A stretch of DNA of 64,000 bases, taken from Gammaproteobacteria bacterium (GTDB taxonomy: Bacteria > Pseudomonadota > Gammaproteobacteria > Eutrophobiales > Eutrophobiaceae). The notes beneath the pieces are model-generated. The model was not told where the DNA came from. It saw only the letters and a program-made list of their open reading frames with translations, and searched no databases. This document shows positions 1 through 64,000 of the stretch, piece by piece. The translations under genes were made by a program, and so were the position numbers. How positions within the stretch are numbered: the first letter of the stretch is position 1; every line of letters starts with the position of its first letter. The stretch covers positions 2,560,001 to 2,624,000 of the forward strand of contig CBDCDS010000003.1 of NCBI GenBank assembly GCA_965215365.1, written 5' to 3'.

Positions 1-597
1 GTAGGCCGTGCGCAGCTCGTTGGGCACCCCCAGGTTGGCATATTTCGACTTCACCACCTCCGTGGAGATATTAACCCCGGCGTCGATGGCTTCGGCATGA
101 CTCTCATAATAAGCATCCCGGGCGGCTCTGGCATTGGTCAGGGTGGCCGACCCCGGCTCTTCCTGCTCCAGCAGCTCCACCGCGAACGATAGCGCCATGA
201 ACGCGTGGGACGGATCGTCAAAATGCTGCGCCGCCCGTTCCTGAAAGCGCCGCACGCTGAGCGGGCGCTCCTGCTGTTGCAGGTCGCGGGCCCACTCCTG
301 AAACTGTTCCTGAGCCAGGTCTGGCACCTGCTCCAGATACTTGCGCGCCAGTTCGGCGCTCAGGGTTTTGATGCCGGCGCGCAGGTTGCGTTCGGCAATA
401 TCTTTTTTTTGGGTGATTTCACTGAAGCTGAAGGTCATTTCCTCCAGCGAGTCGGCCAGTATTGCTGCGGGGTTGGGCAGCAGCGACACCGTCTCGCCCT
501 TGAACTCAGAGCGGATGACCTGTTGCGCCACCGCGCCGGCAACGCCGGGCCGCGCAGCCTGCGTGCCGGCCAGCGCCGGATTGATATTGCTGCTCAT
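1..597 (-). CDS. sctW: T3SS gatekeeper SctW (YopN/InvE/CopN family), truncated by window edge
   Basis: Not in ORF track. Hand translation from ATG 597 (GGAGG upstream) gives MSSNINPALAG...EFKGETVSLL...LADSLEEMTFSFSE...FDDPSHAFMAL...AIDAGVNIS...ELRTAY, matching YopN/HrpJ-type motifs; T3SS context. Confidence 0.8.
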   Translation of the reverse strand, partial: MSSNINPALAGTQAARPGVAGAVAQQVIRSEFKGETVSLLPNPAAILADSLEEMTFSFSEITQKKDIAERNLRAGIKTLSAELARKYLEQVPDLAQEQFQEWARDLQQQERPLSVRRFQERAAQHFDDPSHAFMALSFAVELLEQEEPGSATLTNARAARDAYYESHAEAIDAGVNISTEVVKSKYANLGVPNELRTAY

Positions 598-626
598 CAA
601 CGGCCTCCGCAGTCCGGATTCTCAGT

Positions 627-1877
627 TCAGGCCGATAGCACCCGTTCTAGGGAGGCGTTGCGCGATTGCGCAATAGCATCATAGATGTCTATCATTTTTT
701 TAGCGTTCTCCTCGGCGGATTTGCCGTAGTCCCGCTCCCGTTCCATACTGGCCCGCTGCTCGGCAGCCGCCGCTTGGTCCTCGCGCTCCTTGGCCCGGTA
801 TTCCGACGCGCCCATGTCCGCCGCGCCTTTGCCGCCGCTGCCGACGCCCGTGAGCCCCTGCGCCAGACCACCGGCTGCGGTCAGGCGCGCCTGACTGCTT
901 TGCGCAGAGACGTTGGCGCGGGCATCCTTGCTGAACTGCCGCATCATTTTTTGCGTGTCATCGTCCAGCACTTTTTTATTCTGCCGGGTCTGCGTTGCTT
1001 CTTCCTCCTCCTGTTGTTCGGTGAGCTCCATTTCTGCGGTTGTTTCCCCGGCCTCCGCGCGCGCTTCGGTTGCCGCAGTCTCGCCCGATTCCACGTTTGA
1101 GGCCGCTTCTTCAACCTCCGTTTGCAGCTCCGCAGTCGTCTCGGCACCGGCCTCTTCGCTGGTCATGGAGGTCGCCTCCGGGGCGCCCTCGGCTTCCCCG
1201 GCCAGCGTGGTCTCCAGCGGGGCTGACAGCGCGCCGCCTTCCTCGGTCATGCTGCCGGCACCAGTCTCCGCAGTGGCACCCTCCACACCGGTGCTGGCGG
1301 TTTCTGCGCTGGCGCCGACGCCACCATCTGCCCCCATCGCGTACATGGCGCCGCCGACCTGCACGGCGCCGGCGCCGATAGTCATCGAAGAACTGACCAT
1401 GGCGCCGACAAACTCCAGGTGTCCGGCTTTGCGGATGTCCTCAGCTCCCTCTCGCTCTTTGGCCGCAATCGCCTTGTACTGCTCGGTATGGGCTTCTCTC
1501 GACGCCTTGGCCTGCTCGCTGTCCAGCTTCACCAGCACTTCTATTAACTCGGCATAGTTGATGCCGAAACCCGCTTCCTGCGGGCCGGGCCGGTTCACCC
1601 CCGGTGCCGTCCAGGCCGAGGACAACCCATTGACGTCAGTGCGCACATGTTCCTGCATCACTTCCAGCGCACCCCGGCCCTGCTGCTCCTGGTCAACCTG
1701 AACCGGGCCGGCAAATGCCGGCACCGGCGCGTTGCCGTCAGTCCTGATGTAAGACAGACCGTCGGCGCTGAGCACCTCCGGGTGCTGGCTCTGTGTCTGC
1801 TTGACGGCAGCGGTGTCGTGCACGGATTGCGGGTTGGGGGTGGCACCGACGACGCCGTACCTGTTGACTGTATTCAT
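627..1877 (-). CDS. T3SS minor translocator SctB (YopD/BopD-like) with acidic low-complexity insert
   Basis: Hydrophobic Gly/Ala segment (FVGAMVSSSMTIGAGAVQVGGAMYAM), C-terminal amphipathic helix (AKKMIDIYDAIAQSRNASLERVL), RBS AGGAG, directly upstream of sctW. Confidence 0.6.
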   Translation of the reverse strand: MNTVNRYGVVGATPNPQSVHDTAAVKQTQSQHPEVLSADGLSYIRTDGNAPVPAFAGPVQVDQEQQGRGALEVMQEHVRTDVNGLSSAWTAPGVNRPGPQEAGFGINYAELIEVLVKLDSEQAKASREAHTEQYKAIAAKEREGAEDIRKAGHLEFVGAMVSSSMTIGAGAVQVGGAMYAMGADGGVGASAETASTGVEGATAETGAGSMTEEGGALSAPLETTLAGEAEGAPEATSMTSEEAGAETTAELQTEVEEAASNVESGETAATEARAEAGETTAEMELTEQQEEEEATQTRQNKKVLDDDTQKMMRQFSKDARANVSAQSSQARLTAAGGLAQGLTGVGSGGKGAADMGASEYRAKEREDQAAAAEQRASMERERDYGKSAEENAKKMIDIYDAIAQSRNASLERVLSA

Positions 1878-2005
1878 AACCGGGCTCCTGGGGGTTCCGG
1901 GGGTTGCAGAGGCGAAAATTCTATGCTACAGTAGATCGCAACATTCAAGTTTCATTGTACTGATTTTCAGGCCGGATTGCAATATGTTTCAGCTTCAGGT
2001 AACCC

Positions 2006-2145
2006 CTAAAAATACCCTCCGTGGTATTTTTAGCAACGGAAATGAAAAAGTGTGATTTTTCATTTCCTTCATTTTCAAGCACTTACGCGCTTAAAAATGG
2101 CAGCGCATCCTTGTGCTGCACGGTCACCTCTAATTAATAGAGGTG
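2006..2145. promoter_or_regulatory. Three perfect inverted repeats in the divergent T3SS promoter region
   Basis: CTAAAAATACC-N6-GGTATTTTTAG (2006-2033), GGAAATGAAAAA-N6-TTTTTCATTTCC (2038-2067), CACCTCTA-N5-TAGAGGTG (2125-2145), in AT-rich intergenic DNA. Confidence 0.55.
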
Positions 2146-2218
2146 CCCTTCAGTATTTCAGTTTCAGGGCGTTCGGTTTTGTCAGTAACCATTTGTGGCA
2201 GGCGCCAATTTAATATTT

Positions 2219-2704
2219 ATGTCAACCGAGGCCTATTCCCTGGTAGAAGGTCTGCTGGAATACTGCGGCATTGACAGCGACGGGTTGCGCGAAGACGGTC
2301 GCGTGCTGCTGACTGTGGATTCGGAAATGGCGATATTTATCGTCGTGCAGGACGGTCTCGTGCACCTCAGCGCAGTGCTAGACGAGCTGCCCGAACAGCC
2401 CGACCTGTACCTGCGTCTGTTGACCGAGAATTTCAGAAATGTGAGCGATCCGCAGTATTATCGCTATGCGGTGGAGCCCGACAGCAAATCCCTGATCATC
2501 TGCCTGTCTTTGAACAGCACCCACTTGCAGCCGGCCAAGTTCATTGATTATTTCAAGCTGTTCCTGCAACGCATTGAACAATGGACGCGGGTTTTATACC
2601 TGAACAATGCGGATTACCTGACCCTGGATCTGGACGCCGGCACCGAGCCAGTGCCGGCGCAGCCGCCCGACCTGCAGCAGGAGCACCTGCTCAACCGTAT
2701 CTGA
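2219..2704 (+). CDS. Class I T3SS effector chaperone (CesT/SycE-like)
   Basis: Small acidic protein with chaperone-like pattern (LLTVDSEMAIFI...LYLRLLTENF...FLQRIEQW), immediately upstream of a large orphan ORF. Confidence 0.7.
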   Translation: MSTEAYSLVEGLLEYCGIDSDGLREDGRVLLTVDSEMAIFIVVQDGLVHLSAVLDELPEQPDLYLRLLTENFRNVSDPQYYRYAVEPDSKSLIICLSLNSTHLQPAKFIDYFKLFLQRIEQWTRVLYLNNADYLTLDLDAGTEPVPAQPPDLQQEHLLNRI

Positions 2705-2744
2705 CGAATCATGGCAACCATGGACTCGAACTGAGGTGTAACGT

Positions 2745-5207
2745 ATGCCGACAACCTCGTTGACAACACCCTATCAGGGCTTGCAAAAAGCACTCGGCGC
2801 CGGTTTTCGGCAGCGCCTGAATGAGCAGGGTGAGCTGGTGCGCAGCAATCTCTCCGGCGGGGTGAGAGGGAAACTGGTGGCCTATGCCGAAAGCGGCAGC
2901 GTCAGTCAAGGCAGCATGGCGCAACGGTTGATCAGGACGGCCGTGGGCGCGCAGCGTTACCAGACCATTGCCAGGGACTTGCAGGAAAACCGGGAGGTCA
3001 GCATTAAAAACTTTGCCGGGTTGCTCAAGCAGGACTTGCAGCTGGACCGGGAACTGGCAACACTGGTTGAGCGCAAGGTGCAGCGCAAGCTGTATAACGG
3101 ACAGATTTCAGCGCAGGCGGGCGCCGAGCTGGCCGCAGACATTACCCGCACCGTGTCACAACGCCGGCGCGACCGGCTGGAAATTGCCGAGCGGGTGATG
3201 AACCCGGAGCAATGGATGATGACCCCGGCCATGGTGACCAACACCGATGGTAATTATTCCGAGGCCTCGTGGCTGGAAGCGCGCATGGCTTACGCGCAGC
3301 TGAGCGGCGACCTGGAGTTGATGCCGCCTGCCAACATCGCCGCTACGGACACCACGGCCGGTCAGTTGCGGCGCGGCCTGCTCTCAGGTCGGGCCGACCT
3401 GATGGTGAAAGAAATGCGCAGCGTGGAACAGGCGTTGCTCAAGCCGCCGGAATTGCTGGCCAGGCAACGCCAGCTCAACGCCCTGTTGCAGACCGAAACC
3501 GCCGCCAACCCGGTGGGCGAGCGCAACGCCAACACCGGGCGACTGGCGGAACTGATGACGGCGGTGGCCGATTTGACCGCAGTGGGCCAGGAACGAGCCA
3601 CGCGCTTCAAGGAGGGCTACCTGGCCATGCTGGCCGCCATACACGATGCAGAACTGCACGGTGCACAGGGTGCCAGATTCAAACTGCCGGACACGGCCGC
3701 CGGCGACACGGTCGCACATGAACCCGAACCTTATAACCACGTCGCCCACTTCCTAGATGCCGCCGACGGCGCCGACCTGCCTGCCGCGCTGTCAGAAAAA
3801 TTGTCCGCGGCGACGCTGGAGTTATTTAATCTGGGCAAGCCGGCAGCCCCGCCCGAGGCGTTGCCTGAGTCGCCGCGCGGCGCGCGTGCAAATGCCGACC
3901 GACACCTGCGCTGGGCCGCTGAGCCGGTGCAGGTCAAAACCCATGAGTTGCGCGCCGGCGATCAGACCTACACGGCGGCGGAGAACGTATCCGGCGTCGC
4001 TGACCCAGAACTGGCCGACCTCAAGGCCTATAACCGCAGCCTGACGGACACCGGCCGCGGCAAGCTGAATTACGACCTTGATAATACCTGGGAATCCATC
4101 ACGCTGATGGAGGAGCGGGTGGCGGATGGAGAGGATATATCCCCTGCCGACGAAAAAGAACTGCTGCAGGCTTTCGGTCTGGCGCACAAAATTGTCAATG
4201 GTTACGATCGGGACAACCGGATCAAGGGCGCAACCCGGTTTCAGCGGGAATGGAGCCAGCAACCGGAGCAGGTCAGGCCGCTGCTGCAGCGGCCGCTGCT
4301 GCAGCCCGACAAAGTGCTGGATTACATTGCCAAACAGGTTTACGCAGCACCGGGTGGGGTGGCAATGAACACCGACGGCGCGCCGTTGCGCACTGCCTTG
4401 CGCGGTGCCGGCATGGAAAATGCTAGGCTGTGTCTGGGCAGCATTGCCCGCGACCCGGCGGCAGCTGATGCCGACCGGCAGCGCGCCGCCAATCTGTTAC
4501 GCACCGTATTGCAGGATGCCGTTGCCGGGCAGGGCGCGCGTCCGCCCGAAGCAGACCAACAAAACGCTTACCGGGCGGAACTGGCCGCGCTGGAACAGGA
4601 GTGGCCGGCTGAGCAAACGCTGGCCTACGGCAATCCGCAAGCCGTCGCCATCGCGCTGGACAGTTTCCGCAAAGCTATCAACCACACCCGCGTAGCGCTT
4701 GAGAATGACATAGTCAATCCGGATCGGAGCCCCGAGCAGGTTGCCGAATTCATCTCGGCTGAAGAAGGCGACCGGGCACTGAGAAGACTGCCGACGGCGT
4801 TGCAGAATATTGCCCAGGGGTTGTTGCGAGTGGAAAACCTGCCGGCCGAGAGCCTGAACGGCCCGCTTGGGCTGGGTCACGAACAGACTGTGGCCGCCTG
4901 GCGGGTGCAGTCGCAGCAACTTGAACAGCTGGCCCCTATGATCATGAATGGTCGCTACAGCGAGGATTTGCCGGCCGGCTTCAAGGATTACTGCACCTCG
5001 GGTAAGGACAATGCCTACCTGAGAATGTTGGCCGCGGCGCCGGAGCAGGATCAAGGCGTCAGAAACTGGTTGCAACAGGGCCACGCGCTGGCCGAACGCC
5101 TGTTGCAGGCGCAGGAGGGCGCTGGCAAGGGGGCGCTGCCGCTGGCTGCCGAGGAACTGAACCGGCTGCGCGCGGAGGTCGAAGCGTTTGCCAACCGGGC
5201 GGCGTAG
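2745..5207 (+). CDS. Putative T3SS effector, 820 aa, no recognisable catalytic domain
   Basis: Ser/Thr-rich N-terminus, helical, downstream of CesT-like chaperone inside T3SS locus. Confidence 0.6.
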   Translation: MPTTSLTTPYQGLQKALGAGFRQRLNEQGELVRSNLSGGVRGKLVAYAESGSVSQGSMAQRLIRTAVGAQRYQTIARDLQENREVSIKNFAGLLKQDLQLDRELATLVERKVQRKLYNGQISAQAGAELAADITRTVSQRRRDRLEIAERVMNPEQWMMTPAMVTNTDGNYSEASWLEARMAYAQLSGDLELMPPANIAATDTTAGQLRRGLLSGRADLMVKEMRSVEQALLKPPELLARQRQLNALLQTETAANPVGERNANTGRLAELMTAVADLTAVGQERATRFKEGYLAMLAAIHDAELHGAQGARFKLPDTAAGDTVAHEPEPYNHVAHFLDAADGADLPAALSEKLSAATLELFNLGKPAAPPEALPESPRGARANADRHLRWAAEPVQVKTHELRAGDQTYTAAENVSGVADPELADLKAYNRSLTDTGRGKLNYDLDNTWESITLMEERVADGEDISPADEKELLQAFGLAHKIVNGYDRDNRIKGATRFQREWSQQPEQVRPLLQRPLLQPDKVLDYIAKQVYAAPGGVAMNTDGAPLRTALRGAGMENARLCLGSIARDPAAADADRQRAANLLRTVLQDAVAGQGARPPEADQQNAYRAELAALEQEWPAEQTLAYGNPQAVAIALDSFRKAINHTRVALENDIVNPDRSPEQVAEFISAEEGDRALRRLPTALQNIAQGLLRVENLPAESLNGPLGLGHEQTVAAWRVQSQQLEQLAPMIMNGRYSEDLPAGFKDYCTSGKDNAYLRMLAAAPEQDQGVRNWLQQGHALAERLLQAQEGAGKGALPLAAEELNRLRAEVEAFANRAA

Positions 5208-5245
5208 GGCAGCGGTGAGTGCTACCCCTTGCAAGGAACTGATTG

Positions 5246-5839
5246 ATGGCGATTGATACTGGCATAAGCACCCCCGCCCCGAGCCTTGACGCAGCTCAGG
5301 CGCAGGGTACGGAGACAGCTGAAAAGGCCGCGCCCGAGGCGCGCACCGCCGTTGAGACAACCACGGGTATTAACGTCAACGGCAAGCTGCTGGCGACCGA
5401 CTCCATGGTCGGGCTGTTATTTGTTCAGCGCGCCCAGGTGTTCGGTTCACTGACTGAGGATCGGCTTCAGGATGTCCAGGATAAGCTCAATCACTACAAG
5501 GAGATGAACCGGGCGCTGCAAAAGATGCGGATCAGCCGGCAGCAGGCCAAATTCCGTGGTCATTCCACCGAAATGGATCCGGAGGTAGTGGCCTTTTGCA
5601 AGGAGCATAATATCAAGCTGGATACCACAGCCCATGATACCAGACACAATGAGAGTGAGTGGAATTACAACATCAGTTCCGCCGATGGTGTGCGCCAGAA
5701 ATGGAGCGATGACTTGCGCATACTGATGACGAAATTCAAAGCACTGTTCAAAGAGCTGGATGCGTCCGTATCCGGCGCCGGCAAGGTCCAGGACAAAAGC
5801 GCCCACATCGCAAAGAATATTTTCACCGGCTGGAACTGA
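5246..5839 (+). CDS. Bsp22/EspA-like T3SS tip/filament protein, paralogue 1
   Basis: LLFVQRAQVFGSLTEDRLQDVQDKLN segment resembles Bsp22-family N-terminal coil; clear paralogue of 6269-6826. Confidence 0.55.
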   Translation: MAIDTGISTPAPSLDAAQAQGTETAEKAAPEARTAVETTTGINVNGKLLATDSMVGLLFVQRAQVFGSLTEDRLQDVQDKLNHYKEMNRALQKMRISRQQAKFRGHSTEMDPEVVAFCKEHNIKLDTTAHDTRHNESEWNYNISSADGVRQKWSDDLRILMTKFKALFKELDASVSGAGKVQDKSAHIAKNIFTGWN

Positions 5840-5888
5840 TACAATTCCCGATATTGATACGGCAACACCAACAGAGTGGTAAACAGCA

Positions 5889-6215
5889 ATGACACAGCTA
5901 CCAAAATATACAGATGATGACCATGATCGCCTTGAACGCGAGGCTGAGCAGATCATAGCAGAGGCCGAACAAGCCTTGGACCAGGCCAGGGAGATGCTTG
6001 AGGCTTATGGCCTAGATGGCTTTGACGACACCCGTCTCAGCGAGTTCCTGACGGCTGGCGGCCCCTCGGCGGAGCTCGATGCGCTGCGCAACGAAATTTT
6101 TGACGGCATGGATGTCGAGGAGGCTATGTTCGCCGAGGAAAAGCGTCTCATGGCGGAAATGAATCCCGGCGCGTCGTCGCCCAAGCCGCGGCGCGGACGT
6201 ATGACCCGCGTGTAA
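5889..6215 (+). CDS. Small acidic coiled-coil protein, possible chaperone of the tip protein (Btc22-like)
   Basis: 108 aa, acidic helices with basic tail PKPRRGRMTRV, located between the two Bsp22-like genes; function inferred from position. Confidence 0.45.
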   Translation: MTQLPKYTDDDHDRLEREAEQIIAEAEQALDQAREMLEAYGLDGFDDTRLSEFLTAGGPSAELDALRNEIFDGMDVEEAMFAEEKRLMAEMNPGASSPKPRRGRMTRV

Positions 6216-6268
6216 CGTAAATCCGGCAAAAATCAGAGATTCCCAACAGACAACAGAACATAAGAGGT

Positions 6269-6826
6269 ATGCTCATGACGACCAGTATCAACACCAATGT
6301 TTCCGGCCCGAACCCGAACGTCAACACCGAGGTTGTCGGCAGTCACAGCGGACGTATAACGTATAACGGTGTCAGCATGTCCGTACTGCAAGCCGTCTCC
6401 ATGTTATTTATTGAGCGCGCCCAGACCTACAGTTCGCTGGTGAGTGACAGGCTCGAATCCGCCAAGGGTAATCTTAATAACATCCAGGAAGCCCGGCATT
6501 TTCTGCAGGAATTGCGTAACCGCCGCAGCAACAAAAATGAAAAACTCCACAACATGCCGGAGGGCTTGCAGAAGTTCTGTGAAGAGCATCACATTGCTTT
6601 TCCCGAGGATGTAAGTAATGACGGCAAGTGGTCTGATGATGAATTAGACACGATCAAGGATAATGTGCAGGGCGGGCTCGACAATATGCAGGATACCAAC
6701 CAGATGGAGATGATGCATCTAAAAAACGGAACCAATAACCTGGACACCTCCATGACCGCCGCCAGCAAAGTTGAGGAAAAGGCATACGGTTTGAGCAAGG
6801 ATATCGTCAGTGCTTTAGGCCGGTGA
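6269..6826 (+). CDS. Bsp22/EspA-like T3SS tip/filament protein, paralogue 2
   Basis: MLFIERAQTYSSLVSDRL and C-terminal LDNMQDTNQMEMMHLKNGTNNLDTSMTAASKV...IVSALGR resemble the Bsp22 QQMDMLRLQ-type C-terminus. Confidence 0.65.
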   Translation: MLMTTSINTNVSGPNPNVNTEVVGSHSGRITYNGVSMSVLQAVSMLFIERAQTYSSLVSDRLESAKGNLNNIQEARHFLQELRNRRSNKNEKLHNMPEGLQKFCEEHHIAFPEDVSNDGKWSDDELDTIKDNVQGGLDNMQDTNQMEMMHLKNGTNNLDTSMTAASKVEEKAYGLSKDIVSALGR

Positions 6827-6834
6827 GCGGAGGT

Positions 6835-7335
6835 ATGGCGGCTGAGCAACCGGCTGGCGGCGTGCGCGCAGAGTGGCCGCACGGCTTCGGCACAGTCGGC
6901 AGCACCCTGTTGCAAGGCCATGACAATCTGGCCGCACGGCGCGGCATTACCGGCGCGCAGCTGGAAGGGCTCTTCAACGTCAGTTATGAACGCTACCTGG
7001 TCGGCGACTACCAGGCCGCCGCCCGCGGGTTTGAGCTGCTGTGCCTGTATGACCATGAAAACCTTAAATATCTGCAGGGCTATGGCTATTGTCTGCAAGC
7101 GCTCAGGAATTATCCCAAGGCGGCAGTCTGTTGGTATTTCAGCGCCATGCTGATGCAACGGGGCAGCCACGAATGGGCCGACGCGTGCTTGAATGCCGCG
7201 CGCTTGTTTGCCGGGGCGGGCGCGCGGCAACAAGCCCGAATAGTGCTGCAATCGGTGCTTGAGGCATTACCGGATACCGACTCTGACGCGCACACACAGG
7301 CACTGGCACTGAGCCAGGCCTTAGCCGACGCTTGA
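6835..7335 (+). CDS. Class II TPR translocator chaperone (SycD/LcrH family)
   Basis: GITGAQLEGLFNVSYERYLVGDYQAAARGFELLCLYDHENLKYLQGYGYCLQ; GGAGG RBS before ATG 6835; precedes translocator. Confidence 0.85.
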   Translation: MAAEQPAGGVRAEWPHGFGTVGSTLLQGHDNLAARRGITGAQLEGLFNVSYERYLVGDYQAAARGFELLCLYDHENLKYLQGYGYCLQALRNYPKAAVCWYFSAMLMQRGSHEWADACLNAARLFAGAGARQQARIVLQSVLEALPDTDSDAHTQALALSQALADA

Positions 7336-7393
7336 TATTCATTACCCGGACGCCTGCTGGCACGGCGGCACCGGCACCAGGAGGTTGAACATT

Positions 7394-8728
7394 ATGACCA
7401 GTGCAGTCAGCACCACCAGAGCCGGTATTCCCGGTGAGGTGCAAACTCTACAGCCGGACAGCCTTGCCGATGTTGCGCAATCCGGCCAGATCCGGGGTGC
7501 AGGCAAAACCGGCACCGGGAAAAAAGCCGGCGGCGCGCCGGCCGATTACGATGCTACGGAGGTGACCACCGGTGCCACGGGCACCGAACCCGAAGGCCTG
7601 CTGGTGCCGCCAACCGTAGCCGACCCGACCAATATGATCCTGCAGATGACCTCTCTGGTGCAGCAATTTGCCGCGGAACGGCAGAAAAATGCAGAGAGCG
7701 ACATCAAGGCGAACGAGGTCGAGAAAAAGCAGAAAAATGAGGAGCGGCTGGAAAAGCTCAAGGCTGCCATAGAAAAGCAGCACAAGGCGGCCAAACACTC
7801 CGGCATCGGCAAGATTTTCGGCTGGATTGCAGTGGGGCTGATGTTCGCGGTGGCGGGTATCGTCGCGGTCGCCAGCGGCGGTCTGGCCGCAGCGCCGCTA
7901 CTCGCCGCGGCGACCGTTACCCTGGGCGTGATGATCGCTCAGGAAACCGGCGGGATGGAAAAAATGATGGAAGCTACGGGTATGAACGACAAGCAGAAAA
8001 TGATATTTTCCATTGGTCTGGCGGTTACCATGCTCATTATGAACATTACTGCCGCGATCATGAGTGGCGGTGCCGCCTCAGCCGGCGTCGCCTCGGCCGC
8101 CACGGAACTGACTGCTACCGCCGCCGAAACCGGTGCCACCGTTGCAGAAACCGGCGCCACGGTCGCCGAAGCCGGCGCCGAGGTCGCGGAAACCGCCTCC
8201 ACCGTTGCCGAAACCGGCGCCGAGCTGGTGGAGGCTGGCGCAGAAATCGGAGAGACCGCCGCGGAAACCGCCGATGCGGCCGCGGAGGTGACCGAGCTGG
8301 GCACCCAGGTGGCAGATGTGTCCACCGAGGCGGCGGATGTGGCCGGGGAAAGCACGGACACGGTCAGCGAGACGGTGGCAACCGCCGGTCAGGTAGCCAA
8401 GGTCAGCGGCAGGAGTGCCCGGGTGATGACGGTCGCCAAGTGGGCCAACCGAGGCGCCAACCTGGTCAGCGGCGGGCTGACCCTCGGCCAGGGCGCAGAA
8501 AACATGGAGGCCGGTTTTGCCGAACGTGACGCCAGCGAAGCCCGGGCCGATGCCCAGGACCTCGCGGCTGCTCTGCACAAGTTCGATGCCATGAACGAGC
8601 AGGCCATCGCAGACCTGAAAAAGATCATAGCTCAACTGCAGGAACAGATACAGCAGACGGCGCAGTTGGTCGCCGAGTCGGCCAAGACCCAGGACAGCAT
8701 CTTTAACCGGAACGTGAATACTATCTGA
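7394..8728 (+). CDS. sctE: T3SS major translocator SctE (YopB/BopB/SseC family)
   Basis: Coiled coil then KIFGWIAVGLMFAVAGIVAVASGGLAAAPLL transmembrane hairpin; flanked by two SycD-like chaperones; AGGAGG RBS. Confidence 0.85.
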   Translation: MTSAVSTTRAGIPGEVQTLQPDSLADVAQSGQIRGAGKTGTGKKAGGAPADYDATEVTTGATGTEPEGLLVPPTVADPTNMILQMTSLVQQFAAERQKNAESDIKANEVEKKQKNEERLEKLKAAIEKQHKAAKHSGIGKIFGWIAVGLMFAVAGIVAVASGGLAAAPLLAAATVTLGVMIAQETGGMEKMMEATGMNDKQKMIFSIGLAVTMLIMNITAAIMSGGAASAGVASAATELTATAAETGATVAETGATVAEAGAEVAETASTVAETGAELVEAGAEIGETAAETADAAAEVTELGTQVADVSTEAADVAGESTDTVSETVATAGQVAKVSGRSARVMTVAKWANRGANLVSGGLTLGQGAENMEAGFAERDASEARADAQDLAAALHKFDAMNEQAIADLKKIIAQLQEQIQQTAQLVAESAKTQDSIFNRNVNTI

Positions 8729-8746
8729 ATATGACAGGCGGCCGTT

Positions 8747-9274
8747 ATGGATTATAACGAAGACGAAGTTGAAGTATCACTGGAACAGGTCTCCGCAGCC
8801 TTTGACAGGTTGCACCTGGACGGCCTGCCGGGCACCTTTGACCTGACTCGGGCGCAGGTTGAGGCCTTGTATGCCGCCGGCCACCAGTTACTCGGCAAGG
8901 GTGATTTGAAGCGGGCAAAGGATGTATTTAATTTCCTGGTGCTGTGCGAGGGCCAGGATGCGCGTTGCTGGACGGCGTTAGCGGTGACGTTGCACAAACA
9001 GAAAAAATGGGCACTGGCCACGGATGCCTATTCCATGGCCGCACTGCTCGATGCCACCAATGTAAAGCTGTATTTTCACGCTGCCGAATGCCTGATGCAG
9101 AATCGTGAATGGGTGCGTGCAAATCAGGCTCTGGAGTCCTTTTTTGAGGTATCCGACACCGTGTACGGCAAGGACAAGAGCAAAATACGCCAGTTTGTTG
9201 ACAAGGCGGAAGCCTGGCAACGGGTCATTGAGGTGAAAGCCCACGCCGGGGAGAACGCCGGCGCGCGGCCCTGA
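8747..9274 (+). CDS. Class II TPR chaperone (SycD/LcrH family), second copy
   Basis: VEALYAAGHQLLGKGDLKRAKDVFNFLVLC...AYSMAALLD...YFHAAECLM. Confidence 0.85.
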   Translation: MDYNEDEVEVSLEQVSAAFDRLHLDGLPGTFDLTRAQVEALYAAGHQLLGKGDLKRAKDVFNFLVLCEGQDARCWTALAVTLHKQKKWALATDAYSMAALLDATNVKLYFHAAECLMQNREWVRANQALESFFEVSDTVYGKDKSKIRQFVDKAEAWQRVIEVKAHAGENAGARP

Positions 9275-9294
9275 CCGCGCCTTGCGCGCAAGCG

Positions 9295-9317
9295 ACTTGG
9301 TGAGATATGCGGGTTAG
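9295..9317. repeat. 23-bp dispersed repeat ACTTRGTGAGATATGCGGGTTAG, copy 1
   Basis: 22/23 identical to 44418-44440; both copies intergenic. Confidence 0.7.
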
Positions 9318-9338
9318 CTCTGAAACGGTCAGAATTAA

Positions 9339-9788
9339 ATGGAAAGAGTACTAGCACAAATTGCCGATACCATGGCGCAACTGCTCGGGATACCGGAGCT
9401 CAGGTTCGATGAGAACGACTGTATCTGTCTGGCTTTCGATGACACCCCCTGCACCATGGTCGCCACCGCCGACGGCTTGCTCCTGCATGCCGAGCTGGCG
9501 CGCCGGTCCGGGTTTGCGGGCGCCGCCGGGATTGAACGCGAGCTGCTGCGCCTGAGCGCGGAACTGTCCTTTACCGACGGGGTAGTGGCCGTGGCTACGG
9601 ACCGTGACGCGGACAGCATTGCGCTGTGCGCCACCATCAAGCCGCTGTGCGCGCCGCAAGCCAACCTGTTGGAGGCTATTATGACTCGCTTCCTGGAACT
9701 CGTGGCGGAGGTGCAACTGCGCCTCAAGCAGCTGCCCACAGCGCCGGCGGCGCCACCGGACTTCGCCGGCGCCGGGCTCAGGGTTTGA
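9339..9788 (+). CDS. Class I T3SS chaperone (CesT/SycN-like)
   Basis: LGIPELRFDENDCICLAFDD is a typical CesT-family N-terminus. Confidence 0.7.
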   Translation: MERVLAQIADTMAQLLGIPELRFDENDCICLAFDDTPCTMVATADGLLLHAELARRSGFAGAAGIERELLRLSAELSFTDGVVAVATDRDADSIALCATIKPLCAPQANLLEAIMTRFLELVAEVQLRLKQLPTAPAAPPDFAGAGLRV

Positions 9789-9838
9789 ATGAACACTTCC
9801 TGCCCGCAGTCTCGCATCCCCGCTCCCTTACGAGCAAA

Positions 9839-10282
9839 ATGAAACGTTACCACGCCCAAAGTTACTTGGCCCTGCTGGCCGCTGAGCCCGAGCTTGCGGC
9901 TGCCACAGACCCGAAGCTGACCCTGTACTTTGACGAACACCAGCTGGATTTCACCCTGACCGAAACCAGCTTGTACTTTTCCTGTGAGTTGTTGCGCCTG
10001 GAGCAAGCGCAGTCAGTGGTGGCGGACAGTCCGGCCAACACGCTCATGGCGCTGCTGCTCGAAGCCAACTGCATGGGGTCCGGCGCCGCCGGGGGTGTCT
10101 TTGTGCTGGATGCAAACAACGCCTTGTGTCTCAAGGGACAGGCGTTGCTGGGCGCGCTTGAGAACGAGGAGCTGGCCGCGCTGCTGGAAGATTTTCTTAA
10201 TCAGGTTGACTACTGGCAACCGCAACTGGCTGCCTTTCTTAACGGCGCCGACAGCAATGACGGCGCCAAGCTACCGGGTTGA
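9839..10282 (+). CDS. Class I T3SS chaperone (CesT/SicP-like)
   Basis: LLLEANCMGSGAAGGVFVLD...LLEDFLNQVDYW motif of CesT family; precedes effector. Confidence 0.75.
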   Translation: MKRYHAQSYLALLAAEPELAAATDPKLTLYFDEHQLDFTLTETSLYFSCELLRLEQAQSVVADSPANTLMALLLEANCMGSGAAGGVFVLDANNALCLKGQALLGALENEELAALLEDFLNQVDYWQPQLAAFLNGADSNDGAKLPG

Positions 10283-10287
10283 CTGTT

Positions 10288-11859
10288 ATGACAATCAATT
10301 TGAATCAGTTTTCAGATCTGCTCGGCGCGCGCCGGCTGCGCGACACGGATGTGCTGGCCGTCACCGACCGGAATAACCTCAAGCTGCGCGACAGCCGTTT
10401 TCCGGTGCTGCGCTGGCTTGTCAATTCAGGCCTCGGTAAGCGTGCCACCAATCGCAAGACCGTGGATACCTTCATCCGCGCCATGGAGAACCAGTTCGGC
10501 GCGCAACTGCTGGAAAAAATGCAGCTTGACTCGTTGCGCGACCTGCAACGACGCGGTAAGCCACTGCACGTCAGGCATGTCAGGAGCAGCGTTGAGCAGG
10601 CCACGCGCTTGCAGGGCGACGCCACGGCGGTGGTGGATGAACTCGAACGACAATTCAGCAAGGCGCCCTACGCCTCGGTTCCCGGCGGGGCAGAGCTGAC
10701 GCGGGAGGTGCGCGACCGCATTGATTTTGATACCCTGTTCCGCAACCTGCAAGCGGATTGTGACAACTACCGCGGCCGTGAGCAGCTGTGGGTCGCCCTC
10801 CCGAGCATGGTTGAACGACTGGCAACGACGGCGCACAACGAGGCCGTCAGAAAAATTTTTCTGGGGGGGTACGGCATTCAGCCGGCACCGGCGGACACGA
10901 CCGACCGACTGCAGGCGATTGTCGAGGCATTGCCGGAAACCGAAAAACTGAGCGCCGACTTCGGCCTGAGACCGGATAGCAGCAGGATGCCGCCGGCCTT
11001 TTTCGACAAGCTGGCGGGGAAACTACAAAAAACAGTAGAACGGGCTCTGTTGCATCCTGAACGCGTGGCGACCGGCGACGCCTCGGACTCGATCATGTCC
11101 CGGGTGCAACAGGAAGTGCGGTTGACTGTGGAAAAAGCCACCCGGCAGTATCTGCAGGAACGCCTGGACGCATTGCACGCGCTGCAACAGGCACAGGCAG
11201 GCGACATTGCGCCGAGCGCCGGGCCGGCTACTGCGCCGGGCACAGAGGGTCTCTATGAGCAGGCTCTGTACAACCGTATCCCGGCCAGCCAGACGCCACG
11301 CTTGCTGGCGTTGCGCCAGGAGATGCCGGAAGACCTGGGCGCGTTGGTCTCGCCCGACTGTGACCTGAATGCCAAATTCCAACTGTTGCACCAGTTCGGC
11401 GCTCTGGTGCTGCGCACTATCACCGATATGACGCCGGCAGAACAGCAAACACATGCCTCAGGACCGGACGACAGTCTGGATTTTATGGAGGAGTGCTCAA
11501 ACTTCCTCAAGCACGGCAAACTCGATGACGCCGCGGCGGTGCAGCTGCGCCAAGCCCTGGGCGCCGGCGCCGGGTCGGAACTGCCGGGCCTGTATCAGAC
11601 GCTGCAAGATATAAAATATGCGGCGGAATGCAACTCAGACGACGGTTCACCCAAGACCGACCCGGTGTGGGGTGAGGCGTACCGCGCGGTCGAACAGGTG
11701 GACGCGGCCTTCAAGCAGCTGCCGGGCTACCCGGAACTACTCGGCACCATCGACGTGGCCGCCGAGCGCCCCTACGCGCAGGCGGCGCTGCCGGTGTACC
11801 AGGCCATGCGTAACTGCGGTATTGCGCTGCCGCCGCCCGCCGGCGCGCCGGACGCATAA
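10288..11859 (+). CDS. Putative T3SS effector with SptP-like chaperone-binding N-terminal domain
   Basis: N-terminal ~105 aa shared with 15518-16495; TFIRAMENQFG...GKPLHVRHV resembles the SicP-binding region of SptP. Confidence 0.65.
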   Translation: MTINLNQFSDLLGARRLRDTDVLAVTDRNNLKLRDSRFPVLRWLVNSGLGKRATNRKTVDTFIRAMENQFGAQLLEKMQLDSLRDLQRRGKPLHVRHVRSSVEQATRLQGDATAVVDELERQFSKAPYASVPGGAELTREVRDRIDFDTLFRNLQADCDNYRGREQLWVALPSMVERLATTAHNEAVRKIFLGGYGIQPAPADTTDRLQAIVEALPETEKLSADFGLRPDSSRMPPAFFDKLAGKLQKTVERALLHPERVATGDASDSIMSRVQQEVRLTVEKATRQYLQERLDALHALQQAQAGDIAPSAGPATAPGTEGLYEQALYNRIPASQTPRLLALRQEMPEDLGALVSPDCDLNAKFQLLHQFGALVLRTITDMTPAEQQTHASGPDDSLDFMEECSNFLKHGKLDDAAAVQLRQALGAGAGSELPGLYQTLQDIKYAAECNSDDGSPKTDPVWGEAYRAVEQVDAAFKQLPGYPELLGTIDVAAERPYAQAALPVYQAMRNCGIALPPPAGAPDA

Positions 11860-11920
11860 AGGGGGCTGACTCCGTGCAGGTAAGCTGCAACCGGTTGGCG
11901 CCGATGCCTGAGGCGCAGTG

Positions 11921-13690
11921 ATGACCAGACACGGCGGCCGGCCCGGTGGCGCGGCGCTATTGTTGTTGCTCATTATGGCCCCGGTCAGCGCGCCACAAGA
12001 CCAGACCGACTCCTTGCAGAGCACCGCCAATCTGAGCTGGAAAACCGCCGGCTTCAGTTTTTATGCAAGCCAAATCAGCGCTGCGGACATCCTGTTGGAT
12101 TTTTCCACCAACTTGTCGGTACCGGTGACCGTGAGTAAGCAGGCGCGTCGTCAGACCATCAGCGGCAACTTCAGGCAGTTGCCGGGCAAACGCTTTATCG
12201 AATTGTTGTGCAAGGGCAACAGTCTGATCTGGTTTTTTGACGGTTCCATGCTGTTTGTGCGCCATGCCAACGAGCTCGCGCGCCAGGACCTGACCCTGGA
12301 CCCGGCAACATTTGACGCCGACGCGTTTGCGCGGCTCTACGAGAGTTTTGAGATCGACGGCGGCTTTAATCGTTTCGACGTCATCTTCGACGGCCAGGTG
12401 CTGCGCCTTACCGGCCTACCTGAATATATCAGGTTTGTCGAACGTATCGTGCGCTTTGTAACCGGCGACAAAACCCTGCCGGAAGCGGAGGTCGGCTTTG
12501 GCGATGTCGATACCCAGGTGGTGCGCATGTTGCCGGTGCGTCACGCCTACAGCGAGCCGCAACTGCTTAATCTGGCCAATATTCTGGCAAAAACCATGGG
12601 AGTCAGGCATGTTGATCTGTCCGATGACCGCGCTGTGGCGGCAGTCATGCCGGAGCCGCAGCCACAAAATGATGTCCCGGGCGGCCTCCTGGGGGGGCTG
12701 TTCGGCACCGGGCTGAGCGACAAAAACGTTGAACCGATAGAGCAGTATGGCCGCGGCACCCCGGCACCCGGCGACGTTCCGCCGGCGCCCGCCGCCAACG
12801 GCGCCGCGTCTGGCGCAGCCGCCGCGGGCCTGGTGTTTGCCGGCGGCGCCCCGTTTGTGGCGGTGAACGTCACCCAGCGGGCGCTCATCGTGCGTGACCT
12901 GCGCGCCCGTATCCCGCAATATGTGAGTTTGCTGAATGAACTGGATGTGCCGCAACGGCAGATTGAAATCTCTGCATCCATCCTCGACATCAACAGCAAA
13001 TACAATTCACAGTTGGGCGTTAATATCCAGAACAACCAAGAACAGGGTCTGCTGGAATACGAATACATCCCGGCTTCTTCCATCAGCGACATCACGGGTT
13101 TTCGCGCGCGCCTGTTCGCACTGGTTGAAGATGGCAATGCCCGGGTCGTCTCGGAGCCGTCCATACTCACGCTCAACAACCGCGCCGCGCAATTCCGCAC
13201 CGACCAGACATTTTATGTGCGTCTGGCCGGTGATCGCGCCGTTGATTTGGTGCCCATCAGTTTTGGCACCCACCTGCAGGTGACCCCGAACATCGTCGGC
13301 GGCAACCGCAACGCCGGCGCCGAGCAGGCGCAGATTCATCTGGACATCCATATTGAAGACGGCGTGCGGGCGAGTCCCTCTGGCAATGTGGACGCCATCC
13401 CGCCGGTCAACAACACCGTTATCGACACCGAAGCCCTGGTACAACAAGACACCAGTCTGCTGGTCGGCGGCTATCAAATCAACGATGAAGACTTCAGCAA
13501 CAGCGGCATTCCGGTGTTGAAGGACATTCCCTTCCTCGGTCTGTTGTTCTCCACCCGTTCCAAGACCATCACCTCGATCAACCGGTACTTTATTATTACC
13601 ACGCGCGTGCCAGACTACAACACCCCCGAAGGCGTACAACAAGAAGACGCCAAAGCCGATGCTGCCCTCTCGCAACTGGAAACCCCCTGA
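11921..13690 (+). CDS. sctC: T3SS outer-membrane secretin SctC (YscC/HrcC)
   Basis: Signal peptide, LIWFFDGSMLFV N0 motif, LDVPQRQIEISASILDI, IPVLKDIPFLGLLF secretin signature. Confidence 0.92.
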   Translation: MTRHGGRPGGAALLLLLIMAPVSAPQDQTDSLQSTANLSWKTAGFSFYASQISAADILLDFSTNLSVPVTVSKQARRQTISGNFRQLPGKRFIELLCKGNSLIWFFDGSMLFVRHANELARQDLTLDPATFDADAFARLYESFEIDGGFNRFDVIFDGQVLRLTGLPEYIRFVERIVRFVTGDKTLPEAEVGFGDVDTQVVRMLPVRHAYSEPQLLNLANILAKTMGVRHVDLSDDRAVAAVMPEPQPQNDVPGGLLGGLFGTGLSDKNVEPIEQYGRGTPAPGDVPPAPAANGAASGAAAAGLVFAGGAPFVAVNVTQRALIVRDLRARIPQYVSLLNELDVPQRQIEISASILDINSKYNSQLGVNIQNNQEQGLLEYEYIPASSISDITGFRARLFALVEDGNARVVSEPSILTLNNRAAQFRTDQTFYVRLAGDRAVDLVPISFGTHLQVTPNIVGGNRNAGAEQAQIHLDIHIEDGVRASPSGNVDAIPPVNNTVIDTEALVQQDTSLLVGGYQINDEDFSNSGIPVLKDIPFLGLLFSTRSKTITSINRYFIITTRVPDYNTPEGVQQEDAKADAALSQLETP

Positions 13691-13812
13691 GCAACAGCGA
13701 CAGCCACCGCCGTCGCACACAAAGTGTACCTTGCCGCCACCCCATTCGACAAGTTACAATTCTTATTACGACCAACGAAGGGCAAAACCACAACCTGTAA
13801 GGAGTTGACGGC

Positions 13813-15102
13813 ATGGGTCCCAACTGGGCAAATCGTACACTGTTTCACGGTGATAATCTGGATTTCATGCGCGCCATGGATAGCGAGTCTGTCGACCTGA
13901 TCGCCACCGACCCGCCATTTAACAAGGGCCGGGACTTCCACGCGACACCGGACAGTCTAGCCGCAGGCGCGTCATTTCAAGATAGATGGTCGTGGGAAAA
14001 TGATGTACATCAGGATTGGATTGATCAACTTACAGATGACCACCCTAACCTGATCGAAGCAATAGAATCTGCCCGCCATGCCCACAGTGAAGGTATGGGC
14101 GCGTATATGTGCTTTATGGCCGTCCGGCTGCTTGCCATGCGGCGGATACTCAAGTCCACGGGGTCAATTTATCTGCATTGTGATCCGACTGCCAGCCATT
14201 ATCTTAAGGCCGTTATGGATGCGATATTCGGGTATAGGAATTTCAGGAATGAAATTGTATGGTCGTACAGAAGATGGCCGTCAAAAAGCCGCCATTTCCA
14301 GACCATGCACGATATTCTGCTATTTTACACAAAGGGAACGGATAACATATTTAATGTCGATTATGAGCCTGCCAGCGATAGCTATCTAAAGCGATTTAAG
14401 GGGAAAACGCAAATTCTTGATCCTGAAAACAAGACTCGGAAGATACCCGTGGATGCACCGACAAAAGGTATGCCGATGAGGGCTGTGTGGGATATTTCGT
14501 TTATTGCTCCGGCATCAAAAGAGCGCACTGGCTACCCGACACAAAAGCCCATCAAACTATATGATCGAATCATTAAAGCATCCAGCAATGAAGGTGACAT
14601 TGTCTTTGATCCGTTTGCAGGTTGCGCAACGACCTGCGTCGCCGCAGAGCGTTTGAACAGGCAATGGATAGGGATTGATATATGGGACAAAGCGTATGAA
14701 GTTGTCATCAAGCGCTTACATGAAGAAGTGGGTCTATTTGGGGATGTTCACTATTCCGATACTATCCCGACGCGCACCGATGACGGCTTGACGGCTGCGC
14801 CGTACCTTAAGGTCAAGCAATCCATCCCTGAACCACCGGGACGGAAAATGTCCAGGGCGGAAATGTATGAAATATTGCTATCGCAACAGGGCACGAAATG
14901 CCAGGGATGTGATCGGAAATTCGATGATGCCCGTTACTTGGAGCTCGACCACAACACACCAAGGGCGGACGGTGGGCCCAACCACATATCCAACCGCATC
15001 CTGCTATGCGGTCCCTGCAACAGGCTGAAAAGTCATATATACACTTTGTCGGGGCTCAGACGCGAGAATGAAAAACGGGGATATATCCGCAGTGAGCGCT
15101 GA
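13813..15102 (+). CDS. N6/N4 DNA methyltransferase fused to C-terminal HNH endonuclease
   Basis: LIATDPPF, GYPTQKP, VFDPFAGCATT (beta-class MTase); CQGC...LELDHNTP...NRILLCGPCN HNH/Zn motif; visibly more AT-rich than flanks. Confidence 0.9.
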   Translation: MGPNWANRTLFHGDNLDFMRAMDSESVDLIATDPPFNKGRDFHATPDSLAAGASFQDRWSWENDVHQDWIDQLTDDHPNLIEAIESARHAHSEGMGAYMCFMAVRLLAMRRILKSTGSIYLHCDPTASHYLKAVMDAIFGYRNFRNEIVWSYRRWPSKSRHFQTMHDILLFYTKGTDNIFNVDYEPASDSYLKRFKGKTQILDPENKTRKIPVDAPTKGMPMRAVWDISFIAPASKERTGYPTQKPIKLYDRIIKASSNEGDIVFDPFAGCATTCVAAERLNRQWIGIDIWDKAYEVVIKRLHEEVGLFGDVHYSDTIPTRTDDGLTAAPYLKVKQSIPEPPGRKMSRAEMYEILLSQQGTKCQGCDRKFDDARYLELDHNTPRADGGPNHISNRILLCGPCNRLKSHIYTLSGLRRENEKRGYIRSER

Positions 15103-15273
15103 GTGCGCGCATGAAGCCCGGTGCAGCGTACCAGTACGCCCCCATTGATAGCGTGCATTGCGCGCAACTTTATGCTATGGTTGTTACCCGGTGGCTGTTG
15201 CCTGAGCGACTGCGGTTGCGCTTTTGGGCCGTTGCCGAACATTCATCTCAACCTGTAACCCGATCGGATCACT

Positions 15274-15507
15274 ATGACATCTGCTGACAACCTTACCCTG
15301 GAGGCGCGGCTCTCCGACGACCCTGAAGGCAGTGAGCGCGATAAGCTCCTGCAAGTCCTGAAAGCATTTGAGCAGGAATTGGACGAGGCTTTGAAAAAAG
15401 GCTGCGCCCCCGCCGACTACAAACGCCTCAGCGAAGTATTGCTTGGCGCGCGCGTGGCGCAAGGTGTACTGGCTGTCTATCACGGCCACCTGAATAAACA
15501 AACCTAG
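15274..15507 (+). CDS. T3SS needle co-chaperone (YscE/EscE/SsaE family)
   Basis: 77 aa, LTLEARLSDD...LKKGCAPADYKRL...A pattern of the YscE family. Confidence 0.7.
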   Translation: MTSADNLTLEARLSDDPEGSERDKLLQVLKAFEQELDEALKKGCAPADYKRLSEVLLGARVAQGVLAVYHGHLNKQT

Positions 15508-15517
15508 CGACCGCCCT

Positions 15518-16495
15518 ATGGCAGTCAGTTTCAGCCAGTTTTCAGATGCCGTCGCCCGGGCCAATGTGCGCGACCGGGATGTCGTCACTGTAACCAAACA
15601 GAATAATCTCAAGCTGGGCAGCAGCCGCTTTCGGCTGTTGCGCTGGATCGCTAATGCCGGCATCGGCAAGCGGTTGCGCAACCGCAGGACTGTTGATGCA
15701 TTTATTCACTCTTTGCAACAGAACTTCGGCGAGCATGTGGTCGGGAAGATGAATCTCGGCCATTTGCAGCAACTGCGCAGCCGCGGCAAGCCGTTGAACG
15801 TGCGTTTTGTCAAAGCCTATCTGGATAATGCCAGGGAGGTGAAGCAATATCTGGACATTCGTTCCGAGCAGCAAGGCGCCGGTCACTTTGCCGACACCGC
15901 GCGGCGGCGTATTGAAGCCGGTTTGACGCAATTTACCCCCGCCGAGAGCAAGGCTTCGACGAAATATCCTGATTTTTTTGCCGAGCCGTTGCGAGACTTC
16001 GATCGCGATAACTACATTATTGACGGCGTGGAGATGGGGCGGGATACGGATGACACTGTACAGGCATTGCGTCGGCTTTGCACCGACAAGAGTGGCAAAG
16101 CCGACAGCAAGCTGCTTGAGATCGTGCAGGGGATACTTTACCAGCGCACCTTGGGCCTGGTGTTGGAAGAGTGCGTCGGTCGGCTTGAAGAGGACCACGG
16201 TGCTCATTATGCCGACGCTCCATTCCGGGGCTGCTATCCCGCCGGCGCCGACGCTGACAAGCTGTATCGCGCCGGCAAGGACCCGGACAGCGGCAAGCTG
16301 CAGCTGGACCTGACCCACAGCACCCCGGTGAAGGTCATCAGCCATACCCCCAGCGGCCAGGATGTGATGCTGGATCCGGAGCGCAGCCACTACGGCCTGC
16401 AACTGCGCATTGAAGTGGACCCGGCAGACTACCGCGTCAAGGTCACCCAAGCCGATTATCAATTTCAATTCACGCCCCAGACACCGGCGGCCTGA
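15518..16495 (+). CDS. Putative T3SS effector sharing N-terminal domain with 10288-11859
   Basis: Direct by-eye alignment of first ~105 aa; unrelated C-terminal alpha/beta domain. Confidence 0.65.
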   Translation: MAVSFSQFSDAVARANVRDRDVVTVTKQNNLKLGSSRFRLLRWIANAGIGKRLRNRRTVDAFIHSLQQNFGEHVVGKMNLGHLQQLRSRGKPLNVRFVKAYLDNAREVKQYLDIRSEQQGAGHFADTARRRIEAGLTQFTPAESKASTKYPDFFAEPLRDFDRDNYIIDGVEMGRDTDDTVQALRRLCTDKSGKADSKLLEIVQGILYQRTLGLVLEECVGRLEEDHGAHYADAPFRGCYPAGADADKLYRAGKDPDSGKLQLDLTHSTPVKVISHTPSGQDVMLDPERSHYGLQLRIEVDPADYRVKVTQADYQFQFTPQTPAA

Positions 16496-16524
16496 AGCCA
16501 AAGCCAGCAGGGGAACAGCACCGG

Positions 16525-17568
16525 CTAACGCAGCTGCTTGAGCAGTCTCAGTACCTCGGCAACGGGTTTGATCAGGTCATGGGGGATGTAGTTCTCGACA
16601 TTGGCCTGTTCGTGCAGTGAGTGCGCCAGCGGCACGTTCTCCATGATGGGGACGCCTTCTTCTCTGGCAACCTTGAGTAAACGCTGTGCCTGGGCGCCTT
16701 CCGCCTTGAAAGTGACGATGGGTAGCGGGGTCTTTTCCTCATCATAGAGCAGGCCTACGGCAATATGGGTCGGGTTGGTGATGATCACCGAAGAGCGCTT
16801 CACGTTTTTCACCTGTTCGCTGTTGATGATTTCACTGAATAGCTGTTTGCGCTTGCCCTTGATGTGCGGGTCACCTTCCGCCTCCTTATACTCCTGCTTG
16901 ACCTCTTCCTTTGACATCATCAGTTCCCTGGTGTATTTGCGCCGGGCCAGACCGAGGTCCACCACCGCGACCACGGTAAACACCAGCAGGGAGTAGATGA
17001 TGATATTCTTTAACACCGCCGTTGTGACAGGCAGGATGCAGCCGAGGTTGCAATCGGGCAGGCTGAACAGCTCCGGGATGTTATGGTACAAGGCAATACT
17101 CAGGATTGTGCCCAGCGCCACAATTTTAAGAATATTTTTCAATACCTGAATGACCGAGTCCCGGGTAAACAGCTTTTTGAGTTTTTCCACCGGGTTGATA
17201 TGACTCAATTTGGGCTGAATGGACTCAAACGCAAGCAGCGGGCCAACCTGGAAAAAGTTCAGCAGCAAGGCGGCGAGTGCGGCGGTGCCGACGACGATAA
17301 AACTTATCTTCAGCATGACGATTGCGCCGCTGCGCGCCGTGGCCACCAGCACGCTGCGCGTGTCGGCCTGTTCCAGGTGAGTGGCCATGAGCATGATACG
17401 CTCGAAGTCCTGCAAAAACGCCGCGCCGGCGCCAAGGAAGCACAGCACTACGGCAACCAGCGTGGCCAAGCTGCCAATCTCATTGCTCTTGGCAACCTGT
17501 CCTTTTTTGCGGGAATCCCGTATCCTCTTCTGGGTGGGTTGTTCGGTCTTGTCGGCTGAGCCGGCCAT
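16525..17568 (-). CDS. sctU: T3SS export switch protein SctU (YscU/FlhB family)
   Basis: KTEQPT...KKGQV, four TM segments, EGDPHIK, NPTH autocleavage motif. Confidence 0.95.
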   Translation of the reverse strand: MAGSADKTEQPTQKRIRDSRKKGQVAKSNEIGSLATLVAVVLCFLGAGAAFLQDFERIMLMATHLEQADTRSVLVATARSGAIVMLKISFIVVGTAALAALLLNFFQVGPLLAFESIQPKLSHINPVEKLKKLFTRDSVIQVLKNILKIVALGTILSIALYHNIPELFSLPDCNLGCILPVTTAVLKNIIIYSLLVFTVVAVVDLGLARRKYTRELMMSKEEVKQEYKEAEGDPHIKGKRKQLFSEIINSEQVKNVKRSSVIITNPTHIAVGLLYDEEKTPLPIVTFKAEGAQAQRLLKVAREEGVPIMENVPLAHSLHEQANVENYIPHDLIKPVAEVLRLLKQLR

Positions 17569-17643
17569 ATTTTCCAGCGCGTTTTGACTTGACGGTTAAT
17601 CTAATTTATTTTTGTATGGGAAACAAGTTTCACAAATCGATTC

Positions 17644-19287
17644 GTGACTGAGTCCAGGTTCATATTAAAAATTCTCTCCGGCCTGCACGTGGGGGCGGAG
17701 TTTTCTCTGCCGCTCGGTGTCAGCCGTCTTGGTAAGTCTCCAGATTGCGATATTATCCTGCACGATCAGGGGGTTGCAGACGAGCATCTGATATTCCGCT
17801 GCAGTGGGCAGGAGACCTTGGTGGAGTGTCCGACACAGGAGTCTGCGGCCCTGCTGAATGGCACGGATGAGCTGCGCGAGCAGGGGCCTTATACGGTCAG
17901 CGAGTATGGCCTGATCACCAGCGCCGGTCTCTACCTGGCGTTGGGCACCGCCGACGCGTGCTGGGATATTCCACCGCCCGAACGCTTGTTTACGCAATTT
18001 CTTGAGGCTCGACGCGCGGCGCAACCGGCGCCAGGGTCGGTGCAGGTTGATGCCAACGCCGACCACGCGCCGCCGGGAGAGGAACAGCCGGCGGCGCAGA
18101 CTGAAGAGCTGGCGCCGGAGAATGGGCCGGCGCGGTCGGAAGATGAGTTGCCGGCACCGGGAGACGAGTTGGCGGGGCAAGCTGAACTGGCGGCGATGCA
18201 AGATGAGCCAGCCGCGCCCGGGGCTGACCCGGCCACCGCGCAGGACCACCCGGTAGCCGCGTCGGGTCAGGAGCCGGCTACCGCCGGCGCACAGCAAACC
18301 GGGCGGGTGCCGGGCGACCACGCCGCGTCGGGGGCGTTCCAACGATTGTGGCGGCGCGCGCCGCGGCGCGCCCGCGTCGCCGGTGCCGGCGCGCTGGCGG
18401 TCGTGGTGCTGGGCGCCGGGTTATTCTACTGGCACAGCAAATTGCAACTGCCGGTAGAAGTCGCGCACGAACCCGCCATAACACTGGCTGAGATCGAACG
18501 CGTCGCCGCCGATTTCAAGCTCGACGCCAGTTTTGAACTGCTCGATAAAAACCTGTTGCAAGTCAGTGGCTATGCGCTCAACAGTGACGAAAAACACGGG
18601 TTTGTGCGCGCCATGTATGCGCGCGGCATCATCGTTAAATCCCGGCTGGTGCTCACCGAGCAGTTCAAAAACAATATCCTGAATATCCTCGAACAACTGG
18701 TCAACCCGGCTCGCCATGAGACCATCAGCGTCTCGGTAAAACCGGACGATATCAGGACCCTGGTACTGCGCGGTTACGTGCAGGACGCCGAAAAGTGGCA
18801 GGCGGCGCTTGCCGAGACCCTGCGCCTGGTCGATGCCATCGCTTACGAGGATGAGGTTGTGCACTGGGATGACGGCTATCGCCACCTGCAGGAACTGATA
18901 CAGAGCCATGACGCGGGCGCCTTGCTACGCCTGCAAGACGACCGCGAAAACGACCGCATCCTGCTGTTTGCCACGGATTACCATAATGCCGACGAGCCGC
19001 GGCTGCAAGCGCTTGCTCAGGAGTACCGCCGGCGCTACGCTCGCCCGGAACTGCTGCTGTCCGGGCCCGGCGAGCAGGAAACGCTGAACCTGCCGGCATT
19101 CACCGCCAACAAAATCCTGGGTGCCAGTTTTAACGTCCTGAACTACGTGCTACTAGATGACGGGCAACGCTATTTTGTCGGTGCTCTCACCCCGGACGGT
19201 TACCGGATTGATGAAATCAATGAAACGTTTGCCATTTTTTCACTGGCCGGCGCGGACTATGTCCATTATTTCCAAACCATGCCCTGA
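17644..19287 (+). CDS. sctD: T3SS inner-membrane ring SctD (YscD)
   Basis: N-terminal FHA-like LKILSGLHVGAE...CDIILHD, linker, single TM, BON-like repeats, C-terminal YVLLDDGQRYFVGA. Confidence 0.88.
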   Translation: MTESRFILKILSGLHVGAEFSLPLGVSRLGKSPDCDIILHDQGVADEHLIFRCSGQETLVECPTQESAALLNGTDELREQGPYTVSEYGLITSAGLYLALGTADACWDIPPPERLFTQFLEARRAAQPAPGSVQVDANADHAPPGEEQPAAQTEELAPENGPARSEDELPAPGDELAGQAELAAMQDEPAAPGADPATAQDHPVAASGQEPATAGAQQTGRVPGDHAASGAFQRLWRRAPRRARVAGAGALAVVVLGAGLFYWHSKLQLPVEVAHEPAITLAEIERVAADFKLDASFELLDKNLLQVSGYALNSDEKHGFVRAMYARGIIVKSRLVLTEQFKNNILNILEQLVNPARHETISVSVKPDDIRTLVLRGYVQDAEKWQAALAETLRLVDAIAYEDEVVHWDDGYRHLQELIQSHDAGALLRLQDDRENDRILLFATDYHNADEPRLQALAQEYRRRYARPELLLSGPGEQETLNLPAFTANKILGASFNVLNYVLLDDGQRYFVGALTPDGYRIDEINETFAIFSLAGADYVHYFQTMP

Positions 19288-19309
19288 CGCGACCCTATCG
19301 TTCTCCCTG

Positions 19310-21628
19310 ATGTCAGCAGACCGGACTCCAAGACTAGAGCGCAAGCTCATCTACTGGTCGGTGCAGGTGTTCATCATTCTGTACCTGACGGTGGCCGCCA
19401 TTATCATCTACAAGGAAACCCTGGATTTCAATGCCGACACCGAATTTTATTCAGCCATTATCTCCGCGGAAGTCAGGGCTGATTTTCTGGAAAATATCCG
19501 CAAGTTCGAAAATTATGTCAAGCGCCGGGTAACGGATTTCCAGTTGTCGGCACTGGCGGCTGACCCTGCCGGAATGCTTGCCGGCTTGGCCCCGCAGGTG
19601 CCGCCGGGACTAGATTGGCTAGTCATGTCGCAAGAGACGCGCACCGACATCCGGGTGACCCGCTACCATGCCACAAGCCAGACCTTGGCACCGGCCAGCC
19701 GCACTGAGCCGGCCGACGCAATGTTGACGCAGACGCTGCAACGCAGGTTTTTTGACGGTGGCCTGAACGACGGCTGGGGCGCGCCGCTGTTGGGGAACGA
19801 TGCCAACTGGCTCTTGCCTTATGCCGTGAAACTGGACGGGTTGCGGTTGTTGATCATGCTGACGCCGCTGGAATTTTTTTTCAGCGGCACTACGGTCTGT
19901 TATGAGCAGGATGAGTTGCAGCGGTTATTGGCGACAGACCCTGACCCGGCCGCCGCGGACAATGTGTCCACGCCGCGCCTCGCAGCCGTGCGCAGCCTCT
20001 ATGCCGACTCCGCCGGCACCTCGGGAGCTTCGCTCGGGCACTGCCTTAACGTTATCGAAAAAGACGTTGTTATGGAGTTCATGCCGGCGGTGAAGTGGTA
20101 TGACCTGCTGTCGCTACCGGACTTTATCAGGACTTACTACCACACCGCAGTGCCCGGTCTGGTGCTTGGTATTGAGTACGACACCGCCGATTTGTATGAC
20201 GAGCTGCGAACTTACCTGCTCTGGGTGATGGCGCTGCTGCTCTGTGTGTTTGGCCTGATTATGCTGGTTATCCGGCGGCTGGCCAGGAAAATCCTGCGTT
20301 CGCTCATCGAGCTGCTTGCCACGGCCAGGGAAATCAGCGAAGGACACCTGGAGACGCGCCTGCCCGAGCGCCAGGATTACCTGGAGCTGGCGCAGTTCGC
20401 CCGGCTGGTCAACAACCTGATTGAACGCTTGCAAGTACAGGTGGAGCGGTTGCACCGGGAAACCATGAAATCCGCGGCGCTGGATAATGAGCTTGCCATC
20501 GCCGGCCGGATCCAGCAAGAGCTGGTGACACAATACGACCTTGAAGAGCTCAATAACCGTTTCAGTTGCGATATCGGCGCCTTCCTGGCGCCGGCCAAAC
20601 AAGTCGCCGGTGACTTTTACTGTCTGGCGCCGCGCCCGGACGGTAAATTGCTGTTTGCCATCGGTGACGTCTCCGGCAAGGGCATTGCCGCAGCTATCGT
20701 TGCCCGGGACTGTGTCAATCTGCTTATGACCAACGGCAAGCGCCTGGGTCTGGCCGACCTGTTGCAGGTTACCAACACCACCTTGTACGAACGCTTTGCC
20801 AGCCAGTCCATGTTTGCCACCTTGTATTGTTGTCTGCTCGACCCCAGGCGTGGTCTGCTGGAACACGCTGACGCCGGCCACGAAAACCCCCTGCTGTACC
20901 AAAAGCGCGACGCCGCCATTGGTCGCTTGCCCGTGGCGCGTAATATCGCACTCGGCTTTTTGCCCGATGCAATCTATGAGACCAGTGCGCAACAGCTGGC
21001 CGCAGACCATTGCCTGTTGCTTTATTCAGATGGTCTGGACGGCGGCCTGGAACAGATACGCGCGTCACGCGGGCTGCCGCTGGGTGTTACGCTGCTCACC
21101 AACGCGGCGCTGAAAAACGTGGAGATGCAAACGCTGTTGCAGTGTGTTTACAAGCAGGCGCTGGAATTGCAGGATAACCGCGCCTATGATGACATCACTA
21201 TGGTCGGCGTGTCCATGCAGCAACGCGGTTATAAATCCTTTCAGCTGCCGCCGGGGCCGGAGGCGGCCGGCACCGCCATTGTGCGCTTGCGTGAGCTGTG
21301 CGCGACACGCGCGCTGTCCGCCGAATGCAGTAACCGGCTCTGTGTCATACTGGATGAATGGGTGAGTAACCTGGTGCGCTATGCCGAGGTTGACAGCGAT
21401 ATTATCGTATCCTGGCTGGTTGCGGAGACCGAGGTTGTGCTGGAAATTGTCGCACGCTGTAATAACATTCTGAACCCGCTGCAACAGCCGCAGCCGGAGG
21501 TGGAGGCGCGCTTGCAGTCCGAGGCAGTCGGTGGTTTTGGTCTGCATATCATTCGCAAGCTGGCGAGCGAACTGGTTTTTGACGTAACTGAACGCTGGAC
21601 CAGGCTGGAGGCGCGGGTCGCACCATGA
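19310..21628 (+). CDS. Membrane sensor: HAMP + PP2C (SpoIIE/RsbU) phosphatase + RsbW-like HATPase domain
   Basis: Two TM segments, HAMP, VAGDFY/IGDVSGKG/YSDGL/YDDIT PP2C motifs, C-terminal LDEWVSNLVRYA and GGFGLHII; start chosen after sctD stop. Confidence 0.85.
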   Translation: MSADRTPRLERKLIYWSVQVFIILYLTVAAIIIYKETLDFNADTEFYSAIISAEVRADFLENIRKFENYVKRRVTDFQLSALAADPAGMLAGLAPQVPPGLDWLVMSQETRTDIRVTRYHATSQTLAPASRTEPADAMLTQTLQRRFFDGGLNDGWGAPLLGNDANWLLPYAVKLDGLRLLIMLTPLEFFFSGTTVCYEQDELQRLLATDPDPAAADNVSTPRLAAVRSLYADSAGTSGASLGHCLNVIEKDVVMEFMPAVKWYDLLSLPDFIRTYYHTAVPGLVLGIEYDTADLYDELRTYLLWVMALLLCVFGLIMLVIRRLARKILRSLIELLATAREISEGHLETRLPERQDYLELAQFARLVNNLIERLQVQVERLHRETMKSAALDNELAIAGRIQQELVTQYDLEELNNRFSCDIGAFLAPAKQVAGDFYCLAPRPDGKLLFAIGDVSGKGIAAAIVARDCVNLLMTNGKRLGLADLLQVTNTTLYERFASQSMFATLYCCLLDPRRGLLEHADAGHENPLLYQKRDAAIGRLPVARNIALGFLPDAIYETSAQQLAADHCLLLYSDGLDGGLEQIRASRGLPLGVTLLTNAALKNVEMQTLLQCVYKQALELQDNRAYDDITMVGVSMQQRGYKSFQLPPGPEAAGTAIVRLRELCATRALSAECSNRLCVILDEWVSNLVRYAEVDSDIIVSWLVAETEVVLEIVARCNNILNPLQQPQPEVEARLQSEAVGGFGLHIIRKLASELVFDVTERWTRLEARVAP

Positions 21629-21634
21629 ACTCTC

Positions 21635-22957
21635 ATGCGTTATAACCTTGCCTACATTACCGATACGATTCAGAAAGTGACGCAGGAAGCCCGCTTGTTT
21701 CAGCTGCATGGCAAGGTCACCAAAGTCACCGGCACCTTGATCCGGGCGAGTGTGCCGAATGCGCAAATCGGCGAACTCAGCGTGTTGCACAGCCCCAATT
21801 CGAGCGTCGATGTGCCGGCGGAAGTGGTCGGGTTTGACGGACGCGAAGCCATACTCAGCCCGGTCGGCAGTATGCTGGGTGTCTCCAACGCCACGCTGGT
21901 GTCGCTGACCGGGACTGTGCAGAGTGTGCCGGTGGGTCCGCAGTTATTGGGCAAGGTACTGGACGGCCTGGGTAATCCCATCGGTGCCCCGCCCATCAAG
22001 ACCAACATCTGCTACCCGGTGATGGCACCGCCGCCGGACCCGATGAGGCGCAAAATCATTGACAAGCCGGTCACCACCGGGCTGCGCGCGCTGGACAGTT
22101 GCATCACCCTGGGCGAAGGGCAGCGTATGGGTATTTTCGCCGCCGCCGGGGTGGGCAAGAGTACCTTGTTGTCAATGCTGGTGCGGCATACCGACACCGA
22201 GGTCGTGGTGCTGGCGCTGATCGGCGAGCGCGGCCGGGAAGTGCGCGAGTTTATTGAACATGACATCGGCACCGAAGGGTTGCAACGTTCGGTGCTGGTC
22301 GTCGCCACTTCGGATAAAAATTCCTTAGAACGCCTGAAGGCTGCCTACGTGGCCACGGCCATTGCCGAATATTTCCGCGATCAGGGTAAGCGCGTGCTGC
22401 TGCTGATGGATTCCGTGACCCGTTTTGCCCGCGCCCAGCGCGAGATCGGACTGGCCATCGGTGAGCCGCCCACCCGGCGTGGTTTTCCGCCGTCGGTGTT
22501 CAGCGAGTTGCCGAAACTGCTGGAGCGGGCCGGTAATTCCGACAAAGGCTCCATCACTGCGCTTTATACGGTGCTGGTGGAAGGCGATGACATGACCGAG
22601 CCCGTCGCCGATGAGACCCGCTCGATTCTCGATGGTCACATCATCCTGTCCCGGCAACTGGCTGAATCCGGCCATTACCCCGCCATCGACGTCACCGCCA
22701 GTGTCAGTCGCGTGATGCCGGCTATCACCGACCCGGAACACCAGCGTTTGAACCTGCGCATGCGCGAATTGTTGACCAAACGCAAGGAAGTGGACCTGCT
22801 GGTTAAGGTGGGCGAGTATAAGTCCGGGGCGGATAAACTGGCGGATGAAGCCATCGCCAAAAACGATCAGCTGGTTAAGTTTCTGCGCCAGCAGCGCGAT
22901 GACGTGGCGCCTATGGACGCGGCGCTGGAGCGCTTGCGCGCCATTATTGACGGTTGA
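21635..22957 (+). CDS. sctN: T3SS ATPase SctN (YscN/FliI)
   Basis: [18 protein letters not shown] Walker [22 protein letters not shown]. Confidence 0.97.
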
Positions 22958-23438
22958 TGCTGCCGTGGTGCTGGAACAGATTCTAGGCATTAAACAACGC
23001 CGTGCAGACGCGACCGTCAGGACCGAACTGCAATCCAGGCTGGAGCTGGAGCAGGCCGCCGGCGCGCTGCGCGCCGAGCAGCAACGCAAGCAGGAGTACC
23101 AGGACTGGTCGGTCGGCGAGCGCCGGCGTCTGTACACGGAGTTGCAGGAGCACGGCGCCGTGACGTACAACGAGCTGATGCAGTGGAACGCGCAAGTGGC
23201 CGACATCAAACAGGGACTGCTGGATATTGAGGCCGGTATCATGCGGCTGGAGCAGGAGCGTCAGCAAAAAATGGACGCGCACCAGACGGCGCTGACGGCC
23301 AGACACGAGGCCCGCCGGCAGGTACTGAAATTTACCGAGCTGGTGGACGCGCAACGGTTCGACGCCCTGCTCGCGCGGCAGGCCCGCGAAGAAAAGGAAC
23401 TGGAAGATTTTCGACGCCCTGAGTCTCATAGCTATTGA
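22947..23438 (+). CDS. sctO: T3SS stalk protein SctO (YscO), start uncertain
   Basis: Coiled coil directly after sctN ending KFTELV...EEKELEDF; last codons overlap IS-end scar. Confidence 0.75.
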
Positions 23439-23447
23439 ACCTGGACA
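23419..23447 (+). mobile_element. Isolated right-end scar of the IS481-family element
   Basis: CTGAGTCTCATAGCTATTGAACCTGGACA vs IS end CTGAGTCTCATATGTATTGAACCTGGACA (27/29). Confidence 0.85.
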
Positions 23448-23452
23448 CACTG

Positions 23453-23481
23453 TTGACAACCACTCGGATTTGTTGTACTAT
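23453..23481 (+). promoter_or_regulatory. Sigma70 promoter of sterol operon
   Basis: TTGACA-N17-TACTAT, 45 bp before first sterol gene. Confidence 0.75.
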
Positions 23482-23526
23482 CGCCTCGGTCTCAATTAAC
23501 AAAACAGTCAGAAGCGAACTCCTAAC

Positions 23527-24627
23527 GTGCCCACCGAAACATCAACCGCCTCAGCTGCGCCGCCGGTTTTCCTCACCGGCGCGGCCGGTCATGTCGGCGC
23601 CAACCTGTTGCGACGCTTGCTTGATGATGGCGTGCGCGTGCGGGTATTGCTGCGCCATGAGGACAATAACGAGGGCCTGGAAGGTCTTGACGTTGAACGC
23701 GTGTACGGCGATATCCGTAATCTCGATGAGACCCGGCGCGCGCTGGAGGGTTGTCAGGGTGTTTACCACGTTGCCGCCAAAATTTCGACCATTGAAGGCA
23801 ATCTGGCGCACCGCCGGGAAATATACGAGTGCAATGTGATCGGTACCCGCAACGTGCTGCAGGCGGCACGCGAAACTGAAGCCGGCCGGGTGGTAGTAAC
23901 CGGCTCGTTCAGCGCCGTGGGATACGATCTGGACAACCCGTCCGCACCCGCGCACGAAAACATGCAGTTCTACCCCATGGAGCGCACCATGCCTTACGAG
24001 CGCAGCAAGTCATTGGTGGAGCATGAGTGCTGGCGCGCCGCGGCCAGGGGCCAGGATGTGGTCGTCGCCACCTGTTGCGCAGTAGTTGGCGGCGCGGATT
24101 TCTTCCCGTCGCGCCTGGGCCGCACCTTGTGCGACTATTCCCACGGCAAACTGCGCGCGTATATCGAGGGCGGTTTCGAGTTTGTCGCAGCCAGAGACAT
24201 CGTAGCAGGGCATGTGTTGTGCATGCACAAAGGACGCTCCGGAGAAAAGTATATCTTCAGCAGCGAATACAAGACCATCTCCGAGATCGTGGCCATGTTC
24301 GAAGAGGTGTCGGGCGTGCCGCAACCCGCGCGCCGGATTCCGTCGCCGGTGATGCTGGTCTTCTCAGAGGTGGCCAGCTTTTACCTGAGTCGCGCGCACC
24401 CGGACTTCCCCCAGCGCTTTACGCCCGGCGCCATCCGCCTGCTGCGTAAGCGCCTGCATGCCAATACCAGCAAGGCCCGACAGGAATTGGGCTACCAGCC
24501 CACCAGCATCCGGGATGCCATGCACGAGGCCTACGCGTTTCATTATCACCAGCGCAAGGTGATTACCAATCCCGCGGCGCGACCGCCGCGCGCCAACGGC
24601 GCGGAATCGACGCATGGGGCGCAATAG
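23527..24627 (+). CDS. NAD(P)-dependent SDR/3-beta-HSD family, SdmB-like sterol C-4 decarboxylase/reductase
   Basis: TGAAGHVG Rossmann motif, YERSK catalytic YxxxK; adjacent to Rieske oxygenase in sterol cluster. Confidence 0.7.
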   Translation: MPTETSTASAAPPVFLTGAAGHVGANLLRRLLDDGVRVRVLLRHEDNNEGLEGLDVERVYGDIRNLDETRRALEGCQGVYHVAAKISTIEGNLAHRREIYECNVIGTRNVLQAARETEAGRVVVTGSFSAVGYDLDNPSAPAHENMQFYPMERTMPYERSKSLVEHECWRAAARGQDVVVATCCAVVGGADFFPSRLGRTLCDYSHGKLRAYIEGGFEFVAARDIVAGHVLCMHKGRSGEKYIFSSEYKTISEIVAMFEEVSGVPQPARRIPSPVMLVFSEVASFYLSRAHPDFPQRFTPGAIRLLRKRLHANTSKARQELGYQPTSIRDAMHEAYAFHYHQRKVITNPAARPPRANGAESTHGAQ

Positions 24628-24669
24628 GGCGGGTGTGCCATTCATTATCAATGCGCTTGAGAGGACAAT

Positions 24670-25812
24670 ATGATAAGCTTGGAAAACACACAAGTCACCG
24701 CTGTTGACGACTCCATGCCGGCATCGGAGGCGCCGCCTGGCTTCGCTGACGGCGGCACCCTGCGACAACAATCACGCGCGGCAGGGATGGACCCGGATTA
24801 CTGGTACGCGGTGGAAGAGGTGCGTAATGTCAAGCCGGGGCAGGTCGTGGAAGTCGTCTTCTGGAAACGTTCCATCGCTCTGTTTCGTACCGACGAAGGT
24901 TCATTTCACGCAGTTGAGAACCGCTGCATTCATCGCCAGCTGAAGCTGTCCCTAGGCAATGTGGAAGGTTGTCGGCTGGTATGCGCCTATCATGGCTGGC
25001 AGTATGATAAAAACGGCCGTTGTGTCGAAACCACGCACAACCGCTTCGGCAAAGAGCTCCCGGAACTTGGATTGAAGACCTACCCGGTGCAGGTGCGTTA
25101 TGGCCTGGTATGGTTGTTTCCGGGCGACCCGGCACAGGCGCAGCAACGCCAAATCCCGGAAATTCCTGAGCTGGAAGGGCCCGATCGCTGGGCCTGTGAG
25201 CCGCTGGTTCTCAATTTTTCGGCGCACCACTCGATGGTCATCGACAATGTCAGCGACTTTACCCACGCTTGGCTGCATCGCCGCTACAAGCCGTTTGAAC
25301 AAGGCGCAGTACTCACCGAGCACGAGGTCGTCGGCGACAATGTGCACCTGTCTTACGACACCAAGGTCGGACGCGGGCGCATCTCCGGACTGTTTGTCGA
25401 TCATGAGCGCCTCAATACCAACCACATGAAGCTGTGCTACCAGTACCCCTACCAGTGGTCCAACACCGATGACGAGATCAAACACTGGTTATTCGTACTG
25501 CCGATCGACGAGCGCACCACCCGCTCTTTCTTCCTGTTTTACTTCAAGTCGCTGAAAATTCCATTGCTGCCGATACGCATCCCCCGGATTGCCATGGAGG
25601 CGGTGATAAAGATCTCAAACCGCATACTGATCGGCCCCCTGCTGGACCAGGACCGGGTGGCGGTGGAGGCCGAACAGGAAGGTTATGACAGCCACTGGCA
25701 CGCCCGTTCCGTCGAGTATAACCCGGTGGTGCAATCGTTCCAGCGTGTGACCGTACGCAAGTGGCGAGAATACCTGGAGCGGACCTCGAGCAACGGCAGT
25801 GCTGATGCCTGA
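24670..25812 (+). CDS. Rieske oxygenase, SdmA-like sterol C-4 methyl oxidase
   Basis: CIH...CAYHGW Rieske motif, DNVSDFTHAWLH mononuclear-iron motif, GAGGA RBS; context. Confidence 0.75.
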   Translation: MISLENTQVTAVDDSMPASEAPPGFADGGTLRQQSRAAGMDPDYWYAVEEVRNVKPGQVVEVVFWKRSIALFRTDEGSFHAVENRCIHRQLKLSLGNVEGCRLVCAYHGWQYDKNGRCVETTHNRFGKELPELGLKTYPVQVRYGLVWLFPGDPAQAQQRQIPEIPELEGPDRWACEPLVLNFSAHHSMVIDNVSDFTHAWLHRRYKPFEQGAVLTEHEVVGDNVHLSYDTKVGRGRISGLFVDHERLNTNHMKLCYQYPYQWSNTDDEIKHWLFVLPIDERTTRSFFLFYFKSLKIPLLPIRIPRIAMEAVIKISNRILIGPLLDQDRVAVEAEQEGYDSHWHARSVEYNPVVQSFQRVTVRKWREYLERTSSNGSADA

Positions 25813-26878
25813 GGCGTTCTCGACACTGTCAGGCGGCGACCTGGTGGCGGCAGCGCTGATGCTGTTGGCGTTCGTCGGCTTGTTGTTCCTAGGTTCAATA
25901 CTACTGCCGGGGGCGCAGGTGGAAGGTCGCCAAAGCAATTACCAGCTGAACGGACTGGTCCTGTTCCTACTGAGCCTGCTTGTGGTCGCGATGGCTCAGG
26001 TTTTCGGCTGGTTTTCCCTGACCATACTGCATACCCACTTTGTTGAGTTGTTCATTGTAGCCAATATCTTTGCTTTTGCCGTTTCCGGCTGGCTGTACCT
26101 GCGCGGCGCCAGCGCGGCGGACCGGCCGGCGGGGTTTTTACGTGGGTTTTTCTTTGGCCGGGAACAGGACCCGGCCTGCTTCGGGGTGGACCTGAAACTG
26201 TTCAGCTACCGCCCTTCCCTGATCGGGCTGGCGCTGCTCAACCTGTCGTTTGCGGTCGTGCAGTATGAAACTTATGGGACGCTGACTCCGGCCATGGCGT
26301 TGTATCAGGCATTTACCTTGCTGTATATATTCAACTACTTTCAGTTTGAACACGGCATGATATACACTTGGGATATCATCAGCGAGCGGCTTGGCTGGAT
26401 GCTGGTCTGGGGCGACTATGTGTTGGTGCCATTTTTCTATTGCATCGCCGGCTGGTGGCTCATCGACGCGCCGGCGGCGCTGTTGTCTCCGGCCGCTGCG
26501 GCCGGAATTGTCGCGTTGTTCCTGTTCGGATTCTGGCTGTTCCGCGGTGCCAACGAGCAAAAACATCGGTTCAAGCAGGACTCCGCTACCAAAATCTGGG
26601 GCAAGCCGGCGCAGACGCTGGACGGACGCTTGCTGGTGTCCGGTTTCTGGGGCATCGGACGGCATCTGAACTACACCGGCGAGATCTGCGTGTATCTGGC
26701 GTTTGCGCTCACTACCGGGTTCGTATCTTGGATACCGTTCCTGTTGCCGCTGTGGCTGGCCTGTCTGCTGGTGCACCGGGCCTGGCGCGATGAACAGCGC
26801 TGCCACGCCAAGTACGGGGAGCTGTGGGGGCGCTACAAGCAGCGCGCCCGTTTTTCCATGGTGCCATTTGTGTATTAA
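25805..26878 (+). CDS. ERG4/ERG24-family sterol reductase (likely Delta14-reductase)
   Basis: DLKLF, WDIISERLGWMLVWGD, LLVSGFWGIGRHLNYTGE, HRAWRDEQRCHAKYG. Confidence 0.9.
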   Translation: MPEAFSTLSGGDLVAAALMLLAFVGLLFLGSILLPGAQVEGRQSNYQLNGLVLFLLSLLVVAMAQVFGWFSLTILHTHFVELFIVANIFAFAVSGWLYLRGASAADRPAGFLRGFFFGREQDPACFGVDLKLFSYRPSLIGLALLNLSFAVVQYETYGTLTPAMALYQAFTLLYIFNYFQFEHGMIYTWDIISERLGWMLVWGDYVLVPFFYCIAGWWLIDAPAALLSPAAAAGIVALFLFGFWLFRGANEQKHRFKQDSATKIWGKPAQTLDGRLLVSGFWGIGRHLNYTGEICVYLAFALTTGFVSWIPFLLPLWLACLLVHRAWRDEQRCHAKYGELWGRYKQRARFSMVPFVY

Positions 26879-26881
26879 CCG

Positions 26882-28240
26882 ATGAGCAACGTCCCCGCCC
26901 CTCAACTGTCCGGTAGCTGGCCGTTGCTCGGTCACCTGCCAGAGTTCTACCGGGAGCCGACGGTCATGCTGAGTCGGGCCTGGGGTGAGCATGGTGAACT
27001 GGCGCACTTTCGCTTAGGTCCGCGCGCGTTCGTCCTGTTTACAGGGCCTAAAGCGCATGACCATTACTTCCGCGCGCCCGAGGAGCAGCTCGACCCTAGG
27101 GTAGTGTACCAATTCACCGTACCCATCTTCGGGCGCGGCGTAGCCTACGATGTTGCGCCCGAGCTCATGTCCGAACAAATCGGCTTCCTGTCCCCGTTAT
27201 TGCGGGAAGCGTCCATGCGCAACTATATCAACATCATGTTTGACGAGGCGCGCGCCTTCGCGTCCGCCCTCGGCACAGAGGGCATTATTGATCTGCCGCA
27301 CGCGCTCAATGAACTGACCGTCAAAATTGCCAGCCGTTGTCTGCTTGGCGAGGAGGTGCGGGCGCAGGTGGATACAGGTTTTGCCGAGACCTACCACGAG
27401 CTGCAGAGCGGCATTAATGTGCTGGGCTTCTTCTTCCCCAAGGCGCCGATAGCGGCGCACCGGCGACGCGATCGGGCGCGGCGTGAAATAGCCAACACTT
27501 TTAGCGGGATTATGGCTGCGCGCAGACGTTCCGGCGCCACGCCGGAGGATTTCATGCAAGCGCTGATGCAAGCGCGTTACAAGAGTGGGCGCGCCTTGAG
27601 TGATGAAGAGATTACCGGCATTTTGCTTACGGTGTTGTTTGCCGGCCAGCACACCAGCGCCGTGCTCGGAGCCTGGACCGGCCTAGAATTAATGCGCGCG
27701 CCGGACTATCTGCAGCAGGTCCGGGACGAGTTGCAGGAAGTCTATACTTCGACCGGCGAGATGAGCCTTGACAGTCTGAAAAAACAGCCCAAACTGGAAA
27801 ACGCGGTGCGCGAGTGCGAACGGCTGCACCCGCCGCTGATCATATTGATCCGTAAAGTGTTGCAACCTATGCACTATGCCGGTCAGAGCGTGCCGGCCGG
27901 CACGCTGGCCATGGTGTCGCCAGCCGTTTCGCACCGGTTGCCACATGTGTTTCCCAACCCGGAACGCTTTGCCCCGGAGCGCTTTGCGCCCCCGTCAAGC
28001 GAACACAAACAGCACCACTACGCCTTGATTGGCTTTGGCGGCGGCAAACATCGTTGCGTGGGGGAACATTTTGCTTATATGCAACTCAAGGCGCTTTGGA
28101 GCGTGCTGTTGGACCGCTTCGATTTCCAGCTGGAAGGCGCTTTTCCCGCCCCCAACTACCGTAGTTGGGTCACCGGGCCCGTGGAACCTTGCCGGGTACG
28201 TTACCAACGCCGCGCGCAAACAAGCGTTTTCCGTCAATGA
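26882..28240 (+). CDS. cyp51: Sterol 14-alpha-demethylase CYP51
   Basis: YQFTVPIFGRGVAYD, LFAGQHTS I-helix signature, ExxR, FGGGKHRCVG heme motif. Confidence 0.93.
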   Translation: MSNVPAPQLSGSWPLLGHLPEFYREPTVMLSRAWGEHGELAHFRLGPRAFVLFTGPKAHDHYFRAPEEQLDPRVVYQFTVPIFGRGVAYDVAPELMSEQIGFLSPLLREASMRNYINIMFDEARAFASALGTEGIIDLPHALNELTVKIASRCLLGEEVRAQVDTGFAETYHELQSGINVLGFFFPKAPIAAHRRRDRARREIANTFSGIMAARRRSGATPEDFMQALMQARYKSGRALSDEEITGILLTVLFAGQHTSAVLGAWTGLELMRAPDYLQQVRDELQEVYTSTGEMSLDSLKKQPKLENAVRECERLHPPLIILIRKVLQPMHYAGQSVPAGTLAMVSPAVSHRLPHVFPNPERFAPERFAPPSSEHKQHHYALIGFGGGKHRCVGEHFAYMQLKALWSVLLDRFDFQLEGAFPAPNYRSWVTGPVEPCRVRYQRRAQTSVFRQ

Positions 28241-31200
28241 GCAGCCTTGCCGCCGAACGCTACGATGTCGCCATCGTCGGCGCCGGTCCAGTAGGTAGCT
28301 TGTGCGCGCTGGCCCACGCGCAGAAGGGCGCGCGGGTGGCGTTGCTGGAAGCCAACCCCAAGGCCTCGCTGCGCTTGGCCGGAGAATGGCTGCATCCGCC
28401 GGCCGTGCGTATGCTGCGAGCAGTCGGCATAGCAATCGACGAACAGCCGCGCAGCAGTACGGGAGAGGGGTTTGCCGTGTTCCCGGAAGACGGCTCCGAG
28501 CCGATAGTCTTGCCTTATCCGAAGGGTGAATGTGGGGTAGCCTGTGATCACACCGCGTTGGTGGCGCGCCTGCATGAGGCGGTGGAGGACGAACCCGATA
28601 TCGATTTTTTACTTCATGCCAAAGTACGCGAAGTTGAAGATGGGCAACTCGCGTTCGCCCGCAATGGCACCTTGGAGACCCTGGCGGCAACGAGTATCGT
28701 CGGCGCTGATGGACGCTCCTCGGTGGTGCGCCAATCACTGGGGTTGCCGGGAAAGCGGATCCCCTGCTCGCGCATGGTGGGGGTGGTCGTTGAGGATGCG
28801 GAGCTACCCGTAAAAGGTTACGGGCACGTTTTGCTTGGGGCGCCGGGGCCAATTCTCGCTTATCACACCGGCGCGCGCCACGTCAGAATCATTGCTGACA
28901 TTCCGCTGGACCACTGGAGCCCCAAGGACCGGGCTAACCTGCTGTCGGAATCGTATGCCGAACTGCTGCCGGAGGCGCTCAAGGCCGGATTTATAAAAGC
29001 AGTGCAGTCAGGAAAATTCCATGCCGCGGCCAATGAACTCAGACCGCGCGTCAGTTACGGCACCTGGCAGCGAACGCTAATCGGAGATGCGGCCGGTCAC
29101 TACCACCCCCTGACCGCAGTGGGCATGACCCTGGGTTTTGGCGATGCCCTGATGCTCGCCAAGTGCCAGAACTTCAATGAATTCAAGCGTCAACGTTTTC
29201 GCGATATTCGCGCGCCGGAGCTGCTGGCCATGGGTATGTATGAGGTATTTGCCGATCACCGGGGCGAGGCCGTGGCGCTCAGGACCGCCATGTACCAGAA
29301 CTGGTTAAAACTGCCCATAGTGCGCGACCGCACCATGCGTTTGCTCGCCTGTGAGGATCGTTCCATAGTGAGGCTCGGCCTGGCCACCTGCGTGACGGCG
29401 CTGCGCGCGCTGACGACACAGACCCCGCACACCTTAAACCGGCTGGCCTGGCGCCGTACCGGTGACGTCATGGGCGCCTTGGCCTCGCGGGTGGTATGGT
29501 TCCTGCACGGCGTTGACATTCTGAGCAAGTTGCGGCGTAACGGCGACAACATGGAAAACAGGTTCCGTGAGGTATTGGCGCGTTCATTCCTGATTTCCGT
29601 GCCTCCCGAAAAAACCGGCGTCGAGCCAGCCGCGCCCAAGGATACAATATCTTTTGACGCGAGCCCGGCCTTGCACAAAGCCGGCGCACGCCTGCTGAGT
29701 TTACAGGGTGATGACGGCGCCTGGGAAGGGGAGATGGTATGGTGCCCCATGCTCACTGCGCAATACGTGTTATTGCAGCACCTCCTAGAGCAACCCATCG
29801 AAGCCGGCCGGCGCCGGCGGATACTGCGTTCGTTTGCGTGTTCCCGTCTGGACAACGGGCTGTGGAGTTTGCATGAACACCCACCCGCCAACCTGTTTGT
29901 CACCACCCTGGTTTATGTTGCCGCGAGATTGCTTGGCCTTGAGCAGGATGATACGCTGCTTAAGCCGGCGCAACGTTTTCTGCAAGCAGAAGGCGTGCGC
30001 GCTATCCCCAGCTGGGGCAAGTTCTGGCTGGCGCTGCTCAACCTGTATGACTGGCGCGGGGTGAATGCCATCCTGCCGGAGTTGTGGGGACTGCCGCGCC
30101 GACTGCCATTGCATCCTTCCAACTGGTACTGTCATACCCGGCTGATCTATATGGCCATGGCCTCGGTTTATGCGCACCGCTATCAGGCCCCCGTCACGAC
30201 CACCATTGCCGCGCTGCGCGAGGAGCTGTATCCACAAGGGTATGAGCAGGTTGATTTCGTCGCCGGCCGCAACGACTTGCGGGCCGGTGACCTGTTTGCC
30301 CGCCCCGGCGTCTGGTTACGCGCCGGCTACGCCTTGACCCGTCTGTACGAGCGCTACCATAACAAGCGCTTGCGCAACCAATGCCTGGAGGCGCTGCGCG
30401 GGCAGATATCCTGGGAATTACAGAGTAGCAGCCATACCAGCATCTCACCAGTGAGCGGTTTTCTCAACATCCTGGCCTTGTGGTTGCGCGATCCGGACGA
30501 TGCCGACTGCCGTCAGGCGCTGGCAAAGCTGGACGACTGGTTCTGGGAAGATGAAGAGCACGGCGCGCGGGTGACCGGTGCCCGCAGCAGCTCCTGGGAT
30601 ACCGGCTTCGCCCTGCAAGCGCTAGCCACGGCGCCGGATGTTGCAGGCGCGCCCAAAGCCATGCGCAAAGGCGCCGAGGCCCTGCGCAACCAGCAGATCC
30701 AGGTCAGTTTTGAGGGCTATAAGGAGGCCTACCGTAATGACCCCCAAGGCGGCTGGTGCTTCCCCGGAGGCTGGCATGGTTGGCCGGTGAGCGACTGCAC
30801 AGCAGAGGCGGCGCTGGGGATAATGGCGGTGCAGGGCGCTGCTACCAACCCGGAAATGCTGGCCGCTGCCGCACGCTTTATGTTGCGCAGCCAGAATCGC
30901 GACGGTGGCTTTGGCAGCTACGAGGCACAGCGTTCCCGTTTTGATCTGGAATGGCTGAATCCGGCGGAGATGTTTGGCGAGTCCATGACTGAGCACTCCT
31001 ACGTGGAGTGTACCGCCTCGTGCATGGCCGCGCTGGCCGCGTGCCGGGAGCACGCGCCGCAAAGCCTGCCTGAAGCAGCGCCGGACGCCATGTCCCGGGC
31101 CGAGTCGTGGCTGCGTAATACGCAGTCCAGCGACGGTTCCTGGCGTGGCGTCTGGGGCGTACAGTTCATCTATGGCACCTTGTTCGGCATCCGCGGGCTG

Positions 31201-31632
31201 ATTGCCGCCGGGGCGCGCCCGGGCGACCCGGCGTTGCGTCTGGCCTGCCGCTGGCTGCTGGAACGTCAACGGGAGGACGGCGGCTGGGGCGAAAGTCTGC
31301 ATGGTTGCCTGAGCGGCGAGTACGTTCCACATGAGGAAAGCCAGATTATCCAGAGCGCCTGGGCGCTGATTGCACTGCTTGAAGCGGGCGAATCAAACTG
31401 GCCCATGATTGTGCGCGGCATCCGTTATCTGGCCGCCACTCAAAATGAGGACGGAAGCTGGCCCAGGCAGGACATGGCTGGCGTGTTTTTTCGTACCGCA
31501 ATGTTGGATTACGTACTGTATCGGCAGTACTTTCCTCTGCACGCGCTGGGTTTGTACGAACGGCGGCGGCGGGCGCGGGCGGAGCTGGCGCAGTCGCTCA
31601 ACCCATTACCAAAACCTGATGGTGTTACCTGA
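28237..31632 (+). CDS. Squalene epoxidase - oxidosqualene cyclase fusion (1131 aa)
   Basis: ATGA overlap with CYP51 stop; N-half GAGPVG, GEWLHP, VGADG, GDAAGHYHPLTAVGMT (squalene epoxidase); C-half QW repeats, WYCHTR, VSDCTAE (OSC, not the SHC DxDD). Confidence 0.92.
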   Translation: MSSLAAERYDVAIVGAGPVGSLCALAHAQKGARVALLEANPKASLRLAGEWLHPPAVRMLRAVGIAIDEQPRSSTGEGFAVFPEDGSEPIVLPYPKGECGVACDHTALVARLHEAVEDEPDIDFLLHAKVREVEDGQLAFARNGTLETLAATSIVGADGRSSVVRQSLGLPGKRIPCSRMVGVVVEDAELPVKGYGHVLLGAPGPILAYHTGARHVRIIADIPLDHWSPKDRANLLSESYAELLPEALKAGFIKAVQSGKFHAAANELRPRVSYGTWQRTLIGDAAGHYHPLTAVGMTLGFGDALMLAKCQNFNEFKRQRFRDIRAPELLAMGMYEVFADHRGEAVALRTAMYQNWLKLPIVRDRTMRLLACEDRSIVRLGLATCVTALRALTTQTPHTLNRLAWRRTGDVMGALASRVVWFLHGVDILSKLRRNGDNMENRFREVLARSFLISVPPEKTGVEPAAPKDTISFDASPALHKAGARLLSLQGDDGAWEGEMVWCPMLTAQYVLLQHLLEQPIEAGRRRRILRSFACSRLDNGLWSLHEHPPANLFVTTLVYVAARLLGLEQDDTLLKPAQRFLQAEGVRAIPSWGKFWLALLNLYDWRGVNAILPELWGLPRRLPLHPSNWYCHTRLIYMAMASVYAHRYQAPVTTTIAALREELYPQGYEQVDFVAGRNDLRAGDLFARPGVWLRAGYALTRLYERYHNKRLRNQCLEALRGQISWELQSSSHTSISPVSGFLNILALWLRDPDDADCRQALAKLDDWFWEDEEHGARVTGARSSSWDTGFALQALATAPDVAGAPKAMRKGAEALRNQQIQVSFEGYKEAYRNDPQGGWCFPGGWHGWPVSDCTAEAALGIMAVQGAATNPEMLAAAARFMLRSQNRDGGFGSYEAQRSRFDLEWLNPAEMFGESMTEHSYVECTASCMAALAACREHAPQSLPEAAPDAMSRAESWLRNTQSSDGSWRGVWGVQFIYGTLFGIRGLIAAGARPGDPALRLACRWLLERQREDGGWGESLHGCLSGEYVPHEESQIIQSAWALIALLEAGESNWPMIVRGIRYLAATQNEDGSWPRQDMAGVFFRTAMLDYVLYRQYFPLHALGLYERRRRARAELAQSLNPLPKPDGVT

Positions 31633-32666
31633 TGACACAGACACGCGAAAAAAGCAAAAAACCTGGTTTTCTTGGGGATCTGGCTTCGCATGAAATCAAG
31701 TCGGTGGTCAATGAATACCGTGAGTTACATGATGCCGACCTGACGCATAGAAAGGAAAGCTATCAGAAACTCGTCAACCACTACTATGATCTGGCCACCG
31801 ATTTCTACGAGTTCGGGTGGGGTCAGTCTTTCCACTTTGCCCCCGGGCGACGCGGCGAGAGCTTCAAAGATGCGTTGCTCAGACATGAGCTGTTCCTGGG
31901 CGGGAAGCTGGAGTTAAAGTCAGGCATGCAAGTCCTGGACGCAGGCTGCGGAGTGGGCGGGCCAATGCGCAATCTGGCCCGCCATACCGGTGCCAGTATT
32001 ACCGGGATAAACAATAACGCCTACCAGATTGAGCGCGCGCGCAAGCACACCCGCGAAGTCAGCTCACTGTGCCGCCTCATTCATGGTAATTACATGCAGA
32101 TCCCGGAGACTGACAACCATTTCGATGCCGCCTACGAGATAGAAGCCATGCCGCACGCACCGGACCGGACTGCAGCGTACCGTGAGGTCTTGCGCGTGCT
32201 GCGTCCCGGCGGCTGCTTCGCCGGCTATGGCTGGTGTCTCACCGAGCATTTCGATCCGCAAAATGCCGATCACCTGCGCATCAAGAAGGATATTGAGGTA
32301 GGCAATGGAATGCCGGACACTCCCACCACAGCGGAGGTGGATGCAGCGTTGCGCGCCGCCGGGTTCGAGCTGCTGGAGGGCCGTGACCTTGCCTCCGAAG
32401 CAGACCCGGAAATGCCCTGGTACCGCCCTTTGCAGGGTGACTTTTTCAGTCTTGCGAGCCTGCCACGCACGCCAACCGGGCGCGCGCTCACAAATCTGAC
32501 TCTGAGGGTAGGAGAGTGGCTGCGACTGGTGCCGAGGGGCGCCCGAGACACCAGCACGATACTGAATCAAGGCGCTGATGCTTTGGTCGCAGGCGGCAAG
32601 GCTGATATATTTACGCCCATGTATTTCTATCTGGTACGCAAGCCAAACGCAGAAAAATCTGCATGA
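31632..32666 (+). CDS. smt: Sterol C-24 methyltransferase (SMT/ERG6 family)
   Basis: YYDLATDFYEFGWGQSFHF, VLDAGCGVGGP, IEAMPHAP, IEVGNG, IFTPMY. Confidence 0.92.
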   Translation: MTQTREKSKKPGFLGDLASHEIKSVVNEYRELHDADLTHRKESYQKLVNHYYDLATDFYEFGWGQSFHFAPGRRGESFKDALLRHELFLGGKLELKSGMQVLDAGCGVGGPMRNLARHTGASITGINNNAYQIERARKHTREVSSLCRLIHGNYMQIPETDNHFDAAYEIEAMPHAPDRTAAYREVLRVLRPGGCFAGYGWCLTEHFDPQNADHLRIKKDIEVGNGMPDTPTTAEVDAALRAAGFELLEGRDLASEADPEMPWYRPLQGDFFSLASLPRTPTGRALTNLTLRVGEWLRLVPRGARDTSTILNQGADALVAGGKADIFTPMYFYLVRKPNAEKSA

Positions 32667-33226
32667 AATACGTATTTGACCCTGAAGTCCTGCGCGAGGT
32701 TGCGCAAGCCCACCTAGAGCTGCCGCTGGAGCAGATGATGCTGGCAATTACTGAGGATCTTGCCGAGCGTTATCCAGGCCGGATCCAGCTCGAGCGTGAA
32801 TGGGTCTTCAACAACGCTGGCGGCGTCATGGGGCAGTTCACTATCCTGTACGCTTCGTTATCGGAGTACCTGATCTTCTTCGGCACGCCCATCGGTAGCG
32901 GCGGGCATACCGGGCGCTATCATTTTGCCGAGGATTACGCATTCGTCTTAGATGGTGAGTTCTGGTATTTTAATCAGGGCGATACTCAAAGACAGGAGTT
33001 CCGTAAAGGCGATTTCGTGCATCTGCCGCAAGGCGCGGCCATGGGTTTTTGTATGGTGGATCATGCCTGGATACTGGAATATGTACGCGGCCCGGTAGTT
33101 ACCATGCTCCCGTTCGGACTCGCCGATACCTTATTCAGTACGCTTGACTACCGCACTTTGTTTCGTACCTTCCGCCTCTACGGTGGACATGTATTGCGTT
33201 CGCTCAGGAAGCCGCCTGGGCGGTAA
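32663..33226 (+). CDS. C-8 sterol isomerase (ERG2/sigma-1 receptor family)
   Basis: WVFNNAGGVMG, LYASLSEYLIFFGTPIGSGGHTGRY, WILEYVRG..MLPFG. Confidence 0.9.
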   Translation: MKYVFDPEVLREVAQAHLELPLEQMMLAITEDLAERYPGRIQLEREWVFNNAGGVMGQFTILYASLSEYLIFFGTPIGSGGHTGRYHFAEDYAFVLDGEFWYFNQGDTQRQEFRKGDFVHLPQGAAMGFCMVDHAWILEYVRGPVVTMLPFGLADTLFSTLDYRTLFRTFRLYGGHVLRSLRKPPGR

Positions 33227-34692
33227 TGCCACCGGTTCAAGATACCTGCCTTGCGGCGCGTAATTCCTGTGCAAGCAGGAATAGTTTGATTGTCGCTGTT
33301 GCGCTCTTGTTCGTGAGCGCGGCTGCCAGCGCGACCGGGTTGCCGCAGCCTGTCAATTTCGTCATCAACGGTTACAAAATTCCATCCGACAGCTACAGCC
33401 TGTATGTGCGCGACGTAGCAGCGCAGGAAGCGATACTGGCTGTCAACGCGGATACTGCGTTCAACCCCGCGTCCGTGATTAAAATCATCCCTACCCTGGC
33501 GGCGTTGGAGTTATTGGGCCCGGCCTATCAATGGAAAACGGAAGTCTATACCCTGGGCCATATCAATGACGGGGTGTTAGCGGGCGACCTGTTGCTCAAG
33601 GGCTATGGTGACCCGCACCTGGTGATAGAGGAGTTACGCAAGCTCCTGGAAGAACTGCGGCGGCGCGGCCTCAGAGAAATTAGCGGCGACCTGTTGATTG
33701 ACTCGTCCTGGTTCGATGTTCCGGCAGCGGACCCGGGCGCCTTCGACAACAGGCCGTTCCACAGCTATAACGTGCTGCCGCATGCCTTGCTGGTGAATTT
33801 CAAGGCAGTGCACTTCCACTTCTATCCGTCCGCAAACGGTAAGGATGTGCAGATTCATGCCGAACCGGAGCTGGCCGGACTGAGCATCGACAACCGCCTG
33901 CGCCTGCGCCAGCGCAGTTGTGGCGGTTTTCAGCGCGGCATCACTGTGACCGTGCCGGATGGCGATAGAGCCGCTACGGTGATCTTTTCCGGGCGCTTCC
34001 CGAACCGCTGCCGGCATTACATCCTGACCCGCGCGCTAATGACCCCTGAGACCTACGCCTATGGCGCATTCAAACTGATCTGGCAGCAACTGGGGGGAAC
34101 TATCACCGGGCAAGTACGTAGCGCGCTGGCGCCGACACAGCAAGAACCCTATCTGGTACATCATTCCAAATCCCTGTCAGACATCATCAGGTACATCAAC
34201 AAGTTCAGCAATAACGTGATGACCCGGCAGCTGCTGCTGACCCTGGGTGCGGAGTTACAGGAAGCGCCGGGCACGGTGGAGAAAGGTGTACAGGTCATCA
34301 ACGACTACCTTGCCGCACTGGGGCTGGAGGTGCACAGCCTGCATATCGACAACGGCGCCGGGCTGTCGCGGCAGGTACGCGTCTCGGCGCAACTGCTGGC
34401 AGCTGTCCTGCAGCGTGGCTGGGACATTCCCCAGGCGCCGGAGTTCATCTCCTCACTGGCCATCACCGGCGTCGATGGCACCGCCCGCCGCCGCCTCAGC
34501 AACAAGGCCGCAGCCGGTTCTGCACACATCAAGACCGGCACCATCGACGAAGTGTCCGCCATCGCCGGCTATGTCCAGGCCCAATCCGGGCGGGACTTTA
34601 TAGTAGTCGGCATGCTCAACCGCAAGCTGGCGCACAAAGGCCACGGCAAGGAACTGATGAACGCGCTGGTGAGCTGGGTTTATGGGCTTTAA
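33226..34692 (+). CDS. dacB: D-alanyl-D-alanine carboxypeptidase/endopeptidase PBP4
   Basis: PASVIK (SxxK), SNN, KTG motifs. Confidence 0.93.
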   Translation: MPPVQDTCLAARNSCASRNSLIVAVALLFVSAAASATGLPQPVNFVINGYKIPSDSYSLYVRDVAAQEAILAVNADTAFNPASVIKIIPTLAALELLGPAYQWKTEVYTLGHINDGVLAGDLLLKGYGDPHLVIEELRKLLEELRRRGLREISGDLLIDSSWFDVPAADPGAFDNRPFHSYNVLPHALLVNFKAVHFHFYPSANGKDVQIHAEPELAGLSIDNRLRLRQRSCGGFQRGITVTVPDGDRAATVIFSGRFPNRCRHYILTRALMTPETYAYGAFKLIWQQLGGTITGQVRSALAPTQQEPYLVHHSKSLSDIIRYINKFSNNVMTRQLLLTLGAELQEAPGTVEKGVQVINDYLAALGLEVHSLHIDNGAGLSRQVRVSAQLLAAVLQRGWDIPQAPEFISSLAITGVDGTARRRLSNKAAAGSAHIKTGTIDEVSAIAGYVQAQSGRDFIVVGMLNRKLAHKGHGKELMNALVSWVYGL

Positions 34693-35417
34693 TGAACTGG
34701 CAAACTGCGCCCGAGCGTCTTGACCTCTCCCCATACCACGTTGATGTCTGGTTGACCTCAACGGAGCTGGAAGAGGAACGGGTGTACAGCTATGCAAAGT
34801 CCCTGACAGAAACAGAACTTGGCCGCGCACGCAAGTTTAAGTTGGCAGCCAAATATCGGGAATACGTGATCACGCGCGGGCTGCTCAGGGAGCTGCTGTA
34901 CAAGGTGGCCGGCCTGGATCTGGCTGGCGTTGACTTCAGCTACGGCGCGCATGGCAAACCCGGTCTGGCGGGGCGCGCCGATATTGTCTTTAATGTGTCC
35001 CACTCCCACGGCCTGGCGCTGGTGGCGCTGGCCACAGGCGGCAGGCTGGGGGTGGATCTGGAACAGGTCAAACCGGGGGTGGCCTGGCGGGAACTGGCCG
35101 AACGCTATTTTTCCGCGGCGGAAGGCCGCGCCCTGCAAGCCCGAGCACCCAGCGAGCACCCACGCGCCGGCTGCGCCTGCTGGACCCGCAAGGAGGCGTT
35201 CATCAAGGCACTAGGTGCCGGGCTCTCCCATGGCTTAACACAGTTCGATGTCAGTGTGGACCCGGACGCAGCCGAGGTAGGCCTGACTCTGCGCATAACC
35301 GGCGAGGACGCCAACGACTGGCAGTTGCGAAACCTGCCGATGCCACCCCGCTACCATGCCGCTCTGGCCCTGGACCGGCCGGCCTGCAAACCCAGGCTAT
35401 GGCGCGCGAACCACTAA
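34692..35417 (+). CDS. Sfp-type 4'-phosphopantetheinyl transferase
   Basis: GKP, FNVSHS, LGVDLE, WTRKEAFIKALG. Confidence 0.92.
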   Translation: MNWQTAPERLDLSPYHVDVWLTSTELEEERVYSYAKSLTETELGRARKFKLAAKYREYVITRGLLRELLYKVAGLDLAGVDFSYGAHGKPGLAGRADIVFNVSHSHGLALVALATGGRLGVDLEQVKPGVAWRELAERYFSAAEGRALQARAPSEHPRAGCACWTRKEAFIKALGAGLSHGLTQFDVSVDPDAAEVGLTLRITGEDANDWQLRNLPMPPRYHAALALDRPACKPRLWRANH

Positions 35418-35502
35418 TGCCAGCTTGCCCGGTTCCGGCGTTTTACGTATTATCATCATTTTACCACCTTGGAAATCAGCTCATGTTACAACGGAACGGG
35501 TG

Positions 35503-36948
35503 ATGAACCTTGACCAGTACCCGCTGGCGGGATTGTACGATGAGCTACTGACCCCGCAAGGTCGGGCCCGGCCCGGGCTGGAACGTATGCTCGCGACATT
35601 GCAGGGGTTGAGCTATCAGGAACTGGCCGCGTGCAGGAGTGATGCCGAACAGGCGATTGCCACCATGGGCATCACTTTTACCGTGTATAGCGAGGCCGGC
35701 AATATCGACCGGCAGTGGCCTTATGACGTGATCCCCAGGCCCATCCTGCACAGCGAATGGAAACAGATTGAACGGGGCCTGGTGCAGCGCCTGACCGCGC
35801 TCAACCTGTTTATCGGTGACGTTTACAACGACCAGCGGATCATCAAGGATCAGGTCGTGCCGGCACACCTGTTACACACGTCAAAGAATTTTCGCAAGGA
35901 GTGCCAAGGCATGAAACCGGCGCAGGGGGTCTGGGCGCATATCTGCGGCACCGATCTGGTACGCGGCGCTGACGGCGTTATGTATGTGCTGGAAGACAAC
36001 CTGCGCGTACCTTCTGGCGTGTCTTACATGCTGGAAAACCGGCGCCTGACCAAACTTGCCTTTCCCGAACTGTTTGAAAATTACTCTGTGCGGCGCCTGG
36101 GTGGCTATGCCATACACCTGTTTGAAACGCTGAACTCCATCTCGCCGCGCCCGCTGGACTACCCGGAAATCGTGGTATTGACGCCGGGCATCTATAATTC
36201 GGCGTATTTCGAGCATTCATTTCTTGCCCGCCAACTGGGGGCAGAACTGGTGGAAGGCACGGACTTGGTGGTGGGAGATGACGATTACGTCTATATGAAG
36301 ACTATCGCCGGGCTGGCGCCTGTCGATGTAGTGTATCGCCGCATTGACGACCTGTTTCTCGACCCTGAAGTGTTTCGTAACGACTCGGTGCTGGGCGTGC
36401 CTGGCATCATGCGCGCCTGGCGCAACGGCAAGGTGGGTCTGGTCAATGCCCCCGGCGCCGGCGTGGCCGATGACAAGCTGGTCTATACCTATGTGCCCGA
36501 CATGATTCGCTACTACCTAGATGAAGACCCGCTGTTGCCCAATGTGCCCAGCTATCGTTGCGATGATGACAAGCAACGCCGTCACGTACTTGCCAACCTG
36601 GATCAGCTGGTCTTGAAACCCGCCAATGAATCCGGCGGCTACGGCATCGTTATCGGACCGCAGGCAAGCCGCGCGGCGCTGGCGCAGGTTGCGCAACGGA
36701 TCAAAGCCGATCCACGCGGCTATATTGCTCAACTACCGGTTAACCTGTCCACCGTGCCCACCTTGTGTGACGGACGCATCGAACCTCGCCACGTGGACCT
36801 GAGACCGTTTGTATTGCAAGGCGACGACTTCTATGTGACCGCCGGCGGGCTGACCCGGGTGGCACTGACACCGGGCTCACTGATAGTCAATTCTTCACAA
36901 GGCGGTGGCAGCAAGGATACTTGGGTGATAGCCGGAGGCAGGAATTAG
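35503..36948 (+). CDS. Circularly permuted type 2 ATP-grasp protein
   Basis: EDNLRVPSGVSY, LTPGIYNSAYFEH, HVDLRPF, NSSQGGGSKDTWV. Confidence 0.92.
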   Translation: MNLDQYPLAGLYDELLTPQGRARPGLERMLATLQGLSYQELAACRSDAEQAIATMGITFTVYSEAGNIDRQWPYDVIPRPILHSEWKQIERGLVQRLTALNLFIGDVYNDQRIIKDQVVPAHLLHTSKNFRKECQGMKPAQGVWAHICGTDLVRGADGVMYVLEDNLRVPSGVSYMLENRRLTKLAFPELFENYSVRRLGGYAIHLFETLNSISPRPLDYPEIVVLTPGIYNSAYFEHSFLARQLGAELVEGTDLVVGDDDYVYMKTIAGLAPVDVVYRRIDDLFLDPEVFRNDSVLGVPGIMRAWRNGKVGLVNAPGAGVADDKLVYTYVPDMIRYYLDEDPLLPNVPSYRCDDDKQRRHVLANLDQLVLKPANESGGYGIVIGPQASRAALAQVAQRIKADPRGYIAQLPVNLSTVPTLCDGRIEPRHVDLRPFVLQGDDFYVTAGGLTRVALTPGSLIVNSSQGGGSKDTWVIAGGRN

Positions 36949-37878
36949 ATGCTGTCCAGAGTGGCAGAGCAGTTTTACTGGTTCGGGCGCCATATTGAAC
37001 GGGCCGAGAACAGCGCGCGCTTGGTCGCAGTCAACGCCAACCTGATGCTGGACCTGCCGCGGCCTTTTCAGCGCATCTGGGCCAATGTGATCGACATTTC
37101 CGGGAGCAACGATCTGTTTTACCCGAGCTACGGCAAAGCCGATGAAGACTGCGTCTTGCAATTCATGCTCACCGACGAAACCAACCCTTCCTCCATGCTC
37201 TGCTGCGTGCGTATGGCCCGCGACAACGCCCGCAGCTCCCGCGAGATACTCCCGCCAGAAGCCTGGGAAGCCATCAATGAGCTGTACCTGTACGTGCGGG
37301 AGAATGCGGCGCTGGGCACAGACCCCGGTGAACGCCTGGGCTACCTGCAGCGCGTGATCCGCTATTGCCAGCAGCTCACAGGCATGCTGTTCGGCAGCAT
37401 GGGTCATGGCAGCGCCTATAGTTTCAAACGCATTGGCAGAAACTTAGAGCGCGCCGACATGAGCACCCGCATTATCGACATCGGCTGCGTCAACCTGCTG
37501 CCCGGCGGCGATGACAGCGCTGCCGCTTATGCTGAATTGTTATGGTTAAATGTCCTGAGTTCCCTGGGTAGTTACCAGATTTATCGGCAACACGTCAAAG
37601 TGCGCCCTTACGGTGAAGATGTGGTTGACTTCCTGTTCAAATACGTTGACGCGCCGCGCAGCGTATTGCATTGTCTGGAAGAAATCGGTGCCTGTCTGCT
37701 GCGACTGCCGGGCAATGAGGCGCCGCTGCAAACCCTGGAACTGGCGCGCAACAAAGTCAAGGCAGCCGACATCCCTCGGTTGCTGGAGCAGGATAACCTG
37801 CATGACTTTATCGATGAAGTACAGTTGGGCCTGGGCAACATCCATGCCCAGGTGGAGCAGACCTGGTTCAGGTATTGA
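36949..37878 (+). CDS. Alpha-E domain protein
   Basis: MLSRVAEQFYWFGRHIERAEN, GRNLERADMSTR. Confidence 0.9.
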   Translation: MLSRVAEQFYWFGRHIERAENSARLVAVNANLMLDLPRPFQRIWANVIDISGSNDLFYPSYGKADEDCVLQFMLTDETNPSSMLCCVRMARDNARSSREILPPEAWEAINELYLYVRENAALGTDPGERLGYLQRVIRYCQQLTGMLFGSMGHGSAYSFKRIGRNLERADMSTRIIDIGCVNLLPGGDDSAAAYAELLWLNVLSSLGSYQIYRQHVKVRPYGEDVVDFLFKYVDAPRSVLHCLEEIGACLLRLPGNEAPLQTLELARNKVKAADIPRLLEQDNLHDFIDEVQLGLGNIHAQVEQTWFRY

Positions 37879-38620
37879 GGGTACTGCGTTGCGCGTCCCA
37901 GTTGGCAGACCACACGATAGGTGGCATTTTATTGAAAGCTTCTTTCAGGTTTTTGTCCCAACTCCTTCTTATCTCACGTAAATATTCACTGTCTTCATTG
38001 AAACAGTAATATCGGTCCAAAGAGAAACTATCGGTATGGTAGATGAGCATCTCGATAGGCGGCCCCACGGTCATATTGCTCTTCATGGTGGAATCCATGG
38101 ACACCATGGCGCACAGCGCGACGGTTTCTAGGTTCAACGTCGGTTCCAGGATGCGATCCAGGATGGCCTTGCCGTACTTGTCCTCGCCTATCTGCAGATA
38201 CGGCGTGTTGGTGGAGGTGGTGATATGGTTGCCCTGGGGATAAACCAAGTGTACTTCCGGCGCGGCACCGGCAATCTGCCCGCCGATAATAAAACTGGTC
38301 TCATAGTTGACACCTGAGCCGGAATGCTTTTCCTGCTGCCGCATACTGACTGTGCCGATATAATCCGCCGCCTCACTCAGCCCCGGCACCGTCATCAGGT
38401 TCAGCGGCGCGTACTGATCCATATCCCTGCGTAACTGCTGCACCACCCCTTGGGTAGTGGCAAGATTACCCGCCGATAACAATACGAACTGCCGATCGCC
38501 CTGAGCCCCAAAGCGGTGCATCTTGCTGTACGTGCTGACATTGTCGATACCCGCATTAGTGCGGGAGTCGGACGTAAACACCAGCCCTGTCTCTGTCGTT
38601 ATGGCTACGCAATAGGTCAC
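37868..38620 (-). CDS. Proteasome-type Ntn peptidase (Anbu)
   Basis: TYCV N-terminal Thr, SDSRTNAG, AGNLATTQ, QIGEDKYGK, SMDSTMKSN. Confidence 0.92.
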   Translation of the reverse strand: MTYCVAITTETGLVFTSDSRTNAGIDNVSTYSKMHRFGAQGDRQFVLLSAGNLATTQGVVQQLRRDMDQYAPLNLMTVPGLSEAADYIGTVSMRQQEKHSGSGVNYETSFIIGGQIAGAAPEVHLVYPQGNHITTSTNTPYLQIGEDKYGKAILDRILEPTLNLETVALCAMVSMDSTMKSNMTVGPPIEMLIYHTDSFSLDRYYCFNEDSEYLREIRRSWDKNLKEAFNKMPPIVWSANWDAQRSTLNT

Positions 38621-38746
38621 AATACGCCTGCTTGATACTTGAGGTCACCTCTGATTTTAGAGACGCCCTTGAGGTTGAGTGATGCTGACTTTAGCGTTCT
38701 TTACCGCCCCCGGTCAAGAGGAAAGTTGCGACTCCGGTGAGCAACA

Positions 38747-39688
38747 TCAGAAATGCCTGTACCCCGTGGCTTGAGGGATATATTCACTGCCATCCCGATG
38801 CCGGCAGCGCAACCCTTGTTGCGCCGTGATCGCGCCGATACGGTAGTGCGGCTGGCCGAGCGGCGCCAGTGCCTGCGCCCGGTCTGGAGGGACGGTGAAG
38901 CACAGTTCGTAGTCATCACCACCGCTGAGGAGGTGGCGCCATTTTTGTGTGGGGTCGCACTTGTCATCCAGGCTTTCATGGTATGGGATCGCGTCAATAT
39001 CGAGCCGGGCGCCGACATGGCTGGCGTTGAGCAGGTGCCCCAGGTCGGCCAGCAGGCCGTCCGAGATGTCGATCATGGCACTGGCGATGCCACGTAGTGA
39101 GAGTCCCAGTGCCACGCGTGGCAGCGGGCGCAGCAAGCGGGTGAGGCAGGTTGGGTCGGGCTTGTGGCCGGACTTGAGTTGTGCCAACGCCCAAGCGGCG
39201 CTGCCCAGTGGACCGCTGATATAGATCAAATCGCCGGCCCTGGCACCACTGCGCCGCAGCGCCTGCCCTTGCAGGCACTCACCCAAGGCGCAGATAGTGA
39301 TGGCCGGCGGGCCTTGGCAGAGGTCGCCGCCTACCAGCGCGAGCTGATGTTCCCGGGCCAGTTGCGCCAGACCGGCGCTGAAACCGTCCAGCCAGGTATG
39401 GGTCGTTTCGGTCTCTGAAAGGGTCAGCGCCAAGGTAAACCAGCGCGGCGCGGCGCCCATGGCAGCCAGATCGCTGAGATTCACGGCGAGCGCCTTGTAA
39501 CCGATAGCGGCCGGCTCGGCCTCAGGGAAATAATGCACCCCGGCTACCAGAGTGTCGGTGGTAACCACCAGCTGGGAGCCCGGCGCAACGGCCAGTAGCG
39601 CGGCATCATCACCCACCCCCAGCGCCACCCCACGCCCTTCAGGAGTGAGCCGGGTAAAGTATTTTTCAATGAGCTCGAATTCTGTCAA
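38747..39688 (-). CDS. thiL: Thiamine-monophosphate kinase
   Basis: EFELIEKYF, GDDAA, NLSDLAAMG, DISDGL, GGDDYELCFT; TTG start just after nusB. Confidence 0.95.
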   Translation of the reverse strand: MTEFELIEKYFTRLTPEGRGVALGVGDDAALLAVAPGSQLVVTTDTLVAGVHYFPEAEPAAIGYKALAVNLSDLAAMGAAPRWFTLALTLSETETTHTWLDGFSAGLAQLAREHQLALVGGDLCQGPPAITICALGECLQGQALRRSGARAGDLIYISGPLGSAAWALAQLKSGHKPDPTCLTRLLRPLPRVALGLSLRGIASAMIDISDGLLADLGHLLNASHVGARLDIDAIPYHESLDDKCDPTQKWRHLLSGGDDYELCFTVPPDRAQALAPLGQPHYRIGAITAQQGLRCRHRDGSEYIPQATGYRHF

Positions 39689-39692
39689 GGGA

Positions 39693-40151
39693 CTACACAG
39701 TTGCGCGTTCCTGCGGCCGCAGTTGCCGCGCGGCGCGGTCCAGAACACCGTTGATGTACTTATAAGAATCTTCGGCGCCGAACATGCGCGCCAGTTCTAC
39801 GGACTCATTCAGCACGACCCGCACCGGCACTTGCGGCTGGTGCAGGAGTTCATACAGACCCAGGTGCAGCACCGCCCGGGTCACCGGGTCCAGTGCATCC
39901 GGTGCGCGGTCCAGCAACGGGGCCAAGGCATCGCTGAGTGCGCCGGCGTTGGCGGCAATGCCAGACAGCAGCTCGCGAAAATAGTCTCCATCGGCTTTTT
40001 TTATTTCCTTGCGTTCCTGTTCAAACTCGGCGATGATCGCGGACATTGGTTGTCCGGTCAACAACCACTGATACAACGCCTGCACGGCAGAACGCCGCGC
40101 CCGCACCCGGGCCGATGGATTGACCTTCTTGATTTTAGTCTTCTCTGTCAT
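39693..40151 (-). CDS. nusB: Transcription antitermination factor NusB
   Basis: RARRSAVQALYQW, VVLNESVELA, YINGVLD. Confidence 0.95.
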   Translation of the reverse strand: MTEKTKIKKVNPSARVRARRSAVQALYQWLLTGQPMSAIIAEFEQERKEIKKADGDYFRELLSGIAANAGALSDALAPLLDRAPDALDPVTRAVLHLGLYELLHQPQVPVRVVLNESVELARMFGAEDSYKYINGVLDRAARQLRPQERATV

Positions 40152-41245
40152 CTGCGCGTTTTATATATAAATTTCCAGTCTGCCTCGAGGCGCTGGTAAT
40201 CTACCAATTCCAGTTCCCAGCGCTGCTCCATGCGCGTCAGGGTGGGGAGCGCCGCCATGCCGACGGCGGTGCAACCCAGTATCACCGGCGCCTGATACAC
40301 CACCAGTTCGTCGAGCAGACCGTGTTGCAACAGGCTGCCGGTCAGCGTGGCGCCAGCCTCCAGTAACAGGTCGTTCACCTCGTAGTCCCGCGCCAGCATC
40401 CGTAACACGTTGTCAGCAAATTCGTCCTTGCCGCCCGCAACAAGGCGCACCTCGGCACCGGCGCGCACCAGCTCCTCACGGCGCCGTTCATCCCCATTAC
40501 GGGTAAACACGATGGTGGCGCCGTCCAGGCTCAGCATCCGGGCCGCAGCGGGAAAGCGCAAGGCGCGGTCCAGCACTACGCGCAGCGGTTGCCTGCCGCC
40601 GGTGTCACAAGCCCGCACGTTCAGGCGCGGGTCATCGGCAAGCACGGTGTTGATGCCGGTCATCACTGCCGAACTTGCTGCGCGCAAGGCTTGCACATCG
40701 CGGCGGGAGGCGGCGCCGGTAATCCAGCGGCTCTCGCCCCCGGCCAATGCCGTTTTGCCATCAAGGCTGATGGCGGACTTGGCGCGCAAGTATGGGCGGG
40801 CGCGAGTCATCCTAGAAAAAAAACCCTTGTTCAGCGCCGTTGCCGCCGGTTCCATAAGGCCGGTTTCAACCTTGATGCCGGCGTCGCGCAGCGCGCTGAG
40901 GCCGGCGCCCGCCACTTGCGGATTCGGGTCGCGCACGGCTGCCACAACCCGGCTGATCCCGGCCTGAATCAGAGCGGTGGTACAGGGCGGCGTGCGTCCC
41001 TGGTGAGCGCAGGGCTCCAGCGTGACGTAAACGGTGGCGCCGTGCAAATTGCCGCTGGCGTCGCGCAACGCGTTGAGCTCGGCATGGGGTTCTCCGGCCC
41101 GGCGATGCCAGCCGCAACCCAGTATGGCTCCATCCCTGGCGACCACGCACCCTACCCTGGGATTGGGGTGGGTGGTAAAGCAGCCGCGTGCGGCCAGTTC
41201 CAAAGCGCGTGCCATACAGGCAGAATCGGCGGCGCTCCAGGCCAT
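40148..41245 (-). CDS. ribD: Bifunctional riboflavin deaminase/reductase
   Basis: PNPRVGCV, HAE, TLEPCAH..TPPC, SLDGK. Confidence 0.95.
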   Translation of the reverse strand: MAWSAADSACMARALELAARGCFTTHPNPRVGCVVARDGAILGCGWHRRAGEPHAELNALRDASGNLHGATVYVTLEPCAHQGRTPPCTTALIQAGISRVVAAVRDPNPQVAGAGLSALRDAGIKVETGLMEPAATALNKGFFSRMTRARPYLRAKSAISLDGKTALAGGESRWITGAASRRDVQALRAASSAVMTGINTVLADDPRLNVRACDTGGRQPLRVVLDRALRFPAAARMLSLDGATIVFTRNGDERRREELVRAGAEVRLVAGGKDEFADNVLRMLARDYEVNDLLLEAGATLTGSLLQHGLLDELVVYQAPVILGCTAVGMAALPTLTRMEQRWELELVDYQRLEADWKFIYKTRR

Positions 41246-41751
41246 CAATTGCTGGTTTCGTTGAGCAGGTCCAACTGTGATTTTTTCAGTTCCGGGGGCA
41301 TTTCACTTTCCAGTCGCGCGATCTCATCGAGAAACTCCCTGACATCGTCAAAACTCTGGTACACGGAAGCAAAGCGGAGATAGGCGACCTCATCGACAGA
41401 TTTCAGTTCTTCCATCACCCACTCCCCCACCTTCCCGGACTTGACTTCGCGCTCTCCTAGGGAACGCAGCTTGTGCTTGATGTGAGCAATAGCTATCTCC
41501 ACCTTCTGCGTTGTCACCGGGCGTTTTTCTAGGGAACGTAATATACCGGCGCGCAGCTTGTCCTCCGTGAACTGCTCGCGCCGGCCATCGGACTTGATGA
41601 TGCGGGGGTAGCTGAATTCCGCGGCCTCGTAAGTGGTAAAACGTTCCTTGCACTCCAAGCACTCGCGCCGTCGCCGCACCTGATCACCCTCATCGGCCAG
41701 CCTGGAATCGATGACCCGGGTATCTTCATAAGAGCAGAACGGACAGCGCAT
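41245..41751 (-). CDS. nrdR: Transcriptional repressor NrdR
   Basis: [23 protein letters not shown] cone, AYLRFASVY. Confidence 0.97.
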
Positions 41752-41774
41752 GATGCTGATTGGCGTCGGGGAGG

Positions 41775-43028
41775 TCAGCCATACATCGGAAACCGCTTAC
41801 ACAAGGCCTGCGCTGCGCTTTTGACTCTGCCCAGTAGCGCGTCGTCACCCATGTTATCGATCACATCGCAGATCCAGTTGGCCACTTCGGCCGCCTCGGC
41901 TTCCTTGAAACCACGGGTGGTAATCGACGGCGTGCCGATGCGGATGCCGCTGGTCACAAATGGCGAGTGCGGGTCATTCGGCACGGCATTCTTGTTGACG
42001 GTGATATGCGCCCGATCCAGCGCTGCATCCAGCTCCTTGCCGGTGATGCCCTTGCCGATCAAGCTGACCAGAAATAAGTGGTTGTCGGTGCCGCCGGAGA
42101 CAATATCCACACCGCGCTGCATGAATACCGAGGCCATGGCGCGCGCATTCGCGATGACCTGTTGCTGGTAGGCTTTGAACGCCGGCTCCATGGCTTCCTT
42201 GAACGCCACGGCCTTGGCCGCGATGACATGCATCAAGGGGCCGCCCTGGTAGCTGGGAAACACGGTGAAATTCAGTTTTTTCTCTATCTCCGGGTTGGCC
42301 CGGGCTAGGATCAGACCGGCGCGCGGGCCGCGCAAAGTTTTGTGGGTGGTGGTGGTGGTGACATCCGCAATCTGCACCGGGCTGGGATACAAACCGGTGG
42401 CGATCAAGCCGGCGACATGGGCAATATCAGCGACCAGATAGGCACCCACTTTATCGGCGATCTCCCGGAAGCGCGGCCAGTCCAGCTTGCGTGAATACGC
42501 GGAAAACCCGGTCATAACCAGCTTCGGCCGGTGTTCCAGGGCCAGCTGTTCTGCCGCGTCATAATCGATCTCGCCGGTGTCCGTATTCAGGCCGTACTGC
42601 ACCGCCCGGTAAACGCGCCCGGAGACATTGACCGAGGCGCCGTGGGTCAGGTGCCCGCCGTGCGCCAGACTCATGCCCATGATGGTGTCGCCCGGCTGGC
42701 ACAGTGCCAGATATACGGCACCGTTGGCCTGGGAGCCGGAATGCGGCTGTACATTGGCATAATCGGCGTCGAACAACTGTTTGGCGCGGTCAATGGCAAG
42801 CTGCTCGACCACATCCACGTACTCACAGCCACCGTAGTAGCGCTTGCCGGGATAGCCCTCGGCATACTTGTTGGTCAGCACCGAACCCTGCGCTTCCAGC
42901 ACCCTGGGGCTGACGTTATTTTCCGACGCAATCAGTTCGATGTGTTCTTCCTGCCGGGTGCGCTCGCCTTGCATAGCCTGATAGAGCGCCTCGTCGTAAC
43001 CGGCAATGTTCATGTTGTTATTGAACAT
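41775..43028 (-). CDS. glyA: Serine hydroxymethyltransferase
   Basis: [33 protein letters not shown]. Confidence 0.98.
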
Positions 43029-43108
43029 GCTTCACCCTGTCTTTGAGATTGAAACCCTATTATAAAGTATTATGGGGACATCCGTGGCACCTGAGCAGAG
43101 GTGACAGG

Positions 43109-44326
43109 CTACTCATGCTTCTGCAAGACTAGGCGGTAGCATTGCAGGCGGTTGCGCAGGAAGCAATGGGCGGAACCCCACAGGTAAAGGCGGAAACGGC
43201 GGTAGTCGGCTTCACCGAATTTGTTGATGATGAATTCGCGGTTGGAGTCGAAGCGCTGAGCCCAGTGGCGAAACGTCAGGTAGTAACTGTACCGGTCATC
43301 CCAAACTCCTTTGAGGTCGAAGGGCTTGAGCGCCAGCGCGCGCAGGAAATCGTGCAGAACGAAGAAAGAGTGGTTACCCGGATAGATGTGTCTGGTAATA
43401 AACGATGACTTCTGGTATTTGCGCGGGATGGCGCTGGCATCCAGAAACACGTAGCCGCCGGGCTTGAGCAGGCGGTCAAAACAGGCCAGTACCGCGTCAT
43501 AATTCGGCAGGTGCTCCATCACCCCGAGAATGGCAATCGCGTCGAATTGCCGGTCGGGGCGATACTCCAGCACATCCACCAGCTCGGTGGTTATCGGCAG
43601 GTCTGTCTGCGCAACCAGTTCCTGCATGAACTTCAGGGATTGTTCGGCAATGGTAACGCCGGTCACCCGTATGCCCCGACGCGCCGCGTATTCCGCAAAC
43701 GAACCCCAGCCCACACCTATGTCCAGCACCTCACTGCCGGGCGTCATCCGGCACTGTTCGAGAATGAATGCCATTTTGCGGCGTATCGCATCGGACAACA
43801 GCTCGTCGGGAGTCTCGAATATACCTTGGGTATAGCAACGGAATTCCTCGTCCAGGAATGAGAGGTAGAAGGAATGGTCGCGTTCATAGTGCGCGCCGAT
43901 CGCCTTCCGGTTGACGGCAACCTGTCCCAGCAGCAACGGCGACAGCGCGCGCCACAGCCGCATCAACAGGTGGCGATCCTGCAAGTGTGTGCGCAAGTCA
44001 TAGACTTCGATGATGTTCCCCTGCACATCAAACCAGCCGTTGATGTAGGCGTTGGCGATGACCCCCTCGTCAAACGTGGCAATGGCGCGCACCGCCCTGG
44101 GGTCGGCGATATCCAGCCTGAAACCGGGCGCGCCGGCGCCGATATGATGCTTGCTGCCATCCGGCAACACCAGCTCGAAACAGACCGGGCTGGTGCCGAA
44201 GCGCCGGGACATCAACTGTACCAGCCGCGCTGCTTGTTGTTGCAAGCTACTGTTTGCCGTTACCGGCAAGGCGCGCCCGCCGGATTGTTGAGAGTTATCA
44301 ACGGCATCCTCTACAATATGTGCCAT
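43109..44326 (-). CDS. Cyclopropane-fatty-acyl-phospholipid synthase-like SAM methyltransferase
   Basis: IGAHYE, VLDIGVGWGS, GVMEH, FITRHIYPG, FRLYLWGSA. Confidence 0.8.
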   Translation of the reverse strand: MAHIVEDAVDNSQQSGGRALPVTANSSLQQQAARLVQLMSRRFGTSPVCFELVLPDGSKHHIGAGAPGFRLDIADPRAVRAIATFDEGVIANAYINGWFDVQGNIIEVYDLRTHLQDRHLLMRLWRALSPLLLGQVAVNRKAIGAHYERDHSFYLSFLDEEFRCYTQGIFETPDELLSDAIRRKMAFILEQCRMTPGSEVLDIGVGWGSFAEYAARRGIRVTGVTIAEQSLKFMQELVAQTDLPITTELVDVLEYRPDRQFDAIAILGVMEHLPNYDAVLACFDRLLKPGGYVFLDASAIPRKYQKSSFITRHIYPGNHSFFVLHDFLRALALKPFDLKGVWDDRYSYYLTFRHWAQRFDSNREFIINKFGEADYRRFRLYLWGSAHCFLRNRLQCYRLVLQKHE

Positions 44327-44417
44327 ACTATACCGAACCCTTTGTTGCTCTAGGTTAGCCCGCAGGGGGCGCCCCAAGGAAGGGGCGCATCACAAAATCC
44401 GCCGCGATCTTCGCATC

Positions 44418-44440
44418 ACTTAGTGAGATATGCGGGTTAG
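44418..44440. repeat. 23-bp dispersed repeat, copy 2
   Basis: Matches 9295-9317. Confidence 0.7.
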
Positions 44441-44467
44441 AGTATTGCAAACGGGTTGCTATGACAA
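44439..44467 (-). promoter_or_regulatory. Putative sigma70 promoter of cfa-like gene
   Basis: TTGTCA-N17-TACTCT on minus strand, 5 bp from the IS right end. Confidence 0.55.
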
Positions 44468-44481
44468 CCCCGTGTCCAGGT

Positions 44482-45507
44482 TCAATACATATGAGACTCA
44501 GAGGCAGGCTGTGTGAGTTGTTGATAATACTCCATTGGGGTTAATAAACCAATACCGTCATGCGGGCGGTAGGTATTGTAGTATTGCTGATACTCTGCCA
44601 GTTTGCGGTTGATGGCGGCCACGGTCAGTGGGCCCTCGTAGAACGGATAGAACTCATAGCGGCTGGTGGCATTGGCGCGTTCTACACAGCCGTTGTATTC
44701 GGGTTTTTTCGGGGGCAGCACGTACAGGGGGATTCCTAAGTCCTGGCAAGCCTGCTCGAACTCATCTCGGAACTCCGAGCCGCCATCGACCTGGATAGAA
44801 CGGATGGGAAACGGCGCCTCACCGAGCAGCGCTTTTAAGAAGCGCCGGGCATTGCCACTGGTGGCCCGACTGTAGGCTCGCAGCGCACTCCATTTGCTCA
44901 CCGGACAGACGGCCTTGAACTCCTTCACCGTGATGCCGTCCGTGAAGCCGACACTCATGTGGTCTATCTGCATCAACTCCCCTGGCGCCTTAGCCTTCAT
45001 CCCGTAGCGCCAGCGCTTGGCATGATGGGTAAACGCCCGGCGGCGCTTAGGCTTCACCCGGCCATAGTAAAACGCCACCGGCTTGACCCGACCCAGCCGC
45101 ACCAGCTTCGCCACGATGCGCCCGACCGTACTCTCGCTCAAAGTCCAGCCCTGCTCGCGCACCCCCACCCGCCAGAGCTTACGCTTACCCCATAACGGAT
45201 AACGTTGGCGAAGGTGCAAGACCTGCTGCTCGTGCTGGCGCGTCCATTGCGGCACACGCCGCCGCCGCGGCGCACGAGAGCCACACCCCAGACCCTTCAG
45301 CCCATGTTCACGATACCGCTTCAACCAACGGTAGTAGGTCGCCCTCGACCAACCTACTGCTGCCAGTGCCGTCGCCTCACCACACCCATCCTCGCGTAAC
45401 GTCGCAACCAATTCCAACTGCTTCAAACGACCGCGCGCGTCAGCATCGGTAGTATCATCGACGCGCCAACTGCGATATGATTTCACCCGCAGGCTTTTGA
45501 TCTGCAT
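44482..45507 (-). CDS. IS481-family DDE transposase
   Basis: HTH (SRATYYRW), PGELMQID, IQVDGGSEF, NGCVER, YNTYRPH; AGGAGG before ATG 45507. Confidence 0.92.
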   Translation of the reverse strand: MQIKSLRVKSYRSWRVDDTTDADARGRLKQLELVATLREDGCGEATALAAVGWSRATYYRWLKRYREHGLKGLGCGSRAPRRRRVPQWTRQHEQQVLHLRQRYPLWGKRKLWRVGVREQGWTLSESTVGRIVAKLVRLGRVKPVAFYYGRVKPKRRRAFTHHAKRWRYGMKAKAPGELMQIDHMSVGFTDGITVKEFKAVCPVSKWSALRAYSRATSGNARRFLKALLGEAPFPIRSIQVDGGSEFRDEFEQACQDLGIPLYVLPPKKPEYNGCVERANATSRYEFYPFYEGPLTVAAINRKLAEYQQYYNTYRPHDGIGLLTPMEYYQQLTQPASESHMY

Positions 45508-45570
45508 CGGGTAGTCCTCCTGTGTCAATTAGTTGAGATTAATTCACACACAGACTACCCGATTTCTTTA
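45476..45570 (+). ncRNA. Candidate IS antisense RNA (RNA-OUT-like) over transposase RBS/start
   Basis: TATGAT at 45476-45481, then stem ATCGGGTAGTC (45506-45516)/GACTACCCGAT (45553-45563) followed by TTCTTT; inference only. Confidence 0.4.
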
Positions 45571-45621
45571 TCTAAAGAGTCTCACTTGTTTCTGAACCCG
45601 GACACCCCGAAAGCATTTTCC

Positions 45622-46341
45622 ATGAACCATTCCCAAGATAATATCGACCCGAATAATATCAGTCCGGCAGAGGTTGCCAAATTCGAGCGCCTCGCGCAGC
45701 ACTGGTGGGACGCCTCCGGGCCCATGCAAACCCTGCATGACATCAACCCGGCGCGGCTCGCCTATATCAGCGCGCAGGTGTCGCTGCCAGGTCGGCGCGT
45801 GCTGGATGTGGGTTGTGGCGGCGGCATCCTGACGGAAGCTCTGGCGCGCCAGGGCGCGAATGTACAGGGACTGGATGCCGGCGCGGAGATCATCCGGGTG
45901 GCGCAGCAACACGCGCTGGACACCGGCCTAGAGATAGCCTACAGCAACGCTGCACTGGAGGATTTTGTCGGCAACAATAGCGACAATTTTGAGGTCATCA
46001 CCTGCATGGAACTGCTGGAACATGTGCCGGATCCGGAACAGTTATTGCGCGCCTGCGGGCGGGCACTGGCGCCCGGCGGCCACCTGTTCCTGGCCACCAT
46101 CAACCGCAACCTGAAATCCTATGCCAGCGCTATCCTGGGCGCGGAACGACTGTTACGGCTGCTGCCCGCTGGCACCCATGACTACGCCGCCTTCATCCGC
46201 CCGGCGGAGCTGCAACGCTGGCTGCGCCGCGCCGGTTTCAAGACGCTGGATATCAGCGGCATGTTGTATGTCCCCGGCCTCAGGTACTGCGCCCTGATTG
46301 ACGACCCGGGCGTTAATTACCTGGTTCATGCGCGGCGATGA
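45622..46341 (+). CDS. ubiG: Ubiquinone biosynthesis O-methyltransferase
   Basis: EVAKF..LA..WWD, LHDINPARL, VLDVGCGGGIL, CMELLEHVPDP. Confidence 0.95.
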   Translation: MNHSQDNIDPNNISPAEVAKFERLAQHWWDASGPMQTLHDINPARLAYISAQVSLPGRRVLDVGCGGGILTEALARQGANVQGLDAGAEIIRVAQQHALDTGLEIAYSNAALEDFVGNNSDNFEVITCMELLEHVPDPEQLLRACGRALAPGGHLFLATINRNLKSYASAILGAERLLRLLPAGTHDYAAFIRPAELQRWLRRAGFKTLDISGMLYVPGLRYCALIDDPGVNYLVHARR

Positions 46342-47003
46342 ACAAGCACATCAAATGCGTGCTGTTCGATCTGGACGGCACCCTGGTGGACACCGCCCCG
46401 GACATGGCTTTTGCGCTGAACCAGACCTTGCTCAGGCATGGCCGGGCGCCGTTGCCGGCGGCAGTGATTCGCCCCAGCGTTTCCATGGGCGGCGTAGCGC
46501 TGGTGAAACTGGCTTTTCGGCTGGACGAGGCCGATCCGGCGTTTACCGGGCTGCGTGATGAATTTCTGACAATCTACCGGGCCAACCTGTGCCGGGACAG
46601 CCGTCTGTTTCCCGGCATGGAACAGGTGTTGAGCACACTGGAGCAAAGCGGCCTTAGCTGGGGCATTGTCACGAACAAACCAGGCTGGCTGACCCAGCCG
46701 CTGATGCAGGCGTTGGCGCTGGATACCCGCGCCCCCTGCATCGTTTCCGGCGACACGTTGACACAACGCAAACCGCACCCCGCACCCCTGCTCCATGCCT
46801 GCCGACTGCTGCGCCGGACACCGGAGGAAACCGTCTATGTCGGTGACGACCGACGCGACATGCAGGCCGGCAACAGTGCTGGCACCGCCACGCTGGCCGC
46901 AGCCTATGGCTATATCGGCCCCGGCGAAGACCCGCACAGCTGGGGCGCGGACGGCTTGCTGGAGCATCCGCAACAAATCCTGCCCTGGCTTGGTCGGCAA
47001 TGA
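46338..47003 (+). CDS. gph: HAD phosphatase (phosphoglycolate phosphatase/MupP-like)
   Basis: FDLDGTLVDT, VTNKP, KPHPAP, YVGDD; ubiG-gph synteny. Confidence 0.85.
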   Translation: MNKHIKCVLFDLDGTLVDTAPDMAFALNQTLLRHGRAPLPAAVIRPSVSMGGVALVKLAFRLDEADPAFTGLRDEFLTIYRANLCRDSRLFPGMEQVLSTLEQSGLSWGIVTNKPGWLTQPLMQALALDTRAPCIVSGDTLTQRKPHPAPLLHACRLLRRTPEETVYVGDDRRDMQAGNSAGTATLAAAYGYIGPGEDPHSWGADGLLEHPQQILPWLGRQ

Positions 47004-47013
47004 GCCCAAGGCA

Positions 47014-47838
47014 ATGAGCCCGGAGGAATACTGTCGCAACAAGGCCGCGCCAGCCGGTTCCAACCTGTATTACGCCGGCTTGTACCACCCACGGCAACAA
47101 CGGCGTCGACTGCATGCCTTGTTCGCCTTGTTGCATGAACTTAATGTGGTCGTCTATCGCGCCTCAGACCCCGGCGCCGCGCGGGTTACCCTGTACTGGT
47201 GGCTGGAAGAGCTCGGCAGGTTGTTTGCCGGCGCCGCCAGACATCCCGTTACCCGGGAGCTGAGCGCACTTGAGTATGCAGATTACCTCTCACCACAGGC
47301 GCTGTCAGGCTGTGTCGCAACTTTGTCACGGTTGCTCGACATGCCAGAGAGCGGCCCCTACCGGGACTGGCTGGCGCGCCATGAGGCCGGCGCCGGTTAC
47401 ATCTGGGAGGCGGCAGGGCGAGCCTGTGGCGACAGCAACCAGGAGCAGCTCGCGGCGCTGGCCCGCGCCGGCGCCTGTCACGGCGCGTTCGAACTGCTGC
47501 ACCATAGCAACGGCCTTGCCGGCCTGGGGCTCAATGTCTTCCCGTCCGACCTGCTGGCCGCCCGGCATCTCAGCTTGGACACTGTGGTCGGGTCTGACGC
47601 CGGCGCCCACTCGCAAGAGTTCTTCAACGCGCTGTTTCAACAACTGCACGATGAGCTGCGCGACTGCCGGAACGCCCTGCAACAAACCGCGCCCCGCCCG
47701 CCCCTGTTCTCACTCACCCTGCTGGAGATACTGCGCATCCTGTGCCGCAAATACCAGCGCGCCAGACCGCCGATTACTCATCAACATCAGGGCCTGACTC
47801 CCTTAAGAAAACTCTGGCTGGCGTGGCAGGCACGATAA
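47014..47838 (+). CDS. Squalene/phytoene synthase (HpnD-like) family protein with degenerate Asp motifs
   Basis: MSPEEYC..KAA..GS..YY, SDPGAAR..L.WW.EE, HPVTR, LTPLRKLWLAW; DDxxD replaced by NVVVY. Confidence 0.75.
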   Translation: MSPEEYCRNKAAPAGSNLYYAGLYHPRQQRRRLHALFALLHELNVVVYRASDPGAARVTLYWWLEELGRLFAGAARHPVTRELSALEYADYLSPQALSGCVATLSRLLDMPESGPYRDWLARHEAGAGYIWEAAGRACGDSNQEQLAALARAGACHGAFELLHHSNGLAGLGLNVFPSDLLAARHLSLDTVVGSDAGAHSQEFFNALFQQLHDELRDCRNALQQTAPRPPLFSLTLLEILRILCRKYQRARPPITHQHQGLTPLRKLWLAWQAR

Positions 47839-47928
47839 GCCATCACTGCGGGGCATTTTTCCAGCGGATACCGGGTCAGTCCCGGGATAGCGAACAAGGG
47901 CGTTCTATCCGGCTCTGGCTTGGCCGGG

Positions 47929-48963
47929 TCAGGAGTCGAAACTGCTCTCCACCGCATCCACTGCCGCCAGCAGCGCCGCCCTGGCGTCCGCATCCAGCAG
48001 GGAGGCCTGGAAGGAATTGCGGGCCAGTTGTGCCAGGGTTGCCCGGTCCAATGCCAGCGCATTGGCCACGGCCAGATAATTCTCATTCAGGTAGCCGCCA
48101 AAATAGGCGGGGTCGTCGGAATTGACGGTGACCATCAGACCCAGCTCCAGCATACGCTGCAAGGGGTGGGCGCTGAGGTCAGGCACGACGCACAGGCGGA
48201 CGTTACTAAGCGGGCAGACCGTGAGCGGAACCTGCCGACGCGCTAGCTCCGTCACCAGCTCGGCATCATCCAGCGCGTTATTGCCGTGGTCGATGCGCAC
48301 CACTTCCAACACCTCCAGTGCCTCCCGGATATAGGCGGCGGGGCCCTCCTCCCCGGCATGAGCCACTGCCGTGAAGCCGGCGGCGCGGGCGCAGCGGAAG
48401 GCTTCCCGGAACTGGCCTGGCGGGTTGTTGCGTTCAGACGAATCCAAGCCCACTCCGGCGATACGATCGCGGTATGGCAGGGCCAGCTCCAGGGTTGCCA
48501 GCGCCTGCGCTTCATCCAGATGGCGCAGGAAGCACATAATCAGGCGTGAGCTGAAGCCCAGTCGGGCCTCAGCATCTGCCAGCGCCCGGCTGATGCCGTC
48601 GATAACGGTGCTGAACGCAACCCCGCGCGCAGTGTGGGTTTGCGGGTCGAAAAAAATCTCGGCGTGACGCACGTTCTGGGCAAAGGCGCGCTGCATATAA
48701 GCCCAGGTCAGGTCATAGAAGTCCTGTGTTTCCAGCAACACGGCCGCACCGGCATAGTAGATGTCGAGAAAATCCTGCAGGTTGGAAAACCGATAAGCCG
48801 CGCGCACTTCCTCCACCGAGGAGTATGGCAACCGGATACCGTTGCGCTCGGCCAGGGCAAACATCAACTCAGGTTCCAGCGTGCCCTCAATATGCAGGTG
48901 CAGCTCTGCCTTGGGCAGGGCGGCAATGAACGCATTCAGGCCGTTGTTGGAAGATGCTGGCAT
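47929..48963 (-). CDS. Adenine/adenosine deaminase
   Basis: PKAELHLHIEG, AHAGEEGP, RIDHG, NSDDPAYFGG. Confidence 0.93.
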   Translation of the reverse strand: MPASSNNGLNAFIAALPKAELHLHIEGTLEPELMFALAERNGIRLPYSSVEEVRAAYRFSNLQDFLDIYYAGAAVLLETQDFYDLTWAYMQRAFAQNVRHAEIFFDPQTHTARGVAFSTVIDGISRALADAEARLGFSSRLIMCFLRHLDEAQALATLELALPYRDRIAGVGLDSSERNNPPGQFREAFRCARAAGFTAVAHAGEEGPAAYIREALEVLEVVRIDHGNNALDDAELVTELARRQVPLTVCPLSNVRLCVVPDLSAHPLQRMLELGLMVTVNSDDPAYFGGYLNENYLAVANALALDRATLAQLARNSFQASLLDADARAALLAAVDAVESSFDS

Positions 48964-49024
48964 AGTCCTGTACTTTATACCTCAGTGCAGCCCAGGGCAA
49001 GACCAGTGAGGGTGCAGCGGTCGC

Positions 49025-60623
<11,599 letters not shown>

Positions 60624-60711
60624 GCGGCTGTGCGGCTGTGCGGCTGTGCGGCTGTGCGGCTGTGCGGCTGTGCGGCTGTGCGGCTGTGCGGCTGTGCGGC
60701 TGTGCGGCTGT
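60624..60711 (-). repeat. Microsatellite (ACAGCCGC)x11 abutting adhesin start codon
   Basis: GCGGCTGT x11 on plus strand between CAT 60621-60623 and CAT 60712-60714. Confidence 0.97.
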
Positions 60712-60712
60712 C

Positions 60713-60770
60713 ATTATGGCATTTCCCCCGAGTTTGTCAAGCAGTTTTTGGATTTTTTTGGTATTTTTTT
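60713..60770 (-). promoter_or_regulatory. Sigma70 promoter of adhesin with extended -10 and A-rich UP element
   Basis: TTGACA (60740-60735)-N16-TGcCATAAT (60718-60713), A-tracts upstream. Confidence 0.65.
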
Positions 60771-60874
60771 CAGTAAGATAGAACGACCAAGGCGACACCG
60801 ACGCCAATGATTGTAGTCAGGATTTGAACATGAGTTTAGCATCAGTATAGCACAGTGTCAAGCGCGCCCCAAAA

Positions 60875-60910
60875 ACATGGCCACGTACATGGCCACGTAC
60901 ATGGCCACAT
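60875..60910. repeat. 12-bp tandem repeat ACATGGCCACRT x3
   Basis: Seen directly; each unit is a near palindrome. Confidence 0.85.
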
Positions 60911-60977
60911 ATCGACTTCACGGATGACCGGGATGCTTGTCTGTTCACCGTAACCGTTCACCGCAAACAGGCCGCGC

Positions 60978-61751
60978 TCACTCAAACACCCGTGGCACAA
61001 ACCCCTCCTCATTAACGATACTGGCGCTGTCGCCGGTGGCGCGGATGACGAACAGGCCCTGGCGTTCTGCATGTGTTTTGGCAGCCTTGCTGGTTTTGAG
61101 GTAGGCCATCGCCCCGTAAATCGTCTTGCCCCGATGTTCCGGTTCGTAATACGTGTATTTGAGCAGTTTTTTCAGAAAGTGTTTGATGTCCGCCGCACAC
61201 AAGGTGGTCTTCACTTCCACCACCACCACTTCGACCCCGTTAATCGCCACAATGTCAAACTCAAAGTCCTCGCCGTTGCGCTTGCCATAAGGCCTGGGAT
61301 GGATGCGATCTACCAGAATATCCCGGCGTTGCAGCAGGGCTACGAGGTCACCCTCGACCAGGCTTTCCATGAAGTCACCCCAACGGTTGTCAAACCGGCC
61401 TTGCATCCTGTTCAGGCTTTTGTCCAGGCGCCGGTCGGTTTCCCGGGCATTTTCTTTCATGCGCCGGTCGGTTTCCTTCATCTGCTGGCTGGTCTCCTTC
61501 ACCAGCCGACTGGTCTCCTTCACCAGCCGGCCGGTTTCCCGGGCATTTTCCTTTATGATCCGGTCGGTTTCCCGGGCATTTTCCTTTATGATCCGGTCGG
61601 TTTCCCGGGCACGTTCTTTTATGCGTTGGTCGGTTTCTTTTGCTTGTTCCTCCAGTAGCCGGGCGATTTCCTGCTGCGCTGCGCGTAATTCCTGCATGCC
61701 AGCCCAGAACGCCTCAGGCGTGGCGTGTTCATGCGGTGTTTTGTTGTCCAT
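60978..61751 (-). CDS. Coiled-coil repeat protein with PD-(D/E)XK-like C-terminal domain (DUF3782-like)
   Basis: ENARETDRIIK 11-aa repeats; WGDFMESLV, EFDIVAING..VVVEVKT; GGAGG RBS. Confidence 0.75.
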   Translation of the reverse strand: MDNKTPHEHATPEAFWAGMQELRAAQQEIARLLEEQAKETDQRIKERARETDRIIKENARETDRIIKENARETGRLVKETSRLVKETSQQMKETDRRMKENARETDRRLDKSLNRMQGRFDNRWGDFMESLVEGDLVALLQRRDILVDRIHPRPYGKRNGEDFEFDIVAINGVEVVVVEVKTTLCAADIKHFLKKLLKYTYYEPEHRGKTIYGAMAYLKTSKAAKTHAERQGLFVIRATGDSASIVNEEGFVPRVFE

Positions 61752-61951
61752 GACAGATACCTCCGTATCGGTTAGGTTGATGGGTTTGATAAAGCGGGCG
61801 GCAGCGAATGCAATCGAACCGCTCGCTCACTGCAGCATTGTACAGGGATGCAGTGGGTGGTGCAAACTGCTGCTGCTCATTTCGGAAAGTCTTGCCTCCC
61901 GGGGAAGGCAGGGCAGGCCCGACAAAGTATGATGCGGTTCATAATCGCCAC

Positions 61952-62539
61952 TGTCCGGGTTCAGAAACAAGTGAGACTCTTTAGATAAAGAAATCGGGTA
62001 GTCTGTGTGTAAAGTGATTTCGATTAACTTACACAGGAGGACTACCCGATGCAGATCAAAAGCCTGCGGGTGAAATCATATCGCAGTTGGCGCGTCGATG
62101 ATACTACCGTGTCCAGGTTCAATACATATGAGACTCAGAGGCAGGCTGTGTGAGTTGTTGATAATACTCCATTGGGGTTAATAAACCAATACCGTCATGC
62201 GGGCGGTAGGTATTGTAGTATTGCTGATACTCTGCCAGTTTGCGGTTGATGGCGGCCACGGTCAGTGGGCCCTCGTAGAACGGATAGAACTCATAGCGGC
62301 TGGTGGCATTGGCGCGTTCTACACAGCCGTTGTATTCGGGTTTTTTCGGGGGCAGCACGTACAGGGGGATTCCTAAGTCCTGGCAAGCCTGCTCGAACTC
62401 ATCTCGGAACTCCGAGGAGTATCAGCAATACTACAATACCTACCGCCCGCATGACGGTATTGGTTTATTAACCCCAATGGAGTATTATCAACAACTCACA
62501 CAGCCTGCCTCTGAGTCTCATATGTATTGAACCTGGACA
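61952..62539 (+). mobile_element. Rearranged/nested IS481 remnant with 6-bp target duplication CGCCAC
   Basis: Left end 61952-62109, inverted right-end piece 62110-62416, direct right end 62417-62539; CGCCAC at 61946-61951 and 62540-62545. Confidence 0.9.
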
Positions 62540-62545
62540 CGCCAC

Positions 62546-62574
62546 TTGACGCTTGTTCAGAATATCAGTAACTT
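62546..62574 (+). promoter_or_regulatory. Putative sigma70 promoter of ilvI
   Basis: TTGACG-N17-TAACTT upstream of GTG 62611. Confidence 0.55.
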
Positions 62575-62610
62575 ACCATGTCCTGTTATTAACCAATCTG
62601 TGGACATCCA

Positions 62611-64000
62611 GTGAGCAAGGCAAAACCGATACTGCGCGGCGCGGAAATTTTTGTGCGGGCACTGAAAGATGAAGGGGTCAAGCATGTTTTCGGCTATCCC
62701 GGCGGCGCGGTGTTGCATATTTATGATGAGTTGTACAAGCAGACCGAGGTGGAGCATATCCTGGTGCGCCACGAACAGGGCGCGGCGCATGCGGCCGACG
62801 GTTATGCGCGCGCCACAGGCCGCCCCGGTGTGGTGCTGGTTACGTCCGGGCCGGGCATTACCAACGCGGTCACGGGCATTGCCACGGCTTACATGGATTC
62901 CATTCCGTTAGTGGTATTCAGCGGCCAGGTGGCTACGTCTGCCATCGGCAATGATGCGTTTCAGGAGGTCGATGCCATCGGTATTACCCGGCCTTGTGTC
63001 AAACACAATTTTCTCGTCAACGATGTTAAAGACCTGGCCGCCACCATCAAAAAAGCATTTTACGTGGCCGGCAGCGGTCGCCCTGGGCCGGTACTGGTGG
63101 ACATTCCCAAGGACATTACCGCCAACGCCTGTGCCTATGAATACCCGGAAACGGTGGATATGCGTTCCTACCGGCCTACTGTCAAGGGTCACCCGGGGCA
63201 GATCCGGCGCGCCGTCAACCTTATGTTGCAGGCGCGCAAACCGATGATTTATACCGGTGGCGGCGTGGTGTTGTCCGACGCCAGCGCAGAGTTGACAGAG
63301 TTCACCCGCGCCCTGGGGTTCCCCATCACCAACACCTTGATGGGGTTGGGCGCTTACCCGGCCACGGATCCGCAATTCATCGGTATGCTGGGCATGCATG
63401 GCACTTACGAGGCCAATATGGCCATGCACCAGTGCGACGTGTTGATCGCCATCGGCGCCCGTTTCGACGACCGGGTAACAGGTGACCTGGAAAAATTCTG
63501 TCCGCAGGCGCGCATTATCCATATTGACGTGGACCCGTCTTCGATTGCCAAGAACGTGCCCGTGGATGTGCCTATCGTCGGCGACGTCAAACAGGTGCTG
63601 CGCGAGCTCAACGCCGGCTTGCAGGAAATCAGCGCCCGGCCCGACATAGCCGACTGGTGGCGCCGGATCAAGGACTGGCAGGCCATGGACTGCCTGCGCT
63701 TCGACCGAAACTCCAAACTCATCAAGCCGCAGCAGGTGATTGAACAACTCTACCAGCTGACCGCCGGCAACGCCTATGTCTCCTCGGATGTCGGCCAGCA
63801 CCAGATGTGGGCGGCGCAGTTCTACAAGTTCGACAAGCCGCGCCGCTGGCTCAATTCCGGTGGCCTCGGCACCATGGGCTTCGGCCTGCCGGCGGCCATG
63901 GGCGCCAAGATCGCCTACCCGGAAGAGACGGTGGTGTGCGTGACCGGCGAGGCCAGCCTGGTCATGTGCATTCAGGAACTGTCAACCTGTTTGCAGTACC
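62611..64000 (+). CDS. ilvI: Acetolactate synthase large subunit, truncated by window edge
   Basis: Not in ORF track. Hand translation: [39 protein letters not shown]...[16 protein letters not shown]...TSGPG...[11 protein letters not shown]...[14 protein letters not shown]. Confidence 0.95.

Follow-up and report, generated by a model that had tools for sequence, protein, structure and literature searches.

Oriented insertion beside promoters has been described in one setting in bacteria. TnGBS conjugative elements and insertion sequences (ISs) of the ISLre2/ISKra4 group integrate upstream of sigmaA promoters in one orientation, keeping a constant distance from the -35 hexamer (PMC3942029). 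The right repeat adjoins the promoter, an arrangement read as gene avoidance, and the authors term it a unique insertion specificity (PMC3942029). For IS481 itself, a 6-bp target site, NCTAGN, is reported (PMC3053399). ISs of the IS1202 group insert at dif/pdif sites in a single orientation, 5 bp away from the site that XerC binds, and where they land is thus determined by a site that binds a protein rather than by the bases they duplicate (PMC10132070). Here we analyze a 64,000-nucleotide stretch of a gammaproteobacterial genome (the window) containing an IS481-like element that, judging from sequence comparisons, very probably chooses sigma70-type promoters as insertion targets in an oriented and position-specific manner. 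No report of promoter targeting by IS481-like elements was found in the literature searched.

An IS481-like element and its right-end junctions

The element is an active insertion sequence of 1132 bp. A gene-dense 2.73-Mb genome (88% in crude ORFs) carries it in 26 full copies, and its distinct exact right ends there number 46. The full copy in the window (44473..45604, minus strand; right end, at the transposase 3' end, 44473; left end 45604) served as the BLAST reference, and seven further copies are 100% identical to it. It is bounded by terminal inverted repeats TGTCCAGGTTCAATA (right) and TGTCCGGGTTCAGAA (left). A single transposase ORF (44482..45528, minus strand) encodes 348 aa from a TTG codon, or 341 aa from an ATG at 45507 that is preceded by AGGAGG, and its TGA stop codon falls within the right inverted repeat. 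The protein combines an N-terminal helix-turn-helix (HTH) with a DDE integrase (rve) core, without a frameshifted second ORF. Pfam matches comprised HTH_32 (1.4e-13), HTH_23, rve_3 (1.3e-12) and rve (6.8e-06); only HTH and rve-type domains were returned by this search, and no Mutator-like (IS256-related) transposase. Residues D183, D242 and E277 do not vary across the alignment and line up with canonical members. Target duplications of 4-6 bp, mostly 5 bp, accompany 18 of the 26 full copies and have no common sequence (AAGCC, CTATC, CGGGG and TAGCGC are among them).

The window contains the right-terminal 15-mer TGTCCAGGTTCAATA at four places, 23433-23447 (-), 44473 (+), 62110 (+) and 62525-62539 (-), where shuffled sequences lead one to expect 0.03 occurrences. 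Reading outward again from each IS tip returned the four junctions exactly as the first-pass annotation had written them: CACTG-TTGACA-N17-TACTAT at 23447, CGGGG-TTGTCA-N17-TACTCT at 44473, CGCCAC-TTGACG-N17-TAACTT at 62539 and, within another IS copy, CGGTAG-TATCAT-N17-TATGAT at 62110. Its further observations, that a -10-like hexamer stands in fixed register from the right end (starting at +29, +29, +30 and +30, respectively) and that the duplicated bases form the exact spacer before the -35 in both the CCCCG and the CGCCAC cases, were reproduced.

At the full copy, the promoter-side copy of the duplication CCCCG (44468..44472) abuts the -35 hexamer of a putative targeted promoter on the minus strand (44439..44467; -35 TTGTCA at 44462-44467, 17-bp spacer, -10 TACTCT at 44439-44444), which precedes a cfa-like gene (Pfam CMAS, 2.3e-41); the left-end copy occupies 45605..45609. 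The tip at 23447 belongs to a solo right-end remnant of 28-29 bp (23419..23447, plus strand; 26/28 inner bases identical to the IS). Beyond it lie a putative targeted promoter, TTGACA-N17-TACTAT (23453..23481, plus strand), with 10/12 matches in the strict scan, and a NAD-dependent epimerase/3-beta-HSD-like gene at 23527-24627 (Epimerase 3.5e-31, 3Beta_HSD 1.1e-18). The remaining two junctions lie in one composite (61952-62539), rearranged from three IS fragments and flanked by the duplication CGCCAC (left copy 61946..61951, promoter-side copy 62540..62545). A first copy contributes a left-end fragment (IS positions 1-158; 61952..62109, plus strand) and a 123-nt right-end fragment with its tip at 62539 (62417..62539, plus strand), and nested inverted within it is a 307-nt right-end fragment of a second copy (62110..62416, minus strand). 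The first copy adjoins a putative targeted promoter, TTGACG-N17-TAACTT (62546..62574, plus strand), upstream of a TPP enzyme gene resembling the acetolactate synthase large subunit that starts at 62611 (Pfam TPP_enzyme_M, 3.7e-52). The right end of the nested copy faces an antisense promoter-like site in the 5' region of the first copy, TATCAT-N17-TATGAT (62075..62103, minus strand), which points out of the left end; this is a single case, and the counterpart of the site in the full copy lies at 45447-45480 (+). Overall, the flanks fit a sigma70-type promoter: hexamers resembling TTGACA and TATAAT are spaced by 16-18 bp, and each of the three window promoters is followed by a gene that Pfam identifies. 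Among these three, the strict scan called only the site at 23453, the other two having 3/6 matches in the -10.

The targeted promoters existed before the IS inserted. In five of the five same-genus genomes examined, the ilvI-like promoter (62546..62574) is kept without the IS, and the sequence upstream of it diverges. The site that the 44473 copy occupies is found exactly, but empty, in the same-genus genome G006, where CGGGG stands just once; the first 35 nt past the IS end, comprising the duplicated CGGGG, -35, spacer, -10 and one base, are 100% identical there. Because such empty sites exist without the IS, the main signal is not made by the element. In an alternative without any targeting, the element itself would contain or generate the promoter-like sequence, as an outward or hybrid promoter. 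This alternative can point to a possible hybrid found by scan at 62534-62563 (TGGACA of the IS tip-N18-CAGAAT), but we regard it as extremely improbable: congeners have the same promoters without the IS, the right flanks all differ beyond the target duplication and are independent (45 clusters out of 46), and TAnnnT at +17..+20, where it would pair with a tip hexamer, occurs in 0/46 flanks.

Biased placement of right ends across the genome

Placement and orientation of the element are biased genome-wide and anchored on the -35. Among the 46 distinct right-end flanks, 29 have TTG at +5..+7 and 36 have TAnnnT at +28..+31; both elements, with a 16-18 bp spacer, are found at 24/46 right ends versus 1/40 left ends. 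The same test succeeds at 0.1% of random positions (n = 100,000) and at 0.3% both of random non-ORF positions (n = 100,000) and of positions lying upstream of genes (n = 41,620; binomial p = 2e-48 for the 24/46 enrichment), and the placement that the first-pass annotation saw at four junctions is borne out. A strict scan rule gave 19/46 right ends, against 1/40 left ends and 0.28% of non-ORF positions. Spacers measured 17 bp in 17 flanks, 18 bp in five and 16 bp in two, and when flanks were aligned on the -10 (n = 37), T predominated at -23 (33) and -22 (27), followed by G at -21 (21). The target duplication abuts the -35 in 11/18 cases and lies within 1 nt of it in 16/18. A 49-bp derivative made of the two IS ends alone shows the same placement, and one right flank carries a putative promoter for tRNA-Lys, which starts at +47. 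Co-oriented gene starts within 300 nt hardly separate the ends by crude ORF calls (29/46 right versus 19/40 left). The earlier claim that every right end sits upstream of a promoter was too strong in its "every", as the simple test finds one or both elements missing from 22/46 flanks; its substance stands, with at least one element in 40/43 non-nested flanks.

Insertion could instead be random or only weakly biased, with selection then purging harmful copies and retaining those before promoters. Only about 2-4 of the 46 right flanks fall in crude ORFs, which purifying selection would give too, and the genome is gene-dense (88% in crude ORFs). Non-ORF and gene-upstream positions, however, have the in-register pattern at just 0.3%, and selection cannot yield a 1-bp register, a single orientation (1/40 left ends) or duplications abutting the -35. 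The pattern is already present in the 14 youngest copies, those at least 99.7% identical to the reference: both elements in seven, at least one in 13. Furthermore, a 2.28-kb IS of the same genome (18 and 11 ends), under equal selection, shows no such signal, with at most one flank at any offset. We therefore consider selection a very unlikely source of the pattern and retain insertional targeting as the preferred account.

Transposase relatives and family placement

From about 40 other records in several phyla we gathered 87 distinct right-end flanks of relatives, whose transposases show 40-88% identity. Their right ends were placed with a fuzzy motif, and calls with 7-8 mismatches, all of them counted, are possibly misplaced. 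Base counts peak at T for +6 (65) and +7 (61) and at G for +8 (64), and TTG starts at +6 in 44/87. Both elements stand in register in 32/87 flanks, and in 0.13% of control windows taken from these loci (n = 10,291). At least one element is present in 70/87 flanks and neither in 17/87, leaving 55/87 without one or both by the simple test. Over the identity range of 40-88%, no bin lacks the signal. On pMESIL01 of Allomeiothermus silvanus, a cultured member of the Thermaceae, the -10 is found at 4/4 right ends and TTG at +6 in three of the four, and no signal was seen in three Spongiihabitans copies (L026, L028, L030) or at 2/2 Meiothermus taiwanensis ends. Promoter placement is a trait common to a deep, multi-phylum group of related transposases. 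Since relatives in many other bacteria land likewise, the element seems to use promoters as landing pads. Insertion in one orientation just upstream of sigma70-type promoters, first proposed from the window, is strongly supported: it holds genome-wide and in these other records, and the promoters present but unoccupied in same-genus genomes back it.

This group is either a deep subgroup of the IS481 family or a sister family. Members of the IS481 family span about 1-1.3 kb, with imperfect repeats beginning TGT and a short target duplication, as catalogued in ISfinder; the element fits these ranges (1132 bp, TGTCCAGGTTCAATA/TGTCCGGGTTCAGAA, 4-6 bp). NCBIfam matches of the transposase include IS481, IS3, IS630 and IS21, the best being the IS481 family model NF033577 at 180.7 bits, below its cut-off of 224, and IS3 next at 87.8. 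The transposase is about 30% identical to annotated IS481-family transposases and carries clade-specific additions, namely a basic insert of its own and an N-terminal extension. In a FastTree phylogeny rooted at the midpoint, with no outgroup, a branch with 100% local support separates 54 rows of the group from four annotated IS481-family transposases, the only canonical rows included. The original assignment to the IS481 family calls for qualification: that family's model scores best, though below threshold, and the group branches apart from the four annotated members.

Probable promoter recognition and comparison with known systems

The -10 is an independent requirement beyond what a -35 would bring along. 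TAnnnT follows TTG in 24/29 IS flanks versus 5.8% of non-ORF TTGnnn sites and 23.6% of sites behind TTGACA, and the -10 is in place in 12/17 right flanks without TTG. These data bear on a rival in which the transposase reads DNA directly, one of its HTH domains binding a TTGACA-like hexamer beside the cut and the -10 being sensed by sequence or shape, without RNA polymerase. Several features would suit direct reading: insertion keeps a register set by the -35 (TTG at +6 in 44/87 of the relatives' flanks, duplications abutting the hexamer); the right repeat ends ...TTGAACCTGGACA, and the IS ends hold similar hexamers, TTGAAC and TGGACA in the right repeat; the motif looks alike in hosts of several phyla; and the clade's basic insert and N-terminal extension could bind DNA. 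Against it stand the far greater dependence on the -10 and its retention in flanks without TTG, as well as the relatives' right repeats, which mostly read CTGAAC rather than TTGAAC. The favored bases (T, A and last T of TAnnnT) and the tolerance of 16-18 bp spacers are, moreover, those of sigma70 recognition. We consider direct reading somewhat unlikely, though far from negligible.

Given targeting, we lean modestly toward capture of a promoter on which RNA polymerase holoenzyme is sitting. Capture would be signalled by sigma region 4 on the -35 and/or DNA distortion there, as opposed to naked DNA sequence. The element integrates in one orientation: its transposase gene reads toward the promoter, which the right inverted repeat adjoins, and the staggered cut of 4-6 bp (mostly 5) falls immediately upstream of the -35 hexamer. 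The -35/-10 core and downstream gene are left intact and the DNA upstream of about -41 is shifted by 1.1 kb, in agreement with the first-pass expectation of an intact core promoter and displaced upstream sites. The benefit to the element would be a safe harbor in gene-dense genomes.

Promoter targeting helps explain how dozens of IS copies are tolerated in small, gene-dense symbiont genomes. For regulation, each insertion separates a promoter from its upstream activator and UP sites. Each copy also flags a probable promoter, an aid to promoter annotation in uncultured bacteria. If holoenzyme docking is correct, these copies would be natural markers of real promoters in such organisms, and the enzyme could serve promoter-directed insertion. 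Cultured Thermaceae, whose RNA polymerase is structurally well known, carry members of the group, and the mechanism could therefore be studied there.

The nearest precedent is TnGBS/ISLre2, which has oriented insertion upstream of a promoter in common with the IS481-like element. The enzymes belong to unrelated superfamilies, the TnGBS/ISLre2/ISKra4 transposase being Mutator/IS256-like and that of the IS481-like element having HTH_32 and an rve integrase core. The geometry differs as well: the -35 starts at +6 or +7 in our flanks, hence 5-6 bp from the IS end with the duplication touching the hexamer, as compared with 15-17 bp for TnGBS/ISLre2 (PMC3942029). Promoter-directed bacterial transposition, previously known from one transposase superfamily (PMC3942029), now extends to an unrelated integrase-type lineage with a geometry that touches the -35. 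With a second unrelated lineage targeting promoters, these sites would be a recurrent safe harbor for mobile DNA. The IS1202 group differs from the IS481-like element in family, host site (a recombination site versus a promoter) and host protein. IS481 proper is reported to use the NCTAGN target (PMC3053399), whereas the duplications of the IS481-like element show no such consensus and lie beside promoters. The element nonetheless shares with IS481 of Bordetella pertussis and annotated IS481-family elements such as ISVch1 a single HTH-DDE ORF, a length of about 1.1 kb, TGT repeats and a short duplication. In the yeast retrotransposons Ty3 and Tf1, integrase-fold enzymes are tethered to the transcription machinery, and insertions lie at transcription starts or promoters or just upstream of them. 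These retroelements are eukaryotic and bind factors of Pol III or Pol II; only the integrase fold is in common, and the likeness is an analogy. Tentatively, and at just under an even chance, we propose that a multi-phylum IS481-like group docks on promoter-bound RNA polymerase holoenzyme and cuts the DNA at the upstream border of the -35, which would make it a bacterial counterpart of Ty3/Tf1 that arose independently of TnGBS/ISLre2.

An IS481-like element and its copies

The 1132-bp insertion sequence (IS) is bounded by terminal repeats TGTCCAGGTTCAATA (right) and TGTCCGGGTTCAGAA (left), and its coding content is a single open reading frame (ORF) of 341–348 aa, whose stop codon falls within the right repeat, 9 nt from the right-end tip. 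The encoded transposase carries the Pfam domains HTH_32, HTH_23, rve_3, and rve; among NCBIfam models it scores highest with IS481 (180.7 bits, below the cut-off of 224) and next with IS3 (87.8). The 2.73-Mb genome contains 26 full copies (97.1–100% identity), and genome-wide the distinct exact ends number 46 on the right and 40 on the left. A 15-mer marking the right end has four matches in the window, versus 0.03 expected from shuffles. The window holds a full copy at 44473–45604 (−), flanked on both sides by the target duplication CCCCG; a solo right-end remnant of 28 nt at 23419–23447; and a composite of three IS fragments at 61952–62539, flanked on both sides by CGCCAC. In the composite, a second copy entered the first, in inverted orientation, and part was later lost.

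Solo remnants account for 20 of the 46 exact right ends (contig G000:C3 of this genome), some of them merely 17–30 nt long and lying directly against an intact predicted promoter. Their anatomy fits deletions that would have taken the IS body and upstream DNA while sparing the promoter. Five places outside the window (G000:C3:764924–764972, 821258–821306, 1880311–1880359, 2382357–2382405, and 1319099–1319148) carry mini-elements of 49–50 bp composed of the left and right repeats alone. The internal junction is identical in four of the five, which suggests a miniature element (MITE) moved in trans.

Within the 5′ region of the IS lies an antisense promoter-like site, TATCAT-N17-TATGAT (window 45447–45480, +; 62075–62103, −), directed outward through the left end, over the ribosome-binding site and start codon of the transposase gene. 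This site was the target of the nested copy at 62110, and in the 44473 copy it faces a divergent methyltransferase-like ORF that starts 14–19 nt past the left end. As a candidate, the site could serve as an antisense-RNA or outward promoter. Elsewhere in the window, a 339-bp unit is present in six tandem copies at 54408–56402 (63–94% identical to the reference copy, five at ≥88%) and a run of repeats spaced 27 bp occupies 49247–50506; both probably lie within a large repetitive gene.

Right ends insert in register with predicted promoters

Read outward from the right-end tip, with flank positions numbered from +1, the window junctions present a TTGACA-like hexamer from +6 or +7 and a TAnnnT hexamer from +29 or +30. 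All four right-end junctions listed by the first-pass annotation were reproduced in this way, and at both window insertions with a target duplication (CCCCG and CGCCAC) the duplicated bases are, as it had claimed, the exact spacer before the −35. Its proposal that every right end sits just upstream of a promoter called for genome-wide flanks, and these bear out the enrichment. Among 46 right-end flanks, 29 have TTG at +5 to +7, 36 have TAnnnT at +28 to +31, and 24 (52%) have both with a spacer of 16–18 bp, versus 0.1–0.3% in controls (binomial p = 2e-48). The corresponding frequencies of TTG, TAnnnT, and both were 5.1%, 2.8%, and 0.1% at random genome positions (n = 100,000), 5.4%, 4.6%, and 0.3% at random non-ORF positions (n = 100,000), and 4.9%, 4.1%, and 0.3% at positions 40–200 nt upstream of crude genes (n = 41,620). 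At the 40 left ends no offset stands out; TTG was found in five flanks, TAnnnT in one, and both in register in one. A stricter promoter-scan rule gave positives at 19/46 right ends, 1/40 left ends, and 0.28% of non-ORF positions.

The flanks are independent, with the 46 falling into 45 clusters at 60% similarity, and when three IS-derived flanks were excluded the remaining 43 comprised 29 with TTG, 35 with the −10, 24 with both, and 40 with at least one. Additional near-matches to the 15-mer (one or two mismatches; chance hits and left ends are among them) had both elements in 9 of 28 cases. At C3 821258, an apparent exception, the tip is duplicated, and a 6-bp duplication, TTTCTC, by eye adjoins TGGACA-N17-TACTAT. 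A negative-control multicopy IS from the same genome (18 and 11 ends) had at most one flank at any offset. This IS, of ~2.28 kb, is found at G000:C3:222968–225251 and 13 more places outside the window, with terminal repeats GTAACTACTCGC; its 14 near-full copies share >99.8% identity and have 7–8 bp target duplications and no promoter association.

Aligned on the −10, 37 flanks have T in 33, T in 27, and G in 21 at positions −23, −22, and −21, which is the classical 17-bp promoter arrangement; spacers between the two hexamers measure 17 bp in 17 flanks, 18 bp in five, and 16 bp in two. A target duplication of 4–6 bp is present in 18 of the 26 full copies, adjoining the best −35 in 11 of the 18 and lying no more than 1 nt off in 16. 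The −35 begins at +7 with all five 6-bp duplications and at +6 with 6 of the 11 5-bp duplications. From these counts, the bond just upstream of the −35 emerges as the fixed point. Site choice by the IS is accurate to 1 bp and uses a single orientation with respect to a predicted promoter of two parts.

The −10 carries weight of its own. Within non-ORF DNA of the genome, 5.8% of TTGnnn and 23.6% of TTGACA hexamers have TAnnnT at the right spacing; in the IS flanks it follows TTG in 24 of 29 cases, and it is in place in 12 of the 17 flanks that lack TTG. A preference for the −35 only, combined with survival in intergenic DNA, cannot yield these counts. We also considered a hybrid promoter in which the IS tip, TGGACA, acts as the −35; the scan returned one such case, but TAnnnT occurs at +17 to +20 in none of the 46 flanks, and we rejected this reading.

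Target sites and relatives

The genes downstream of the window sites encode an epimerase/3-beta-HSD-like protein, a CMAS (cfa-like) protein, and a TPP enzyme resembling the acetolactate synthase large subunit; outside the window, one flank precedes a tRNA-Lys that starts at +47. The strict scan recognizes one of the three window promoters, and co-oriented crude gene starts are found no more than 300 nt from 29/46 right ends and also from 19/40 left ends. At the ilvI-like locus, the promoter TTGACG-N17-TAA(C/G)TT is kept in all five same-genus genomes examined, each without the IS there, and the DNA upstream of the −35 is entirely different among the five. The same-genus genome G006 provides the exact empty site of the 44473 copy: the left flank, one CGGGG, and TTGTCA-N17-TACTCT, with 100% identity over the first 35 nt past the IS end (CGGGG, the promoter, and one further base). 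Contigs of four DNA runs over window 43000–47000 showed no clean joint across the IS and no empty site; they end at or near the IS borders and at an 82-bp repeat.

This repeat of ~82 bp (window 44358–44439) sits between the targeted predicted promoter and the CMAS gene and is missing at the G006 locus; a query containing it returned 51 matches in the own genome, and more in every same-genus genome searched. The original intergenic space at the 44473 locus (window 45586–46341) was tiny, with the ATG of the divergent gene in G006 ~14 nt from the CGGGG preceding the −35, so the IS parted the divergent gene from whatever promoter it had used. For the target gene, the insertion anatomy means that the core promoter is retained, that sites upstream of it are moved 1.1 kb away, and that the transposase gene is directed toward it.

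Relatives were gathered from one genome per species, by a protein scan (25 loci) and then by a scan with a five-row alignment, A1 (80 loci). We used 97 loci, the complete second-scan set plus 17 from the first; eight first-scan loci were left out, seven lying in contig ranges of second-scan loci and one (L025) being a short match. Removal of six loci without a right-repeat-like motif, one short flank, and three duplicate flanks left 87 distinct flanks, which come from about 40 records. By record title, their hosts are Gammaproteobacteria (many sponge-associated), Alphaproteobacteria, Terriglobia and other Acidobacteriota, Dehalococcoidia, Bacteroidota, Babeliales, and Myxococcales.

These flanks have T in 65, T in 61, and G in 64 at +6, +7, and +8, and T in 45, A in 51, and T in 49 at +29, +30, and +34. 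Both elements are in register in 32/87, versus 0.13% of 10,291 control windows taken 60–900 nt further on at the same loci (binomial p = 3e-69), and at least one is present in 70/87. Across identity bins, both were found in 6/12 flanks at 60–88%, 13/40 at 50–60%, 8/25 at 45–50%, and 5/10 at 40–45%. TTG starts at +6 in 44/87 flanks and the −10 at +28, +29, and +30 in 9, 35, and 10; this spread against a fixed TTG again indicates anchoring on the −35.

In a plasmid collection, the nearest matches were from cultured Thermaceae, at about 40–43% identity, with 'integrase core domain-containing protein' as their sole annotation. Right ends on Allomeiothermus silvanus pMESIL01 have the −10 at +29/+30 in 4/4 and TTG at +6 in 3/4, and in a remnant on a Thermus thermophilus plasmid TTGACA lies at +6; neither element was seen at the two Meiothermus taiwanensis right ends looked at, and an Octadecabacter relative does not match the offset. 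The relatives in Bacteroidota, a phylum with different promoters, are two single-copy loci, and the L094 protein retrieved no more in 400 other Bacteroidota genomes (E ≤ 1e-40). A search of 5.8 billion proteins returned 2778 homologues (E ≤ 1e-20), and nearly all of the 120 listed are unnamed metagenome proteins, which may be why the behavior went unnoticed.

In a midpoint-rooted FastTree phylogeny of 58 rows, built without an outgroup and leaving out rows that had stops, were shorter than 300 aa, or were identical, 54 rows of this group separate from four annotated IS481-family transposases with 100% local support on the dividing branch, and promoter-adjacent copies are present in every sub-branch of the 54. 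Compared with the canonical rows, most members of this group have an N-terminal extension, and the group differs further in having four extra residues within the first HTH and a basic insert ahead of the catalytic core. Single copies of canonical IS481-family elements (ISVch1, Moraxella, Arthrobacter, and Chondrinema), inspected by eye, have no obvious promoter at the offset, though one copy of each is too small a sample to generalize from.

Site selection and known systems

The choice of site resides in the transposase together with the two ends. Mini-elements consisting of the repeats alone are in four of five cases placed likewise at predicted promoters, with a register that matches the full IS. 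The preferred bases (TTG, and the T, A, and last T of the −10) and the 16–18 bp spacer are those of the sigma70 holoenzyme. Given this correspondence, and given that the −10 matters though the cut lies more than 20 bp away, we judge capture of a polymerase-occupied promoter to be the likelier reading, by our estimate somewhat better than an even chance. The same bases could instead be read directly by the transposase, at both hexamers, which we consider a real but lesser prospect, roughly one in three. Under polymerase capture, the transposase could contact sigma region 4, or the bend that sigma region 4 makes at the −35. A complex prediction of the transposase with RpoD residues 525–613 scored 0.00 (mark 0.32), a result that speaks neither for nor against binding, and the structure model of the transposase itself, from the five-row alignment, is of too low a quality for fold comparison (mean pLDDT 62.9, pTM 0.34).

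Oriented insertion 15–17 bp upstream of sigmaA promoters is described for TnGBS, ISLre2, and the ISKra4 group, which use Mutator-like transposases (PMC3942029); supplementary tables of that paper may list further promoter-targeting families. For IS481 itself, the target is given as NCTAGN (PMC3053399). A 2026 preprint, in the part available, states that IS481-family elements often adjoin coding sequences and nothing further on placement (10.1101/2025.07.22.666184), and the available part of a 2022 survey gives orientation statistics and no promoter targeting (PMC9208149). In agreement with the first-pass annotation, which knew of no such report, we found no published account of promoter targeting by IS481-like elements among the full texts searched. 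On this basis, and by comparison with TnGBS, ISLre2, and ISKra4, we rate the elements described here as an independent lineage of transposases, the second to target promoters, with a geometry of its own.

Follow-up and report, generated by a model that had tools for sequence, protein, structure and literature searches.

Does an uncultured gammaproteobacterium make a methylated sterol de novo and, if so, which one? We addressed this question with a window of 64,000 nt from a near-complete genome (97.6% completeness, three contigs). Seven intact, collinear open reading frames occupy positions 23527-33226 of the window, all on the plus strand and abutting or overlapping. We observed that none of the frames is broken, and the junctions read from the sequence bear out a preliminary description of this DNA, which had reported seven co-oriented, mostly overlapping or abutting genes behind a single consensus promoter. 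From this gene content we infer that the locus is quite probably a de novo sterol biosynthesis operon.

The run opens with a gene for an SdmB-like NAD(P)-dependent SDR (23527..24627), whose GTG start aligns with an ATG in congeners. After a gap of 42 nt carrying a ribosome-binding-like GAGAGGA comes the SdmA-like Rieske oxygenase gene (24670..25812), which overlaps that of the ERG24-type sterol C-14 reductase (25799..26878) by 14 or 8 nt, with the start at GTG 25799 or ATG 25805. A 3-nt gap leads to the CYP51 sterol 14-alpha-demethylase (26882..28240), an ATGA overlap to the fusion of an N-terminal squalene epoxidase with a C-terminal oxidosqualene cyclase (SE-OSC; 28237..31632), a 1-nt overlap to the sterol C-24 methyltransferase (SMT; 31632..32666), and a second ATGA overlap to the ERG2-type sterol C-8 isomerase (32663..33226). 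The co-oriented, translationally coupled run extends past ERG2 into genes for a PBP4-type D-Ala-D-Ala carboxypeptidase (33226-34692, plus strand; Pfam Peptidase_S13, 296 bits) and a 4'-phosphopantetheinyl transferase (PPTase; 34692-35417, plus strand; Pfam ACPS, 58 bits), each overlapping its predecessor by 1 nt. A sequence scan of the 12.7 kb region found no convincing terminator after ERG2. The same two genes lie directly downstream of ERG2 in two congeners; they are probably coupled neighbours rather than sterol enzymes.

Upstream, a sigma-70-type promoter-like site (23453..23481, plus strand; TTGACA-17-TACTAT, 10 of 12 positions matched) was the best of seven sites in the 12.7 kb, and shuffled sequence gave 4.0 +/- 1.9 sites. 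Its -35 hexamer and spacing are kept in two congeners, with TAGCAT and TAAAAT as -10 variants. Congener similarity begins at this -35; farther 5' the sequences are unrelated. Compared with three congeners, dN/dS ranges from 0.07 to 0.22 across the seven genes, all of which are under purifying selection.

Next we considered the reaction that each enzyme would catalyse. Pfam, NCBIfam and PDB matches agree with all seven family assignments of the preliminary description, and they suggest the following pathway, in an order that we infer. Squalene would be supplied through a squalene-synthase-like gene outside the operon, which sits beside HpnG- and HpnL-like genes; a separate squalene-hopene cyclase is also encoded. 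The SE-OSC fusion is a single frame (Pfam SE 82 bits, SQHop_cyclase_N 175, SQHop_cyclase_C 188; also FAD_binding_3). The open frame extends from TTG 28165, and ATG 28237 is most likely the true start, because the first 24 residues have no counterpart in relatives and the public annotation gives 1131 aa. Its N-terminal domain, closest in the PDB to human squalene monooxygenase (6c6n, 88 bits), would epoxidise squalene, and its C-terminal domain, closest to human lanosterol synthase (1w6k, 419 bits), would cyclise the epoxide to lanosterol. The cyclase motif VSDCTAE is intact and the residue at human position 453 is Val, which tracked lanosterol and not cycloartenol in the bacteria tested by Wei (2016); the cyclopropyl isomerase that had been reported as missing would thus be unnecessary.

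The 14-alpha-methyl group would then be removed by CYP51 (Pfam p450, 210 bits). Its best 56 PDB matches are all CYP51 enzymes, led by 7jj1, 6mcw and 6mi0 at 367 bits, and the alignment shows the heme-Cys loop FGGGKHRCVG and an AGQHTS stretch. The delta-14 bond left by CYP51 would be saturated by the ERG24-type reductase, which matches ERG4_ERG24 (PF01222) at 247 bits over profile positions 74-432 and has a delta(14)-sterol reductase, 4quv, as its top PDB match (227 bits). Within the operon, no gene was found for a ferredoxin or reductase that could serve CYP51, SdmA or the epoxidase.

One or both C-4 methyl groups would be removed by the Rieske oxygenase, as predicted C-4 methyl oxidase, and the SDR, as predicted C-4 decarboxylase/3-ketoreductase. 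The oxygenase (Pfam Rieske 78 bits, VanA_C 50 bits) has SdmA as its top NCBIfam model at 403 bits, below the 600-bit cut-off and followed by a runner-up model at 35 bits; it is the only strong SdmA-like protein encoded in the genome. The SDR (Pfam Epimerase 109 bits, 3Beta_HSD 68 bits; dN/dS 0.09-0.10 against congeners) likewise has SdmB as its top model, at 291 bits and below the 600-bit equivalog cut-off. SdmAB pairs are known to remove C-4 methyl groups: the text of Lee (2023, PMC10202945) describes removal of one by the Methylococcus pair and of both by the Calothrix pair, and the need for a third protein in Enhygromyxa. Sequence alone cannot tell which of these outcomes would apply here.

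The SMT, the only one in the genome, would methylate C-24, producing a 24-methylene group; a second round may follow, and a third is unlikely. It carries Sterol_MT_C (Pfam, 77 bits) and methyltransferase domains, has a dN/dS of 0.10-0.14 against congeners and, in our own residue mapping, retains 25/25 residues conserved in functional SMTs according to Brown and Welander (2025). Region I has Y81 and F83, and Asn stands at position 249; a G249N SMT still formed C29 sterols and no C30 sterols (Brown and Welander 2025). Among the 83 nearest SMTs this position is D in 44, N in 34 and T in 5, and Gly in none. For other bacterial SMTs from such clusters, methylation of sterols has been reported in vitro (Brown 2023, PMC10070321). 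Finally, the ERG2-type isomerase (ERG2_Sigma1R, PF04622, 211 bits) would shift the delta-8 bond to delta-7. This protein shares 52% identity with a fungal entry named C-8 sterol isomerase, has no N-terminal membrane helix and aligns with the sigma-1 receptor from receptor residue 35 on. We take it to have no residue aligning with Asp126 of that receptor.

Taken together, these steps would turn lanosterol into a delta-7 sterol that has lost its C-14 methyl and one or both C-4 methyl groups and bears a 24-methylene, possibly 24-ethylidene, side chain: episterol (ergosta-7,24(28)-dienol), 24-methylenelophenol as its 4-alpha-methyl counterpart, or the 24-ethylidene analogue of either. Whole-genome searches found neither EBP nor any member of the FA_hydroxylase family PF04116, which would cover ERG3/ERG25 and the C-5 desaturase family, and the only sterol reductase (PF01222) that they found is the one in the operon. 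The product class proposed in the preliminary description, a 4-methyl or 4-desmethyl 24-alkylidene Delta7 sterol formed with neither C-5 desaturase nor second reductase, therefore survives at genome scale as a prediction. A lack of further tailoring can be claimed for the cluster itself and not for the genome: some 250 kb away are two conserved, uncharacterised accessory genes, one for a GPP34-P450 fusion (L119:12037-14112, 53% identity to a Nitrospirales locus) and one for an LkcE-like flavoprotein (L119:14920-16299, 82% identity to that locus), and the final sterol may therefore be altered further.

It is possible, though on balance we doubt it, that the pathway continues beyond the delta-7 24-methylene sterol, which these putative enzymes, the second of them in the flavin amine-oxidase family, would convert into a sterol that the operon alone does not predict. 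The flavoprotein occurs in 23 of 85 cassette loci (73-88% identity), at 69-300 nt from SdmB in at least 9 of the 23, and the GPP34-P450 fusion in 21 of 85. Both are retained here, and the flavoprotein is 88% identical to a congener copy directly upstream of SdmB. Supplementary text of Hoshino and Gaucher (2021, SI Text 3, PMC8237579) also describes a P450, a Rieske protein and a flavoprotein syntenic with SMT in SdmAB-type bacteria and suggests an unknown steroid modification pathway, but allows service in a wholly different one. Against such tailoring, the pair is distant from the operon, the solved structure that best matches the flavoprotein is that of LkcE, from lankacidin synthesis (81 bits), and the genome lacks orthologues of two other accessory-module genes, the KshA-like Rieske gene and the second SMT.

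Reading the locus as a de novo operon also has to be weighed against use of its enzymes chiefly to remodel sterols acquired from a eukaryotic host, with de novo synthesis minor or absent. SMT homologues are indeed present in congeners without the cyclase cassette (G003, G013, G015, G018 and G019), and Brown (2023, PMC10070321) reports a Chlamydiae MAG whose SMT is its sole sterol gene. However, finished sterols would give the cyclase and epoxidase nothing to do, and here the SE-OSC fusion is intact, under selection and translationally coupled between CYP51 and SMT, in a genome with a squalene-synthase-like gene, which makes remodelling unlikely. Very unlikely, too, is a cluster that is silent, decaying or producing a non-sterol triterpenoid. 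Cyclase residues 381 (Ala) and 449 (His) differ from those of classical lanosterol synthases, the oxidosqualene-cyclase NCBIfam score of 718 lies below the curated cut-off of 851, and C. coralloides has SE and OSC genes yet gave no detectable sterol in culture (Wei 2016). Set against this are the unbroken, selected frames and the promoter kept in congeners; moreover, CYP51, a C-14 reductase and a C-4 demethylase are sensible only for a protosterol skeleton. The intact operon should allow a plant- or fungus-like methylated sterol to be made from squalene.

The preliminary description had also raised the doubt that foreign sterol genes were joined to gammaproteobacterial flanks during assembly. 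Related-strain contigs break at 23449/23450, the upstream flank of these strains shows 243 differences over 4449 nt (5.5%) against 0.1-1.2% for the cluster, and GC3 is lower in SMT (0.65) and ERG2 (0.63) than in the adjoining genes (0.68 to 0.75). A chimera can nevertheless be dismissed almost entirely, because contigs from an independent study run across each edge of the cluster without a single difference (4724 nt over 19280-24003 and 1230 nt over 32913-34142), two congeners with one-contig genomes hold this cluster with PBP4 and PPTase genes likewise behind it, and overall GC is even over the region. An 8650-nt contig in two runs of a third study covers 26807-35294, and in a tree of concatenated core proteins six congeners group as a single clade (support 100).

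How far does this operon differ from known systems? It is a good further example of a described cluster type and not a new kind, because clusters with SMT, the SdmAB pair and the SE/OSC fusion have already been published (Kelly 2022; Brown 2023; Hoshino and Gaucher 2021), from uncultured, largely sponge-associated bacteria; the novelty first attributed to it was overstated. The SdmB-SdmA-ERG24-CYP51-SE/OSC cassette with SMT was found, with protein identities of 61-83%, in dozens of MAGs from many phyla. All 80 nearest SMT loci that we fetched were from MAGs, and 51 of them have the full cassette at 52-83% identity. Brown (2023, PMC10070321) describes SMT clustered with sdmA/sdmB and erg homologues and names fused SMO/OSC homologues in its Methods. 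Here, by contrast, an ERG2-type isomerase follows SMT (a term search of their Supplementary Data 1 gave an '8-isomerase' row only for a Sandaracinus MAG), the predicted SMT is at most 73% identical to any other protein found, and all seven genes are collinear. The clusters of steroid genes (CSGs) that Kelly (2022, PMC9531527) describes from Ircinia sponge microbiomes share the core order ERG24, CYP51, cyclase (LSS) and are flanked by SMT and an SdmB-like 'DFR' gene. They were reported in 115 of 537 MAGs, from 11 classes, with purifying selection and horizontal transfer; our core tree likewise has short inter-phylum branches, and dN/dS is well below 1. The text covered here relies on KEGG annotation and does not treat SdmAB, the fusion or ERG2. 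Hoshino and Gaucher (2021, PMC8237579) have SMT and ERG2 turn zymosterol or 4-methylzymosterol into episterol or 24-methylenelophenol, the product predicted here, and infer this for pre-LECA eukaryotes and myxobacteria, whereas we describe one gammaproteobacterial operon in which the P450 and flavoprotein are unlinked.

Methylococcus capsulatus shares the lanosterol-type cyclase, the Rieske/SDR route of C-4 demethylation and CYP51 (Lee 2023, PMC10202945; Lee 2026, PMC13277303), and its enzyme is the top PDB match of the window CYP51. However, its CYP51 is fused to a ferredoxin, which the window CYP51 lacks, and methanotrophs are described as using an NTF2-type 8,14-Bsr (Lee 2026, PMC13277303) in place of a canonical ERG24-type reductase. 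Since the window adds SMT and ERG2, delta-7 24-alkyl sterols would be expected here rather than 8(14)-sterols. Compared with the eukaryotic ergosterol/phytosterol pathway, homologous enzymes serve six steps (ERG1-ERG7-ERG11-ERG24-ERG6-ERG2), among them the isomerase and cyclase, whose fungal and human matches are given above. The ERG3, ERG5 and ERG4 steps are absent, C-4 demethylation would proceed through the non-homologous SdmAB instead of ERG25/26/27, and the epoxidase and cyclase form one polypeptide. To the described cluster type we add this fusion as a feature of 63/63 cassettes examined and 120/120 best database matches, an SMT placement that differs among members of the same genus, and the two conserved accessory genes.

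We found seven open reading frames on the plus strand of the window, all with intact frames, that occupy positions 23527–33226. They encode, in order, an SdmB-like SDR, an SdmA-like Rieske/VanA_C oxygenase, an ERG4_ERG24 reductase (25799–26878; 247 bits), a CYP51 (26882–28240), an SE-OSC fusion with a squalene-epoxidase domain and both cyclase domains in a single frame (28237–31632), an SMT and, as the seventh gene product, an ERG2_Sigma1R protein (211 bits). In Pfam and NCBIfam searches, each of the seven matched the family that a preliminary description had named. That description also placed seven co-oriented, mostly overlapping or abutting genes behind one promoter, and ended the run at 33226. 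The layout was confirmed, but the translationally coupled run extends past ERG2 into genes for a PBP4-type carboxypeptidase and then a PPTase, with a 1-nt overlap each, and we found no convincing terminator 3′ of ERG2. Read from the sequence, the SdmB and SdmA genes are 42 nt apart, SdmA and ERG24 overlap by 8 or 14 nt, ERG24 and CYP51 are 3 nt apart, CYP51 and SE-OSC share ATGA, SE-OSC and SMT overlap by 1 nt, and SMT and ERG2 share ATGA. The most likely start codon of the SE-OSC gene is ATG 28237, which overlaps the CYP51 stop, given that alignments to relatives begin only at residue 25 and that the public annotation has 1131 aa. A promoter-like site (TTGACA-17-TACTAT, 23453–23481) matches at 10 of 12 positions and is the top site of the region; the scan found 7 sites, versus 4.0 ± 1.9 in shuffled sequence. 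Its −35 hexamer and spacing are kept in two congeners, in which the DNA 5′ of the site is unrelated. In comparisons with three congeners, dN/dS was 0.07–0.22 in every gene. The sterol operon is real and intact and, as far as sequence can tell, probably functional.

We next consider whether the segment is correctly assembled, as the preliminary description had worried that it might be chimeric with its flanks. Near-identical sequence occurs in 12 public runs from 6 studies, and 10 of these runs contain at least half of the sampled words; none of the public runs listed with it is an RNA run. A 4724-nt contig covers 19280–24003, from the type III secretion flank through the promoter to the SdmB start, and a 1230-nt contig covers the ERG2-PBP4 junction (32913–34142). 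Both come from one study other than that of the best-matching run and show 0 differences, and an 8650-nt contig found in two runs of a third study covers 26807–35294 with 99 differences. Genes for PBP4 and the PPTase also follow the sterol cluster in two congeners. The exact contigs across both edges and the shared downstream genes answer the concern.

The first two proteins are by far best matched by the NCBIfam models SdmB (291 bits) and SdmA (403 bits, runner-up 35), and we call them SdmB-like and SdmA-like because these scores lie below the 600-bit equivalog cut-offs (NF052578 for SdmB, NF052579 for SdmA). As for SdmA/SdmB, the Rieske oxygenase and SDR genes are adjacent inside a sterol cluster. 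According to the available text of Lee 2023 (PMC10202945), SdmAB removes one C-4 methyl in Methylococcus and two in Calothrix, and Enhygromyxa needs SdmC; the pair in the window may remove one or both. The closest solved protein to the reductase is the delta-14 reductase 4quv (227 bits). By this match and its domain, it is probably a canonical ERG24-type enzyme, in a family that also includes DHCR7 and ERG4. Methanotrophs, in contrast, are described as using an NTF2-type 8,14-Bsr at C-14. Since the window has the ERG24-type reductase and not 8,14-Bsr, a delta-8 intermediate would be expected. The 56 best solved relatives of the CYP51 are all CYP51, with 367 bits to structures of the Methylococcus enzyme (7jj1, 6mcw, 6mi0) and 131 bits to the first non-CYP51 P450, and the heme-binding Cys loop is present as FGGGKHRCVG.

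The epoxidase half of the fusion scores 82 bits against PF08491, carries the FAD GxGxxG motif as IVGAGPVG and is closest among solved proteins to human squalene monooxygenase (6c6n, 88 bits; runner-up 34). The cyclase half has the catalytic Asp in VSDCTAE and Val, not Ile, at human position 453, which tracks lanosterol versus cycloartenol formation in the bacteria tested by Wei 2016, as given in the available text. Positions 381 (Ala) and 449 (His) do not hold the classical lanosterol-synthase residues. Against NCBIfam TIGR03463 the cyclase reaches 718 bits, under the 851 cut-off, and it passes the broader TIGR01787 (497 versus 323). An AlphaFold2 model of the fusion built from 40 sequences has a mean pLDDT of 65.5 and a pTM of 0.46, which is too weak for domain packing; the epoxidase half is confident and the cyclase half patchy, and residues 460–502 score below 50. 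The ERG2-type protein shares 52% identity with a fungal protein annotated as C-8 sterol isomerase and has no N-terminal membrane helix. It keeps a Glu aligned with the residue that we take to be the ligand-binding Glu of the sigma-1 receptor.

The SMT lies between the SE-OSC and ERG2 genes and scores 77 bits for Sterol_MT_C (Pfam cut-off 21.7) and 69 bits for Methyltransf_11. By our own mapping, which uses motif and spacing rather than the published alignment, it has each of the 25 residues listed by Brown and Welander 2025, in the text available, as conserved across all functional SMTs, including GWGxxFHF and DxGxGxxGP. Its Region I has Y81/F83. At position 249 (yeast numbering) it has Asn, within G-N-G at residues 224–226, and Gly at this position is absent from all 83 nearest SMT relatives. 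The same source gives Gly249 as necessary, not sufficient, for propylating (24-isopropyl-forming) bacterial SMTs, and its G249N mutant still formed C29 sterols but no C30; with Asn249, the SMT of the window would fall outside the propylating type. A database search matched 3620 proteins, of which the best 120 besides itself are 64–73% identical and mostly unnamed. In the SMT tree its terminal branch, at 0.46, is the longest among 83, against a median of 0.058.

To place these enzymes in a pathway, we consider the rest of the genome (G000), which is 97.6% complete in 3 contigs. A squalene-synthase-like gene on contig C1 scores 196 bits for SQS_PSY, with squalene synthase as its top NCBIfam model (133 bits, under cut-off), and adjoins HpnG-, HpnL- and HpnA/SdmB-like genes (C1:13641–19920). 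The second SdmB-like SDR among these may be HpnA. A separate squalene-hopene cyclase is encoded at C3:1717067–1718953. With both the squalene-synthase-like gene and this cyclase present, hopanoids and sterols are both plausible products. The ERG4/ERG24 family, the SMT and the strong SdmA-like gene are each represented once in the genome, and Pfam searches of it found neither the FA_hydroxylase family (ERG3/ERG25) nor EBP. The expected product would be episterol or 24-methylenelophenol, or their 24-ethylidene analogues. This is the product class suggested in the preliminary description, and episterol or 24-methylenelophenol was also inferred from an SMT and ERG2 gene set in the available text of Hoshino and Gaucher 2021 (PMC8237579).

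The operon is another example of a published cluster type. Its ERG24, CYP51 and cyclase genes adjoin in that order on the same strand, as in the clusters of Kelly 2022 and Brown 2023, and homologues of sdmA/sdmB and SMT share one cluster, as in the published type. Kelly 2022 (PMC9531527) describes ERG24-CYP51-cyclase clusters spread among sponge-symbiont MAGs, Brown 2023 (PMC10070321) bacterial SMTs that are active and are encoded in clusters with sdmAB and a fused SMO/OSC, and residue rules for SMTs are in print (Brown and Welander 2025), each as far as the available text goes. Alone, the operon is a further example and not a new principle. Our additions are modest: ERG2 pairing in an SdmAB-type cassette, universal fusion of epoxidase and cyclase, a mobile SMT and two conserved accessory genes.

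To assess how widely the cassette is shared, we examined relatives of the SMT, which occur in 138 stretches of species-representative genomes. The best 80 are all MAGs and belong to Alpha- and Gammaproteobacteria, Nitrospirales, Binatia, Rhodothermales, Gemmatimonadota, Acidobacteriota and others. All six core genes (SdmB-SdmA-ERG24-CYP51-SE-OSC) are present in 51 of these 80 loci, at 52–83% identity to the window, and ERG2 immediately follows the SMT in 8. Epoxidase and cyclase form one frame in every locus that has both domains (63/63; 85 loci examined), and the best 120 database matches to the fusion protein are likewise all fused (1089–1183 aa). A concatenated core tree of cassette relatives only, from 56 rows and 2677 columns, groups the named classes with the fewest possible changes, has short inter-phylum branches and unites 6 congeners in one clade with a support of 100. 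Such a tree agrees with the proposal of Kelly 2022 that a few transfers between phyla were followed by vertical descent. Within an even sample of 401 genomes of the class, the SMT occurs in 2, the window's own included.

Next, we determined where the SMT is placed in the 23 genomes of the genus, among them that of the window. The fused cyclase is present in 11 of the 23, ERG2 in 9 and a Sterol_MT_C domain in 14. An SMT is present between OSC and ERG2 in the window, in locus L054 of congener G005, in G008 and in G021. G006, the sister of the window's genome, has OSC abutting ERG2, and a search of its whole genome found no SMT; in G020 and G002 the OSC-ERG2 slot has no SMT while SMTs occur elsewhere in the genome. 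Five congeners (G003, G013, G015, G018 and G019) have an SMT homologue without the epoxidase-cyclase cassette, and one of them, G018, has a lone ERG2 homologue as well. This gene content would fit organisms that modify sterols they acquire. The genus SMTs fall at three places in the SMT tree, and against L054 the dS of the SMT is 2.5 (saturated), compared with 0.60–0.92 for its cluster neighbours and PBP4 and 1.30 for the PPTase; against G008 it is 1.58, near its neighbours. The excess against L054 hints at SMT replacement. An AU test, however, does not reject a single genus clade (lnL difference 0.87, p = 0.50), and the SMT may either have been replaced through independent acquisition within the genus or simply have been lost repeatedly.

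Further candidate enzymes are encoded outside the operon. A Nitrospirales locus encodes, 5′ of its SMT, a GPP34-P450 fusion, a second SMT, a KshA-like Rieske oxygenase, an outer-membrane beta-barrel protein and a flavoprotein of the amine-oxidase family. Across the 85 loci, the flavoprotein is present in 23, at 73–88% identity and often 69–300 nt from SdmB, and the GPP34-P450 fusion in 21. Both accessory genes recur beside sterol cassettes in many phyla. In the window's own genome, the 691-aa GPP34 (Golgi phosphoprotein 3-like)-P450 fusion (locus L119:12037–14112) and the flavoprotein (L119:14920–16299), whose closest solved relative is LkcE, are encoded side by side on contig C3, next to an RND operon and ~250 kb before the sterol operon. 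One congener has its copy of this flavoprotein gene directly upstream of SdmB, and the two proteins share 88% identity. For the Rieske gene and second SMT of the Nitrospirales locus, the window's genome has no orthologue. In the available part of Hoshino and Gaucher 2021 (SI Text 3), the genes described as syntenic with SMT in SdmAB-type bacteria include those for a P450, a Rieske protein and a flavoprotein. Because the GPP34-P450 fusion and the flavoprotein are conserved in this genome, the end product may be tailored beyond what the operon predicts. That three things hold together, namely an accessory-tailored, de novo alkylated delta-7 sterol, an SMT whose long terminal branch reflects a regiochemistry or substrate other than plain C-24 methylation, and an SMT that is an exchangeable module in the genus, strikes us as very improbable. 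If it were true, the tailored product would be a bacterial sterol class without eukaryotic counterpart, and, with an exchangeable SMT, the sterol side chains left in the habitat and in the sterane record would differ between sister species.

Steranes with alkylated side chains are taken as fossils of eukaryotes (algae and sponges), and each intact bacterial pathway able to make their precursors weakens that reading. The leads that follow are the constant epoxidase-cyclase fusion, the roles of the GPP34-P450 and flavoprotein, and the differing SMT placement in one genus. For reconstitution in E. coli, the operon offers a compact and complete template: its seven genes are collinear, have one promoter and include the epoxidase and cyclase as a fusion. 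According to the available text of Brown 2023, the synthesis of side-chain-alkylated sterols has yet to be shown in any cultured bacterium.

We also compared the left edge of the operon between strains and congeners. Directly upstream, the window (19157–23438) encodes a HAMP-SpoIIE phosphatase with a HATPase_c_2 domain, a YscN-like type III secretion ATPase (21635–22957) and a YscO-like protein (22845–23438). In the strain of the third study, the flank at 19001–23449 differs at 243 of 4449 bases (5.5%) and the cluster at 0.1–1.2%, with contig ends at 23449/23450, immediately 5′ of the −35 hexamer. Related-strain contigs stop at 23449–23455 or go on with dissimilar sequence. In two congeners a divergent RND efflux operon lies upstream of SdmB; one of the two has a flavoprotein gene in the intervening DNA. 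In G006, the YscO homologue has an internal TAG and lies ~1 Mb from the sterol cluster of that genome; with the window's YscO as query, no match was found in four other congeners. The differing upstream DNA in congeners, together with the distant YscO in G006, marks the left edge as a rearrangement point. We rejected a functional tie to the type III secretion genes, as their adjacency is probably incidental given the position of YscO in G006. The RND operons of the congeners (L109:4070–10098 and L103:12762–16999) encode an outer-membrane factor, an adaptor and an AcrB-type pump; a sterol-specific pump was dismissed, as it scores only as generic RND and the counterpart in the window's own genome, 71% identical, lies ~255 kb from the sterol operon.

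Elsewhere in the window, positions 43109–47838 hold a cyclopropane-fatty-acid-synthase-like methyltransferase (43109–44377, minus strand), an IS481-family transposase (44482–45528, minus strand), a further methyltransferase (45586–46341) and a weak SQS_PSY/HpnD-like reading frame (46795–47838; 38 bits in Pfam and 64 bits for HpnD, under cut-off). Positions 49025–60623 (minus strand) hold a 3223-aa reading frame with fibronectin type III repeats, in DNA of 65–70% GC versus ~59% in the rest of the window, next to a gene for a 641-aa protein with RTX-type calcium-binding repeats.
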